A stretch of 63,834 nt of DNA, counting the filler, from Octopus bimaculoides (taxonomy: Eukaryota): assembly GCF_001194135.2 (NCBI RefSeq). It is 6 parts of 6 records of this genome, joined end to end, with 100 filler letters (N's around TTAATTAATTAA, not from the genome) between each part and the next. Parts side by side here need not be neighbours in the genome. Positions count along the whole stretch, not along the records: positions 1 to 16,843 come from NC_068987.1; positions 16,944 to 36,551 come from NC_068981.1; positions 36,652 to 48,391 come from NC_068988.1; positions 48,492 to 56,675 come from NW_026306790.1; positions 56,776 to 62,269 come from NC_069005.1; positions 62,370 to 63,834 come from NC_068982.1. One strand, written 5' to 3'. The notes beneath the pieces were generated by a model. It saw nothing but the letters and a program-made list of their open reading frames with translations, searched no databases and was not told where the DNA came from. Shown here piece by piece: positions 1 through 63,834 of the stretch; the first letter of the stretch is position 1; every line of letters begins with the position of its first letter. A program made the position numbers and the translations under genes.

Positions 1-670
1 ATATATATTATGGCTGATTGCCCATATTTTCATTAGTGCGTGAAGTATTAAAAGAAGCGCCGGTAAATCGGTGGAGGATAAGGAGCACAGATGAATGGCT
101 GACGTCAAATCCTGGTTTCAGGTCAGTCACACACACGCACACATACACACACACACGCACACATACACACACACATATTTCCTGTAGCCATGATCTTCTA
201 TTAGAAGATGTATGTTCTCTTTCAAATTAAGTTAGCATTACGCCTCGTCCTTTCTCAGGCATCTATGTGTGTATGTGTGTATGTATGTATGTATGTATGT
301 ATGTATGTGTGAATGAATGAATGAATGAATGAATGAATGAATGAACCTGTGGAAAATGAGGGAGTGTTGCTGTTTATGAGTGTGCTTTATGGGAAGAAAT
401 ACTTGGTTTATTTAGGCCTAGTCAGCCATCAGAGAAACCACAGGAATGAACTCTTTGTAAATTGTGATACGGTTATTGTTCACAACAGAACATGTGCAAC
501 CTTTGGAAAGGTGTGCCTTTCAGTTGGAGGACTTTCCATGCTGGCGTATATANNNNNNNNNNNNNNNNNNNNNNNNNNNNNNNNATATATATATATATAT
601 ATAGTTTACCGTTCCGTTGAGGTGAAATTAACAAAGCAAGTAATCTGTCCGGTGAGAGATATCATTTCAT

Positions 671-835
671 GTACAGAGAATAAAGATACTTTGGGGACAC
701 GAGTCTAGGCTGGGTTTTATAACACGCCCAATGTCTTCGAGCAATCTTCAGGCTGATGGTTGCTAAAGCGTGTTATAAAAACCTTGCCTAGATCCGTGTC
801 TCCAAAGCAAGAAACTCGTATCTTTATACTGTGTA
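671..835. repeat. Head-to-head inverted duplication of a hammerhead-bearing module (centre ~751)
   Basis: Left arm 671-750 is an imperfect reverse complement of 752-835. Right arm (+) reads CTGATGG-TTGCT...AGCAA-GAAA-CTC-GTA (A9>G). Left arm (-) has intact CTGAAGA-TTGCT but lacks the 11 nt carrying GAAA. Confidence 0.75.
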
Positions 836-1094
836 GCTTAACTTATATATGCGAGATGGGGTGTGCTGAAAGTTACTGGCTTTAAGTACTAGAAAATACA
901 GGAGGATCAGTTAATTATGATTTTATTCAACATATTCCCCTTTCAGATTCACACACCTGTTGCAACGGGCCTTCAGTTTTTCTAAGCCCTGTAAAAGAAC
1001 TTGGAAGGTTGGGCCTCCAGCCAGGTCTTTCGCGACATCCTAATAACACATGTCTCCATACTACTACTACTACTACTATTGCTACAACTAAATA

Positions 1095-1225
1095 TTTTAC
1101 TTGTACTTTACTTTATCGTCCCTGGAGGGATGAAAAGCCAAGCCAGCCACGGCGTGTCATCCCAAAAATAAACGACCGGAAGCAAAATACCGCAAAGTGT
1201 TCTAGTCTGACGCAGTGGCCACTCT
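1095..1225 (-). mobile_element. Highly decayed SINE family C copy
   Basis: GTACTTTACTTTATCGTCCCTGGAGGGATGAAAAG resembles the conserved core seen in 5191-5398 and 10227-10440. Confidence 0.4.
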
Positions 1226-1465
1226 GCAGGCGTTCATCCTCCATTCACTGAATCGTAGATTAAAGTCTACGTGAGAAAAAAGAAGAGAAAAAGGCTAATG
1301 AATATCGATTCCATCGAGTTGTCAGATAAATTCGTTCGTTTTTGTTGCTCTTTTCTTTCAATCATTTCCGATGCTGTTTCAATTAACAAATACTTTTGTT
1401 GTGGTTCTGTTCTTCCTCTACGTCTTTTCTTCGTCGTTTTATCTTTTATCTTTTCGTCTTTTATT

Positions 1466-1665
1466 TGTTTCGGTCGTGAGACTGCGCCCATGCTAGGGCA
1501 GTGCCTTGAAGAAGTTTAGTCGAACGAATCGATCCCGGTACTGAATTTTTTTTTTTTTTTTTTNNNNNNNNNNTTTTTTTTTTTTTTTTGTTAAGTTTGA
1601 TACTTAGTCTATCGGTCTTTTGCCGAACCGCTAAGTTACAGGGACGCGTAAACATACCACAGATA
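1466..1665 (-). mobile_element. SINE family A, 3' half
   Basis: Reverse complement of the tail seen at 2860-3007 and 49500-49687 (CCGCTAAGTTACAGGGACG, TCTATCGGTCTTTTGCCGAACC). Confidence 0.75.
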
Positions 1666-2363
1666 TGTTTATACGTATGTATATATATATATAAATACAA
1701 GACATAAGTTTCATAAACTACAAAATATTAATATACACATTTATAACGCTTCATCTCGATTTGAATCACGTGAAGGTATTTAGAATGCCTGAACTTATTT
1801 CCACAAATGTGCTAAGCATTGATGCTGACCATAGTTTAATCAATAAGCGTAGGAGCGAGGTAAATGCAGTAAAAATAAGGTAGAGGGGTCAGTGGGACCC
1901 CATTTAAGCGGCCCTTCAGACATTGGACCTCCTTACGATACTCCATGGGAGTTCATGGTTTGAAATTCATTGTCAAGCAAACTCATGATCAAAGGAATTC
2001 CTACCGTTAACATATAATCGTTTACTCGTTACACATGCACAATGAACACAGAATAACATTCTCCGTTTTTTCTGTTTTCCTAAGACGGCGATACAACGAA
2101 TATCTGGCTACTATTTCTAGCAAGACGAGAGAATACGTAGAGATGCCTCGGTGGCTCATTTTGTGATTGGTGAAGCAGTTAGAACAGGATATAGACAACT
2201 GGGCTGAACTGATTGCACTATAGATTCAGTCTCTAAGCGCAGATACCATCTGGTTCGGGTTTTTCACGAATCAATAAATTATATATCAGCAACATATAAT
2301 GAGGTCACTTTATGAACCGCGTCTAATATTTCTTATGTTCATCATACGTATGTAACTCAATAA

Positions 2364-2730
2364 TAACAGGAGCACTCAGAGGGTGCAAACCTCCGCCAAG
2401 GTAATATCAGCGTCCGCTCAACGATTAGCCGGAGATGATTTTTAAAATGAGAATATCTGAAATAAACTCGACTGCTCTCATTAAACGAGAATACTAAAAA
2501 TGAACCTGACCGCTCTCAAAAATTAAGTGAAAGAACAAAACAGAAAAATAATCCAGAAATAGACGCAGGAGTGGCTGTATGGTAAGTAGCTTGCTTACCA
2601 GCCACATGATTCTGGGTTCAGACTCACTGCGTGACACGTTGGGAAAGTGTCTTCTACTATAGCCTCGGGCCGACCAAAGCCTTGTGAGCGGATTTGGTAG
2701 ACGGAAACTAAAAGAAGCCCGTCGTATATA

Positions 2731-2783
<53 letters not shown>

Positions 2784-3418
2784 NNNNNNNNNNNNNNNNN
2801 NNNNNNNNNNNNNGTGTGTGCGTGTGTGTGTGTGTATGTGTGTGTGTGTGTGTGTGTTTGTCCACCCCCACCATCGCTTGACAACCGATGTTGGTGTGTT
2901 TACGTCCCCGTAACTTAGCGGTACTAGGCTTACAAAAAAATAAGTCCTGGGGTCGATTTGTTCTCCAGCATGGCCGCAGTCAAATGACTGAAACAAGTAA
3001 AAGAGTAATCCTTGTCCGGTACCTGATCAATCCCAATGGTAGTCATGGAATGCGGAGGTGGCTGTAGAAAATTTAGTAACAGTAATAAGTAGTTTATCCT
3101 TATCTAATACGAGCCAAAGTTATCAAATTCATCATTCAAAATAGTTACAGCTTGAAGGGAGATAACTGAGAAAGACCTGAAAGTTAACGTAAGATCGTAA
3201 TCATGTAAGTCAAGTAAATATAACAAATGATCCAGAATCCTTGTCCGGTACCGGATCGATCCCAAAATCCAATTAGTTCATGTCTGTCACGAGGCCAAAC
3301 ATCCCTGAAAGTTTCATCCGAATCCATCCAGCGGTTCTTAATATATCTTGTTCACAGACAAACAAACAAACAAACACGACTGAAAACAATACCTCCGCCT
3401 TTGCTAAGGCGGACGTAA
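2364..3418 (+). mobile_element. Non-autonomous Helentron/HINE-like element interrupted by a SINE
   Basis: 5' subterminal CCTCCGCC (2390-2397). 3' terminal hairpin CCTCCGCC-tttgctaa-GGCGGACG (3392-3415) preceded by (CAAA)n. This subterminal-IR plus 3' hairpin layout is typical of HINE/DINE-1-like elements; the family assignment is inferred. Confidence 0.5.
2561..3007 (+). mobile_element. SINE family A, full length (tRNA-like head + internal (TG)n + tail)
   Basis: A-box-like TGGCTGTATGGTAAG and B-box-like GGTTCAGACTC. Tail CCAGCATGGCCGCAGTCAAATGACTGAAACAAGTAAAAGAGTA. Same structure at 32420 and 49266. Confidence 0.85.
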
Positions 3419-3431
3419 TAATAATAATACT

Positions 3432-3532
3432 GTTTTCTACTGTAAGCACAAGGCCTGGAATTTTGGGGGAGCGTACTAGTCGATTACATCGACTCCAGTG
3501 TTTCACTGGTACTTAATTTATCGATCCCAAAA
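3432..3532 (-). mobile_element. SINE family C, 3' half
   Basis: GTCGATTACATCGACTCCAGTGTTTCACTGGTACTTAATTTATCGATCCC matches the other family C copies. Confidence 0.7.
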
Positions 3533-3719
3533 ATACTAGAAGAATGCTGTAATTTACAATGTGACATTTATGACTAGACCTGTACAAGTTCCGTTTCCTT
3601 CAATAACCGGAAGTGGGTCGGAGAAAATCTTTAATGAACACCGCTCGAATGAACATTTCTTTTGGTCAATTGTTATATCAGCTGAAAATTTTGTTACAAA
3701 ATCTTGCCAAGTTTTAGCA

Positions 3720-4513
3720 TGGTAGGTATTGTATGTACGTACGTACGTGTGTATGTATATATGTATGCATGTATGTATGTATTTGTGTATGTATGTATGT
3801 ATGTATGTATGCATGCATCTATGTATGTATATATGAACGTATGTGTATATGTATGTATGCATGCATGCATCTATGTATGTATATATGAACGTATGTGTGT
3901 ATGTATGTATGTATGTATGTATGTATGTATGCATGTATGTATGTTTTCTGTGAGTTTTATTTTAGCTCTTCTTAAGAGAATCCAAGCCGGTCGCTGACAT
4001 AGCGGTAAAACTTTTTGAGTTAGGAGAGTTCGCTGTGCTTGTAAATCTGTGGTTGAGTTGGTGTGTCGGTTGAACTGTCGATGCATACACCCAAATAGGT
4101 GCACCTGCTCGTCTTAAGAATCTCAGACGATGAATATTTGGAATGTCTAACAAATCTTCACTGTGCCGCTTGTTGATGGAATTTGGAGAATGCTCGTCAG
4201 TTTCTTCGGCTCTTTACTTCGAAAACCTTTGTATGTATGTATGTATGTATGTATGTATGTATGTATGTGTGTGTGCATGTATGTATGTATGCATGTATGT
4301 ATGTATGTATGTGTGTGTGCATGTATGTGCTTATATGTGTGTATATGTATATAGGTAAGTATGCATGAATGTATGTTTGCATGCATGCATGTAGATAAGT
4401 ATATATGTTTGTATGTATGAATGAATGTTTGTATGCAAATATGTATATATGTATGTATGTTTGTATGTGTGTGTGCACGTATGTATCTATGTATTTATGT
4501 GTGTATGTATGTG

Positions 4514-4551
<38 letters not shown>

Positions 4552-4585
4552 ACATATATATATATATAAATATATATATATATAT
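3720..4585. repeat. Compound (TATG)n/(TA)n microsatellite blocks (3720-3945, 4231-4585); representative of dozens in the window
   Basis: Directly visible. Others include (TATC)n 12436-12541, (TATG)n 16950-17135, (ATAG)n 18146-18205 and (GAAG)n 30051-30105. Confidence 0.95.
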
Positions 4586-5190
4586 NNNNNNNNNNNNNNN
4601 NNNNNNNNNNNNNNNNNNNNNNNNNNNNNNNNNNNNNNNNNNNNNNNNNNNNNNNNNNNNNNNNNNNNNNNNNNNNNNNNNNNNNNNNNNNNNNNNNNNN
4701 NNNNNNNNNNNNNNNNNNNNNNNNNNNNNNNNNNNNNNNNNNNNNNNNNNNNNNNNNNNNNNNNNNNNNNNNNNNNNNNNNNNNNNNNNNNNNNNNNNNN
4801 NNNNNNNNNNNNNNNNNNNNNNNNNNNNNNNNNNNNNNNNNNNNNNNNNNNNNNNNNNNNNNNNNNNNNNNNNNNNNNNNNNNNNNNNNNNNNNNNNNNN
4901 NNNNNNNNNNNNNNNNNNNNNNNNNNNNNNNNNNNNNNNNNNNNNNNNNNNNNNNNNNNNNNNNNNNNNNNNNNNNNNNNNNNNNNNNNNNNNNNNNNNN
5001 NNNNNNNNNNNNNNNNNNNNNNNNNNNNNNNNNNNNNNNNNNNNNNNNNNNNNNNNNNNNNNNNNNNNNNNNNNNNNNNNNNNNNNNNNNNNNNNNNNNN
5101 NNNNNNNNNNNNNNNNNNNNNNNNNNNNNNNNNNNNNNNNNNNNNNNNNNNNNNNNNNNNNNNNNNNNNNNNNNNNNNNNNNNNNNNNNN

Positions 5191-5398
5191 TTTCTACTCT
5201 AGGCAAAAGGCCCAAAATTTTGGGAAATGGGAGGGGGCCAGTCGATTAGGTCGACCCCAGTACGCAACTGGTACTTAATTTACCGACCCCGAAAGGCAAA
5301 GTCGACCTCGGCGGAATTTGAACTCAGAACATAAAGACAGACGAAATACCGCTAAGCATTTCGTCCGGCGTGTTAACGTTTCTGCCTCCTCACTGCCT
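5191..5398 (-). mobile_element. SINE family C (tRNA-like head, Meta/MESC-like core)
   Basis: Minus strand: GGCAGAAACGTTAACACGCCGGACGAAATGCTTAGC...GAGTTCAAATTCCGCCGAGGTCGACTTTGCCTTTC...GTACCAG. Resemblance of the core to MetaSINE is from recall. Confidence 0.8.
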
Positions 5399-5747
5399 TA
5401 AAGGAAAACCGAACCTAAAGTATCAATAGGTAAAAAGTGTTATCGCAAATCCTGTTCAGATCTAAGATCTCTAACTCCAGGTCATGAATTTTCGGTGGTT
5501 GCATGCATATGTATAAATATATTCTGAAGAATTGGAAAATTCCGCCTATATGACTGACGTGATATCTTTCCAGCCTTACTATTTAAGACCTAAGGAGGAT
5601 AGCACTTTTCACCTTTTGACACTTCAGTTTCTTTTTACGTTTTTCGTTTTCCGCTGTTTACTGTCTGCGTTTTTATATGCTGCCTCCTCAGCTTCATCGC
5701 GTTTCTGCTATTTATTCATTTTTTTAGTTCGTTATGATATGTGGTTT

Positions 5748-5800
5748 GCGCCTGAAGAATATGTTTTAGCTTTCTCAACATATGAAACTATTAGTAGCGC
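5748..5800 (+). ncRNA. Type I hammerhead ribozyme motif, canonical core
   Basis: Helix I GCGC/GCGC; core CTGAAGA (5752-5758); helix II ATATGTT/AACATAT; GAAA; helix III ACTA-T-TAGT; GUA triplet, cleavage predicted after 5796. Confidence 0.85.
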
Positions 5801-6123
5801 TTTAATACATGTATTGTGACCTTTAAATAATAATATTTATCACCCACCAGATGGAGTACTCTTTTTTTTTGTTGAATTTTCTATCACGGATCAGTATACA
5901 ATATATATATATATATATATATGCATACATACATGCACAAATACATTCCCACATACGCACANNNNNNNNNNNNNNNNNNNNNNNNNNNNNNNNNNNNNNN
6001 NNNNNNNNNNNNNNNNNNNNNNNNNNNNNNNNNNNNNNNNNNNNNNNNNNNNNNNNNNNNNNNNNNNNNNNNNNNNNNNNNNNNNNNNNNNNNNNNNNNN
6101 NNNNNNNNNNNNNNNNNNNNNNN

Positions 6124-6188
<65 letters not shown>

Positions 6189-6680
6189 CGTGTGCGCGTG
6201 GGTGTGCATGTGTGTGTGAATTTGTCTTCTTTTCACTTCCTGCCAGGTGGCACATAAAGCTTACAGTCTTTCTTTCTTTCTTTCTTTCTTTCTTTTTCTC
6301 TGTCTCTCCTCTTTCCCCCTCTCTCCAAGCTGCTCAGTCTAAGTCTGTGCCTTGCACCTGTTTCCATATCCTCCGTTTATTAACCTGCCTCCTTTTATCA
6401 GTAGTTCTCCTCCTCCTCCCTCTCTTCCTTCTGTTTCCAAGTTCTGAACCGCTGTCTCTCCAAAATCTTGGGAATTCTTCTGAATGCTTGAAGTTTCTAT
6501 AATCAGATTTTTTTTTCCAGGATTAATTGATTAACCTAATACCTAACCTTCAAAACCTGAAGTAAAGTTGGTTTTCCGTCAGGTTTTCCTTCACTTAAAC
6601 GATAGCAGTACTGCCCACGCTCACGACCTCCATCTGCTCGGCATTTGAAAGCGGTGTTCCATTCTATTTGGGGCTTTAAT

Positions 6681-6830
6681 GGGTTCCCAGTTCAACCAAC
6701 CAAGTCGACTTTGCTTATCATCCTTTCGAAGTCGATAAAATAAATGCCAGTTGAACCCAGGGGCCGACGTAATCGCCTCATCTCCACCTCCCCTAAGCTG
6801 CCCTTGTGGCAAAAATTTGAAAAAAATTAT
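6681..6830 (+). mobile_element. SINE family C core and tail
   Basis: AAGTCGACTTTGCTTATCATCCTTTCGAAGTCGATAAAATAAATGCCAG, ending in a TTATTATT tail. Confidence 0.65.
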
Positions 6831-7277
6831 TATTCGTCAGCCAAATTTTTCACACATACTATGAATTAGCCCTTCAACCCAGAGGTTTTAGGAAAAAATA
6901 CTCAAGCACACTTCAGCAGAGTGGATTCGACCTTCGAAACTCACATGTTAAAAACATATCTAATCATTTTAAAGGGGGAAATACAGCTGAAATCAAACGC
7001 AGTTACCAGCAAACCAGCACAAGCCGAAAGAAGTATAATTCCATATATTAAATATTTAGTTTTCTCGAAGTGTTTAGTTTAGTAACAGTAGTCAAATTTA
7101 CATTAATATGCAAATTTGCTTAACAACTTGTCGGTTAAATGCAGTATTCCGTATATCTAGAAGCTGTTATCTTCTCCTTCTCGGCGGATTAGAGCGGTTA
7201 AGCGGAAATTGCTGCAGGATAACGATTGCAAACCCCGCATTTTCTTAATATATGCTAGTTTGCTATACTGGGGGGCA

Positions 7278-7324
7278 TATCCTGAATATCACTGACAATT
7301 TTGTGTATGTTTGAAACGTAGATA
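7278..7324 (+). ncRNA. Degenerate hammerhead motif (G8>U)
   Basis: Helix I TATC/GATA; CTGAATA; decayed helix II; GAAACGTA (palindrome ACGT, GUA triplet). Confidence 0.45.
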
Positions 7325-7697
7325 AATATATATTTATTATAATGAATTTCTCTCTTCCCACTTCCCTCTCTATCCCTCTCTCTTTTTCGCCCACTTCATA
7401 TATATACATATGTAAAAAAAAATAGTGAGAGATTATCAATCCGAGCAAAATACTTCATGAGCTCTCTGTTGGCCCACCAGGCTAACAGTATTACTTAGGT
7501 TAGTGAAGACCTCCAAGTAATCTTATGGTAAGGTCCAAGGTTATGGTTCATCACAATTCTATATTGTAAATCCGTGGATGGGCTTCGGATAAACTGCTTT
7601 TTAGAGTGATATGTAAAATGAAAAAAAAATGGCATCGTAGGAGCGATGTGTACCCTGCACGCACATAACTATTTTTTGAAAATTAGTTTAGCTTGCA

Positions 7698-7850
7698 AAC
7701 AGCTAAAGTCCAAATCATTATTAGGGATAAATTTCGAAAGGAATGAAAAATAAAAACATTTACCAACATTTAACAGATAGATGGTTAAATGTTTTTATTT
7801 TTCATACCCTTCGAAATGTATCTCCAATAGTGGTTTGGACTTTAGCTGTT
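7698..7850. repeat. Fold-back / MITE-like inverted repeat, 65-bp arms
   Basis: 7698-7762 versus the reverse complement of 7786-7850: 7 mismatches, 23-nt spacer. Confidence 0.85.
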
Positions 7851-8016
7851 CTTTCTAGCGTGCAAGGAATCCTATGACGGATAGCTCTTATGTGTTTAAA
7901 TGTACACTGTATATATAAGTCAAAATGTTTTTTTTTGTATTCTTCCTTTGTACTTGGAGAGTTTAAATGTAGTTATAAAAATATGCAATGTAATTTCATT
8001 AAATTTCTATATCTTT

Positions 8017-8101
8017 GTGCAGCTGAGGATTGCTCTGCATTTTATATTTGATGTAATGTTCACACTGCTTAATGGAGTCGCATTAAACGATCGTACTGCA
8101 T
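8017..8101 (+). ncRNA. Hammerhead motif with long helix II, probably inactive (G12>U)
   Basis: TGCAG/CTGCA helix I; CTGAGGA; TAAA instead of GAAA; palindrome ACGATCGT; GUA. Homologous to 63434-63523. Confidence 0.7.
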
Positions 8102-8440
8102 TAACTTTGAATATCCCTGTTGCTTATTTTGACTTTGTATATATATTTATATATATATATATACAGTATGTATATACATACATACATACATAAATACATA
8201 TATATATATATATATGTCATACTAATATATACTTTTGTTATTNNNNNNNNNNNNNNNNNNNNNNNNNNNNNNNNNNNNNNNNNNNNNNNNNNNNNNNNNN
8301 NNNNNNNNNNNNNNNNNNNNNNNNNNNNNNNNNNNNNNNNNNNNNNNNNNNNNNNNNNNNNNNNNNNNNNNNNNNNNNNNNNNNNNNNNNNNTTATATAT
8401 ATATATATATATGTACGTATATATACACACATGAATTGTA

Positions 8441-8530
8441 TTGTTAGTGATTTCGAAGTTTCGACAGCTAACTCATCAATGGACAGTCCGATGATGGTTT
8501 GGTTGACCGAAGCTTCGAAGTCACTATCAA
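8441..8530. ncRNA. Divergent (head-to-head) pair of hammerhead motifs
   Basis: Plus strand: CCGATGA(8488)-TGGT..ACC-GAAG-CTTCGAAG-TC-ACTATC. Minus strand: TTGATGA(8479)-G..C-GAAA-CTTCGAAA-TC. The region is an imperfect palindrome centred ~8483. Confidence 0.7.
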
Positions 8531-8996
8531 TATGATTCTTGTTAATGAATGATAAATCTACCAAATGTATTGAATAATCCTTTAGCTTATTATAAAGTTG
8601 TTTTTATTATAACATAAAGACAAACATTAATAGATATATATTTATATCATTGCATACATAAATATATATAGAAAGAGAAGGGTGCAGATACACGTATGTA
8701 TGAGCAGATGTGTGATATGCTAAGCTTTAACATTTATAGCACTCAGATTCAGTACAGGTATGTCCTTAGAAACAGATATGGGGTAGGTATTTATAGAACC
8801 TATTCGCTCGTGACAGCAACAAACTTGAACCAAGACAAGAAAAACACAGAAATATAAATGACATGGCAAGTAAGGCGATGAATGTAGGTTATGAAAGAAG
8901 AGATATCTGTTGGTTAGTAGAAACAATTATTATTATACACACGCGCGCGCAAACACATACACACAGACACACACTCTCTCTCTCTCTCTATTTCTC

Positions 8997-9033
<37 letters not shown>

Positions 9034-9064
9034 GTTTTGCTCTGTGTCGTCCCTAATGTTTTTT

Positions 9065-9990
9065 CTTAGAGACCATGTCATATGCTTTCCTGTAGTTCAC
9101 CCACGCCATCGCCAAATTTTTGTGTCTATTCTTGCAATAAGCCAGGATAGTTTTATCGGTTAGTAATTGATCCTTCGTTCCTCTGCTCTTACGTCTACAC
9201 CCTTTTTGTTCCACTAGTAGCAGGTCGTTGTCTTCTAGGTACTTATAAATTCTGTTTGTTATGATGCCCGTCATCAGTTTCCACATCAGTGGCAAACAAG
9301 ATATTGGTCGGAAGTTTCCAACTGCATTCCTTTTACTTGGGTCCTTCTGGCATAGTACCGCTCTTCCTTTTGTCATCCAGGCCGGTACTTGGATGTCACT
9401 ACTCAGTATTTCGTCCATCTATCTCGCAGTTCTCCTCTACAGGGCTGTCAAGTTTTTAAGCCAAAAGCCCTGAACCCCATCTGGGCCAGGTTCTTTCCAT
9501 TTAGGAATTTTCCTGCACTGATCTCTAATCATCTCCTAGGTTATTCTTAAATCCTCCTGCTGATACTCTCCACTCTCCTCTTTGAGTGTCTTTAACCTGT
9601 CTGCTTCAGTTTTGTGTTGTTTCTCCTCAGACCATATGTCTGACCAGAATCTCTTACTTTCTTGAGCATCCGGCACGGCTTCTTCACCTTTTTCTTTCCC
9701 ATCCAGTTCCTGATACACTCGTTTCTGATTTTGTTCGAAAAGTCTACTTAATCTGTACAGCTCGATTCTCTGTTCATATCTCTTTAGTTTATGTTCTTTA
9801 GCTTTCAACCTCTGTTTTAATTCCTCAATCACAACATTGATCCCCTTTCTCTTCACCCTATACCTCCTCTCTACCTCAACATATTTCTTCCGCTGAGCTT
9901 CATTTCTCTTTTACCGTTCCAGAATATTAATATGTTTTCTGGTCTCTGTAACAGATTGCGTAATTCTCCTTTTCCACCATGGTGAGATGC
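9065..9990 (-). mobile_element. R4/Dong-type non-LTR retrotransposon fragment (pre-RT plus RT N-terminal domains), decayed
   Basis: [47 protein letters not shown] and [11 protein letters not shown] motifs, with stops and frameshifts. Confidence 0.85.
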
Positions 9991-10226
9991 ACCCCACCCA
10001 CCAAAATTTTAATAATAAACGAACATAAACTCGGCAGGTTTAGTATTATTACTTAGTACCATTTTGGGGCCGTAGTACATTTATAGGAATGTAGAGGGTG
10101 CCGGAGTACATTTGTCTTACGACAGCTGCCTGCAGAACCCCGGTCCGAATTTTTCCATTGGAACAAACTTCCCTGAAAGGCACCACGTAATGGGCCAATT
10201 GCACTCTCATCTGATGATGATCTATA

Positions 10227-10440
10227 AATATTGGTTTTATATTTTGGCACACGACGAACAATTTCGGAGGAGGGGCTAAGTCGATTGGACCGACCTCAAC
10301 GCCCAAATGGTACTTATATCCTGAAAGATGAAAGGCAAAGTCACCTTCGGTGGAATTTTGAACTCAATGCAAAGACGGACGAAATGCCGCTAAGCATCCC
10401 CCACCCCCAGGCGTGCTAGCGATTCCGTCAGCTTGCCGCC
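10227..10440 (-). mobile_element. SINE family C, near full length
   Basis: Head GGCGGCAAGCTGACGGAATCGCTAGCACGCC and core ACTTTGCCTTTCATCTTTCAG on the minus strand. Confidence 0.8.
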
Positions 10441-10829
10441 CTATGTTCTATAGATATTAATTATTTAATATAAGCGTAAGTCATTTCAAATTCATTATAA
10501 AAATGCTAATTTAATGGCTAGACTCCAATATATATACAGTATAATCGCTACTGGTATAAATGATTACGAATTTAATATTACAAAAGAACTATATCCGACA
10601 CCTACCAAGTCCAATTTATTTACATACATATATACATGCACACGCACAACACATTACGTATATATATATATATAATTTTTAAACAAGAATATTGTTGATA
10701 GTTGTCAATAATATACTTGTTTATGAATAATAAATTTGAATTCTATAAAGAATAGTGGAACCCGTCACATTAATGTAAACTTGGTTTTATTATGACTGAA
10801 CATAAAAACAAACGTTAACTTATATATGT

Positions 10830-11100
10830 GGAGGCGCAATGGCCCGGTGTTTAGGGCAGCGGACTCGCGGTCATAGGATCGCGGTTTCGATTCCCAGACA
10901 GGGCGTTGTGAGTGTTTATTGAGCGAAAACACCTAAAGCTCCACGACGCTCCGGCAGGGGATGGTGGCGAACCCTGCAGTACTCTTTCACCACAACTTTC
11001 TCTCACTCCTTCTTCCTGTTTCTGTTGTACCTGTAATTCAAAGGGCCAGCCTTGTCACACTGTGTCACGCTGAATATTCCCGAGAACTACGTTAAGGGAA
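10830..11100 (+). mobile_element. SINE family B (tRNA-like head), 3' end lost in gap
   Basis: GGAGGCGCAATGGCCCGGTGTTTAGG...GGTTTCGATTCCC; near-identical to 62370-62751 and 12773-12943. Confidence 0.85.
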
Positions 11101-11349
11101 NNNNNNNNNNNNNNNNNNNNNNNNNNNNNNNNNNNNNNNNNNNNNNNNNNNNNNNNNNNNNNNNNNNNNNNNNNNNNNNNNNNNNNNNNNNNNNNNNNNN
11201 NNNNNNNNNNNNNNNNNNNNNNNNNNNNNNNNNNNNNNNNNNNNNNNNNNNNNNNNNNNNNNNNNNNNNNNNNNNNNNNNNNNNNNNNNNNNNNNNNNNN
11301 NNNNNNNNNNNNNNNNNNNNNNATATATATATATATATATATATATATA

Positions 11350-11643
11350 AGATGGACTCTACCGTTGAAGACGACGTATGAGCGTTCATCTATTGCCGAA
11401 TGACCTGCACGATTGATTTGCTTATAGTGGTCAAATGCCCGTTGCGCACATTAAGCCAATCCTCGCCATCAAATCGACGTTGTCTGAACAGGTGCCCGAT
11501 GTACCACGCATCGGGTGTCGAAGTGATGACAGAGCAACGCAAGATGAAGTGTATTGCTCAAGAGTACAACGCACCGCCTGGTCTAGCAATTGAAATCACG
11601 ATCGCTAGATCGTCAGTGCAACACCCTAACCACTAAGCCATGC
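11350..11643 (-). mobile_element. tRNA-headed SINE, family D
   Basis: Minus strand begins GCATGGCTTAGTGGTTAGGGTGTTGCAC...GATTTCAATTGC, then TCTTGAGCAATACACTT. Confidence 0.6.
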
Positions 11644-12334
11644 ATATGTGTGTATATATATATCTGTGTGTGCGTGCATGTGTGAGTGTATGTGTTAGAC
11701 GTAATTCTGTTACACTGAACCAAGTGCGTTCTATGTTTTAGCTTCTGTCCACCAGTATTTTTGTCTCTAATATTTTTGTACTTACGTTTTAACACAATCA
11801 AATAGCACGTCGCGGCATGAAAATATAGAAATAACAATGTGAACATCTGCGTGTGTGGCTTGTATGTTTGTTTCTGTCTTAAAATGTTACTTTATACGTC
11901 TAGTTTAAAAGCATTGTTGCAGCATGGTTATGTCAGTGTGTTCGCGTGTCGAGTATATCTGTCATTGAATATCTTGACATTATACCACTGCGTACATGTA
12001 ACAGATTGTTTGTGTCAAAGCTGTATGCAGACATGGCTTACAGTTTTTTTTTTCTGTTTATAAATAGTGCAGTTGGTAAACGGAGTCGTTTTTGACTGTG
12101 TCTGCATGTGGAAGATCTGCTTACTCAAGTGCTTGTCACCACAGCTTTTAAACATGTTTAAAAGAGTGACAAACTAGCTTTGCTATCAATCATGTTGTTT
12201 CGAGTTCAGTTCTACTGCGTGGCACATGCGCCAAGTGTCTTCTGTTGTAGCTTGGAGTCGATGAATGCCTTGTGAGTGAATTTGATACTCAGAAACAAGT
12301 GGAAGCCCGCCGTGTGTGTGTATGCATGTATGCC

Positions 12335-12435
12335 ATTATTCAGTTTATTTCAAGATTTCATGCCAATAAATGAAGAACCGGTTTCTAACCTAGATCCAAG
12401 GTTCCTTCACTGGAATTTCAACATCAACAACAGGG
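12335..12435 (-). repeat. ~100-bp dispersed module with a non-canonical hammerhead-like fold
   Basis: Second copy at 60010-60107. Minus strand: CCAGTGA-AGG-AACCT..AGGTT-A-GAAA-CCGG-TT. The core deviates at G5. Confidence 0.55.
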
Positions 12436-12772
12436 TATGTATGTATGTATGTATGTATGTATGTATGTATGTATCTATCTATCTCTCTATCTATCTATCT
12501 ATCTACCTATCTATCTATCTATCTCTCTATCTATCTATCTAGAGTTCAAGGCGAACTCCAGCATGGCCGCAGCCCAATGGCTGAAACAAGTAAAAATTAA
12601 AAGATGACTGAATTCTACCTGTTAATTAACTGATATTCGAGAAGAAATAGTGTGTGCATGTGTATTTCTACGTGAGTGTGTTTACCTGTAAAAACGAAGC
12701 TATTTTCCTTTCGGTAATGAATGAAACGGTAAGAATGATCACCTGAGTGTGTTTAGATATGAATGTGGATGT

Positions 12773-12943
12773 GGAGGCGCAATGCCCAGTGGTTGGGGCA
12801 GCAGACTCGCGGTCGTAGGATCGCAGCTTCGATTCCCAGACCGGGCGTTGTGAGTGTTCATTGAGTGAAAACACCTAAAGCTCCACGAGGTTCCGGCAGG
12901 GGATGGTGGCGAAATCTGCTGTACTTTTTCACCACAACTTTCT
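12773..12943 (+). mobile_element. SINE family B, 5' part
   Basis: Direct similarity to 10830 and 62370. Confidence 0.8.
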
Positions 12944-13952
12944 GTATTTGTAAATATCCATAGCCTTAGAAGCCATAACATCTTATATTCGACCAAATGA
13001 TACCTTCGGATCCTTAACCGTCAAATCTCGGGAAACTAATTAAATAGCCACAAATTATCAACCGTCAAGGACAATCATTTACTTTTAAGAGACTCTTAAG
13101 AAAGGCGAAATTCACATCAGAAGAGATAAAGGAGATAATAAACCGCGGAAACCCTTGTTGCGGAGCCTGTTAAATAGTTGAACAGGGCTAAACCAAATAA
13201 TTGAAGAATAATTGAAGGAACTGAACGTTAATGCGAATACAAATTGCAAAACCAAACAAAAAGAAGTCTTATATACTGCATCACATGCCGACAATGAAAT
13301 GAGAATTATATGGCTAAATGGGATCGAAATTAATACAACAGGTTAAAGTGCATAAAAAAAATATCAAAAAATTATCTCTTTGAAATGTCGTATGTGGCGA
13401 ATAACTAGATATCTGTACAAATGGAAAATTTAAAATAACCCCTTTTTTTGCAAAAATAAAGGAAGAAAATTATCAAATCGATATACCGAAGAATAGACAC
13501 TTAATAAGAATTCGAAACAAAACCGATGACATGCAACACTACTACTATAAATGTCTTCCTTTATATAAATTGCCGCACAATACGTGAGTTTGAAAATCTG
13601 TCAACGGCGAAAGCGCTTACACATCATTCTGTATTTTAAGATACTTTTTTATATAATCAATAATTCTAATTTAAGAAAATCTTCTTTCGAATACTGAGAT
13701 AGTCAAAAATGCTTTCTTAATATTTTTTTAAATATATACATGCACACACGCACTCACATACGTATGGAATGTCATATTACAAATGAAAGCAATTGATTTA
13801 AGCCTGTACACAGGGTGTAGTATAATTACATTTAATTCCATCTAATTAATTTTAATTATTTTATGCATGTAGTTCCTGCTTACATAGGATTTCCCCCCTC
13901 CAAGCATTTATCATAGCATGTGAACCGAAATCTGTCAATGCATCAGTAACTC

Positions 13953-13996
13953 AACTCTGAGTGCACTACTTTTAGTGGCAGAAACAACAGTAAGCT
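13953..13996 (+). ncRNA. Degenerate hammerhead motif
   Basis: AACT-CTGAG (core truncated)-TGCACTA/TAGTGGCA-GAAA-CAACAG-TA-AGCT. Confidence 0.35.
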
Positions 13997-14339
13997 AATG
14001 AAGATGGTTACATAACTCTTGTTCTTGTGACCAAGAGTAATTGATGCACACACACATGTGTGTGTGTATATATATATATATTATTGTATATATATATATA
14101 TTATTTTGTATATATTATTGTGTATATATTATTGTGTATATATTATTGTGTATATATTATTGTGTATATATATATTATTGCTCTCGAGCAACTATGCTGT
14201 CCCGGATCGACCTTGAGCGACTGCAACACAGGTAGCGATAAGTGGGACTGAACCTGAAACCACGTGGTTGCAAAGCAAGCTTGACAAAAACAACGATAAA
14301 TTGATACTAAATTATTGATTTCATACGTAAGCAACGACC

Positions 14340-14515
14340 AGAAAATTGATTACAGAGTCAGTCGATTATACCAGCCCAAGTATTCCCCTGGTACTTTATT
14401 ATATAAATCCCTGGAAGAATAAAAGATGACCTCGGTGGAATTTGAAAGCAGAACGTAAAGATCCGGAATAAATACTGCAAAACATTTCGTCCGTCGCATT
14501 ACAGATTCTGCTAAT
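14340..14515 (-). mobile_element. SINE family C, decayed
   Basis: GTCGATTATACC...CTGGTACTTTATT...GACCTCGGTGGAATTTGAA matches family C. Confidence 0.65.
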
Positions 14516-14744
14516 CTATAAACTCCCATCTGTACCAAAATATTTTGTCTCCCTTCTCAGTGATACAAAACGCTAGAAATAACTGTCAAATCTCTTCAAA
14601 ATACACCTTTACGACCCTAACCATTTGCCTATACAAATCATTTTCATAAGTTAGTCCTAAGTGTCCCTGCTCGTTTTCAGACTTTTATTTAGTCCTTAAG
14701 CAAGACCTTTTTTTTTTATTTCTTCTATTCTTTTTCTTTATTTT

Positions 14745-14950
14745 CACGTTGCTCCGGTGAAGTCAGCTGGTAAAATGAGTTGTACTCGTAACTCATAGGG
14801 CCAGCCTTGTCACGGCCTATGACGCTAAATCTTCTTGAGAACGCTGTTAAGGGTATGTGTGTTTGTGAGGTGCTCAACCACTTGCACGTTAATTTCATGA
14901 GCAGGCTGTTCCGTTGACCGGATCAATTGGAACACACGTGGTCTTAACCG
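14745..14950 (+). mobile_element. SINE sharing the family B 3' tail
   Basis: CACTTGCACGTTAATTTCATGAGCAGGCTGTTCCGTTGA is identical to 62660-62698. Confidence 0.7.
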
Positions 14951-15393
14951 GCGAACTTTCGGTGCTAGTTTCAGACGTTCTGGTCTCCTTTACATTAATC
15001 CTACGTTCATATCAGACGTGATCCATTGACGCCAAGGACATGTCTTCTGTATCACATGTGACACAGAGTAGAGGCAATGGCTTAGATAAAGAACGATACA
15101 CAATGGATGGGATGTAGTGCTTCCTTAATATACGAAAACACTGAAGTGTCACAGTCGTGATTGGAGGGCATTTTTGATCACAGATCTGCCCAAGAGCCCG
15201 ACAGCGACGACAACAGAAGCAAGAAAACCGAAATTATTAAGATATTTGGTTCAGTGGAAGTGAACTAAAAATGGTAAGGGGGATCCACATTCATGCATCT
15301 GACATACTAAACTAAATACCTCAAGCTACGTATGTCTGATAACACGTATCAGCCTAAAAAAAGTATGGAAATATTTATGGGTGAGTGTATGTC

Positions 15394-15443
<50 letters not shown>

Positions 15444-16158
15444 CGCACACACATAATTTGCGCCCGTGTATTAGTTTGTGTTAGTCATCTGAACCGTCAT
15501 GCTACTTTNNNNNNNNNNNNNNNNNNNNNNNNNNNNNNNNNNNNNNNNNNNNNNNNNNNNNNNNNNNNNNNNNNNNNNNNNNNNNNNNNNNNNNNNNNNN
15601 NNNNNNNNNNNNNNNNNNNNNNNNNNNNNNNNNNNNNNNNNNNNNNNNNNNNNNNNNNNNNNNNNNNNNNNNNNNNNNNNNNNNNNNNNNNNNNNNNNNN
15701 NNNNNNNNNNNNNNNNNNNNNNNNNNNNNNNNNNNNNNNNNNNNNNNNNNNNNNNNNNNNNNNNNNNNNNNNNNNNNNNNNNNNNNNNNNNNNNNNNNNN
15801 NNNNNNNNNNNNNNNNNNNNNNNNNNNNNNNNNNNNNNNNNNNNNNNNNNNNNNNNNNNNNNNNNNNNNNNNNNNNNNNNNNNNNNNNNNNNNNNNNNNN
15901 NNNNNNNNNNNNNNNNNNNNNNNNNNNNNNNNNNNNNNNNNNNNNNNNNNNNNNNNNNNNNNNNNNNNNNNNNNNNNNNNNNNNNNNNNNNNNNNNNNNN
16001 NNNNNNNNNNNNNNNNNNNNNNNNNNNNNNNNNNNNNNNNNNNNNNNNNNNNNNNNNNNNNNNNNNNNNNNNNNNNNNNNNNNNNNNNNNNNNNNNNNNN
16101 NNNNNNNNNNNNNNNNNNNNNNNNNNNNNNNNNNNNNNNNNNNNNNNNNNNNNNNNNC

Positions 16159-16261
16159 TTTTTTACTTGTTTCAGTAATTTGACTGCGGCCATGCTGGAG
16201 CACCGCCTTTAGTCGAGCAAATCGACCCCAGGACTTATTCTTTGTAAGCCTAGTACTTATT
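16159..16261 (-). mobile_element. SINE family A tail
   Basis: Reverse complement of the family A 3' end. Confidence 0.85.
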
Positions 16262-16303
16262 CATATACATACATATATATGTATACATACATATACATAT
16301 ATA

Positions 16304-16339
<36 letters not shown>

Positions 16340-16433
16340 TGTATATATGTATGTATCTATGTATGTATGTATGTATATGCGTATAGAATTAGAGAAGTGT
16401 ACACACATATACATGCATCCGTATATGCGCGTG

Positions 16434-16476
<43 letters not shown>

Positions 16477-16642
16477 GTGTGTGTTCACGTATTTTCGTGT
16501 GAACACGTGTTACATAGATATGAATTGAAGTAAAGTCTGTAACTTCTAAGATTCTCATTCTTAAATGACTCCACCCAGGATTTGTGAGAGAGTGTTTCTT
16601 TGTTTGTTTGTTTGTGTGCGTGTGTGTGTGTGTGTGTATGTA

Positions 16643-16689
<47 letters not shown>

Positions 16690-16943
16690 GTGTGTGTGTG
16701 TGTATTCAAATGAGACTTCATGCCTCTTACTCAGTGTGTTCTCACACACTCATTCGCACGCTCGCCTGCATACATACATATGTACGTTCGTTCTTGCAGA
16801 CTAAGGAAACAAATGAAATTTTCTTTTATTCTTTTATTCTTTTNNNNNNNNNNNNNNNNNNNNNNNNNNNNNNNNNNNNNNNNNNNNTTAATTAATTAAN
16901 NNNNNNNNNNNNNNNNNNNNNNNNNNNNNNNNNNNNNNNNNNN

Positions 16944-16978
<35 letters not shown>

Positions 16979-16980
16979 TG

Positions 16981-17016
<36 letters not shown>

Positions 17017-17240
17017 TGAATGTATGTATGTATGTATGAATGTATGTATGTATGTATGTATGTATGTATGTATGAATGTATGTATGTATGTATGAATGTA
17101 TGTATGTATGTATGTATGTATGTATGTATGTATGTGCTTGTATCTGTGTGTGTGTGATTGCGTGTGCGTGCTTGTGTATGTGTATGTTAAAAAATGAGAC
17201 AACAAAGCCAAGAAATTTATGAGACATTTATAAAGAGAAA

Positions 17241-17293
17241 GTTAGTTTTACAGCTGTTTCTGCGATATGAGAGATATCGCTTCATCAGAGACG
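17241..17293 (-). ncRNA. Type I hammerhead motif, canonical core
   Basis: CTGATGA (17288-17282); A; 7-bp GCGATAT/ATATCGC; A; GAAA; perfect palindrome ACAGCTGT; GUA triplet. Helix I is only partly paired. Confidence 0.75.
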
Positions 17294-17540
17294 ATATGAG
17301 TGAATTAAATAGAGGGAAATAGTAGAGTTCAATATAAGACGTTATTTTGGAGAGGGTGAGATATAGGAAGTAGAAAGGGAAATAAGAGAATGAAAATAGA
17401 AACATATGTTGGATACATATAGTGCGAAACAAGGACGGAAAAATACTACTCGAATACCGAAGGTAGATTAATGTACTTTATTACTAAAGGTGCAAAAACA
17501 TCATACAAATATTTAAAAAAAAACTAATTGTCTGAGAATC

Positions 17541-17586
17541 AAAACTGTCCGACGAACGGGAACATGAAACTCTGAGTACCAGATTC
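17541..17586 (+). ncRNA. Type I hammerhead motif, tandem copy 1
   Basis: AAAACTGT-CCGACGA-ACG/CAT-GAAA-CTC-T-GAG-TA; cleavage predicted after 17578. The 3' side of helix I is diverged. Confidence 0.7.
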
Positions 17587-17616
17587 CTATGATATTTTTG
17601 TGATATTTTTGCATCT

Positions 17617-17670
<54 letters not shown>

Positions 17671-17690
17671 TATATATATATATAGATATC

Positions 17691-17736
17691 AAAACTGTCC
17701 GATGAACGGGAACGTGAAACTCAGAGTAACGGTTTT
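17691..17736 (+). ncRNA. Type I hammerhead motif, tandem copy 2
   Basis: 8-bp helix I AAAACTGT/ACGGTTTT; CCGATGA; ACG-GGAA-CGT; GAAA; ACTC-A-GAGT; GUA; cleavage predicted after 17728. Confidence 0.85.
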
Positions 17737-18145
17737 TTTGTTATATTTCTGCTGCTTTTAAATAAAGTATATATNNNNNNNNNNNNNNNNNNNNNNNNNN
17801 NNNNNNNNNNNNNNNNNNNNNNNNNNNNNNNNNNNNNNNNNNNNNNNNNNNNNNNNNNNNNNNNNNNNNNNNNNNNNNNNNNNNNNNNNNNNNNNNNNNN
17901 NNNNNNNNNNNNNNNNNNNNNNNNNNNNNNNNNNNNNNNNNNNNNNNNNNNNNNNNNNNNNNNNNNNNNNNNNNNNNNNNNNNNNNNNNNNNNNNNNNNN
18001 NNNNNNNNNNNNNNNNNNNNNNNNNNNNNNNNNNNNNNNNNNNNNNNNNNNNNNNNNNNNNNNNNNNNNNNNNNNNNNNNNNNNNNNNNNNNNNNNNNNN
18101 NNNNNNNNNNNNNNNNNNNNNNNNNNNNNNNNNNNNNNNNNNNNN

Positions 18146-18206
<61 letters not shown>

Positions 18207-19179
18207 GCATGGATGGATGGTTATAGATATATATGTGTATATAAATATATGTATGTATGTATGCCTGTATGTATGTATGTATGTATGTATGTATGTATGC
18301 ATGCATGCATGTACGTATGTTTGTATGCATTTATTCAGGGCAGAAATATGTAGTAAAATAATTAATCTTTTGAAAGCAATAAGTTCTATACACATACAGT
18401 AAATATAAATTAAAGAACTTCTCGTGTCAGCCTGAGTTGCTCTTCATTATACATATTGTTCTTTGTGTGTTTTTCAAAATGAAATATGTTGTAAATTTCA
18501 TTAAAATCGGTTCAAAATTTCAAAATAAATCAGATGCAAAAACTGCAGCTTTGTAAATAATAATGGGTGTTATTCATATAAAAATATCTTACACCACATT
18601 TCATTAAATGATTGTATGATCAAGTTCCTGTATATTACTGGTATTAATTTTCTGTGAAGCCCAAGGGTTCGGAAAAGGGATACAGTTTTCTTGAGATAAT
18701 ATTGCAGAGTATAATTAAATGCAGTGTACGAGTCTTATTCTGTAGTTAAGAACTCTCTCTCTCACACTCACACATATATATACACTCACTCATACACTTA
18801 TATATGTACATATTTATGCTATAATTAATTTATGCATCAAATGAAATAGATGATTAGTTTGAATAAAATTATAACAAAATCCTAAAATTTAAACATAATA
18901 TACGTATCCTTTTATAAAACATTTCAAATGATGTATCTGATTTATATGTGAGTGGAAATACCTTTTAAATACTTTAAATTTTTGAAATTATATCACTGTT
19001 GTTGCCAAGATTTAATTGCCTCTGGAATTTAAGAAAACACTAGTATGCGTTAGAGATAAACAATGAAATTGTAAATCATAAAAAAGTAAATGACATTCCT
19101 TTATAAGATGAATATTTTTGAGTATATCGCAAATTGGAATTCACACTAAATGCAAGAAAGAAAATTATGCAAACTATTA

Positions 19180-20398
19180 TTAGGTCATCCCATAAATAAT
19201 GCGCTTTTAAATACTTGTTTTATTTTTCAAAATTCAGATAAACAAAGTTCTTTTTTAAGCTAAAATATACACTCCTTCATTTTCTACAATGCTCTTCCAT
19301 TTATCTGGTAGTCTTGTAAGACCTCTCTTCCAAAATTCACTTGTCCGTGACGGTAAATACTCCACCAGTACTGTTCTGACCGCATCTATAGAATTCATAT
19401 TTTTTCCCTCCAAATGATATTGAAGACTGCGGAATAAATAATAATCAGATGAGGAAATGTCCAGCGAATATGATGGGTGGGGTATCGTTTCCCATTTAAA
19501 CTAGTTCCAACTTTTGGAATGTCATCCTCGTTGTATGTGGCTGTGTATCATCCTGATGGAAGAACATCTTTCGTCTTGAAAACAAAGATGGTCATTTTTC
19601 TTCTAGTGCTGGCTTAAGCCGCTCAGTCTGTTCGCAGTAGATCCCCTTTGTTACCATTTGTTTTGGGTTTAAAAGTTCAAAGTGGACTAAACTTATTGTA
19701 TCCCATTAAACCAATAACAACAATTTACGTGGGCGAAGACCATCTTTAGCCTCGGGTGCTGGTGTTTCTCCTTTCCCTGCCGACTGGTTCGGCCCTTGAC
19801 ATTATTATAAAGAACCCATTTCTCGTCACCAGTCACTATTCGGTTCAAAAAAGGTTTATTCGTGAGACATGACAGCAAAGAAGAGCACACATTTACGCTC
19901 TGCGCGCGATTAGACTCGGACAGCATGTGAGGAACATATTGACCCAATTTGTTGACTTTTCCAATGGCACGCAAGGTGCCGATGAAATGTTGAATGACCA
20001 AATCCAAGCTTCTCTGCTAGTTCCTTAACAATTATGATGGGATTTTGTTCCATCAGAGATTGCATGACGTCCTCGTCGAACTCTACAGATCTTCTAGGAC
20101 GAGGCTCGTCTTCTAGGCTGTTGTTTCAGCCTCGAAATTTCTGGACCCACCATTGACACTGGCTTACGCTTATTGTCCGATACCCATATACTGCATTCCT
20201 CGCACTTTCCATTGGGTTAGCTTTGTAAAAAATAACTGTTACAATCGAACTGCATTCTTCAAAACTTATACTAACAATAAGCACAAGGTAAAATTGCTAC
20301 CAGTTTTTATAGCAAGCTGATGCAGGTAGCTTCTTCCGTCCCCCTCCGAATTTTACTTCGAATGATTGACAAAACCGCATTATTTATGGGATGACCAA
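19180..20398 (-). mobile_element. Full-length decayed mariner (DD34D-type) transposon
   Basis: ~28-bp TIRs TTAGGTCATCCCATAAATAATGCG / CGCATTATTTATGGGATGACCAA, 5' TA flank. Transposase remnants YVPHML, IVTGDEKWVLY, HPSYSLDISSSDYYLF. Confidence 0.9.
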
Positions 20399-21885
20399 CA
20401 TTTTCGTTAATAAATAATTTGAAAACAATTTTCATATTTTTGTTGATAGGTTTTGAAAATTTCCTATAGAAGCAGTACATTCCCTAATGCATTTCTAAGG
20501 CAAAAGAAAGGAATAATTTATGCTTATATTTCACTAGCTAATATTATTTTGAGAATTAGCAGATGATTAGAATTTTATTGTTTAAAGAATGTGCTCTAAC
20601 AAGAAGTGTTTAAAAATTACTTGTAATTAAAATTGTAGGAAATGAAGAGAGATGGAAATATGATAATGGACTGTGTTAGTATTATGCCTCATTATTTTCA
20701 TGAATTAACATCTCAAACATACTTGAATTTAAGCATAAATATAAGACATATAAACAAGGAAAAGTCAATATATTTTATAACAGCGGAGATATTTATGTGT
20801 GGAGTTTAAATGTTATCGCAACAAACAATACAAAGCCCAAAAGAGAAAATTATGTGAGGAAATAGATGGAAAATCAGAATTTATAATGCATTAATAGAAA
20901 TAACTTCTTTTAGATTAGAATTAGAAATATATATATGTTTCTACAATTAACAGGAAAGTTAAATTTGGTTTCCATTAGTTATTGGGAAGAAAACTGGGAA
21001 TGTGTAAAAGTATAATTTGTTGGTGTTTCGTAAAAAGAATGACTAATATGTCGTTGTCAGATTAGTATTAATTATGATTTGAGTTGGGAATACATTTAGA
21101 TTAAGCATTAAGATTAATGAAAATGAAGTACTTTAGTTAAAATGAAATTTAATAAAGACTCAGTATGCAAAATTAAGTGCTGAATCGTTTAATGATTGTA
21201 TAATAAAAACTTATTAAGTAGTATATATAAGTTTCCTTGAGTTAAACGTTTCTATGTTACCAATCAACTGTTATTAATAGAAATGTTACTACTGTTAGTT
21301 ACATGTGTAATGGTAAATGTGCCTTATATCTGAGTTAAAAACAAAAAGAAATTCTAAAATATGGAAATAATGGAGTAAAAAATAGTCACAAATTTATCAT
21401 TAACTCAATGACATTTCATAGCAATTTCGAAACAAATGCGTCTTCTAACGAGGTAATTCAATTACCAACAAATAGTTTTTGATGCTGATACCAGTAAAAT
21501 TAATAAACTTAGTGACATGGATTTATAGTTCTGGTACCGTTTCGTTAGTTGTTTTGTTCACATTTTCTGTATACGGATGACTGTTTCATTGGCTGAGTTT
21601 GCCTGTTAGGAGAGATAAAAAAAAAATATTGGTTAAAAATGATTTGAAGTTTATGTTTGTATGATGAAAGTAATTTTGAGTAACATTTAAGTTTTTGATG
21701 TTTAGATTTCAAACGATTCATAAGTGCGAAACTGACAAGGAGTTTTATTGGTAGTGTACAGTTTAGATGAAAAATTGTTTCCCCCCATTTTATATCAAAT
21801 GATGTTTCGACTTTAAATGTCAAGTATAATTGATCAGCGACTTTTCCGCTTTTCTATTTGGATGTCCAAAAGTATGTGTGTATGT

Positions 21886-21931
<46 letters not shown>

Positions 21932-22559
21932 ATACATATGTACGTATGCACGGATGTATGTTTATGTATGCACATAAGCATGCATACAAAGGTGCACACG
22001 CGTTTCGTGCTTTTTTACGAATGAATATATGTATATAGAGAGAGAGAGGTGAGGGCTGGAAACAACGCATTCTCTTTTGGTTTTTACTATCATCTTGATT
22101 ACTTTATATGGGCGTACATCCGTGCATACATATACATGCATGTGTGAATAAGCATATGTATGCATAAGCGTAGTTTTGTGCACCTGCACCCATTCGTGTA
22201 AGCATTAACTCCATTACATGTGTAGATTACATTGTTGTGCAATATGTTTAACATATTTTGACAGTGTCTTTCATAAATCGTCTCTTGATTAGGCAGGTTC
22301 TTTGTGGTTTTATTAAACCCAGCGTCTGCAGATTGCTACTGCGACTGTTACTGAAGTAACCGAAACCAGCAAGAATTATTGGTTAGAATCTAAATCTATA
22401 ATCGAGATGCAAAAACTGCTGTTTCTCAATAGTTCACCATTCAATCGGGAAAATGATTTCAAGTATTATGTATAATTGATTTTATCTATCATTTTGCATT
22501 TTGTATGTGTATATATGTATAATACTGTTCTATATTTTTGAGATGATGAATTCTGTACA

Positions 22560-22713
22560 TTATATACATTATTTACATTAGGCGGATGTGTCGTCATCTT
22601 TTTTGTGGTTATCACAAAGTTTCGGCTGATTTACTCTCCAGGTTTCATTAGGTGTCCTGGTAGAATTCTGAACCCAAACCTGCGTTCTCATTTCTAAGGT
22701 ATTTTTTGCTGAT
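22560..22713 (-). repeat. Short module with a degenerate minimal hammerhead next to (TAA)n
   Basis: Minus strand 22656-22611: GACAC-CTAATGA-AACCTG..CAGCC-GAAA-CTTT-GTGAT (G5>A, helix III decayed). Confidence 0.45.
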
Positions 22714-22714
22714 G

Positions 22715-22745
<31 letters not shown>

Positions 22746-22775
22746 CATTATTGTTGTTGTTGTTGTTGTTGTTAT

Positions 22776-23500
22776 TTTATGCTTGACTTTTGCTTTGCAT
22801 TTGTACAAGATGGCTCCGAGTCTCACCGAAAGACTTCAGGAGACAAATTAGAAATTCATGTTAGTGTTATGCCTAGGGTGCCATATATTTGGTTTTGTAC
22901 ATAGTATTGTTCTAGAGAATGTTTAAAGAACTATAAAATAATTATGAGTTTGTTTTAAGTTTTAAAATTTGAGATTACATAGACAGTATTTTACGTAGTA
23001 TATGGGCAGTTCCCATGAGCAATATCTTTTGAATTTCTGCGATTTTGGGATTACGTGGTATCTGAACTAGGTAGCAATCAGCTCCTTTTGCTATCATTCT
23101 TAGGGCACCTATGACAACAGGTATCGTTTTAGTCTTCAAGTTCCACATTTTACTAACTTCTATTTCAAGAGATTTATATTTGCTCAATTTTTGGTAGGTC
23201 TTGACAGATACGTTTATATCGATTGGGAGAGTCATATCAATGTGGAGGCATGAGTTTTGTCTGAAGTTTTTCACTATAATGTGTGGCCTATTCGCATCTT
23301 TCTTTCTGTCAGTTTCAATGTTGAAGTTCCAGAAGAGTGAGATGTGATCATTTTCAAGCACTGGAGAGGGTTTGTATTCCCACCAGATTTTATCATGGGG
23401 CATGTCCAGGCTTTTGCAAATTCCCCAGTGAATATATTGTGCTGCTATATCATGCCTGTTGAGAAGACTGCACATGGAGACAACATGATCAAGGGTCTCA
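22776..23500 (-). mobile_element. R4/Dong-type element 3' end: restriction-like endonuclease and 3' UTR
   Basis: ORF 22975-23475: RHD, LFWNFNIETD, ANRPHIIVK, IDMTLP, KLSKYKSLEIE, IPVVIGAL, GTAHILRKIL. The 3' end abuts an (AAC)n(AAT)n array. Confidence 0.9.
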
Positions 23501-23754
23501 NNNNNNNNNNTACTGTTAAAACGTGGTTTTTAAAAGGATGTACCTTCTTTTGAAATAGGATTTAGATGTTAAATTTCATTTAGATGTTAAATGTGATACT
23601 ATGAAGCAATTGCTTTCCAAACACAATCGTTAGTAATGACATAATGTTAATTATATCTAATAGCGTCTATGTTCTGTGTTTAGAGAGATTAAACTTTCTC
23701 ATATTAAATTATATGTAGTTTGCACAAAATGATGTGCAGTAATGTTACTTTTAC

Positions 23755-23764
23755 GTTATCATCA

Positions 23765-23816
<52 letters not shown>

Positions 23817-24770
23817 CATTATTATTGTTGTTGTTGTTGCTTTTGTTATTGTTACTACTATTTTCCTATACACACCACAGATTAGTCTGTTTGAAAAGAA
23901 AAAAAAATCCTGATATAGTGGTACAACAAATAACTTTAGATGCCAAGTACCCTCCTAAGTATCCTAACTGTCTCTAATAACAGTTTTATGCAGCTGCACT
24001 AAACTGGGTTTTATGCCTATTTCCTCTATCCATCTATCCAGATCATTAGGAATAGTTTCCAATGCCCCAATAACTACTGGGATACATTTTATCCGCACTT
24101 ACCATAGTCTCTGTAATTCTATGGCTAAGTCCTGGTAATTTGCTTTTTTTGTTTTTGTACATTTCACATATTGATCTTTTCATCGTTTGGGACTGTAAAG
24201 TCAATTATCTGGCACTTTAAATTCTCTTTATCTGCTACTGCTAAATCAAGCCTTCTAGCTTCTATTACTTTGTCAGTCTGAAAGTCTCACAACATATTGT
24301 ATTTCTTACTTTCTAATATTTTATTAGGTTCATATTCATATCATTTATTAGTATCTACATAACTCCCTAGCTATGTACATATGTTGTAATGTCTTTTCTT
24401 GCATTCTTTCTGTACCAGCATGCTACATTCACTATATGAGTAACGCTTTCCTCTTTTGATTTGCATAACCTACATTGGGAATCTACTTGGTTTTTTGGCT
24501 ATCTTGGCTTTTATCCAATTAGTCCTCAATGCTTGATCTTCTGCAGCTACTAACAAACTTTCTGTCTCTCTTTTTAGTTTTCCTTTCTGCAAATATAGCT
24601 ATGTTTCACTACTACAATTTGCTACAGATATCTTTGTAAATCTACCATGTAACGCCTAATCCTGCCAGTCAGGTAATTTCTGCTCTTTCTTCTGGTTTTT
24701 AACTTCATTTGGGTTTTTAGTTTTTCTCTATCTTGCTGTGGATCTATTACCTACATAGGAGTCTATATTA

Positions 24771-24831
<61 letters not shown>

Positions 24832-24844
24832 TTATTATCATCAT

Positions 24845-24904
<60 letters not shown>

Positions 24905-24960
24905 CTTTATCGTTGTTATTACAGTTATTATTCTCCAGACAATCTTTATTATTATTTAAT
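23755..24960. repeat. (TTA)n/(TTG)n array 23755-23860 and (TTA)n(CTA)n array 24768-24960 flanking an R4/Dong fragment
   Basis: Directly visible. Confidence 0.9.
23862..24765 (-). mobile_element. R4/Dong-type 3' fragment (zinc knuckle + endonuclease), decayed
   Basis: ETESLLVAAEDQALRTNWIKAKI, IPVVIGALETIP and RILRRVLGI* remnants; flanked on both sides by (TTA)n arrays. Confidence 0.8.
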
Positions 24961-24964
24961 ATAT

Positions 24965-25776
24965 GCACAAGTGATTAAAACTTAGATGTCAAGAACTTTC
25001 CTAAGTATCCTAGCTGTGCTAATAATATTGTTTCCTGGAGCTGTACTAAACAAGGTTTCATGCCTATTTCCTCTATCCATTTGTTTAAATATTTAGGGTT
25101 AGTTCTTAATGCACCAATAACTCTAGGGAACATTTTACCCTCATTTTTATAGCTTCCGTAACTCAATGGCAAGGTTCTGGTACTTTTCTATTTTTCTCTA
25201 TTCTGCTCATGTTGCATTTCCCATCATTTGAGACAATAAAGTCAATTATTTGGCACTTTCTTTTCTTTTAATCTTCTACAGATAAATGAGCCCTTTTGGT
25301 TACTATTACTCTGTCAGTTTCAATGTCAAAATCCCACATCATCTTATATTTCTTTCTTTCTAGTACTTTGCCAAGTTCATGTTCATATCATTTATCAGTA
25401 TGTTCATATCTCACCTTTCTACATAACACTCGGTGGATTATTCTCCCCAGACTGTCATGTCTTTTCTTGTGCTCTTTCTCTGCTAGCATTCACTTCCTAT
25501 ATGAGTAGCAGTTCCCTCTTTCGATTATTTATTTTTTTTTTCGTCTATCTTACCATTTATTAAATTACTCTTTAATTTTTTATGTCATGCTGCTACTAAC
25601 AAGCTTTTCAGCCTTCCTTTCAGCAAACATAACCATGTCTCACTATTACTATTTGCTGCAAGTATCCTTGGAAATTTGCTCTGCAAATCTGCTTGCCAAC
25701 CAGAATTTATCCTTATTTTTCGAGATTTTAACTTCATTTGGCTTTTTGGTTTCCCTATATTCTACTGTTACTCTAG
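24965..25776 (-). mobile_element. Second R4/Dong-type 3' fragment related to 23862-24765
   Basis: VIGALRTNPKYLNKWIEEIGMKPCLVQLQETILL; DNA similarity to the neighbouring copy. Confidence 0.75.
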
Positions 25777-26880
25777 CAGGACTGTGCAGCCAGAGACAAT
25801 ATGATTTATTGATTCTTCTCTACCTCCACATATATATTCTGCAGTTAGTTGTATTTCTTTTCATTACATGTTTTTGGTAAATTCTGGTGGGGAGGCTTTG
25901 TTCTTTTGCCGCAATTAAAAATCGTTCAGTCTCTGCTTTGAGTCCTAAGTTTCTCAGCCATTGTTGGAATTTTGCTTTTCTAATTCTTTTCTGATTAGTT
26001 TAACCCAGTATTTACCATGAATGGGCTTTTCTTGCCATCGTTTTATCCGTTGTTGTTCCAGTTTTAGTTTGGATTTCATTTGCTTTACAGCGTTTTTTGT
26101 TATTTTTTTTTCTTCATAGTTGTTAGTTACTATGACTTCTATATATTTTTTTTTTGTATTTGTCAGCTTCCTTAAAAGCTGGAAACAATATTTTGTTTTG
26201 TTCGTATTTTTTGGCTATTTGTATTAGTTTTCCTTGCTTCTGAAGTAGGTATTTTTGTAGTTCTATGGTGGCTATTTTGTAATAGTTTTCTAGTTGTATA
26301 TGGCTTCTACCACTTTCCATACGTTGTATATATAACAGATGTTTTCTCTTATTTTCTATTTTTTCTGAATTTTATATATCCGCAAGATTTGTTTCGGTGG
26401 TGATACTTCTGTTTGGATTGGCTTGAGGGGGTATCCAGACTCTTCTGTGCCCCCAGAGGCTGCTGCATATAGTATATCATTTAGCCTGGTCATATTGACA
26501 TTAATTTCTGTGGCTATTAGTTCTGTGACGGCTAGGTTCATGCTATTTATTAGTGATGTCGTTTTATTATCAACTTGAAGTTTTTGGAGGTACAATCGGT
26601 GGTCCATACTGAGACCTGTTGCTTTCAATTATTTATATTTATTTTTAGAGTATCATAATCATTAGTTTCACCTTCAATGCTTCCAGGACTTAGATTTGAT
26701 TTGATTCATGTTCCCTCCTGTTCATATTTTTGTCTGTGGTGTTCTGGTTTGGTGCATTTTGCTTATCATTATACATTCCTACGGTCTGAGTTTGTTGTAT
26801 TTCGTTATTTAGCTTTTGTTAGACATGTTACGTCTGTTTTTGTGCTTTACATTCCTAGTGCTTATATTATCTAGCATTTC
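25777..26880 (-). mobile_element. R4/Dong-type element of another family, internally deleted (no RT)
   Basis: N-terminal RLNDILYAAA..PPKQ joined to post-RT LYIQRMESGRS, WQEKPIHGKY, LKAETERFLIAAKEQ, EESINHIVSGC. Confidence 0.75.
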
Positions 26881-27046
26881 TGTCTGATGCATGTATGTAT
26901 GTATGTATGTATGTATGCAAACAGAAAGACAGCAAAGGCAGAAGACATTCAGATGAATATTTAAACATGAATATTATATAGATATTTATTCTAATAGATC
27001 AAACTTACACAAAGTACATATAAATATGTGTGTGTTTCTGTTCGTT

Positions 27047-27080
<34 letters not shown>

Positions 27081-28575
27081 CACACACACACACACACACA
27101 CACACANNNNNNNNNNNNNNNNNNNNNNNNNNNNNNNNNNNNNNNNNNNNNNNNNNNNNNNNNNNNNNNNNNNNNNNNNNNNNNNNNNNNNNNNNNNNNN
27201 NNNNNNNNNNNNNNNNNNNNNNNNNNNNNNNNNNNNNNNNNNNNNNNNNNNNNNNNNNNNNNNNNNNNNNNNNNNNNNNNNNNNNNNNNNNNNNNNNNNN
27301 NNNNNNNNNNNNNNNNNNNNNNNNNNNNNNNNNNNNNNNNNNNNNNNNNNNNNNNNNNNNNNNNNNNNNNNNNNNNNNNNNNNNNNNNNNNNNNNNNNNN
27401 NNNNNNNNNNNNNNNNNNNNNNNNNNNNNNNNNNNNNNNNNNNNNNNNNNNNNNNNNNNNNNNNNNNNNNNNNNNNNNNNNNNNNNNNNNNNNNNNNNNN
27501 NNNNNNNNNNNNNNNNNNNNNNNNNNNNNNNNNNNNNNNNNNNNNNNNNNNNNNNNNNNNNNNNNNNNNNNNNNNNNNNNNNNNNNNNNNNNNNNNNNNN
27601 NNNNNNNNNNNNNNNNNNNNNNNNNNNNNNNNNNNNNNNNNNNNNNNNNNNNNNNNNNNNNNNNNNNNNNNNNNNNNNNNNNNNNNNNNNNNNNNNNNNN
27701 NNNNNNNNNNNNNNNNNNNNNNNNNNNNNNNNNNNNNNNNNNNNNNNNNNNNNNNNNNNNNNNNNNNNNNNNNNNNNNNNNNNNNNNNNNNNNNNNNNNN
27801 NNNNNNNNNNNNNNNNNNNNNNNNNNNNNNNNNNNNNNNNNNNNNNNNNNNNNNNNNNNNNNNNNNNNNNNNNNNNNATATATATATATATATATATATA
27901 CATATATGTATGTATGTATGTATCTATGTATGCATATATCTTTATGGGAGCACGCGCGTGTGTATGGTCTCTAAGATTGAATTCAAAATAAATATTTGGC
28001 TAGTTTAGTAATGTAATACTGAACGTATACTTACATGCGTATGTGTTTGTATGTATGTGCACGCCCGAGTGTGCCTGTATGGACGTTGGCGCGTGCCTCT
28101 ATGTATGTGTGTGTAAGTTTGCTACTTTGTGTCGTTGTGTAGAATATTTATTTATATTTATTCTAACCAGAGAAAAAACTAAGACTCAAAAATATGGGTA
28201 TTGATTGATGTTGATGCTGTTGTCGCGGTTACTGTTTCCACTGAGGGTGTTGTTGCCGTCGCAGTTGTTGTTATCCATTGGCCCCAATAAGCCTTGTTTG
28301 AGTAAAATCATTGTCAGACGCATCCATTTCAGACGTGATCTTCCAATTTATTTCTTAAATTCAAGGAAAGCAGGAATACCTTGTATAACGTCTCGTTTTT
28401 GAATAATAGCAAAAAGTGATTCAAAGACGATTTGCCGCTATTTCTAACACAGACGTAGTCTATTAACGTTGTCTGCCTCCATGCGCAACGTAAGATTAGT
28501 TGCATGCTGTTTTGTATTTGTTTATAGTCTAATTGACTTGTTTGTGAATGCGCACGCATGTGTTTGTGTGTGTGT

Positions 28576-28606
<31 letters not shown>

Positions 28607-28869
28607 CAGCAAGTTTAGTAGCCTGAACAGGACTTACATAATCCACATTAAACCTAATGTATTGACAATACTTTAATGTTGATTCTTAATGTTAGCCCAG
28701 TTCGATCGTTCGTTATGTGCTATTAATTCGTTTATGCACCATTTTATTTATTTACTTATTGCAATTTGCATATATTTTGAATCTTATATATTTGTCATGT
28801 TATAATTTTTAGCAGTTTGTTGTCATGTGTGTAAGCCGTGTTTATTATTATTATTATTATTTTTCACTG

Positions 28870-29400
28870 TGAGGTTTGGTTGTATGTGATAATCTTTGGT
28901 GTTTCTGGTAACAGGGTAGATTAAGGAGATGAATAATTAAATTTGTTGCGTGTGATCCGGGATTTTTTGTGATTATATTCGATTTGGAGTAGTTGTTAGC
29001 CACGTCTGGAATATCATGCGGTTATGTAACTATGACATCATTTGCATATTTGGCTGTGATTGATTTGTATAGATATGAGATCTTTATAATTTAAAAATCC
29101 TGGATCTCACAAACGACTCGGATTATAGTCGTGTCTATTCAGAGAAATGCAAATTTTTAAATGCGTTATTGCAGTATACAGTTATGCATAATTATGTGAC
29201 TAATAGCTTGATAAATAGTGCTTAATATGGATATCAAAGGATATGGTTGGCATTTGTATATGACTGGTTACTGGAAAGAGGAGGTGTCGTTTGCTGATAT
29301 AGAGGATAATATATTGATGCTGAGATAAATTAGTGATGTTGATAAGGCGTTGGAGACAATAACACACGGTATTTTTTCTGATTCTTTGCAAATCCTAACG
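28870..29400 (-). mobile_element. Very decayed LINE reverse-transcriptase remnant
   Basis: NTVCYCLQRLIN, PTISFDIHI and TAKYANDVIV (YADD-like) occur in RT order; weak. Confidence 0.35.
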
Positions 29401-30460
29401 TGACATATGACCAACTTTTTCTTTCGTAATCAATAAAAAATAAACAAACTAGGAACTCTGGATTGGAGATACTCTTAAAGCATCGAGTTCGATGCTTTGT
29501 AATGTCTGTTCTTTTCCTTTATATCATGAAATCAGTACGTGCGACAACACTGCTACTAAGTTATATCGATCATAAAACGCCTGTTTTCCCTTGGACAAAA
29601 TCGGTTGCATGTGCGCTGGGATGAAACCTCGTTGAAAAAGCAACTAACGATTTAAGAAGAAACAACCAAAGTTTGCCCGGACTACGCATGTAACTGCATA
29701 CACATGATCAAACCTGACCGAAGGCGGCTTTTATAAGAATGGTTCGTTGAATAAAGAGTTAATCCAAGTTGTCAGAAACAGAAAGGAATGTATACGCAAT
29801 GCTATGTACTGTCATTCTTATATTTTTGAAAGTACACATACGAAAGTGATGTTTAAATGTGACGCTGATGCAGTTTCGTTTTACGATTATGATGATTTTG
29901 CAGTTTCAGAAAATGGGGAATCAATGGTGTTGATACAAGCATTTGAAGATTCTAATAAGTGCAAGGAGTCTTCTCGGCTCTAATTTGGTTTAGGATTTGG
30001 TTTAGGATTGTTTCATTACTCTCTGCTGTGTTTCATTTATTTATTTTCATGGAAGGAAGGAAGGAAGGAAGGAAGGAAGGAAGGAAGGAAGGAAGGAAGG
30101 AAGGANNNNNNNNNNNNNNNNNNNNNNNNNNNNNNNNNNNNNNNNNNNNNNNNNNNNNNNNNNNNNNNNNNNNNNNNNNNNNNNNNNNNNNNNNNNNNNN
30201 NNNNNNNNNNNNNNNNNNNNNNNNNNNNNNNNNNNNNNNNNNNNNNNNNNNNNNNNNNNNNNNNNNNNNNNNNNNNNNNNNNNNNNNNNNNNNNNNNNNN
30301 NNNNNNNNNNNNNNNNNNNNNNNNNNNNNNNNNNNNNNNNNNNNNNNNNNNNNNNNNNNNNNNNNNNNNNNNNNNNNNNNNNNNNNNNNNNNNNNNNNNN
30401 NNNNNNNNNNNNNNNNNNNNNNNNNNNNNNNNNNNNNNNNNNNNNNNNNNNNNNNNNNNN

Positions 30461-30535
<75 letters not shown>

Positions 30536-30659
30536 GGTGTTAATGTAAGATTAAGTAAGTTTGTGAAGTTGTATATAAAAAAAAATGTTTAATACATTTA
30601 ATACAAAGAACGTACATATGTATTCATATGAAAGAAGTCCGACTTACAGAGAATGGAAA

Positions 30660-32230
30660 AGATATCAGGAATTAAGGGTTGAGTACATTTTTCCGAGTCC
30701 CAAAGTTTTTTTCTTGGAACTTGGTGATCCAAAATGATGCTTGTAACTTGATTCCATCATCGGATGCCACCAACCTTCGTCTTCAGGGAAGAATTCTATA
30801 TTTGAGGTGTTGACAGAATGGAGATTAAAGAAGGAATGATTTTGTGGAGAACTAAGCGTATTGGAAAGAGGAGTTGGTGGTGTTTAGATAGAGAGTAGTG
30901 GGAGGAGAAAATAGATCTTGGAGTTACGGTTAATAATGAGGCGAGTGATAGTAGAAGTGGAAGGTGTGAGGAAGGGAGAGTGTAGTTTAAGTAGTACGTG
31001 AAAGATAAACTTTGTGTTAGTTTGCATGGAGTCTATAGAGTTAAAGGTTCGGATAGAGAAACAGGGATGGTTATTTGAGTGAAATGAGTTGACTGGTTCA
31101 GTAGCTGGGGGTGAGAAGGTGGTCAAAAGTATTCGTTATTAGTTCAAAGGAATTGGGAGGGTATTGAATGGGTGGGGTGGGGAGTTATGGTAAATAGAGG
31201 AGTTTGGGATTGAATAGAGGGGTGTGAGTAGGGAGGAGATAAAGGTAGATTGGTCAGTGTTCAAAGGAGTGGCGTATTGTTATGTACTTTTTGAAACTGG
31301 GGAGGGTGGGGAAGCTAAGAGGGAAGTGTGACGTAGTTGATTTGAAGAAAGTGGAAGAAACTGGAGATGTATGTATGAGAGAGAGTAGAAGGCGCTAGAG
31401 TAGTATTTTCTAACTAGTGGATTGCAGGGCTGAGTTTGTCTTGTTTTAAGGTGTTTTGAGGTATGAAAACTTGTTATGAGATTATATGGATTTGGTGAAG
31501 TGCGTGACAGATGAGTAGAACCTATGTCTACAAGAATAAATAACATGAGAGAATTTATGAAGTAATGAGGCGTTATAAAGGCGAGGATTGGTTAATGATT
31601 CTTTTAGACATAATTTACAATTGCCGATGTTTGCAAGTATGGTGAAGACTCGCATACTGCGGACCAGGATTGGGTGTAAGAAATATTTTGGTATTTGAGG
31701 TGGTATATATACGTTGCCAAGGCGGTTGACAATTTAGTATTTGGATTGGCGAAAGATTTCGTGAGTATACGGTAGCGGCGCTTGAAATCTACAGTGCCAC
31801 CGATATATATAACCTTGCTTGATGGGAGCGTAGTGTTAATGCACTGCATAGATTATATTTATGCGCGGACAAGAGCTTCCAATAGGGCGTAATTGAGATA
31901 CATGACAATTAAAAATTTCGTACCAGCTCCGTGATTGGGACTTTGTACAAGCGAGGTTGAGCTCAGTTGGTTCATTAAGTGGGGGAGAACCAGAAGTGTG
32001 ATCTACATTTGCATTGGATTGGGAGGTGGTATTGCAGCTAGTATTTGTTGTCGCGTAGGTAGGATTGAAGAATGATTGCTTGAATCTAATATTATTTGAG
32101 GGGCTTTTATTAAGGGCTGTGTTATTGCTACTATCTGGGTTAACATGGGGTGCAGTATGAGAATTTAGGTGTTCGGAGGATTGATGTTGGAGTTTGCATT
32201 TCTTTCAAGAGACGATTATGGATCCTAAAT
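30660..32230 (-). mobile_element. Penelope-like element fragment: GIY-YIG endonuclease plus long C/T-rich 3' tail
   Basis: IYIGGTVDFKRRY..SF..STALATYIYHLK..WS..SSPY then CLKE..SCRH, the typical PLE endonuclease C-terminus. Confidence 0.75.
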
Positions 32231-32419
32231 TAGTTCTCCAATTCTCTGTAAATCAGACTTCTTTTGTATTAATAAATATGTACATTCTTTGTGTTAAACG
32301 TATTTAACATTTTTTTATATATCAAATTGACTAAGTATTTTGTCTTTACATTTACTCCTCTATCTGGTCATGTTCAAATCTCTTGTGCACCACGAAGTAT
32401 CTTCTATACAGAGAATACC

Positions 32420-32681
32420 TGTCTCATGGCCGTGTGGTAAGCAGCTTGTTTACCATCCACATGGTTCTGGGTTCAGTCTTCTCCTATAGCCTCGGGCCGA
32501 CCAAGACCTTGTGAGTGGATTTGGTAGTCGGGAACTGAAATTAGTCCGTCGTATTCTTTCTGTTGAAGAGCGTAGCTCGAAACGTCAAAGACTTTCCGTA
32601 TTCCCGAGCGTCATACTAATATATACTTTTGTTATTTACACCACCTGTCCTCGTCTGTTGTTATTTTTTGTATATTCTCCC

Positions 32682-32738
<57 letters not shown>

Positions 32739-32945
32739 TATGTATGTATGTATGTATGTATGTTTGTGTCTGTGTCTGTGATTGTCCCCTCACCATCGCT
32801 TGAAAACCGATGCTGGTGTAGTTACGTTCCCGTAACTAGCGGTTCGGCAAAAGAGACCGATTGAATAATTACTAGGCTTACAAAGAATAAGTCCTGGCGT
32901 CGATTTGTTCGACTAAAGGCGGTGCTCCAGGATGGCCGCAGTCAA
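32420..32945 (+). mobile_element. SINE family A with a nested hammerhead module
   Basis: Head and tail match 2561 and 49266; a foreign segment occupies 32553-32682. Confidence 0.8.
32555..32592 (+). ncRNA. Minimal hammerhead motif with a 3-nt insertion in the core
   Basis: TCTTT/AAAGA helix I; CTG[TTG]AAGA; G-CGTAGCT-C; GAAACGTC (GUC triplet). Confidence 0.65.
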
Positions 32946-33059
32946 TTTTTATATATAAATATATAAACAAGCACACACACACACAGATATAAATATACAT
33001 ACAATTAGATATAAATCAGTTACTGTTGTGTTTAGTGTAGTACGTAAATATTTCATCAT

Positions 33060-33600
33060 TCAGTCTGCTTTCTGTATTGAATAACTTCTATTGTGAGTTG
33101 TACTATGTAATTTTTTTCTATTTTTCTGGGCATTTTTTCTATCTTGTACTTCGAGCTTCAAGTTGGCACTGGTTTTTACTAGGTTGGATATTTTAGTTAG
33201 ATAATTAAGGTGGTATTTTGAATTTAACTTTTTGAGATAGGTCTTTTGAAATCCTATGGGATAACTTTGTTTCAATGAATGTACTGCAGAATCGATTTTG
33301 GTGGTTCCATTGTTGTTGATTTCTGAGAATTTTATTTCTGTCTCTTGGTAAAAGATATTCCACTGGGCAATTTAATTTTTTTGTAAGTTTTGAAAATGCT
33401 TTGATTTTGTTTATTGATGTATTAATATAGTAAAATTTTGATAGACAAGTTGTGGAAGGGAGGTGAGCTGGCGTATTGTTTATTGTATGCTCATGGTGAA
33501 TAAGTGAGTGCAGTAGAGAGTGATCTCTAGAGAGCAAGATTTCTTTTGTTTGCTTCTTGAGTTACCTTAGTGAGATTTTCGTTATATTTTGTTTTGGAGT
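33060..33600 (-). mobile_element. Possible N-terminal region of the Penelope-like ORF
   Basis: Overlapping Lys/Asn-rich frames including LKQSYPIGF, same strand as and upstream of the GIY-YIG fragment; motif support is weak. Confidence 0.3.
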
Positions 33601-34478
33601 GGTGAGGGCAGTGGTGGTTATTACAGACTTCGATGTTTCAATTATCGTATTACTGTATCAAATCTATCATTCGAAAACTTTTTGTGTTATGTGCATTTGA
33701 TAAAGTGTTAAGTTATAGTAGCTGAGACATCCATCAAAGTAGAGGCAAAATGCATTTTGACAAAATGTACAGCTTATATTATTATCGTTTTATAAAATTC
33801 TATATTGTATATTACTATAAGTAAACTTCAGGTTAGTTAAAATTTGTTTGCGACACATTTCAATTGCTACAAAGCAGATTCAATGCAGTTACACTGGGGA
33901 AAATTATTTCACTTATTATAGAAAGGTATAAAAACACTATTAATGTATTACTGATTATCAGAAAGTAAGCGATAATATGGGAAGCGACTGTGGTGACCTT
34001 AAGTGCAGGCTATATTAGAGACATATGATAGCCTCGTAATACTATAAACTTCAACTGAAATTAATCGAATATTTTCAGAAGAGAATCAAATCTTTGAAAG
34101 CAGAGAACTGAAATGGGTTTATAAATAGAATCAGTTCTACTTTCCACTCTATGGTATATGTTTTTATTTGATTCCTTTTGCTAGTATTACTTATATATAG
34201 GTGTGTTCAATTAGTATTCAAGTGTTGTTCTCAGTATTCAAAGTTGATGGAATAGTTAATGTATACTAACAGACTGATGTTGGATCTTTAAATATNNNNN
34301 NNNNNNNNNNNNNNNNNNNNNNNNNNNNNNNNNNNNNNNNNNNNNNNNNNNNNNNNNNNNNNNNNNNNNNNNNNNNNNNNNNNNNNNNNNNNNNNNNNNN
34401 NNNNNNNNNNNNNNNNNNNNNNNNNNNNNNNNNNNNNNNNNNNNNNNNNNNNNNNNNNNNNNNNNNNNNNNNNNNNNN

Positions 34479-34533
<55 letters not shown>

Positions 34534-35547
34534 CAAACAAACATATACATATTAGATAATGTACACATACATAAAATTGCAGCACACAAATACATATGAA
34601 TAACCAGAAATACAATCGGCTCAAGAAACTCTTTGATTTTCACATAAATTCTGGTTGGGCGTTCTCAGGTTTATACATAGTATATGTTTTATTTATTTCA
34701 GAGTTACTACCTTCTCGGCAAAGAGCATAAACTCGAGATATGAACGATAATCTTAATTCCATTTCTTGAACTTCAATCTATTAACAACAACGTTTTTACT
34801 TGTTTTTCATGTTCCTTTTACTTTGTCGTCAACTTTGCACACGTATGTATGTGTGTGGGGGGTACGCGTGTATGTGCGTGCGTGTGTGCTGTGTGTCTTC
34901 ATATGTGTGTATTTGTGTGTGTCTGCGTGAGTATATGTGTGAGCGTGTGAGAAAGAAGATATCGGTAAATTTAACTATTTATCTCTNNNNNNNNNNNNNN
35001 NNNNNNNNNNNNNNNNNNNNNNNNNNNNNNNNNNNNNNNNNNNNNNNNNNNNNNNNNNNNNNNNNNNNNNNNNNNNNNNNNNNNNNNNNNNNNNNNNNNN
35101 NNNNNNNNNNNNNNNNNNNNNNNNNNNNNNNNNNNNNNNNNNNNNNNNNNNNNNNNNNNNNNNNNNNNNNNNNNNNNNNNNNNNNNNNNNNNNNNNNNNN
35201 NNNNNNNNNNNNNNNNNNNNNNNNNNNNNNNNNNNNNNNNNNNNNNNNNNNNNNNNNNNNNNNNNNNNNNNNNNNNNNNNNNNNNNNNNNNNNNNNNNNN
35301 NNNNNNNNNNNNNNNNNNNNNNNNNNNNNNNNNNNNNNNNNNNNNNNNNNNNNNNNNNNNNNNNNNNNNNNNNNNNNNNNNNNNNNNNNNNNNNNNNNNN
35401 NNNNNNNNNNNNNNNNNNNNNNNNNNNNNNNNNNNNNNNNNNNNNNNNNNNNNNNNNNNNNNNNNNNNNNNNNNNNNNNNNNNNNNNNNNNNNNNNNNNN
35501 NNNNNNNNNNNNNNNNNNNNNNNNNNNNNNNNNNNNNNNNNNNNNNN

Positions 35548-35580
<33 letters not shown>

Positions 35581-35732
35581 TATATTATGTATGCAAATAT
35601 TTATATGCCCATCCATATATACATATACATATATCTTCTTGTCAAAATTTACCCTGAACACTTTGTATGTGTGCGAGTGTTTGTATGTCTTTGTGTGTGT
35701 GTGCCTGTATGTCTGTGTGTTCGTGTGTTCAC

Positions 35733-35765
<33 letters not shown>

Positions 35766-36519
35766 CGTGCGTACATATATATCACTCATTCAACATACCT
35801 TCACACTCACTATTTCACTCTCTTCTGGGTATTTCAACTTCACTCATTCTCTTCATTCCCTCTCTCTTTCTTTTACTTTTTGTCTTTCTTTATATCCACC
35901 ATTTCTCTAACATCCAAAGAATAATGTGTCAGTATTTGATTTTTTCAAAGAAAAAAACATGAAAGCATATGGCTCAAAATCTTTGAAACAACAAAGTAAG
36001 ATCAAATCTTTTGGGGGAAATATAAAAACAAACAACAAAGGAACAAACAAACAATAAAAAACAAACAGACATCTTCATCAACAATCTGAAGAAGAAAAAA
36101 TGTGCCTGCTCATAATTTAAATCATATACTTCTTCACACACAAACGTATACACACCTACTCAGAAACTTAAATAATCTTTGACACGTACAAACAGGCTTA
36201 TTCTCCAAGGCACACAAAATAACTTACTCAACAACGTACACGTAGAGATGCAAACTTACATATATAATCTGCAATATATCCGGAAGCAAATGAGAGAACA
36301 TTCGCCTACAAAACATAGCAATCTAATCATTCTCTGATCAGCCATACTGCCGTTTAATATGTTCTATGGCATAGTGTCTTTCAATGAACAGTATCACCGT
36401 ATCACAATAAAGGTATAGAGAGGGGTATGTTATTTCTAGACCGCATTTAATCATATACCTTTTCAATGAGGATTAATCTAGGGCTAAACAATATAACACA
36501 CCATATATATATATATATA

Positions 36520-36551
<32 letters not shown>

Positions 36552-36912
36552 NNNNNNNNNNNNNNNNNNNNNNNNNNNNNNNNNNNNNNNNNNNNTTAAT
36601 TAATTAANNNNNNNNNNNNNNNNNNNNNNNNNNNNNNNNNNNNNNNNNNNNACACACTTCCTGTTTTGACACCACATTTCCTGCTTAACACAAACTTTTA
36701 ACCCTTTTTTTAAACCTAACAAAACTCTCAACTCTCATGCATCCTTATTTTTCCTACCAATTTATACATGAACTACTATTGAACTACAAAAGCTCAAAGA
36801 CAATATAATGTATGGGTATATTTATTTTTTTTATATATTATTGTTTTATATATTATTTTCTTCATTTTGTACTTTTTTGTACTTCTTTGTAAACAAACAT
36901 TTTCATTCTCCT

Positions 36913-36951
36913 TCTTGATAATTTGCTTCATCGCAATGAAAACCGGTTAGA
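36913..36951 (+). ncRNA. Hammerhead motif, U3-A8 core variant
   Basis: TTGATAA (36915-36921); TTGC/GCAA helix II; GAAA; perfect palindrome AACCGGTT; UUA triplet. Only 2 bp of helix I remain. Confidence 0.55.
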
Positions 36952-37280
36952 CAAAATCTTCATTAAATTATGCTCCCAGTTCAGCATGCTGGCTTTTTTA
37001 CATTTTCCTATATATATAATAAGGATTCAAATAGGATCGGGTACTTGAAACGGTATACACCAGGTAGGGTTGGAAAAAACTTTGGTCACCGCCTGTAGTT
37101 GATAAATATCAAGTAGGATATTCCGGTTGTGTACACAGTAAAAACCATCGCTATGAGTATTTAGCACCTACGGGCTGGCCCAAAGCATATGTTACGCTGA
37201 TTGTAAGTTGTTGGCATACTGCAGGGTGTACGACGTGTCGTAAATCTCTATGCTGTATTATAATCAAACGAATAATAAAA

Positions 37281-37584
37281 GACGATGTATAATTGTCAGC
37301 TCATGACAGCTTTTTCTTACGCAGTTTTTAAAGAAAAGATTGAGAACATTATTCCATTTCAAAAGCCGTAACCATCCGATGAAACGTAATTTCAAAACAA
37401 GAGTATATCCCAAGAATACAGCATGTGTAGTCTGTCGAAGCTTACGATGTATTCTTGGGATATTCTTTTGTTTTTGAAATTATTTCATCTGATGATTACA
37501 GTTTTGCAATGAAGTGATATTCTCATTCTTCTATTAAAGAAAAGCGTAAAAACAGCTGTAATGAATTGATAATTATCCTTCGTC
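37281..37584. repeat. Fold-back element, ~138-bp arms, 27-nt loop
   Basis: 37281-37420 aligns with the reverse complement of 37448-37584; the innermost ATATCCCAAGAATACA is perfect. Confidence 0.9.
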
Positions 37585-38290
37585 TGTTGTGACCAATGGT
37601 TTCGTATCCATAAAGCGCTTAGCCTTATAGACGGCTCGTCAGATGGCAATAACTGCGGACATATAACGTCTTTTCAAACTGGTGCTAGAAAACTGTTACA
37701 AAAAATATATTGTGGGAGCCTTAAGCGGCACGGGTTTTCGCCCTTGGGTCCGTCTAGTCAGGAAATTATTACGGTCCTAATCAATGAACGGAGAATCTTT
37801 GGCCTTACGTTGCTTCAGTCCGAAAGTATTTTTGTACGGCCCTAATCAACGAACAGGAAATCACACGCAAGCAGTAGGTAGCGTTTGACATGCGGACAAC
37901 AGCTGTAGTTTTAAGTTCTGGAATTTAACAGTGACCCTGTGTCAAGCGAGGTTTTAGCAGCATTGCCCGTTGTGCTATGCAAAGCTTGCATCGTCTGCTC
38001 TCACTTATATTTAGTTGCGTAGAGAGTTCCTTGATCTTTAAGGTCCAACACGTACCTTGCCAGGGACGTGACATAATGCCTTTGTAGTATCCTAAAAGAA
38101 GACCTATGGTTGTACAGGTGACTCTTAAAGGCAGTTCCGGTCGAACGAACCGATATATCTACGAACTTGAGCGTTGGTTGTACTATCACCTCTGGTGTTC
38201 ATTCCGTTGGCTCCGGTTCTGATGTTACAGCAGTTGATGCCGGCTACTGTCACTGCTCTCAGTGCTGTTATTTCTAACAACTCCACCATA
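37575..38290 (-). mobile_element. Penelope-like element 3' fragment (GIY-YIG)
   Basis: RYIGS/(4-nt GTTC duplication)/TGTAFKSHLYNHRSSFR..TSLARYVLDLK, then CKLC; terminal hammerhead. Confidence 0.75.
37581..37653 (-). ncRNA. Type I hammerhead motif at the 3' end of a Penelope-like fragment
   Basis: CTGACGA-G...C-GAAA-CC-ATT-GG-TC; GUC at 37593-37591; helices I and II are partly decayed. Confidence 0.7.
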
Positions 38291-39379
38291 ATAAAAGAAT
38301 AATTTTAAAAGTGTTTTGATGATAAGGCAATAAGCATTTGTATACATTTCTGAATATTATATGTGTGGAACGTATCAATATACGTCTTTGAAGAGACTCT
38401 TGGCTGCCATACTACAATGATTATGAGAAATTTCTAAAGATGGAACAGCTAATTTGGTGTACCCACTAGAAAGGCAAAACATGGGTGAAGAAAATCTAAG
38501 CCAGTAGTATACGCCAGTGAACTTGACTGACGATGATATTCATTTCATGGCCAGTAAGAATACTGCATATCGTGAACTTGCTATCTCCATTGCACACATA
38601 CAGTATTTGGGAATCAATCTTGAATTTTGTGAAAGAACTGTTTCGGTTTAAATATATTATTACAATTACTCATTTAAAATAATTTCAACAATGTAGTTCG
38701 TCATTTCTTGATTAGATTTGTTTTATTCCTAAAATATCCATGCATTATGATCTATGAATAGAATTTATATAAACTGATAACATAAAATTTTCTGTTTCTT
38801 GAACACAGAGTCTCTAATATTTTACAAATCTAAACAAATTTAAATGTAAAACAGAGGAAATATATTAATTTCTATCGTTCATGCTATTTGACAAACAAGG
38901 CACTGTATTTTCGAAAATGTGACATATATGATTCTACTGAGGAAACTTAATTAACAGCGAAAGGGCTGTAAATGTACACGCCTTTTAATTTATTTGTTAG
39001 TGCAAACTAACAATTGATGCAAATTATCCTGTACGTACAGCCTGGATAAAATTGAATATCTTCGTTTTTTTCTTCTATTGTTCGATTTTAAGTGTAATTA
39101 GCATATCGGTTTTTTCATCTTTTATAATGAAGGAAGATGTTTATATGTGAGAAGCTAGCGTTATTACTTTTCAGTTGCTAATATTCACGTATTTATTACT
39201 GAGAGTTAAATGGCCTTGATAGAATTTCATATAAAACACTGCCATTACATTTTCTACAGGAAAACACATTTCCTTTGCGTTGACAATCTGATCGATAATT
39301 AATTGCGAATTTCTATAATCTGCAGGTTCATAGTCCTCATTAAATAGAAACTGAAAGTCAATATTACGTTATTTCTTAA

Positions 39380-39795
39380 GGCATCGATCAGGCAGAATCA
39401 TTAGCACGCCTAGAAAAATGTTTAGCAGCATTTCGTCCGTATTTATGTTTTGATTTCAATTTCCACTAAGATCGATTTGGCGGCCGATTAAATAAGAACC
39501 AATTGAACATTGAGTTCGTTGCAAACGACATGCTTTTGCTCCCAAAGTGCTAACCTTCTTCTAATATTTGAGACCAATATTATGATGTGCCGTAAGGCGT
39601 CGAGCTGGCAGAAACGTTAGCACACCGGGAAAAACGCTTATCAGCATCTCCTCCGTCTTTACTTTCTGAGTTCAAATTCCACCAAAGTCGAATTTGGCTT
39701 CCATCGTTGTTTGTTGATAATATAAGTACCAATTGAATACTGGGGTCAATGTAATCGACTTGTTCAACATTGCTGGCCTTGTGCCAAAAGTACAG
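39380..39795 (+). mobile_element. Two SINE family C copies (39380-39481 partial; 39596-39795)
   Basis: GGCAGAATCATTAGCACGCC and GGCGTCGAGCTGGCAGAAACGTTAGCAC heads. Confidence 0.75.
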
Positions 39796-41396
39796 AATTA
39801 TGTTATGTTGCTTCTTGATATTTCACAAAGGTGTTCACACTTAGTGAGAGTATAAACGAAAAGTAGCGAAGCATTACCACATTATTTTGATTGCAAACCA
39901 TATATGTCAGTGGTGCTTTCGGCTGCTACACAGAGATCGAAGGGGTGTAGAAATTAAATTCGATTAATGGGATTTTAGAACACGACATGCCTATTACAAC
40001 CGTATATCTAATATGAAAATATACAATAAATGAATATTAGCGAATAATTATCAATTAAGTAAAATTAAGCTATAATCACGCTATCACATGATCTCTGCAT
40101 GTAAAGGAATAACTGTAGGAAGGGAAAATACTAAATATATAGCTACATATAGATGAAGTATGAATAAAAGGTTAATGCATAAGCGGTTGGACAGGTAATA
40201 CAGTATCAATAAATGGTTATAGGTGAAAGTGAGTGAGACAGTGTAAGTAAAAATTATATAGGAGAACGGGGAAGAAGAAAAAGTTCAAAGAAAAAAGAGG
40301 AGAGAGAAAGGCGAAATATATTTACTAGAAATCTAAACAGCCGTTCTGAGAATTCAAAGCTGACTCGGCTAGGTATAAAACAGATCAAACTTTAAAGATA
40401 CACAACGGAGGTGAATATCAACGAAAAATAATTAAGCAAAATAAATCGAAAAAGTCAACTAGAAATTCCTGGCTGGTGGTATTCATGTTGTGTAGGATTC
40501 CATATATCGTAATCATATCATGTTTTGCAAGCAACCGGGTACATGTAATGTATAAGTCACGGGAGAAAATGATGAAGTAAATTAAGAAAAATGAAGAATA
40601 AATGCTAAAAGAAAGATGACTTTAAGAAAATATGAGGGTCTTTATTGACAATATCATAAAATTTGCAGATTATTTAATTTAAAATATACGTCTAATGGAC
40701 GGACGAAATTTTTCATTTTTATTAAAACTAATAAGATCATACTATGCTCAGATGTAAAATAAATCCGGCTAAGTACAGAGAAAGGTGGGATAAAATAGAT
40801 AGAACTGAAATAAAGTTTCAAATTATGTAATTCGAGCATAACATCAAGGAACTATGATAAAACGTGAAAATTTTCAAGAATGCAATGGGTGATCGCGTCC
40901 AGCTGTAGATTTAGATAACGGTCTTTAAACTATTGTAATGTTTCTATTACTATAAAGACCACATGCGTTGTAGGTACCTTTGCAAAGCCATGTCCTTTTA
41001 ATAATATACAATTGAATATTATCAGAAATGCTCGTGTCCTTTAGTGCTTATAATTCGTTAATGAAGAGGATATCTTATTTTTAGGAGGAGTAAAAGAACT
41101 AAAGTGGACTAAGTATCGTTTCTTAAGGCCGATTCACGATTCGATGTATATATTAGTTGAATTTGGATATCAATTATATACAGTGATTCTATAAACGGAA
41201 TTATGCCTGAGACTATTTGGTTATCTATAGTTCTTCGGTATATCTTACCTTTACTCCTTTTGCACTGATTCTAATAGATTTCGGCTTTAAATCTAGCTTT
41301 CATCGTTAGTGTATAATGTTTTGAATGGCACACCTAGTCCATTTCCTTATTATTTTATCGTTGTGAAGTCTAATATGTTTGTATATATATATATAT

Positions 41397-41443
<47 letters not shown>

Positions 41444-42208
41444 ATACATATGCATATGCATATATATATACGTGTGTGTGTGTGTGTNNNNNNNNNNNNN
41501 NNNNNNNNNNNNNNNNNNNNNNNNNNNNNNNNNNNNNNNNNNNNNNNNNNNNNNNNNNNNNNNNNNNNNNNNNNNNNNNNNNNNNNNNNNNNNNNNNNNN
41601 NNNNNNNNNNNNNNNNNNNNNNNNNNNNNNNNNNNNNNNNNNNNNNNNNNNNNNNNNNNNNNNNNNNNNNNNNNNNNNNNNNNNNNNNNNNNNNNNNNNN
41701 NNNNNNNNNNNNNNNNNNNNNNNNNNNNNNNNNNNNNNNNNNNNNNNNNNNNNNNNNNNNNNNNNNNNNNNNNNNNNNNNNNNNNNNNNNNNNNNNNNNN
41801 NNNNNNNNNNNNNNNNNNNNNNNNNNNNNNNNNNNNNNNNNNNNNNNNNNNNNNNNNNNNNNNNNNNNNNNNNNNNNNNNNNNNNNNNNNNNNNNNNNNN
41901 NNNNNNNNNNNNNNNNNNNNNNNNNNNNNNNNNNNNNNNNNNNNNNNNNNNNNNNNNNNNNNNNNNNNNNNNNNNNNNNNNNNNNNNNNNNNNNNNNNNN
42001 NNNNNNNNNNNNNNNNNNNNNNNNNNNNNNNNNNNNNNNNNNNNNNNNNNNNNNNNNNNNNNNNNNNNNNNNNNNNNNNNNNNNNNNNNNNNNNNNNNNN
42101 NNNNNNNNNNNNNNNNNNNNNNNNNNNNNNNNNNNNNNNNNNNNNNNNNNNNNNNNNNNNNNNNNNNNNNNNNNNNNNNNNNNNNNNNNNNNNNNNNNNN
42201 NNNNNNNN

Positions 42209-42239
<31 letters not shown>

Positions 42240-42941
42240 CATACATACACACACACACATATGTATATATATAAACTTCGACTAATGTCATTTGGCGAAA
42301 AAATTAGGTGGCTATGCCATTATAACTCATATTGAAAGCTTATATAGATTATTTCGTATTTTTGTGTTAATATCAATTATTTGCTTAATTGTGTGTGCAT
42401 AACACCTTCAGCAATATCAATTTGTCTGCGAATCCCAGAAATTGCTCTCAAAGATTAGTATGAGTCTTCGTCTTAATTCTAAATTATATTCTAACTAATG
42501 TAACCACTGGTTATTTAGCTATAATTTGTGTAACTTAACTACACATATTACGATGACATAATTGTTTGTCCGTCATTCATCATATTTCAACATTATTTCC
42601 ATTGTCCCTTTCGCTACATTTCCAACAAACAATTATGGTCAGCTGGACAATGCATCCCATGACCAGTATGTGGAATTTTAGAAATTTGATTTGGCTTGAT
42701 CACTAAACCGGGTCGAATATGATATATATATATACAACAACGTTTGACATTTTCTTCACCGTTACATAGGTACACACACACATATATATAAATATACATA
42801 TGTGTATATTGACTATATACATGTTTAATTGTACCTGTTTTGGGGTATTTGGATTTGTGTCTGTATATTGAAACATATGGGCGATATTCAATATATAGAG
42901 ACATATCCCGATTTCTCTCCCCATCTCTTTGTGTGTGTGTG

Positions 42942-42996
<55 letters not shown>

Positions 42997-44379
42997 ATAT
43001 ATAGATAATATGCATACATGTAATTATTTTCTAATTTTTTTTTCACTGTTACATGCATAATGGAAGACAAAAATGCACCAAATAAATCGATTTCAATTGA
43101 GACATTGTTTANNNNNNNNNNNNNNNNNNNNNNNNNNNNNNNNNNNNNNNNNNNNNNNNNNNNNNNNNNNNNNNNNNNNNNNNNNNNNNNNNNNNNNNNN
43201 NNNNNNNNNNNNNNNNNNNNNNNNNNNNNNNNNNNNNNNNNNNNNNNNNNNNNNNNNNNNNNNNNNNNNNNNNNNNNNNNNNNNNNNNNNNNNNNNNNNN
43301 NNNNNNNNNNNNNNNNNNNNNNNNNNNNNNNNNNNNNNNNNNNNNNNNNNNNNNNNNNNNNNNNNNNNNNNNNNNNNNNNNNNNNNNNNNNNNNNNNNNN
43401 NNNNNNNNNNNNNNNNNNNNNNNNNNNNNNNNNNNNNNNNNNNNNNNNNNNNNNNNNNNNNNNNNNNNNNNNNNNNNNNNNNNNNNNNNNNNNNNNNNNN
43501 NNNNNNNNNNNNNNNNNNNNNNNNNNNNNNNNNNNNNNNNNNNNNNNNNNNNNNNNNNNNNNNNNNNNNNNNNNNNNNNNNNNNNNNNNNNNNNNNNNNN
43601 NNNNNNNNNNNNNNNNNNNNNNNNNNNNNNNNNNNNNNNNNNNNNNNNNNNNNNNNNNNNNNNNNNNNNNNNNNNNNNNNNNNNNNNNNNNNNNNNNNNN
43701 NNNNNNNNNNNNNNNNNNNNNNNNNNNNNNNNNNNNNNNNNNNNNNNNNNNNNNNNNNNNNNNNNNNNNNNNNNNNNNNNNNNNNNNNNNNNNNNNNNNN
43801 NNNNNNNNNNNNNNNNNNNNNNNNNNNNNNNNNNNNNNNNNNNNNNNNNNNNNNNNNNNNNNNNNNNNNNNNNNNNNNNNNNNNNNNNNNNNNNNNNNNN
43901 NNNNNNNNNNNNNNNNNNNNNNNNNNNNNNNNNNNNNNNNNNNNNNNNNNNNNNNNNNNNNNNNNNNNNNNNNNNNNNNNNNNNNNNNNNNNNNNNNNNN
44001 NNNNNNNNNNNNNNNNNNNNNNNNNNNNNNNNNNNNNNNNNNNNNNNNNNNNNNNNNNNNNNNNNNNNNNNNNNNNNNNNNNNNNNNNNTATATATATAT
44101 ATATATATATATACATATATACATATGTGTGTGTGTGTGTATACACATATGTAAGTATATACATATTTGTGTATTTGTAAGTATATGACTATGTGTGTAT
44201 ATATATACAAATAGGCATATATATATGTATATATATATATATTACGCACACATATATATATATTACATATAATATATAAGTTCATATAAGTCCGTCTATA
44301 TGTGTCCGTGTGTTTATGTGAAGTTTCACAATTATATCTTTCTTTAAACGTAAATGCACACATACATATACATACATGT

Positions 44380-44419
<40 letters not shown>

Positions 44420-44420
44420 G

Positions 44421-44458
<38 letters not shown>

Positions 44459-46386
44459 TGTGTATACACACGCATATTCACATACGTACATATTACCTTT
44501 ATTCAATACATTTTGGAGATTGTTTACGCGTTGATGTGTCACTAGATGTGTCTGGAAACTATCGATATTATTATAAGACAAGAATGTAAATTTCCACCAT
44601 ATTCAAAATGGAAAGCTATGAGCTATTTTAGCTTGATATTAAACAATGGTGCTGCAGGGTAAGTACGCAATTAGAGCAATCGAATTAAAATAGTTTGCAG
44701 CTGGAGGAAACCAAATAATTGTTATTGGAACATGAAAGTAGATATATCGTGGTTGTATAAGATAGATGTAAAAATAACTAAAATCAATGCTACACAGAGA
44801 TAAACATTTATTTTACATATATAAAAGTTTATATAGATGTTTACTTAATAGAAATATATTTTTTCCATTTAATTACATATATCTAAATTTCCATAATATC
44901 TAGCTATACAAAGATGCGAACAGACACAGACAAACGCATACATATGTATATATATATGCGTGTGTGTATGTGTGTGTGCGTGTGTGTGTGTGTGTTTGTG
45001 TCTGTGAGTCTGTGTGTGTGTGTTTTCGCGTTTGTTTCTTCGTGCATGTGTATGTGCATATGGATGTACGCATTTATGAGTTCTTACATATATACATTCA
45101 TTCATACATACATACATGCATGCATGCATACATACATACATTCTTAATACATACATACATCCATACATACATACATACATACATATGCTATATTTTGTAA
45201 GATGTATTCATACCCTTTCGATATCATCTATTGGGACAGACGACTTAGATGTTGTCCTATTATTTTCAGTTTCATTTTGAGTTGTCGGTTTGAAATACCT
45301 TTTGTAACATCCCACAGAAACATTTACTCTGAATGAATTTTGTCTAAATGCTTCTTTTAAAGCATCCTCAGTAAGGTAAGCCAGTTCAGACACCAATAAT
45401 TTGTGTACTTTCTTGACACCAATAATATACAATACAATATGTGCATTGGTCTTTCTGATTGGTCAGATGTAAAGATGTATTTATAAGAAGTGTCATCGTG
45501 GAGACTTTAATATAGTAGGTGTTGATATTGATGTGCCAATAGAGAACTGAAATTGGACTGAAATTTCTGTTCCTACTATGAACAAAATCCCGAAACACAA
45601 ATATCTTTATACATTCCTAGATATCGTGCCCAATAATCTCACAATTCAACCAAATTTGCCTTTCTTCACTTCAAATTTATTTCATCGATGGCGAAACAAC
45701 GGAAGTCAGAAGCTACTTGATTAATGAATCTGAAAAACATAACATTAAAAAAAAAATTCAAAAAAAAAAAAACCCAGCCAAGTGGCTGCTTGTATTTCTA
45801 AATCTTGTTGGTAGATCCGTTCCAATGTCTGCATAATGGAACAATCATAGGCATGTGATTTGTGACGGGTAGATTGTGTATATGTTAAACGTGAACTTTT
45901 TGTGTATATTAAACCAAATTAATGTTAAAATATCAATAGCTAGATTTAGAGGAGAGAAAAGAAGGCATGTATGCAATTTCAGTATAGAAATATCGTGGTT
46001 GAGAAAAATGTTATGACTTAACCACACATCTTGACATAGGTACTAGCTACGAAGATAAAGAATAGATGTATGATTGTGTGCACTTCATGTACACATACGG
46101 AGACATACACACATTAACGTACGCACGCACACACACTCACTCACAAACATACACACATATATGTATACTGTGGGTTAACACACAGAAATATGTATATAAA
46201 CAAGCACGCAGACTCACACACACATATATATATATAGTTGAAGTATGTTCTCTTAAGAACGTATTAGAATACAAATAGAGCTCGTCACCCTGTATATAAG
46301 TAGATCTATATGTATCGAAACATTTGTAGTGATCATTAAAAAGTTGCCTACTCATACTTACTCGTTCTTTTGATTCTTTTACTCGT

Positions 46387-46417
<31 letters not shown>

Positions 46418-46959
46418 TATGTATCATTAATTTGCTCATATGGCGGCCAGCAACGATATTATTTTTAGATATATTATCGTTCTTATATTTATTTACACAT
46501 ACACACAAACCCACACATATAGCATATACAAATCCGTCTTTATCATATAAAACACATTAATAATTAGCTTTATTGTGGCAGAATATTTAGACCTTTTTGA
46601 TAATATGCCACGTCGTACTTTTCTTCAGGGTCTTAACACTCTCCAATAATATATTGTTAGGTTCATCTTTTAAACTCATCGCTCTGGAATCAATTCAATG
46701 GTGGAACAATACGTTGTGCAACCCTTCGTTTGTCATGTAACTAAATAATATACTTAGTTCTTTTCCCGAAGAACATCCAACATACGTAATCTTCACCCTC
46801 TGTTTTCTTTTAAACGTTGACCTGTAACAGTCTTACCACATTATTATTATTATTGGCATCAGTCTTATTGGGTTCGAAGTGTCTTTTGGGATTCTAGGCT
46901 AATTTCTTTCTCTGGAATGTTGTCTACAGGGAGGTATGACACTGTTCTATGACTAGTTA

Positions 46960-47783
46960 TGTTTTATAACAGATTACATGCTTCAATAGCATCCCCCTCG
47001 ACATATTCACCTTGCGGAACAATACACAGATCTTTGCGTTTCTGCCACTTTTAGAATCCGGCTTGGAAGTCGTATGCCGTAATCAAGTCGAAGACCTTTA
47101 GTCGTTCACTCTTGATCTCGACAACGGTGTTAAAACGATAACCCTTGAGCTGTATTTTCATCTTGGGGAAGAAGCAGAAGTCCGCAGGTGCTAAAACTGG
47201 CGAAAAGAGTGCATGTGGAAGCGATGCCATGTTATTTTGCGGGAAACACGAGTGTGGAGAGCTCGGTGACAGAGTGCAATTCTTCGCGTTGCACAGATTT
47301 GGTCGCTTTCGCCGAATGCACTACCTCAAACTCTTCGAAACGTTGCAGTAGAATTCTAGATTCATGGTCTGGCCTTGGTGACCGACTTCTACATTTGCGG
47401 GGGTAACGTTACTGGCATGCCTTCCAGGGACGTTTTTCCTCTTCTGAAGTTCCCCTGCCACTTGAAACTGTGCATACAGCCTCGTCGCTGTAAGCTTGCC
47501 AGATCATGCTTAATGTCTCTGAAATAGACGTCCTGAGTTCCACAAAAAATATCACTTTAGCATTTTGTTCCAGTCCATGACAATATCGCAGACTACAGCT
47601 TACACGTGAACCCAAAAGCATAAATTTCACAACTTGCGAAATAAGCATAGCGATGTGACTCGGCACAGTGTTTCATGAACGTCATATGAATGTCACTGCT
47701 AGCTCTCACTGCGCACGAAAACGTGTGCTGCATCTGCTGGCGCGCTACAGAGCCTGTCCGGGAACTTTTTTATACACCTCGTA
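46960..47783 (-). mobile_element. Internally deleted mariner relic with one TIR
   Basis: N-terminus LEQNAKVIFF..SETLSMIWQAYSDEAV; C-terminus FSPVLAPADFCFFPKMKIQLKGYRF..GEYVEG; TA-CGAGGTGTATAAAAAAGTTCCC end at 47783. Confidence 0.85.
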
Positions 47784-48558
47784 TAATCTTCTGAAGAAGC
47801 TTCTCTGTACATAAAACGGGTAAGAGATTACGTTTCGGGTAGTTATTTACAGATTTATTGTATGTCTCAAGTACTGCAAGTGTATCAATGCTGTAAAGCC
47901 CAAACATGAACTCGGTTTTAAGTTAACAAATGTATTAACTACTATGCACTTCTGCTGATTTTATTATATTTTATTTGAATTACTTTTCTTATCATTATTG
48001 GAAGAGATTTTACTTTACTGTGGTAGTACAGTCGCATAATTTACTCACCTGTATTTTTAGATATAACTGCATTTGTAGATATTTCTTTGTCATTTATGGG
48101 ATGATAATCATATACCACTTTAATATGAGAACTAGACACTTCTAAATATCTGCTTGTGTAATGACATGTCTGTTAGTTTATTAAAGCTTTAATAACACAC
48201 AGATTTAATGCAATGTTATAAACACCCATAGCCTTTGACTTTCATAACCTGAAGAGGTTCAGGTGCAACAAGGAATATATTACATATCACAGATTTGCTA
48301 TACAGTTTTATTATTAAATTTAAGATTTACTGAAAATAGTAGAATAAACCATGAAATAATACGTTTTTAACAGACATATATTTAAAGCAGCNNNNNNNNN
48401 NNNNNNNNNNNNNNNNNNNNNNNNNNNNNNNNNNNTTAATTAATTAANNNNNNNNNNNNNNNNNNNNNNNNNNNNNNNNNNNNNNNNNNNNTCTCTCTTT
48501 GTGAGTCCTGTTGGTATTCTGTGGATTATGTGTATGTAGATATATATATATACATATA

Positions 48559-49000
48559 CAGGGTGGGCCATACTAATATCTCAGATTATAAAAATGACAT
48601 AGAGTACCAAATATATTTATTACATAACTAATATACAGGAGTTCAACATATCTAAGATTTGAATATTACATCCTGGAGATGGTCACCACCACAAAGAGAA
48701 CATCTACAAACTTGCTTTCTCATATCAGGCACACTGCAGCTTAGCATATCAACTGGAACGGTTGCAATTTCTCTACAGATACTTTGTCTTAGTTCCGCTG
48801 CTGTATGGGGCCGTCTTGTGTATACCCTATCTCTGTATACATGGAGATCTTTTGCAACTGACCTCATGAATTTTCTGGGATTGTAATCAATGGTCTGTTG
48901 AACTTGCTGGATAAATTCAGGTGTTCTAATGATTTCAGAGCATTTAGAATTCTTTTTTACAATTTGATACTGGTGATACATTTCCATCTTCGGTCCTCAA
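48559..49000 (-). mobile_element. IS630-Tc1-mariner relic, apparently chimeric or deleted
   Basis: TA-CAGGGTGGGCCA TIR; IRTPEFIQQVQQTIDYNP fused to RVYTRRPHTAAELRQSI..GDHLQDVIF. Confidence 0.75.
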
Positions 49001-49120
49001 TCATCTCCTCTTTAATAGTGTTCAAATGATTCAAACTTAGACTCCAATGTCTTTACAGGGGATCCACAAGGTAAAGAAAGGTTATAAGAAGGTTCAAGTT
49101 GAGTGGGTATAGAGGAAATG

Positions 49121-49438
49121 ATGCTGATAAACAAATTAGACACATTAAATATACTATATATATTAAATACATCAAATACAAAATATATATATATTTAAAC
49201 ATGCAAAACGAGAGAAAGCAAAAGGTGGAAACTTTCAGGTGATGAATTTTTATGTATAACTATATAGGCACAGGAGTGGCTGTGTGGTAAGTAGCTTGCT
49301 TACCAACCACATGGTTCTGGGTTCAGTCCCACTGCATGGCACCTTTAGCAAGTGTCTTCTACTATAGCCTTGGGCCAACCAAAGCTTTGTGAGTGGATTT
49401 GGTAGACGGAAACTGAAAAGAAGCCCATTGTATATATG

Positions 49439-49484
<46 letters not shown>

Positions 49485-49977
49485 TGTGTCTGTCTTTGTC
49501 CGCCCAACATCGCTTGACAACCGATGCTGGTGTCTTTACCGATGCTGTGTGTCTATCGGCAAAAGAGACCAATAGAATAAGTACTAGGCTTATAAAGAAT
49601 AAGTCCTGGGTTTGATTTGCTCGACTAAAGGCGGTGCTCCAGCATGGCCACAGTCAAATGACTGAAATAAGTAAAAGAGTAAAAGAGAGATATTTATAAG
49701 GATAGATCCAACGTACACAGAGTACAAACATCAGAGAAAATTAAAGAAGCTGAAGAAAGGTGTTGGACTTATAACACCTTTCTTTTACCCCTTTAATATT
49801 CTCTGTCATTTGTACTCTGTATAAGTTGGACCTATCAATATAAACATCTATATATTTATTCATAAAAATTCATCACCTGAAAGTTTCCACCTTTTGCTTT
49901 CTCTCGTTTTGCATGTATACATATCTTGTATTCACTACATTTAATATATTTGATGTGTCTAATTTTTTTATCTGCAT
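49121..49977. repeat. Long fold-back (~210-bp arms, 8-nt loop) with a SINE inserted in the left arm
   Basis: Left arm 49121-49266 plus 49688-49764; loop 49765-49772; right arm 49773-49977; 56-nt perfect core 49199-49254 / 49861-49916. Confidence 0.95.
49266..49687 (+). mobile_element. SINE family A, full length
   Basis: Head, (TG)n and tail all present; the insertion splits the fold-back arm. Confidence 0.9.
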
Positions 49978-52900
49978 AATTGCCTATAATTACATACAGA
50001 TGAAATTCCTTTATAGTGGTTACCATTATTATAAATTGTTTCATAACAAGTAACATTTGAATTAATTTGTCAGTATAATGAAATTTTTCTTCAATGTCTG
50101 GATACAAGCTTATTGGGAATATAGTTCTTTACAGTAAATATTTTAGTATAACAATTTAAAATTGATACACTTGCAACAATTTTTTCACCCTAAAATGAAA
50201 AATGTCCTATTTTATTCCACCAAGATACTTATAACTGGTGTAACATAAAATTGCACCCCAAAATTTGGAGTTATTCAAATATGAGCATGTACACATAATT
50301 TAGAAACCTTTCTGTCTGCTGTTTTTGAAAGCCTTGGTGAAGGAATTCTAAAACCATAATATCAGGACTAATTAATTACAATATTTTTTTAGGTAATATT
50401 CCTAGACTAAACATTTCTACAATAACAATCAGTAAAGTTAAACATGCAAGTAATACAGGCTATCTATTTGAAAATAAAGAATCTCTGATTCATTTTTATT
50501 AACATGGCTGATTCTTTGTCAACTTGACCATTGCATACTTTTGCACATACAAAGAACAAAGTAAATCAGATTGTTATTAAAACAAAGAGCAATGTTGTGA
50601 CTGTTTTCTTTTCATTATGATGAATAGAACAAATCAAATCAATTTGAAGATTCCTTCCAATTACATAATCAGAAATAATGGATACAATTGTAGATATTAT
50701 TTAATGCTAATAACATTGGGTCAGATTTTGAACAGATTTTTTTGAATGGTTTAATAGCTATTCTGAAGCAAAACTAGTTCTAGACGAAAATTTAAAGGTC
50801 ATTGCATGTTTGACATGTATAAACCTCTCTCATAATGACTTTCCCACCAAATAGAAATGGTTTTAGATGTTATTAATAACTCCTATAGAATAGACTCAGA
50901 ATTTCAAAAACAGCTTTGAGTCATAATGTTATGTTGTTTTAGTGTATTAAGTAGTACATAGAAGCTTTAACAAGAGAAAACACAATGTTCTCAAACCTAG
51001 AATCAATAATATTTCTTACAAAAGTACTCAAATAATTCTCTCACAGAAATTGTAATGCAATTGGGCCTTGGAAAGGCTTTTAAGAACATATGTCATAGGA
51101 AGTAAATAAGACTCAGATATAGCTCTGGTGTGCCAATCTTTATGTTAGTTAAGAGTATTGGGTATATTTCTCTGTCTTCACATATTTGGAAATATATAAA
51201 TTTTTAAAAATATGAAAGACTCAATAAATCATTGTTACATGGGGAAACAAAAGCTAGGCTGCCCAAAACTGCCTTATGGATTAAGGTTATTGAGAATAAA
51301 ATAAAATTCACAACGTGCTATTGAAGATTAAATAAATTATGAACAATGACAAACAACTTACACAATAAACCTGCAGGACTACTTCATAGTCAGTGAATAC
51401 AATATAAGAAAGGTTCTGTTTTAAGCAAACAAAAGTCAAGGTTGAAACTGTCAACTTATACCTTCAGGTAATTTGGTTCAATATTTCAACCAACATTTCA
51501 GATGCATTATTCTTATTTGTAGCAGGACTTACATCTCCCCTTATATGGCAAAACAATCAATTTTGACTGTGCTAATGGAAGAGTTAATGAAGACGACATA
51601 CTAACCAATAACTTAAGTCAAAATGCAGTACTAGTAATGATATTTATTGTTGTTAATAATAATGTGTTTGCCCGTGAGATCTCAGCAAACTAAGTCTCAA
51701 ACCCAGTTGCAACTGTGTTCTTTTTTATCACTAACGGTTCATGGAAAAGCAAAACCCTCCCCACTTTTTATTCACCCTTCTTGTAAAACATTGTTGCTAT
51801 TATTATTACTATTATTATAAAAGTGACAATAGTAACTTTTAATTTAGCACGGTGCTCTCTTTATATATTAAAATCAGTTTTTGTTTATTTTATATTGGAG
51901 ACTAGTTAATTAAATTAGTATATCAAAATTTATATATTAGAGCTATTTTTTATATACAAGACCAGTTCTTTAAATTAACCACAGTAAATCACTAGTAATT
52001 TTAAAAATCAAGTTCAGTGAAATGAGAAGCACAATTGATCTTATCATAATTTGAAATCAGGACAGTGAACAATAAAGCTTTCGCAACTACTCTCAACTAT
52101 GTTATTGAAACTACTATTATATTGTCAAACCTTACTATTTTACAAAAGTAACCTACTTTGTACTATACATCCACACATAACATTTATGAAATAAGAAAAA
52201 TGCCCAAGTGCATTTTTCCACTGAAACAATGTTTGGCAAATGAAATATATCTACAGTGTACTTATATTAAATCATAGCTGTTCAAAGTTTTATTTTAAAT
52301 CTCAATATTTTACAGCATTCAAATACTCTAATAAATAATTACACTAAACTACTTGCATCAAAATGAAAATTACACACCCTGGATTCCCCCTAATACTGTG
52401 GTATAAAACATTTTTGGAGAATAAACAGAATATGTCTATAAATGTCAGATTGTTAATTTAGAATCCAGTTAACATTTAAAAATGGTATTTATTTTATACT
52501 GAGAATTGGTTATCTATGACTTTAGAGGAAATAATAAACAGTAACCTTTAGTTGAACCGAACAAAGCAGATAAAAGTAGGCTATGCAAAAGATAATGTGG
52601 GGATGTTCTCATAAACTGTAAGTTCCACTCATATGTCAGGTCGCATCAAAAATCATTTTAAAATGTTCTGAGTAACAACATTTTATATTTCCAGTTAGCT
52701 ATTGGAGTATAATTTCAAATATTGAGTTTCGAAGCCAGAGTTGATTTTCTACACTTGTTTGAATATTTCAGTCTGAAATACCTTTACATATTTCAATGTA
52801 ACCATTCAAGCTTGAAATGCAAACATTTCAACATAACCTTTTAAGTTATGATGACTATACTGTGAAACATATATTCAATATTGCATTCAGTAACACACCT

Positions 52901-54016
52901 AGAAGTTCTTTGTCTCACAATCAAGAAATATCTATCTTTTCAGTTTTGACAACAATTGAGTTGGTTATTTGTTGAATTGTTGTTTGTTTGATATTTTGTC
53001 ATATAACATATTGTGAAGTTATTCAGTAACTAGTCAAAAATCCAGAATTTAAGGAGAAACAATATTGTAATCTCCAGCATTTTTAGTTATAATGATTTAT
53101 GAAAGATCATTGAACTGAAAGCATACCAAACAGAAAACTATTACACATCTGTTATAACCTAATTTATTGCCTTATGAAAATTTAACAATAAACTAGGGGC
53201 AGATTTTACAGCTTGTAAAATATCAGTCTAACTCTGTTACGCATTTTCCTAATATAAAGAATAAATAAATGGTAAAAATTTCAATAAAACAAGTGAGTTT
53301 TTGAAACTATCAAGTAAAAATTAATTGTATTTAGCATTTTGTGAACTTCAAATATAAAGTGTATCTAGATATGTAGGTAGGTTTATTTCACCAGCCAGTC
53401 TGCCTACCTGAATCTTTCCTAAATGTTAAATGATTTTGGTTCTTTATTACAATGATATCATCTGGAGATGAGTGGGATTTAGTTTGTAAAATAAGAGCTG
53501 TAAAAATTGTCATAAGACGAATAGTAGATTTAATCTGAAAGTATCAGAAATTAGGTCATAAATAAACATCATAGAAAGTCTGAGTATAATGAAAATGATC
53601 TCTTCTGCAAAATGCAGTAACTGATGAACAGTGACAATCAAGACTACAATTTAATGCTGCTATTATTGTAACTCAGAGAAGACTTGAAATTAACTTAATG
53701 TGAGGTTCACTGTGAATAGACTAGTTGCAGATAAACTAGAGATATTTAGTAAACAAGAGGTGCTATCCTACAACAAAATGCTGCCAGACAAGTAACATGT
53801 AGACCTTATGAAATCTCACAATGATATCAGGCCAAGCAAAATGCTCAAAGAGTAAGATAAAAAACGGAGGCTAAACCTAGGATATAAGCAGTGGTAGAGA
53901 GCTATCCTCAACTATAATCCTGGACATAATTGTACCTGTGGAAAAGTAGTTTCTACAGGCACCACGGTGGAAGCAGATAATCTACAGGGAATGAATTAGT
54001 AGGGGGTCAGTATATA

Positions 54017-54052
<36 letters not shown>

Positions 54053-54715
54053 GGTGGTGAGCTGGCAGGTAAAATGCTTAGCAGCATTTCATCCATCTTT
54101 ATGTTCTCAGTTCAATTTCCACTGAGACTGACTTTGCTTTTCATCCTTTCAGGATCAATAAAATAAGTACCAGTTGAACACTGCGAATGATATAATCCAC
54201 TTACTCCCTACCCTAAAATTGCTGGCCTTGTGCCTTTAGCAGAAAGGATTATTATTATTATTATTATTAAGGCAAGTTGGCAGAATCCTTAACATACCAG
54301 ACAAAATGTTTAGTAGCATTTTGTCTGTCTTTATGTTTTGGGTTCACATTCCACTGAGGTCGGCTTTGCCTTTTATCCTTTTGGATTCAATAAAATAAGC
54401 ACTGGAGTTGATGTGATTGACTAGCCCTATCCTACAAGATTTCAGCCTTTGTGCCTATAGTAGAAATGATTATTATTATTTGGATGACATACTTGCAGAA
54501 TCCTTAGAGCATTGGGCAACAATGCCACTAGATATTTCTTCCTACTCTTTACATTCTGAGTTTACATTCTATTGGGCTTAACTTTGCCATTCATATTTTT
54601 GTGGTTGGTAAGATTAGTACCAGCTGAACACTAGAGTCAATGTAATCGACTATCCCCTCCCTCAAAATTTCAGGTCTGGTGCCTACAGCAGAAAGGATTA
54701 TTATCATTATTATTA
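54053..54715 (+). mobile_element. Three head-to-tail CpG-decayed SINE family C copies separated by (TTA)n
   Basis: Copies at ~54053-54248, 54271-54468 and 54482-54706, each ending AGAAAGGATTATTATT or similar. Confidence 0.8.
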
Positions 54716-54882
54716 ATGTTAATATTAATGTCTTATGACACCAAGTTAATGCTACTAAATCGTTTCATAAGACAATCATATCATATAAATGATAATATAT
54801 CCACTCTATTGCTTAATATATGAATGGTACAATCCCATGATCATTCATGACTGAACGAGGTCATTACCTTACCTTTACCTTG

Positions 54883-54915
<33 letters not shown>

Positions 54916-55127
54916 TTCCTGTGATGATTCGAGAAGCAGTGATGAGTGACAATTCTGTAAATAATAATATTTTATACACCTTAAGCTTATAAAATATAAT
55001 TTACAGAAAATATGCACATATATGCACATACCTGTATGTATATATGCATATACTCATTTACTATTTGTTTATATATATATATATATGTATATACATATAG
55101 GAGGAAGAGTTGGCACATATATATATA

Positions 55128-55158
<31 letters not shown>

Positions 55159-55894
55159 ATATATATGGCAGCTCTTCCTCCTGCCACCTCTCCTGTAATT
55201 CACAATATGTCATAACTTTTCTGACACAAACCACCATAAATTGTCAAAACTTCCTACATTAAGAAACAACACATTGAACAGTATAGTTATGTGTATGTGT
55301 GTGTGTATGTGTGGGTGTGAGTATGTGTATGATATATATATATATTATATATAAATGTATGCACACACACACACACACACACCCACACACACACGTATGT
55401 GTGGATGTAAATAAAGGTATGAGATAATATACGTATTACTCAAACTAGCAACAGTAGAAACACCTGCTTGATAACATTTCTGTTAGTATAACAAAAAGTG
55501 TAAGTATGCTTAGATGAATAACAGGAGTGGCAAAAAGTATTTATTGGACTATCCTAGTTCAGAACATTTTGTATAAAAATAAATGAAGCGCAATGTCTCC
55601 TTTATAAATTCAAATAGCTATACAGGCTCCCCAATACAAGATTATATCTGTTTTAGATAATTCAGAATCAGACTTGAATTTTTCTACTGTCAAGAATTTA
55701 TTTTCTATTATAGCTTTAAGCCACCCAGCCTTGTGAGTTAATTTGCTACAAAGAAAGTGTATTGAAGCTTGTTGTATATATGTATATATAGAGAAAGGTC
55801 ACTAAAGTGACAGAGGGTGCTAATTAGTACACACTCTCACTTTAGGGACATCTATTAATTTGCCTTTAGGTTGTTAAATTGCTAATAAGCTACC

Positions 55895-55947
<53 letters not shown>

Positions 55948-55964
55948 GATGTATGTATGTACGT

Positions 55965-55995
<31 letters not shown>

Positions 55996-55998
<3 letters not shown>

Positions 55999-56675
55999 TC
56001 ATCATCATCATCATCATCATCATTTAACACTTTCCATGCCAGCATGGGTTGGACGATTTGACTGAGGACTGGTGAACCAGATGGCTACACCAGGCTCCAA
56101 TCTGATTTGGCAGAGCTTCTACAGCTGGATGCCCTTCCTAATGCCAACCACTCCAAGAGTGTAGTGGGTGCTTTTACGTGCCACCGGCACGAAGGCCAGT
56201 TGGGCAGCACTGGCAACAGCCATGCTCAAAATGATATATTTTACATGCCACCTGCACAGGAGCCAGTCCAGCAGCACTGGCAACGATCTCGCTCGAATGT
56301 CTTTACACGTGCAACAAACACAAGTGCCAGGAAGGCGACGCTGGGCACAGGGGCCATCACAATTTCACTTTCACTTGCCCCAACAGGTCTTTGCAAGCTG
56401 AATTTCGTGTCCAATGAAGGAGACGATGTTGGCATGGGTGCCAGTCGTCGAATTTAGTTCGATTTCGATTTCACTTGCCTCAACAGATCTTCGCAAGCGG
56501 AGTTTAGTGTCCAATGTAGGAAAGGTACAAATAAGTGGGCTGGCTACACCCCTGGCAGAGGCCTTGGATTTAGGTCTCACTTGGCTTGTTGGGTCTTCTT
56601 ACGCACAGCATATTTCCAAAGGTCTCGGTCAGAAGTCATTGCCTCGGTGAGGCCCAATGTTCGATGGTCTTGCTT
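55996..56675 (-). mobile_element. Retroposon-like repeat family E with (ATG)n tail
   Basis: Minus strand ends GGTTGGCATTAGGAAGGGCATCCAGCTGTAGAA...GTGTTAAATGATGATG; internal ~55-bp direct repeat at 56365 and 56468. Confidence 0.65.
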
Positions 56676-56775
56676 NNNNNNNNNNNNNNNNNNNNNNNNN
56701 NNNNNNNNNNNNNNNNNNNTTAATTAATTAANNNNNNNNNNNNNNNNNNNNNNNNNNNNNNNNNNNNNNNNNNNN

Positions 56776-57813
56776 GCAAACGATCTAGATGACCACTCGG
56801 AAGAGACGGTCGAACGGGTTCGCCAAAAACTCTTGCGAAGTCCCAAGAAGTCCATATGAAGAACAAGTCTGGAAACCTAGATTCCTAATACGAGGAAACG
56901 CTTGCTAATGAAATTCTACAAGCTGCAGCTCGTTCAGGCCATAACGGCAGATGACAAGCCAAACCACAAACAATTCTGTGTTGATATGCAAGAGAAACCT
57001 GAAGATGCCGAGTTCAAGGAACGTCTTGTTTTCAGTGATGAGTCCACATTTCATACGAATGGCAAAGTCAATAAGAATAATGTTCGCATTTGGGGCGAAG
57101 AAAATCCCCATGCCACAGTTGAGCATGAGAGGGACTCACCAAAAGTGAATGTGTTCTGCGCCATCTCCAAGAAACTTCTTCATGGCCCGTTCTTCTTCGA
57201 GTGAAATGTAACCGACGATGTTTATCTGCAAATGCTTCAGAACTGGCAAATGGATGAGCTTATTGCAAATGAACATGAAGACTTCATTTTCAACAGGACG
57301 CGGCTCCACCTCACTTGAAGCTCGCTGTGTCGGCTTATCTCAATGACAATCTGCGAGGCAGATGGATCGAGCGTGCTGGTGATGAAGACAATGTGCTGTT
57401 GAAATGGCCGCCACGTCCACCTGACCTGACACCTTGCGATTTTTTTCTCTGGGGCTATGTGATGGGCATGGTCTATGTCCCCCGTCATCCTGCAAGCCTA
57501 GAGGAACTCGAGCAGAGAATCACTACCGCACTGGAGACTGTTACCCACGACATGCTGCTGCAGCGTGTGTGGCAGGAGCTGGACTATCGAATTGACGTGT
57601 GCCGTGGATCAGGTGGTCCGCAGATTGAACATTTGTGAAGTCGTTCATGGAATCCACATTCCTTTGAATTTCTCATTCAAACTTGAAGGAATAAATGTTA
57701 CGTTCCTCAACATTAAACCTGTTTAGTTTCACTTGCTTTGACTATGTAGTTTCTGTGATATTCACGTCTCAAATGATGTCAAATATTTTGAAATACTCTG
57801 TAAACACTCTGTA
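56776..57813 (+). mobile_element. Decayed Tc1/mariner-superfamily transposon (rosa/DD41D-like)
   Basis: FSDESTFH, QQDAAPPH and WPPRPPDLTPCDFFLWG motifs; stop at 57202, frameshift ~57290; 3' TIR ...ACTCTG-TA. Confidence 0.9.
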
Positions 57814-58100
57814 TATATNNNNNNNNNNNNNNNNNNNNNNNNNNNNNNNNNNNNNNNNNNNNNNNNNNNNNNNNNNNNNNNNNNNNNNNNNNNNNNNNNN
57901 NNNNNNNNNNNNNNNNNNNNNNNNNNNNNNNNNNNNNNNNNNNNNNNNNNNNNNNNNNNNNNNNNNNNNNNNNNNNNNNNNNNNNNNNNNNNNNNNNNNN
58001 NNNNNNNNNNNNNNNNNNNNNNNNNNNNNNNNNNNNNNNNNNNNNNNNNNNNNNNNNNNNNNNNNNNNNNNNNNNNNNNNNNNNNNNNNNNNNNNNNNNN

Positions 58101-58132
<32 letters not shown>

Positions 58133-58870
58133 TCATACATACATATATACATATGTATATTCTATACCCTACATATTAAATACTTTTTTATTTGACACTG
58201 AAAACTATAATGTCTTACAACGTATATTCACACGCTTACGCATACACACACATACACACACGCATACACATACACACATACACGCGCGCACGCACACACA
58301 CAATACCTACGCATAAATCCTTCTCCATACATATTTACAATGCTCCAGATAATTCAAAATGTTACTAATAACTATATCTATGACAACCACTTGTATAGAG
58401 TCAGAGAAAAACTAAGAAAATTAAGAATTCTGATCTGTCTAATCTCTTGTCTGATCTGCAATAAACCGTATGTTTAAATGTTCCTAAGGATTATTTATAT
58501 TTCTCTATGATTAATCCTAAATCTTTAAATGGTATTTAATTATACAAATTATTTTTGTCAGATGCAATTAGCTGACGTCAAAGTTTGGCAGAGACAGGTA
58601 ATGATATGTTATGGCTCCTGGTCGCATGCTGTCGTTTTGAATTCACATCTCGCCAAGGTAGGCATGAGTTCTGTATTTCGTGTCTTCGGCTCCGAAATAT
58701 TGAAGTACCAAGGGTCGATAGAAGTAGATGGTTTTCAATTCTTACAAATAGGAAAGAAAATGTATGAAGCATTGGCCAGTTCCAAACGTATGGAATTTTT
58801 AAAATTTAATATTATAGCTAAGTAACATTCTGTGAACGGCAATATGAACGCTACGTTACACGCATTCATA

Positions 58871-58930
<60 letters not shown>

Positions 58931-60009
58931 GTGTGTGCGTGCGTGCGTGCGTGTTGTTGTGTGTGTGCTTGTGTATGTGTTNNNNNNNNNNNNNNNNNNN
59001 NNNNNNNNNNNNNNNNNNNNNNNNNNNNNNNNNNNNNNNNNNNNNNNNNNNNNNNNNNNNNNNNNNNNNNNNNNNNNNNNNNNNNNNNNNNNNNNNNNNN
59101 NNNNNNNNNNNNNNNNNNNNNNNNNNNNNNNNNNNNNNNNNNNNNNNNNNNNNNNNNNNNNNNNNNNNNNNNNNNNNNNNNNNNNNNNNNNNNNNNNNNN
59201 NNNNNNNNNNNNNNNNNNNNNNNNNNNNNNNNNNNNNNNNNNNNNNNNNNNNNNNNNNNNNNNNNNNNNNNNNNNNNNNNNNNNNNNNNNNNNNNNNNNN
59301 NNNNNNNNNNNNNNNNNNNNNNNNNNNNNNNNNNNNNNNNNNNNNNNNNNNNNNNNNNNNNNNNNNNNNNNNNNNNNNNNNNNNNNNNNNNNNNNNNNNN
59401 NNNNNNNNNNNNNNNNNNNNNNNNNNNNNNNNNNNNNNNNNNNNNNNNNNNNNNNNNNNNNNNNNNNNNNNNNNNNNNNNNNNNNNNNNNNNNNNNNNNN
59501 NNNNNNNNNNNNNNNNNNNNNNNNNNNNNNNNNNNNNNNNNNNNNNNNNNNNNNNNNNNNNNNNNNNNNNNNNNNNNNNNNNNNNNNNNNNNNNNNNNNN
59601 NNNNNNNNNNNNNNNNNNNNNNNNNNNNNNNNNNNNNNNNNNNNNNNNNNNNNNNNNNNNNNNNNNNNNNNNNNNNNNNNNNNNNNNNNNNNNNNNNNNN
59701 NNNNNNNNNNNNNNNNNNNNNNNNNNNNNNNNNNNNNNNNNNNNNNNNNNNNNNNNNNNNNNNNNNNNNNNNNNNNNNNNNNNNNNNNNNNNNNNNNNNN
59801 NNNNNTATATATTGCGGCAAGTGAGGAAGTGCGATGATTATTGTATCGTTCAGGCAGAAACTTGAAGTTCTGAATGTAAGTCTCCATAACTTATCATCTA
59901 ATAGATATTGTCCTCTATTTCTAACGACATTGTGGGTTACTTCTTTTGTCGTCACAAGCAGTTTGTCATATGTATGCATGCTGTGTGTGTCTGTATGTAT
60001 GTATGTCAT

Positions 60010-60107
60010 CATTTAGTTTTATTTTCAAATTTCTTGCCAATTGAGAAAGAACTGGTTTCTAACCTAGATCCAAACTCCTTCATTGGAATTTCAACAACAT
60101 CAACAGC
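60010..60107 (-). repeat. Second copy of the 12335-12435 hammerhead-like module
   Basis: GAACTGGTTTCTAACCTAGATCCAA..CCTTCATTGGAATTTCAACA matches 12375-12422. Confidence 0.7.
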
Positions 60108-60984
60108 ACATATTTGTATGTATGCATACGGGCAGATTTTGTATGTTTTGTTTTATGTATGTTTTCTCATGCATATAGTTGCATATCTAGACAGGCTCAT
60201 ATATACTTAAATGATAAACTTCAAGAAAGTTTTACAGATTGTTACTGTTCCAGTGATGGCTTAGATCTGTAATCTTCGAATTAGCTTACTCCTTTCTAGT
60301 TTTGAGAAGCGTAATTCCTCAAGATTGGTATTTAGGCAGTGTATTACGTATCCCAGTGTCTCAATAATTACAGGTATAAACTTGAACTTGTAGTTTTGTT
60401 AGAGTAACTGCAGATTTCTCAATAATTCAGCGTAGATACTCTCTTTTTTTTCTCGCTGATCTTTATCTTTATGTTAACATCTGCAAGGGAGCTGAGTTCC
60501 ACAACTGAACCCAACATGTATGTATGTATGTATGCATGTATGTATGTATGTATGTATATATGTATGCATGTATGCATGTATGTATGTATGTATGTATGTA
60601 TGTATGTATGTGTGTGTGTCTTCTCTCCTTAAATTTAGAGGAAATTTCGACCGTTTCACACACTTGATAACAAGGTTGAAGGAAAGTAACTTCTTTTAAC
60701 CAACACCCTTCAAATCTTAAGAAGGCCTTGCAGATCTTTATTGTATTAGATACCGTAACCATTTGTTGCGTATCAATCAAGGATTTGCGTGATCACCCCA
60801 TGATCCCAAGTTCAGCCACACTTTGCTCCAGACGGATTAATATTTATCCTGTTACTCCAAATCTGTGTGTATAAATTAAGTGTGTGTGCGTATGTGCATG
60901 TGTGTCTGTGTATATGCTTGCGTTGTGCGCGCGCGTGCGTACGAGTGGGAGAGTGTGGAGTGTGCGCGTGCACAAGTGCGTGTG

Positions 60985-61425
60985 TCTTTGTCCCCAATCA
61001 CTACTTGACGACTGGTTCGGCAAAAAGAGAACCGATAGAATAAGTCCCAGGATTTATCAACATAAAATAAATACTGGGGTCGATTTGTTCGACTAAACCA
61101 GTGGTTCTTAACCAGGGTCCACATCACCCTTGCTGGGGGGGTCTATCTAAGATTTTGTTGTTAAAATTTATTCGCAGTAAAATCGGTTGTTCTTCTGCAA
61201 TAGACAAAATATTTTAACAATTTGTCAATGCACTTCTTAACAATATTCAATTATAAAAAATTTAATAGAATTTTGTAAACATCGAATGGCTATGGGTGTT
61301 CACCAGCGTAAAATAAAAATTAAAGGGGTCCACAAATTAAAAATTGATTGAGAACCACTGGGCTAAACCCTCCAAGGCGATACTCCACCATGGCTGCAGT
61401 CTCATGAGTGAAACAAGTAAGAGGT
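60985..61425 (+). mobile_element. SINE family A-like tail interrupted by a hAT MITE
   Basis: GGTTCGGCAAAAAGAGAACCGATAGAATAAGT...GTCGATTTGTTCGACTAAAC | CCTCCAAGGCGATACTCCACCATGG. Confidence 0.7.
61099..61360. mobile_element. hAT-type MITE, 262 bp
   Basis: TIRs CAGTGGTTCT / AGAACCACTG; 8-bp target duplication GACTAAAC / GGCTAAAC. Confidence 0.9.
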
Positions 61426-61715
61426 GCAATATAATAAAATTTTCGTCAGACATCATGTCTTTAATGTCCGACATCGTAATCAGCATGTATTACTCCGCCC
61501 ACTTTCTCCACATTACGCAGACGATCTCTTTAGCAGCCGACATTAGTACTGCTTTAATGGGGCACTATTTCCTATCACAGTTACATTATGCCATTCGCAC
61601 TCCATTTCGAAATATATGTATTACTGTTAATTATTTGGTAATATCAACATCAATATATGTAATCATGTGTGCATGTGACAGAGGTGTTTATGTGCATGTG
61701 CATGTATCCGTCTAA

Positions 61716-61759
<44 letters not shown>

Positions 61760-62236
61760 NNNNNNNNNNNNNNNNNNNNNNNNNNNNNNNNNNNNNNNNN
61801 NNNNNNNNNNNNNNNNNNNNNNNNNNNNNNNNNNNNNNNNNNNNNNNNNNNNNNNNNNNNNNNNNNNNNNNNNNNNNNNNNNNNNNNNNNNNNNNNNNNN
61901 NNNNNNNNNNNNNNNNNNNNNNNNNNNNNNNNNNNNNNNNNNNNNNNNNNNNNNNNNNNNNNNNNNNNNNNNNNNNNNNNNNNNNNNCACACATATATAT
62001 ATATGTATATATATATATAAATATATATATATATACATATATACATACATATATATATATATACATATATACACAAATATATATATGTATGTGTGTGTTT
62101 GCCTCTGTATGGATAAATGTATGAATAAACACACAAACACGCACACACGCACACACACACACATACATGCATAATACACTTATACATACAAACATACATA
62201 CATACATGCATACATACATACATATATATACATATA

Positions 62237-62269
<33 letters not shown>

Positions 62270-62369
62270 NNNNNNNNNNNNNNNNNNNNNNNNNNNNNNN
62301 NNNNNNNNNNNNNTTAATTAATTAANNNNNNNNNNNNNNNNNNNNNNNNNNNNNNNNNNNNNNNNNNNN

Positions 62370-62751
62370 GCACAATGGCCCAGTGGTTAGGGCAGCGGAC
62401 TCGCGGTCATAGGATCGCGGTTTCGATTCCCAGACTGGGCGTTGTGAGTGTTTATTGAGCGAAATCACCTAAAGCTCCACGAGGCTCCGGCAGGGGATGG
62501 TGGCGAACCCTGCTGTACTCTTCCACCACAACTTTCTCTCACTCTTATTTACTGTTTCTGTTGTGCCTGTAATTCAAAGGGTCAGCCTTGTCACACTGTG
62601 TCATGCTGAATATCCCCGAGAACTACGTTAAGGGTACACGTGTCTGTGGAGTGCTCAGCCACTTGCACGTTAATTTCATGAGCAGGCTGTTCCGTTGATA
62701 GGATTGACTGGAACCCTTGACGTCATAAGCGACGGAGAGCCAACAACAACA
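62370..62751 (+). mobile_element. SINE family B, near full length, (AAC)n tail
   Basis: A-box TGGCCCAGTGGTTAGG, B-box GTTTCGATTCC, tail GACGGAGAGCCAACAACAAC. Confidence 0.9.
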
Positions 62752-63433
62752 AAGCCCAATTTGCCAAGCTTTCTTCATCATGCCAGTAATATGCAGGGAT
62801 TTTACAAATGTTGAACAAACATTGGACAGGGGTTGGACAATGACTGAGCCCCAAAGCTTCATCAGAGAGATTGTAATGTTATGAATCTAACATATGAGGA
62901 AGTAAGGTAAAATAATAAAATAAAATGAAATAATAACATAATAGAAACAGTAAGGAATGGTAAAAACATCAATTCCAAGGTTATATCCATAATCCATGGG
63001 ATTACATCTTATGGTAAAGAAAGTCACTTTCAGGAATAATTTCCACAGGTTATAAGAGTTACATCCTATTTCAATTTTACTGGGGGAAATAGCGAGGGTA
63101 AGATGTTGTGGAGTGAGTTTAATGGGATGATCCATATCACAGGGGTCAAAAGTTAGAGACTAACAGCTATGTAATAGAGCATCATAAAAAGAAGTGAGAA
63201 AGTTAACTAATGTGAACTTGTTTGGCGAAATCAATACATAAGTATATCAATGAAAGAATAATTTGGGTAAAATCTTAGTGCGATATTATTACTTATTAAC
63301 AAGAACCACATCCTAATATCCCATGGTGTGACTAAAGCAAGATTTTCTCTGTCTGTCTCCTTAAGTTCTTGGAGATTTTAGGTACAATTATACTGTGTCC
63401 ATCTGTTCTAATTTAATTACATTCTATGTCTCT

Positions 63434-63523
63434 GTGTAGCTGAGGATTGCTCTGCATTTTTAAATTGATGCAATGATTACGTTGTTCAATTAAATGGAGT
63501 TGCATGAAACGATCGTACTGCAT
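63434..63523 (+). ncRNA. Type I hammerhead motif, canonical core, long helix II
   Basis: GTGTAG/CTGCAT helix I; CTGAGGA (63440-63446); ~59-nt helix II region; GAAA; perfect palindrome ACGATCGT; GUA; cleavage predicted after 63517. Confidence 0.85.
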
Positions 63524-63574
63524 TACCTCTGGATATCCTTGCTGCTTATTTTGATATATATATATATATATACT

Positions 63575-63800
63575 CTTTACTCGCTTTACTCTTTTAATTG
63601 CTTCAGTCATTTGACTGTGGCCATGCTGGAGCACCGCCTTTTAGTTGAGCAAATCGACCCCAGGACTTATTCTTTGGAAGCCTAGTACTTATTCTATCGG
63701 TCTCTTTTGCTGAACCGCTAAGTTACAGGGACGTAAACACACCACCATCGGTTGTCAAGCGATGCTGGTGGTGGTGGTGGTGGGACAGACACAGACACAC
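63575..63800 (-). mobile_element. SINE family A tail
   Basis: Reverse complement of the family A 3' half. Confidence 0.9.
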
Positions 63801-63834
63801 AAATATATACACATACATACATACACATATATAT

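Follow-up and report, generated by a model that had tools for sequence, protein, structure and literature searches.

Minimal type I hammerhead ribozymes occur in thousands of heterogeneous, mostly single copies per genome, which have been ascribed to truncated Penelope-like elements (PLEs) (Cervera and de la Pena 2014, PMC4209133). Since genomes with many solitary minimal hammerheads have been on record since 2014, the kind of feature described here is known. For a PLE of the anole, initiation of reverse transcription has been placed within the RNA, slightly beyond the hammerhead (PMC11167929). Catalysis by the PLE hammerhead was dispensable for insertion in vitro (PMC11167929), and the purpose of these ribozymes is therefore puzzling. 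Type I hammerheads are also found in non-LTR retrozymes, where their copy number exceeds 6,000 in a coral and reaches up to 120,000 in axolotl (PMC7229834). Among cephalopods, an Rfam-type scan of the giant squid reported 235 (PMC6962438).

The window, meaning the whole stretch of Octopus bimaculoides DNA that was analysed (63,834 nucleotides, 56,250 of them called bases), was scanned by descriptor on both strands. With a relaxed descriptor, nine matches reached a score of at least 7.5, compared with means of 0.66 and 0.56 in 260 local dinucleotide shuffles, none of which reached nine. At scores of at least 12, there were four matches against 0.01-0.02 in the shuffles. Because the relaxed score was devised once the sites were already known, a strict descriptor with literature cores was added. 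This descriptor returned three matches with a stem I of at least 3 bp (5752, 17699 and 63440; null mean 0.15), a number reached in 1 of 300 shuffles, and two canonical matches (null 0.03), a number reached in none of 300. The excess over dinucleotide shuffles, suggested as a check by a preliminary description of this DNA, is thus real (9 versus 0.6 at scores of at least 7.5). Rfam covariance models gave no hammerhead among the 150 of 173 window matches listed, and Rfam hammerhead models gave no match in two further short scans.

Fourteen motifs were supported by these and the following analyses (Table 1). They are genuine type I hammerheads, most of them worn, and fall into about ten multi-copy repeat families at a density of about one per 4 kb of called bases, in line with the one per 3-4 kb given previously. 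Score alone supports the sites at 5748, 8017, 8481, 17241, 17541, 17691, 32555 and 63434. Four others scored near or within the null range: 752 is supported by an inverted partner with a perfect box 1, 8441 as the inverted partner of 8481, 36913 by its U3-A8 core and family data, and 37581 by the 6-bp stem I of its family. Twelve of the 17 sites listed in the preliminary description were therefore retained, and two motifs had been overlooked, at 37489 (plus strand) and 37305 (minus strand). The five sites that lacked support had best scores, for the window copy only, of 4.0 (7278), 1.0 (12372), -6.5 (13953), -3.2 (22611) and -0.7 (60047). Sites 12372 and 60047 form a genuine two-copy repeat, but in each copy box 1 fails at two positions and stem I is absent. 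Two further candidates were rejected: 13590-13618 (plus strand), which fits a U3-A8 core with a 2-bp stem I and lies within the null range, and 61437 (minus strand, score 6.5), whose two core mismatches led to its being judged a chance match.

Both core boxes were perfect and accompanied by a U-H cut site at 5748, 17241, 37581 and 63434, the four sites that had been called canonical. Stem I is deficient in two of these, being reduced to a single contiguous pair at 17241 and lost from the 37581 copy; only 5748 and 63434 are both complete and canonical among the 14. Core variants that are already known were present at 17541 and 17691 (U4C) and at 36913 (U3-A8), and the core was damaged in the remaining seven motifs. 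Helices I, II and III were all present under the strict descriptor at 5748, 17691 and 63434. A short palindromic helix III and an extra base before helix II were found among the motifs; since the palindrome was built into the descriptor, it is not independent evidence for the PLE type.

Table 1. Hammerhead motifs and related features of the window
Feature	Position	Strand	Score	Details
Inverted partner of 753 copy	689..751	-		Perfect box 1 (745-751), box 2 lost; outside the 14
Decayed hammerhead (site 752)	753..820	+	6.8	A9G, long helix II, stem I 5' strand missing at inversion junction
Complete type I hammerhead	5748..5800	+	17.0	Canonical core, helix I 4 bp, helix II 7 bp, near-palindromic helix III; predicted cut after 5796
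Short repeat copy (site 8017)	7991..8133	+		Hammerhead 8023-8095, G12 mutated; (TA)n next
Decayed hammerhead (site 8441)	8449..8479	-		U3, box 2 intact; head-to-head with 8488
Hammerhead (site 8481)	8488..8522	+	9.7	U4C, A15.1G, extra base before helix II, palindromic helix III
Hammerhead (site 17241)	17249..17288	-	13.6	Canonical core, 7-bp helix II, palindromic helix III, broken stem I
Hammerhead (site 17541)	17549..17578	+	7.9	U4C; first of two direct copies; then (TAA)n
Hammerhead	17691..17736	+	15.4	U4C, 8-bp helix I; second direct copy
Likely PLE 3' part, decayed element	30531..32363	-		GIY-YIG-like frame 31604-31852
Short copy, very abundant family (site 32555)	32550..32680	+	9.0	Inserted in a SINE; minimal hammerhead 32560-32586; A6U here, extra A, 4-bp helix II, 5-bp helix I; then (TA)n
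U3-A8 variant hammerhead (site 36913)	36915..36949	+		Abundant family; copy ends near 37011 at (TA) run
Decayed hammerhead, new	37305..37378	-		Left arm of 37277-37588 foldback
Hammerhead, new	37489..37560	+	10.3	G12 deleted here; right arm of foldback
Hammerhead (site 37581)	37591..37642	-	6.7	Canonical core, long helix II; without the stem I 5' strand kept in other copies
Short repeat copy (site 63434)	63409..63555	+	12.6	Complete canonical hammerhead 63434-63523; helix I 6 bp, 59-nt helix II domain, palindromic helix III; predicted cut after 63517; then (TA)n

Multi-copy families in same-species contigs revealed decay from intact cores, the majority letters repairing damaged core positions of the window copies. 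Both box 1 changes of the minus-strand copy, at 37372 and 37377, were repaired (428/490 and 484/524 depth in X2), as was the helix III palindrome at 37312 (9377/9654 depth). A G inserted behind 37549 restored G12 (47% in X2, 62% in X5), the majority letter at 36952 restored a stem I pair (99.9% share), and DNA loose ends at 37589 and 37643, as we read them, built a perfect 6-bp stem I. The summed depth of the families, a rough measure, ranged from about 150 to 50,000 times the single-copy level, with about 5 x 10^4 for the 32555 family, about 1.3 x 10^4 for the 36913 family and 150-400 for the others. The 36913 family was nearly uniform (99.9% share at 36952 and 36988). U3-A8 may be its family state, a case argued from rows reaching down to about 85% share and from an RNA subfamily that also has U3-A8; it is better argued than A6U for the 32555 family and falls short of proof. 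There, position 32563 is missing among the best 40 of 225 rows, apparently those of highest share, which says little about whether A6U is the family state. The 32555 family continued upstream, with loose ends before 32550 in 44 X2 contigs and in 1379 and 1465 RNA reads, and the 36913 family extended past the left end of the examined stretch; the shortness of neither is therefore established. Upstream continuation was likewise seen in two other places, with loose ends before 37448 in 31 and 22 contigs and behind 37643 in 70 and 66. Metagenome and viral contigs contained no exact match to a 33-base pattern taken from the 32555 family.

The window copies had 5' ends cut short and fixed 3' ends, and the copies at 8017 and 63434, which belong to one family, ended at the identical base. 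AT microsatellites lay 20-115 nt beyond the cut site in 9 of the 14 motifs. A microsatellite was found within 120 nt downstream of the cut in 9/14 motifs and upstream in 3/14, compared with 11.7% of random positions, the 120-nt limit having been picked after several sites had been viewed and paired copies not being independent; five motifs had none within this distance. Inverted arms in a head-to-head arrangement were present at 752, 8441/8481, 17541 and 37277-37588, and opposite-strand joints also occurred in other same-species contigs. No tandem array in the window contained a motif. The sole direct pair was 17541 and 17691, 150 nt apart, with an assembly gap after the second copy; the other 12 motifs were solitary or inverted. 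The 5' truncation, inverted 5' pieces and AT-rich or (TA)n targets match the insertion traits of PLEs, and the inverted arms and opposite-strand joints match the pattern documented for PLEs in PMC8557442.

One decayed element of the window is likely the 3' part of a PLE, an identity resting on the resemblance of its frame to GIY-YIG (scores of 0.91-0.92 for named clusters, and one weak tblastn locus). This element had a 125-bp inverted terminal copy (30531-30654 and 32241-32363) and a depth that was about 370 times the single-copy level close to the 3' end and 1-45 times that level over the coding part. A hammerhead-like reading at about 30690-30790 was left uncounted: box 1 and a long helix II are present and stem I may be, but helix III is absent, and its lowest-energy fold buries box 2 in another hairpin. 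At a locus outside the window, a GIY-YIG relative lay 220 nt from a perfect-core motif, and no reverse transcriptase (RT) was seen there. Protein homologue searches with the GIY-YIG-like frame and with the frame at 33060-33371 found none, and Pfam gave nothing for four PLE-region frames, its only match being a weak one of RT to a LINE fragment. No motif was tied to an RT ORF of the same element.

RNA-seq read ends did not pile up at the predicted cut sites, and reads crossed these sites, in fragmented and apparently unstranded RNA that provides a weak test. Lowest-energy dimer folds of 63434, 17241 and 36913 had an intermolecular helix III and an intact helix II; monomer folds of 32555, 8017, 8481 and 17691 favoured other structures. 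In abundant families, RNA depth roughly tracked DNA depth. Within the 37581 family, most RNA reads (about 570-590 deep in X14, 470 in X16) came from a variant of low copy number, whose depth at 37599 was about 3 times the single-copy level and whose core and stem I were intact.

Collectively, the motifs, which fall into about ten families, probably represent 3' terminal fragments left by truncated insertions of many PLEs. An added base ahead of helix II, a U3-A8 core, a palindromic helix III and opposite-strand pairs are PLE traits according to PMC4209133, and PLE parentage is proposed for each family. Weighing against this reading are the missing link between any motif and an RT ORF of its element, the partial motif of the one PLE-like element in the window, the five motifs without a nearby microsatellite and the monomer folds that favour other structures. 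In PLEs the hammerhead sits in the terminal repeat, with reverse transcription beginning within the RNA, slightly downstream, as demonstrated for the anole element. Because reverse transcription would start just past the hammerhead, even the shortest insertion would still carry the motif, and few would extend as far as the ORF. New copies would integrate into AT-rich DNA, frequently alongside a second inverted piece, and decay thereafter. Young copies would cut RNA only slowly, chiefly as dimers through the palindromic helix III, and most window copies are predicted to be inactive. We thus agree with the preliminary description that these are PLE-type type I hammerheads of many families, mostly distant from any ORF. 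The large population of short non-autonomous elements that it proposed is an unneeded step, the window copies being truncated pieces of longer families. It had also named, as an outcome that would remove the novelty, the mapping of all motifs to ordinary terminal repeats of known PLEs; the truncated-PLE origin assigned to such motifs in 2014 comes close to this.

For the 32555 and 36913 families, a different origin deserves weighing: both could be short, SINE-like deletion derivatives of PLEs that kept the terminal repeat and borrowed PLE proteins, an origin compatible with truncated PLEs as the source of the other families. The great abundance of the two families, and the uniformity of one at its diagnostic positions, make a short non-autonomous master copy plausible, and non-autonomous PLEs are described for the Chlamys clade (PMC8557442). 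However, both families run on beyond the stretches seen here, and strong 5' truncation by itself gives a steep 3' excess, as in the GIY-YIG element. We therefore regard this origin as unlikely, and retain it for these two families because neither was traced upstream to an ORF. The direct pair at 17541/17691 raises another explanation, that the motifs are non-LTR retrozymes, short tandem hammerhead repeats spread via circular RNA; the spacing lies inside the 150-450 bp monomer range (PMC7229834), and the assembly gap comes after the second copy. Against this stand the lack of any motif-bearing tandem array, the solitary or inverted state of the other motifs, helix sizes that deviate from the canonical 6-bp and 4-bp form and the absence of a pile-up of RNA read ends at the cut sites, which together make retrozymes very unlikely.

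Pattern-matching on AT-rich, repeat-rich sequence probably does account for the five unsupported sites, which score in the shuffle range (shuffles yield about 22 matches per window at scores of at least 3), but it is refuted for the set as a whole by the shuffle counts at 7.5 and above and by independent genomic copies that repair the core at damaged positions; as a general explanation it has almost no credibility. It is just as improbable that the host retains the motifs for processing its own transcripts. The low-copy variant of the 37581 family, intact and dominant among that family's RNA reads, speaks for such a use, but the core or a stem is damaged or variant in 12 of the 14 motifs of the window, RNA reads run across the predicted cuts, and the tracking of DNA depth by RNA depth in abundant families is expected of passive read-through. 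Truncated PLE insertions thus remain the preferred source of the motifs.

The scale seen here is undocumented in the literature searched, in which neither a comparable density nor octopus as a host was found; the searchable part of the PMC4209133 supplement, which excludes file 1, contained no cephalopod terms. If the window is typical, hammerhead remnants would be among the commonest structured RNA motifs of this genome, missed by Rfam. A bolder proposal, which we hold to be rather unlikely, is that the genome has several hundred thousand hammerheads (about one per 4 kb, the highest density found in print), with its two largest families being short, non-autonomous and PLE-driven, present in tens of thousands of copies, at least one of them on U3-A8, and spreading regardless of cutting. 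The remnants offer a simple tag for assigning short unlabelled repeats to PLE ends, and a large natural mutation series for the question of what PLE hammerheads do. Whether young, abundant families retain catalytic cores can be told directly from genome sequence.

Like the non-LTR retrozymes of coral, mussel and axolotl (Cervera and de la Pena 2020, PMC7229834), the octopus motifs are high-copy type I hammerheads in low-GC repeats. However, retrozymes consist of 150-450 bp units in tandem, have canonical ribozymes and form circular RNAs, whereas the motifs here are solitary or inverted, with non-canonical helix sizes. Poseidon PAc of the green anole (Frangieh et al. 2024, PMC11167929) resembles them in that its copies end shortly past the hammerhead, its targets are AT-rich and no RNA-seq reads terminate at the site of cleavage. 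Unlike the octopus remnants, which are known from sequence alone and at whose motifs no ORF start was seen, PAc is complete, and its protein and ribozyme were tested. The metazoan PLE hammerheads of PMC4209133 total about 2,000-9,000 per genome, compared with about one per 4 kb here, of which two are complete and canonical in 56 kb. Unlike those, several octopus motifs have a 51-59 nt helix II domain or a mismatch closing helix II, and three have U4C. Both sets share the type I topology, the palindromic helix III, the extra base between 9 and 10.1 and U3-A8, and in both, many heterogeneous families contribute mostly single motifs away from ORFs and opposite-strand pairs within 100-700 bp.

A very strict first scan of the window, which comprises 63,834 bases including 7,584 N and is rich in AT and microsatellites, recovered the hammerhead at 5748 alone, plus 17691 with one mismatch. 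A scored descriptor was then applied that tolerates U4C and an additional base as well as a palindromic helix III and a long helix II; nine hits reached a score of at least 7.5 (5752, 17699, 17249, 63440, 8023, 37489, 8488, 32560 and 17549). In local dinucleotide shuffles, the mean count at this threshold was 0.66 and 0.56, and nine hits were reached in 0 of 260 cases; at a score of at least 3, only a small excess was seen (33 in the window versus about 22 in shuffles). Because the scored descriptor was designed with the sites already known, a strict descriptor using literature cores was added. With a stem I of at least 3 bp, it detected 3 hits against 0.15 expected, a count matched by 1 of 300 shuffles; its canonical form detected 2 against 0.03 expected (0 of 300 shuffles). 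The strong hits exceed shuffled sequence, and the window hammerheads are real and statistically solid.

Twelve of the 17 coordinates proposed in the preliminary description are backed by score, an inverted partner or family data; those at 7278, 12372, 13953, 22611 and 60047 were not upheld when the window copies alone were judged. Two motifs absent from that list, 37305 (-) and 37489 (+), lie in an inverted pair, the foldback at 37277-37588. The total is 14 motifs in about 10 families per 56,250 called bases, with only 5748 and 63434 both complete and canonical. Rfam gave no hammerhead among the 150 rows listed of 173 for the window, nor in two short scans. The window also contains SINE-like repeats, LINE pieces and DNA transposon pieces; these and other features are collected in the table.

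Features of the window other than the 14 counted motifs
Position	Strand	Feature	Observation
7698-7850; 49110-49988		MITE-like foldback elements	Hammerhead hits in neither
8216-8242		Second copy of 32555 family	27 bases identical to family tail, beside assembly gap
9053-9910; 22975-23529; 23756-25768; 26356-26628	-	Decayed LINE fragments, presumably Dong/R4 type	Some with (TAA)n ends; weak RT match at 9053-9418; 23756-25768 is a 1-kb direct duplication (68% identity)
12312-12454; 59985-60127		Short repeat between microsatellites	Two copies 81% identical; hammerhead reading poor, simple hairpin competes
13590-13618	+	Unlisted hammerhead candidate	U3-A8 core, palindromic helix III; score inside null range
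19693-20016; 48652-48996; 56881-57638		Transposase-like frames, presumably Tc1/mariner	No Pfam match
30531-32363		Decayed element with GIY-YIG-like frame	Has a 125-bp inverted copy of its own 3' end
30690-30790	-	Depth peak of the GIY-YIG element	Box 1, ~70-nt hairpin, GAAA, possible stem I
32418-32945		SINE-like repeat	Summed depth ~2.5 x 10^5 times single copy; hosts inserted 32555 hammerhead copy
33060-33561	-	Coding remnant with frameshifts	Homologue searches gave no identity; may be N-terminal part of a retroelement ORF
16844-16943; 36552-36651; 48392-48491; 56676-56775; 62270-62369		Gaps	Two 44-N runs with 12-base spacer between; placeholder, not biology

Twelve sequencing runs of one organism, probably an octopus judging by the likeness of its repeats, each contained at least half of the words of a test stretch; eleven are listed as probable DNA, with contig sets of 2.1-2.5 billion letters apiece. 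Family abundance was estimated from two of these sets, in which single-copy contig depth was about 39 (X2) and 52 (X5). Summed depth, which is not equal to copy number and whose multiples are orders of magnitude only, was 2.2-2.7 million across the 32555 copy (~5 x 10^4 times single copy), 0.54-0.63 million at 36913 (~1.3 x 10^4), 13,500-20,500 at 37581 (~350-400) and 6,000-20,000 along the foldback arms (~150-380). If the window were typical, 14 motifs per 56 kb would amount to about half a million per genome, a figure that a single window is insufficient to show.

Each of two stretches, together covering 5 of the 14 motifs, was aligned at 80% likeness with two sets of DNA contigs and a pair of RNA runs. 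Among the 40 of 91 differences listed for the stretch with the foldback, box 1 of the foldback minus copy becomes canonical with the majority letters at 37372 and 37377, the letter at 37312 remakes its helix III palindrome, and that at 36952 remakes a stem I pair in the 36913 motif; a G inserted behind 37549 (47% and 62% of depth) regains G12 of the plus copy. DNA loose ends near 37589-37643 are complementary across 6 bp, so other copies keep the stem I missing from the window copy. These restorations, the stem I of other copies and the 36913 RNA subfamily described below are our interpretation of the tables. Paired copies within the window follow the same pattern: 8441 and 8481 are damaged at separate positions, and 17541 and 17691 differ in position 7 and the helix III centre. 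Passages of PMC3088659 report that U4C reduces activity and that U3-A8 is active, and part of PMC7151607 that A6C strongly reduces activity in magnesium; a literature search on A6U found no hammerhead paper. Most window copies are predicted to be inactive.

RNA reads from the hammerhead families were found with approximately equal mate directions, leaving the transcript strand indeterminable. No concentration of molecule ends was listed at any predicted cut in the roughly 6% of each RNA run that was read; because the libraries are fragmented, this test is weak. Reads that continue beyond the predicted cut number 408 and 322 for the 37581 family. At 37589-37643 (RNA runs X14 and X16), most family reads represent a variant at only about 3 times single-copy DNA depth, with core and stem I intact and the first helix III pair mismatched. 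Read overhangs there had a median of 32-34 past the cut and of 79-82 at the opposite end; the shorter overhangs hint at a transcript end nearby. A 36913 RNA subfamily (7 reads, X16) kept U3-A8 and helix II, with changes in position 7, loop II and the first helix III base.

The window copies are 5'-truncated: other family members extend further in the 5' direction, ahead of 32550 and of 37448 and past 37643. An AT microsatellite lies within 120 nt 3' of the predicted cut at 9 of 14 motifs; the share among 4,000 random positions was 11.7%, and on the upstream side 3 of 14 motifs had one. This cut-off was set after inspection, and copies are not independent. The copies with 8017 and 63434 end at one and the same base, ahead of (TA)n. 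Inverted arms occur at four sites (752, 8441/8481, 17541 and 37277-37588). In the control, a non-simple inverted match of score at least 40 was found at 8 of 150 random centres, two being the same hammerhead sites and three lying on one microsatellite tract.

The motifs are best explained as known Penelope-like element (PLE) terminal-repeat hammerheads in new families. According to portions of PMC11167929, reverse transcription of an anole PLE begins at an internal position of the transcript, 111-118 nt inside the ORF, with the hammerhead cut at +26; targets are AT-rich, and insertion in vitro is normal for catalytic mutants. RNA-seq reads ending at the cut were absent for that element, a result that the weak test in the window matches. 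In PMC8557442, PLE copies are described as strongly truncated at the 5' end, with inverted 5' pieces, a tail of 30-40 bp and targets of the (TA)n type. Internal initiation with 5' truncation would make short hammerhead-bearing stubs far commoner than ORFs, a prediction with which the window agrees. In the predicted dimer folds of 63434, 17241 and 36913, helix III is intermolecular, consistent with the dimer model as presented in parts of PMC4209133 and PMC6765202.

A link of the motifs to a coding element is inferred. Depth over the GIY-YIG element was about 370 times single copy near its 3' end versus 1-45 times across the coding part. Its depth peak was not counted as a hammerhead, being a partial reading without helix III in which a rival 9-bp hairpin covers GAAA; it is possibly an atypical terminal-repeat RNA structure. 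One outside locus with a weak relative of the GIY-YIG-like frame, a minimal perfect-core hammerhead 220 nt off and no RT seen lends the link slight support. For the largest families, a non-autonomous origin is possible.

The literature searches made returned no study of such motifs in octopus or cephalopods, and Lunse et al. 2017 may include entries. Octopus PLEs are abundant and diverse according to parts of PMC13282606 and PMC8967140, the former without mention of ribozymes in those parts. A giant squid paper (PMC6962438, in part) gives 235 hammerheads. PMC4209133 reports minimal hammerheads in Schistosoma (~2,000 plus 1,300), coelacanth (4,000) and Xenopus (9,000) and gives examples from limpet and oyster; these motifs are heterogeneous, mostly single and probably derived from truncated PLEs. 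According to PMC7229834, a coral has over 6,000, and retrozyme copies in axolotl number as many as 120,000. The hammerhead kind in the window is thus itself known; what is unusual is how dense the motifs are and how large two of the families have become.

What the first reader, a model, noticed from the sequence alone, without database searches (positions are those of the whole stretch)
17541..17736. Tandem hammerheads 150 nt apart around (TAA)n with mutually complementary helix-III strands: candidate microsatellite retrozyme
Seen: two copies with predicted cleavage after 17578 and 17728, exactly 150 nt apart, and a spacer that is largely (TAA)n(TA)n. Helix III is ACTC-T-GAGT in copy 1 and ACTC-A-GAGT in copy 2. 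A 1-nt loop cannot close in a monomer and each homodimer would carry a central mismatch, but the two strands are exact reverse complements and form a perfect 9-bp heterodimer helix. In the dimer, the helix I 5' strand of copy 1 (identical to that of copy 2) pairs with ACGGTTTT, favouring cleavage at 17728. Inference: double cleavage would release a 150-nt UAA-repeat RNA that could circularise, and more units may lie in the gap at 17775-18145.
Basis: partly seen in the sequence, partly recalled or inferred. Interest (0 to 1): 0.85.

Follow-up and report, generated by a model that had tools for sequence, protein, structure and literature searches.

The report
Hammerhead-like retroelement fragments beside a microsatellite
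Two close copies, plus a third inverted partial copy, of a short octopus repeat carry a hammerhead-ribozyme-like motif with a weakened catalytic core. They look like decaying ends of a Penelope-like or retrozyme-type mobile element beside a TAA/TA microsatellite, a kind already known in invertebrates, not like a new "microsatellite retrozyme".

Summary
Two homologous 41-nt motifs (17538-17578 and 17688-17728, + strand, 38/41 identical) parse as type-I hammerheads with predicted cleavage after 17578 and 17728. Their helix-III strands, ACUCUGAGU and ACUCAGAGU, are exact reverse complements. Copy 2 fits a relaxed hammerhead descriptor at a chance rate of about 0.003 per piece.

- Both copies have C instead of U at core position 4.
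- The 10.1-11.1 pair is A-U, and helix II has only 3 bp.
- Copy 1 also has a broken helix II and a poor helix I (5 of 8 pairs).
- No Rfam family matches, even at E<=10.

A third copy lies head-to-head with copy 1 (17537 to 17466, minus strand). It is inverted and truncated at its 5' end. It carries the A-type helix III, so the T in copy 1 is probably a single private substitution, not a designed T/A alternation.

(TAA)17 grows out of the element's own AATAA tail. The hypothetical 150-nt circle is 20% GC and poorly structured.

Best reading: a nest of 3'-terminal fragments of a hammerhead-bearing, PLE/non-LTR-retrozyme-type retroelement in an octopus genome. Ribozyme activity, family consensus and transcription could not be tested, because no octopus genome DNA was reachable.

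The parts
17541..17586 (+). Copy 1 of the hammerhead-like motif. Core is CCGACGA (C4). Helix II has a C x A mismatch. Helix III is ACUC-U-GAGU. The predicted cleavage site is after 17578. Helix I keeps 5 of 8 pairs.
17691..17736 (+). Copy 2 of the hammerhead-like motif. Core is CCGAUGA (C4). Helix II is intact at 3 bp with a GGAA loop. Helix III is ACUC-A-GAGU. The predicted cleavage site is after 17728. Helix I has 8 bp, including one G.U pair.
17579..17626 (+). 3' tail of copy 1. It has three 11-nt units (CCAGATTCCTA, TGATATTTTTG, TGATATTTTTG) followed by CATCTTTAATAA. It forms the right arm of the inverted repeat.
17729..17770 (+). 3' tail of copy 2. It has two 11-12-nt units followed by CTGCTTTTAAATAAAGTATATAT, and it runs into the N gap.
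17618..17689 (.). (TAA)17.7 followed by (AT)11. The microsatellite grows out of the AATAA end of tail 1 and forms most of the 150-nt spacing.
17466..17537 (-). Third copy, inverted and truncated at its 5' end. It contains the helix III remnant CTCAGAC, AA, the helix I 3' strand TTAGTTTT, three 11-nt units, and the tail end AATAAAGTACAT. It abuts copy 1 head-to-head. Homology is firm for 17478-17512; the extension into helix III (17513-17537) is not significant on its own.
   Evidence: 35 nt at 86%, E=3e-6; score 45 vs 17.5 +/- 3.1, 0 of 1000 shuffles; (73-75% identity over 56-64 aligned nt; extension p=0.03 vs copy 2, n.s. vs copy 1)
17775..18145 (.). Assembly gap (N), flanked by (TA)n on the left and (TAGA)n on the right. 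Its content is unknown.

Best explanation
The locus is a small nest of 3'-terminal fragments of one retroelement family in an octopus genome. There are two direct copies and one inverted, 5'-truncated copy. The family carries a type-I, dimer-type hammerhead-like motif about 40-50 nt from its 3' end. This is the arrangement described for Penelope-like elements (PLEs) and their non-autonomous derivatives, the non-LTR retrozymes.

Inferred mechanism for the ancestral element: the hammerhead cut the element's transcript after GAGUA. Its helix III was short and near-palindromic (ACUC-A-GAGU), and its helix I was perfect (AAAACUGU with NCAGUUUU). It probably worked best when two copies paired through helix III, as proposed for PLE hammerheads. 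Copies then integrated into or beside TA-rich microsatellites, or beside earlier copies, which produces tandem and inverted partial copies.

The present copies look weak or dead. Both have C4. Copy 1 has also lost helix II and much of helix I. The 150-nt spacing is mostly (TAA)n(TA)n that expanded from the element's AATAA/TA tail.

Shown here: the sequence anatomy, the three-copy architecture, the chance statistics and the predicted pairings. Inferred: the ribozyme ancestry, the PLE or retrozyme affiliation, and the loss of activity.
For: - Hammerhead architecture beyond chance: copy 2 fits the descriptor at about 0.003 chance hits per piece.
- Across the three copies, the consensus helix I 3' strand is NCAGTTTT, a perfect partner for AAAACTGT.
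- The third, inverted copy abuts copy 1. Tandem plus inverted partial copies, a 30-40-bp tail, hammerheads near the 3' end and (TA)n targets are PLE hallmarks (PMC8557442).
- PLE and metazoan type-I hammerheads have short palindromic helix III and act as dimers (PMC4209133; PMC6765202).
- Retrozyme consensus lengths of 51-972 bp have been reported, and most families have at most seven repeat units (bioRxiv 10.64898/2026.07.22.740005).
- Octopus genomes carry PLE families (PMC13282606). The window is octopus, because the LINE ORF's best hits are O. bimaculoides proteins at 76-84% identity.
- Two more hammerhead-like motifs, unrelated in sequence, lie in the same 19.6 kb. One sits about 65 nt from a microsatellite on the opposite strand.
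- A U4C hammerhead is a known natural variant with reduced in vitro activity (PMC3088659).
Against: - No Rfam hammerhead model matches, even at E<=10.
- Position 4 is C and 10.1-11.1 is A-U, so the motif fails the published CUGANGA descriptors.
- No PLE reverse transcriptase or GIY-YIG ORF is recognisable in the piece.
- No other family member could be retrieved from any collection. The consensus and copy number of the family are therefore unknown.
- The extension of the inverted copy into helix III is a short match (6 of 7 in register). On its own it is not significant.
- The long inverted repeat would also fit a MITE or foldback element.
Confidence: 0.55

Rival explanations
1. One reading: an active dimeric 'microsatellite retrozyme'. 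The two copies pair through a perfect 9-bp heterodimeric helix III. Both sites are cut, and a 150-nt UAA-rich RNA is released and circularised.
For: - The helix III strands are exact reverse complements. The heteroduplex scores -12.5 kcal/mol against -7.9 and -7.4 for the homoduplexes.
- The inter-copy helix III and the outer helix I dominate the predicted ensemble.
- A 150-bp unit and a dimer array are within the range reported for non-LTR retrozymes.
- U4C hammerheads can work in vivo.
Against: - Each composite active site carries C4 plus a second defect: copy 1's helix II C x A mismatch, or copy 1's helix I with 5 of 8 pairs.
- The inverted third copy has A at the helix III centre, so T/A is most simply one substitution.
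- The (TAA)n tract is a tail expansion that the other two copies lack.
- The predicted circle is 35% paired with z = +2.1, unlike rod-like retrozyme circles.
- There is no further unit upstream.
Confidence: 0.07
2. A chance look-alike. The unit is a MITE or foldback-type DNA element, or simply a local palindrome, whose loop happens to resemble a hammerhead. It has no ribozyme ancestry.
For: - A significant inverted repeat flanks the catalytic part of copy 1. The firm core is 35 nt, and the alignment may extend to about 70 nt.
- There is no Rfam hit.
- The motif departs from consensus at position 4 and at 10.1-11.1, and helix II has only 3 bp.
- At about 0.003 chance hits per 17 kb, a 2.7-Gb genome would hold hundreds of chance hits under the relaxed descriptor.
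Against: - Copy 2 far exceeds the descriptor thresholds, with 8-bp helix I and 4-bp helix III. No shuffle out of 400 reached those values.
- The three-copy consensus improves helix I to a perfect duplex.
- The right arm of the 'inverted repeat' is the same 3' tail that follows copy 2, which has no left arm. The arms are therefore copies of an element end, not terminal inverted repeats of one element.
Confidence: 0.15
3. The 3' ends of a non-autonomous element mobilised by a LINE with a microsatellite tail (Dong/R4-like), not by a PLE. The stem-loops near the 3' end would serve as the reverse transcriptase's recognition structure, and any hammerhead likeness would be secondary.
For: - Three tandem LINE 3' ends on the minus strand each end in (CAA)n or (GTA)n followed by (TAA)n.
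- The LINE ORF has zf-RVT-bearing relatives.
- Dong-R4 LINEs are the most numerous recently active LINEs in O. vulgaris.
- From memory, not tested here: Dong-type elements target (TAA)n.
Against: - The family's tail shows no similarity to the 3' UTRs of those LINE copies.
- Only copy 1 is followed by (TAA)n. Copy 2 and the inverted copy end in AATAAAGTA(C/T)AT.
- An inverted copy of the same 3' end is more typical of PLE insertions than of LINE twin priming. This point is an inference.
Confidence: 0.18

Closest known systems
Minimal or dimer-type type-I hammerheads of Penelope-like elements (Cervera & de la Pena 2014, PMC4209133; Lunse, Weinberg & Breaker 2017, cited in PMC6765202)
   Same: - Type-I topology, with a short palindromic helix III that favours an inter-copy (dimeric) helix.
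- No loop-loop tertiary contacts.
- Location near an element's 3' end.
- Tandem and opposite-strand partial copies.
- Association with (TA)n.
   Different: - The core reads CCGANGA (C4), not CUGANGA.
- 10.1-11.1 is A-U, not the conserved G-C.
- Helix II is 3 bp, not 6-8 bp.
- There is no clear bulged nucleotide after A9.
- The helix III palindrome has an odd centre.
- No PLE ORF lies nearby.
Metazoan non-LTR retrozymes (Cervera & de la Pena 2020, PMC7229834; Li, Clavereau & Pollet 2026, bioRxiv 10.64898/2026.07.22.740005)
   Same: - Tandem units that each carry a type-I hammerhead.
- Low GC.
- Unit length within the reported range (about 150-400 bp; consensus lengths 51-972 bp).
   Different: - There are only two units, and they diverge outside the 41-nt core.
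- Half of the unit is a pure microsatellite.
- The predicted circle is poorly structured, not highly self-paired.
- No expression or cleavage data exist.
Double hammerheads of newt satellite 2 and ASBVd (Forster et al. 1988, cited)
   Same: A weak helix III in the monomer. Two tandem copies can form a long shared helix III and two composite active sites.
   Different: Those dimers pair identical even-length palindromes (homodimers) and have consensus cores. Here a perfect helix needs two different copies, and both cores are variant.
Natural U4C hammerhead variant of a viroid (discussed in Perreault et al. 2011, PMC3088659)
   Same: The same core substitution. It shows that C4 need not abolish biological function.
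   Different: That variant sits in a hammerhead stabilised by tertiary contacts within a replicating RNA. Here the helices are minimal and no tertiary contacts are evident.

Membership tests
Hammerhead ribozyme, type I (Rfam Hammerhead_1 and relatives) | Conserved core boxes C3-U4-G5-A6-N7-G8-A9 and G12-A13-A14 | tested here: not met
   GAAA is present. The first box reads CCGACGA and CCGAUGA, so position 4 is C in both copies.
Hammerhead ribozyme, type I (Rfam Hammerhead_1 and relatives) | Three helices around the core, an A15.1-U16.1 pair, cleavage after H17 (not G), and an open helix I | tested here: met
   Copy 2 has helix I of 8 bp, helix II of 3 bp, helix III ACUC/GAGU, and A17. Copy 1 meets this only partly, with a C x A mismatch in helix II and 5 of 8 pairs in helix I.
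Hammerhead ribozyme, type I (Rfam Hammerhead_1 and relatives) | Match to the curated covariance model | tested here: not met
   No hammerhead hit at gathering score or at E<=10, on a 375-nt search or on the whole piece.
Hammerhead ribozyme, type I (Rfam Hammerhead_1 and relatives) | Site-specific self-cleavage | not testable with these tools
   This needs in vitro transcription. The explicit hammerhead fold of copy 2 scores -4.7 kcal/mol, against an MFE of -8.4 for another fold.
PLE-type minimal / dimeric hammerhead | Short, palindromic helix III / loop 3 that allows an inter-copy helix | tested here: met
   ACUC-N-GAGU. The heteroduplex is 9 bp at -12.5 kcal/mol. The homoduplexes are 4+4 bp with a central mismatch, at -7.9 and -7.4.
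PLE-type minimal / dimeric hammerhead | Conserved G10.1-C11.1 pair, an unpaired nucleotide between A9 and 10.1, and a long helix II (6-8 bp) | tested here: not met
   10.1-11.1 is A-U, helix II has 3 bp, and no bulge is needed. The defining features are as listed in PMC4209133.
PLE-type minimal / dimeric hammerhead | Location in the pseudo-LTR of an element that encodes a reverse transcriptase and a GIY-YIG endonuclease | tested here: inconclusive
   No such ORF is recognisable in 19.6 kb. Most genomic PLE hammerheads are reported as dispersed or truncated copies. The tandem and inverted partial-copy architecture beside (TA)n fits a PLE.
Non-LTR retrozyme | Head-to-tail tandem repeats, each unit carrying a type-I hammerhead | tested here: inconclusive
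   Two units lie 150 nt apart. The region between the tail and the next hammerhead is microsatellite in one unit and unique sequence upstream of the other. There is no third direct unit. The gap at 17775-18145 is unreadable.
Non-LTR retrozyme | The monomer RNA forms a stable, highly self-paired circle | tested here: not met
   The circular fold of 17579-17728 has MFE -5.3 kcal/mol, is 35% paired, and has z = +2.1 against 300 shuffles. The criterion comes from PMC7761336.
Non-LTR retrozyme | Expression as linear and circular RNA of unit length | not testable with these tools
   No octopus transcriptome or genome data were reachable.

The most novel reading that the evidence does not exclude
Octopus genomes might hold an undescribed family of very small (about 80-150 nt) PLE-dependent retrozymes. 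Their hammerhead would use a CCGANGA (C4) core and an odd-length helix III palindrome, so full activity would require pairing between two sequence variants (A-type with T-type). They would shed AU-rich, microsatellite-bearing circular RNAs.
Probability: 0.06. Interest if true: 0.6.

Novelty: new member of a known kind. Interest (0 to 1): 0.3.

Why it matters
If the family proves abundant and keeps C4 in its consensus, it would add a cephalopod lineage and a tolerated core variant to the catalogue of retroelement hammerheads. It would also show a class of motifs that Rfam models and CUGANGA descriptors both miss. The locus also illustrates how a microsatellite can grow out of a retroelement tail. 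As it stands, this is an ordinary decayed repeat of a kind that is already well described.

Tried and rejected
1. Rfam at gathering score and at E<=10 gave only microsatellite noise (mir-297 and similar) and no hammerhead.
2. Exact-pattern scans with GAYGAACGGGAACRTGAAAC found 18 metagenome loci, 6 prokaryote genome loci and 0 viral loci. All hits are chance matches inside GC-rich coding DNA, without the flanking motif.
3. I searched the protein database with concatenated six-frame peptides of the element, hoping to pull ORFs called on octopus contigs. There were no hits.
4. I tried to reach octopus genomic DNA through the LINE ORF and the mariner relic. The Octopus proteins are UniRef-only, with no contigs. 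The ENA contigs fetched (L025, L026) come from unidentified ENA assemblies (ERZ accessions) and share only about 65% nucleotide identity with the LINE. They hold no copy of the motif, and an 18-nt match at L025:11588 has no core.
5. A possible 'copy 0' about 142-150 nt upstream was rejected. Its alignment scores are below the shuffle mean.
6. A second CCGATGA box at 30763 (-) does not have hammerhead layout.
7. The ORF at 31607-31852 (-) has a 'YIGGT' string that suggested a PLE GIY-YIG domain. Neither NCBIfam nor PDB sequences support this.
8. Tail sharing with the neighbouring (TAA)n-tailed LINE copies was tested and no similarity was found.
9. Two of the three substitutions between the copies fall on unconstrained positions (N7 and the helix III centre). 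By my own estimate this is not significant (P about 0.15), so no case for selection can be made.

Full report
**Context**

The piece 16944-36551 is eukaryotic. It is 33% GC, is full of microsatellites and has several N gaps. It also contains:
- A decayed mariner transposase.
- Three tandem LINE 3' ends on the minus strand.

The best protein relatives of the LINE ORF are Octopus bimaculoides sequences at 76-84% identity. The window therefore comes from an octopus genome.

**The observation**

Two 41-nt blocks, 17538-17578 and 17688-17728 on the + strand, are 38/41 identical. They are the only matches to the motif in the piece, against an expectation of 0.00 from shuffles. Each block parses as a type-I hammerhead:
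- Helix I 5' strand AAAACUGU.
- Core CCGA(C/U)GA.
- Helix II ACG-GGAA-C(A/G)U.
- GAAA.
- Helix III ACUC-(U/A)-GAGU.
- A17.

The two helix III 9-mers are exact reverse complements. The heteroduplex is predicted at -12.5 kcal/mol, against -7.9 and -7.4 for the homoduplexes with their central mismatch. In a 17541-17736 transcript the inter-copy helix III has probability about 1.0. The pairing of the copy 1 5' strand with ACGGUUUU has probability about 0.9.

**Is it more than chance?**

I wrote a type-I descriptor allowing <=1 core mismatch and requiring helix I >=5, helix II >=3 and helix III >=3 bp.
- It finds copy 2 and nothing else in the piece.
- It gave 21 hits in 8000 dinucleotide-preserving shuffles, about 0.003 per piece. 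With an exact core it gave 1 hit in 8000.
- No shuffle out of 400 reached copy 2's actual values of helix I 8 bp and helix III 4 bp.

The hammerhead likeness is therefore unlikely to be accidental in this window. At genome scale, however, the relaxed descriptor would still give hundreds of chance hits.

- Both copies have C at core position 4, where the consensus is U.
- The 10.1-11.1 pair is A-U, and helix II has only 3 bp.
- Copy 1 has a C x A mismatch in helix II (17564 A against 17714 G). Its helix I 3' strand CCAGAUUC keeps 5 of 8 pairs.
- Copy 1 fails the descriptor.
- No Rfam family matches, at gathering score or at E<=10.
- As monomers, neither copy folds into the hammerhead as its MFE, and the z-scores are about +0.4.

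U4C is a documented natural variant. It lowers activity in vitro considerably, yet it supports viroid infectivity (PMC3088659). C4 therefore weakens the case for activity without ruling it out.

In a double hammerhead, the site that cuts at 17728 borrows copy 1's catalytic half, with its broken helix II. The site that cuts at 17578 uses copy 1's poor helix I strand. The heterodimer does not rescue the defects.

**A third copy changes the picture**

The sequence after the cleavage site is homologous in both copies. It is built of 11-nt units (TGATATTTTTG-like) and ends in CTTT(A)AATAA.

The same tail occurs a third time, inverted, immediately upstream of copy 1.
- 17478-17512 is 86% complementary to 17592-17626 (E = 3e-6).
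- The alignment score is 45, against 17.5 +/- 3.1 for shuffles, with 0 of 1000 shuffles reaching it.

Read on the minus strand from 17537 to 17466, this copy aligns at 73-75% identity over 56-64 positions with the direct copies. The alignment runs from helix III through the tail end:
- CTCAGAC, where the direct copies have CTC(A/T)GAG.
- AA, where the direct copies have UA at 16.1 and 17.
- TTAGTTTT, the helix I 3' strand.
- Three 11-nt units.
- AATAAAGTACAT, the tail end.

The extension into helix III is short, at 6 of 7 matches in register. It is not significant on its own, so I treat it as probable rather than proven.

Three consequences follow:
1. In family orientation the helix III centre is A in two copies and T in one. 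The T of copy 1 is most simply a private substitution, not one half of a designed complementary pair.
2. The consensus helix I 3' strand is NCAGTTTT, a perfect partner for AAAACTGT. The ancestral element therefore had a better hammerhead than either surviving copy.
3. Copy 2 and the inverted copy both end AATAAAGTA(C/T)AT. Copy 1 instead has AATAA followed by (TAA)17(TA)11. The microsatellite is thus an expansion of the element's tail, and it makes up most of the 150-nt spacing.

**Test of the retrozyme reading**

The 150-nt RNA that double cleavage would release (17579-17728) is 20% GC. As a circle it folds to only -5.3 kcal/mol with 35% of bases paired, which is worse than its own shuffles (z = +2.1). 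Described retrozyme circles are stable and highly self-paired (PMC7761336).

There is no further unit upstream, and the gap at 17775-18145 cannot be read. On the other hand, a 150-bp unit and an array of only two units are within the range reported for animal non-LTR retrozymes.

**What it most likely is**

The locus combines:
- A type-I hammerhead-like motif with a short, near-palindromic helix III, about 40-50 nt from an element's 3' end.
- Tandem plus inverted 5'-truncated partial copies.
- A position beside TA-rich microsatellite.

This matches the published picture of Penelope-like elements and their non-autonomous derivatives:
- PLEs show hammerheads near the 3' end, complex tandem and inverted insertions, a 30-40-bp tail and (TA)n targets (PMC8557442).
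- Their minimal hammerheads act as dimers and cleave poorly in vitro (PMC4209133; PMC6765202).
- Retrozymes appear to derive from PLE pseudo-LTRs.
- Octopus genomes contain PLE families (PMC13282606).

The same 19.6 kb holds two more hammerhead-like motifs of unrelated sequence.
- One is on the minus strand at 17296-17240, about 65 nt from the (TATG)n/(TG)n tract. It has exact core boxes, a 7-bp helix II and a palindromic ACAGCUGU helix III. Its expected number by chance is 0.01.
- The other is at 32552-32594, with a minimal-hammerhead layout and an A6U change. Its expected number by chance is 0.003.

Such relics therefore seem common in this genome.

**Limits**

- I could not obtain any other member of the family. 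The pattern scans of metagenome, prokaryote-genome and viral collections gave only chance hits. A six-frame peptide search gave nothing. No octopus contigs were reachable.
- No PLE ORF is recognisable in the piece.
- The family consensus (notably position 4), the copy number, transcription and cleavage all remain untested.

**Rivals**

- A MITE or foldback element with a chance hammerhead look-alike.
- A non-autonomous partner of the (TAA)n-tailed LINEs seen at 22.6-26.3 kb. Its tail shows no similarity to theirs.

**Verdict**

This is a new but ordinary member of a known kind: decayed retroelement-associated dimer-type hammerheads. It has one point of modest interest, the shared C4 core.

Noticed in passing
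window 17240-17296, minus strand: A second hammerhead-like motif, unrelated in sequence: CGUCU-CUGAUGA-A-GCGAUAU-CUCUC-AUAUCGC-A-GAAA-C-AGCU-G-UA|AAACUAAC. The core boxes are exact, helix II has 7 bp, and helix III (ACAGCUGU) is palindromic. There is an extra A before G12, and helix I is weak (4 of 7 pairs). On its strand it lies about 65 nt from the (TATG)n/(TG)n tract. The expected number by chance is 0.01 per piece (0 of 1000 shuffles at its actual helix sizes).
   Followed up: partly
window 32552-32594, plus strand (within 32420-32660): A minimal-hammerhead layout: UAUUCUUU-CUGUUGA-A-GAGC-GUA-GCUC-GAAA-CG-UC|AAAGACUU. It has a bulged A after position 9, a G10.1-C11.1 pair, an ACGU palindrome and a 5-bp helix I, but an A6U core change. 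The expected number by chance is 0.003 per piece. It sits in what looks like a tRNA-derived SINE body (GGTTCTGGGTTCAGTC box). That reading is from memory only, because ARAGORN and Rfam gave nothing.
   Followed up: partly
window 22600-26300, minus strand: Three tandem 5'-truncated LINE 3' ends at about 1040-bp spacing. They carry the reverse transcriptase C-terminus ORF (for example 22975-23475), whose relatives carry zf-RVT. Each is followed by a short 3' UTR and a (CAA)n or (GTA)n plus (TAA)n tail. TAA microsatellites in this genome are often retroposon tails or targets.
   Followed up: partly
window 19258-20216, minus strand: A decayed mariner (DD34D, Mos1/SETMAR-like) transposase with several frameshifts and stops. 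Its best relatives are 49% identical and carry PF17906 and PF01359.
   Followed up: partly
protein P0049: A UniRef entry labelled Escherichia coli is 73% identical to the octopus LINE fragment. This looks like contamination or mislabelling in the source database.
   Followed up: no
window 17579-17611 and 17729-17751; minus strand 17523-17491: The element's tail is built of 11-nt units (TGATATTTTTG-like). There are three units in copy 1 and in the inverted copy, and two in copy 2. The first unit doubles as the helix I 3' strand.
   Followed up: yes
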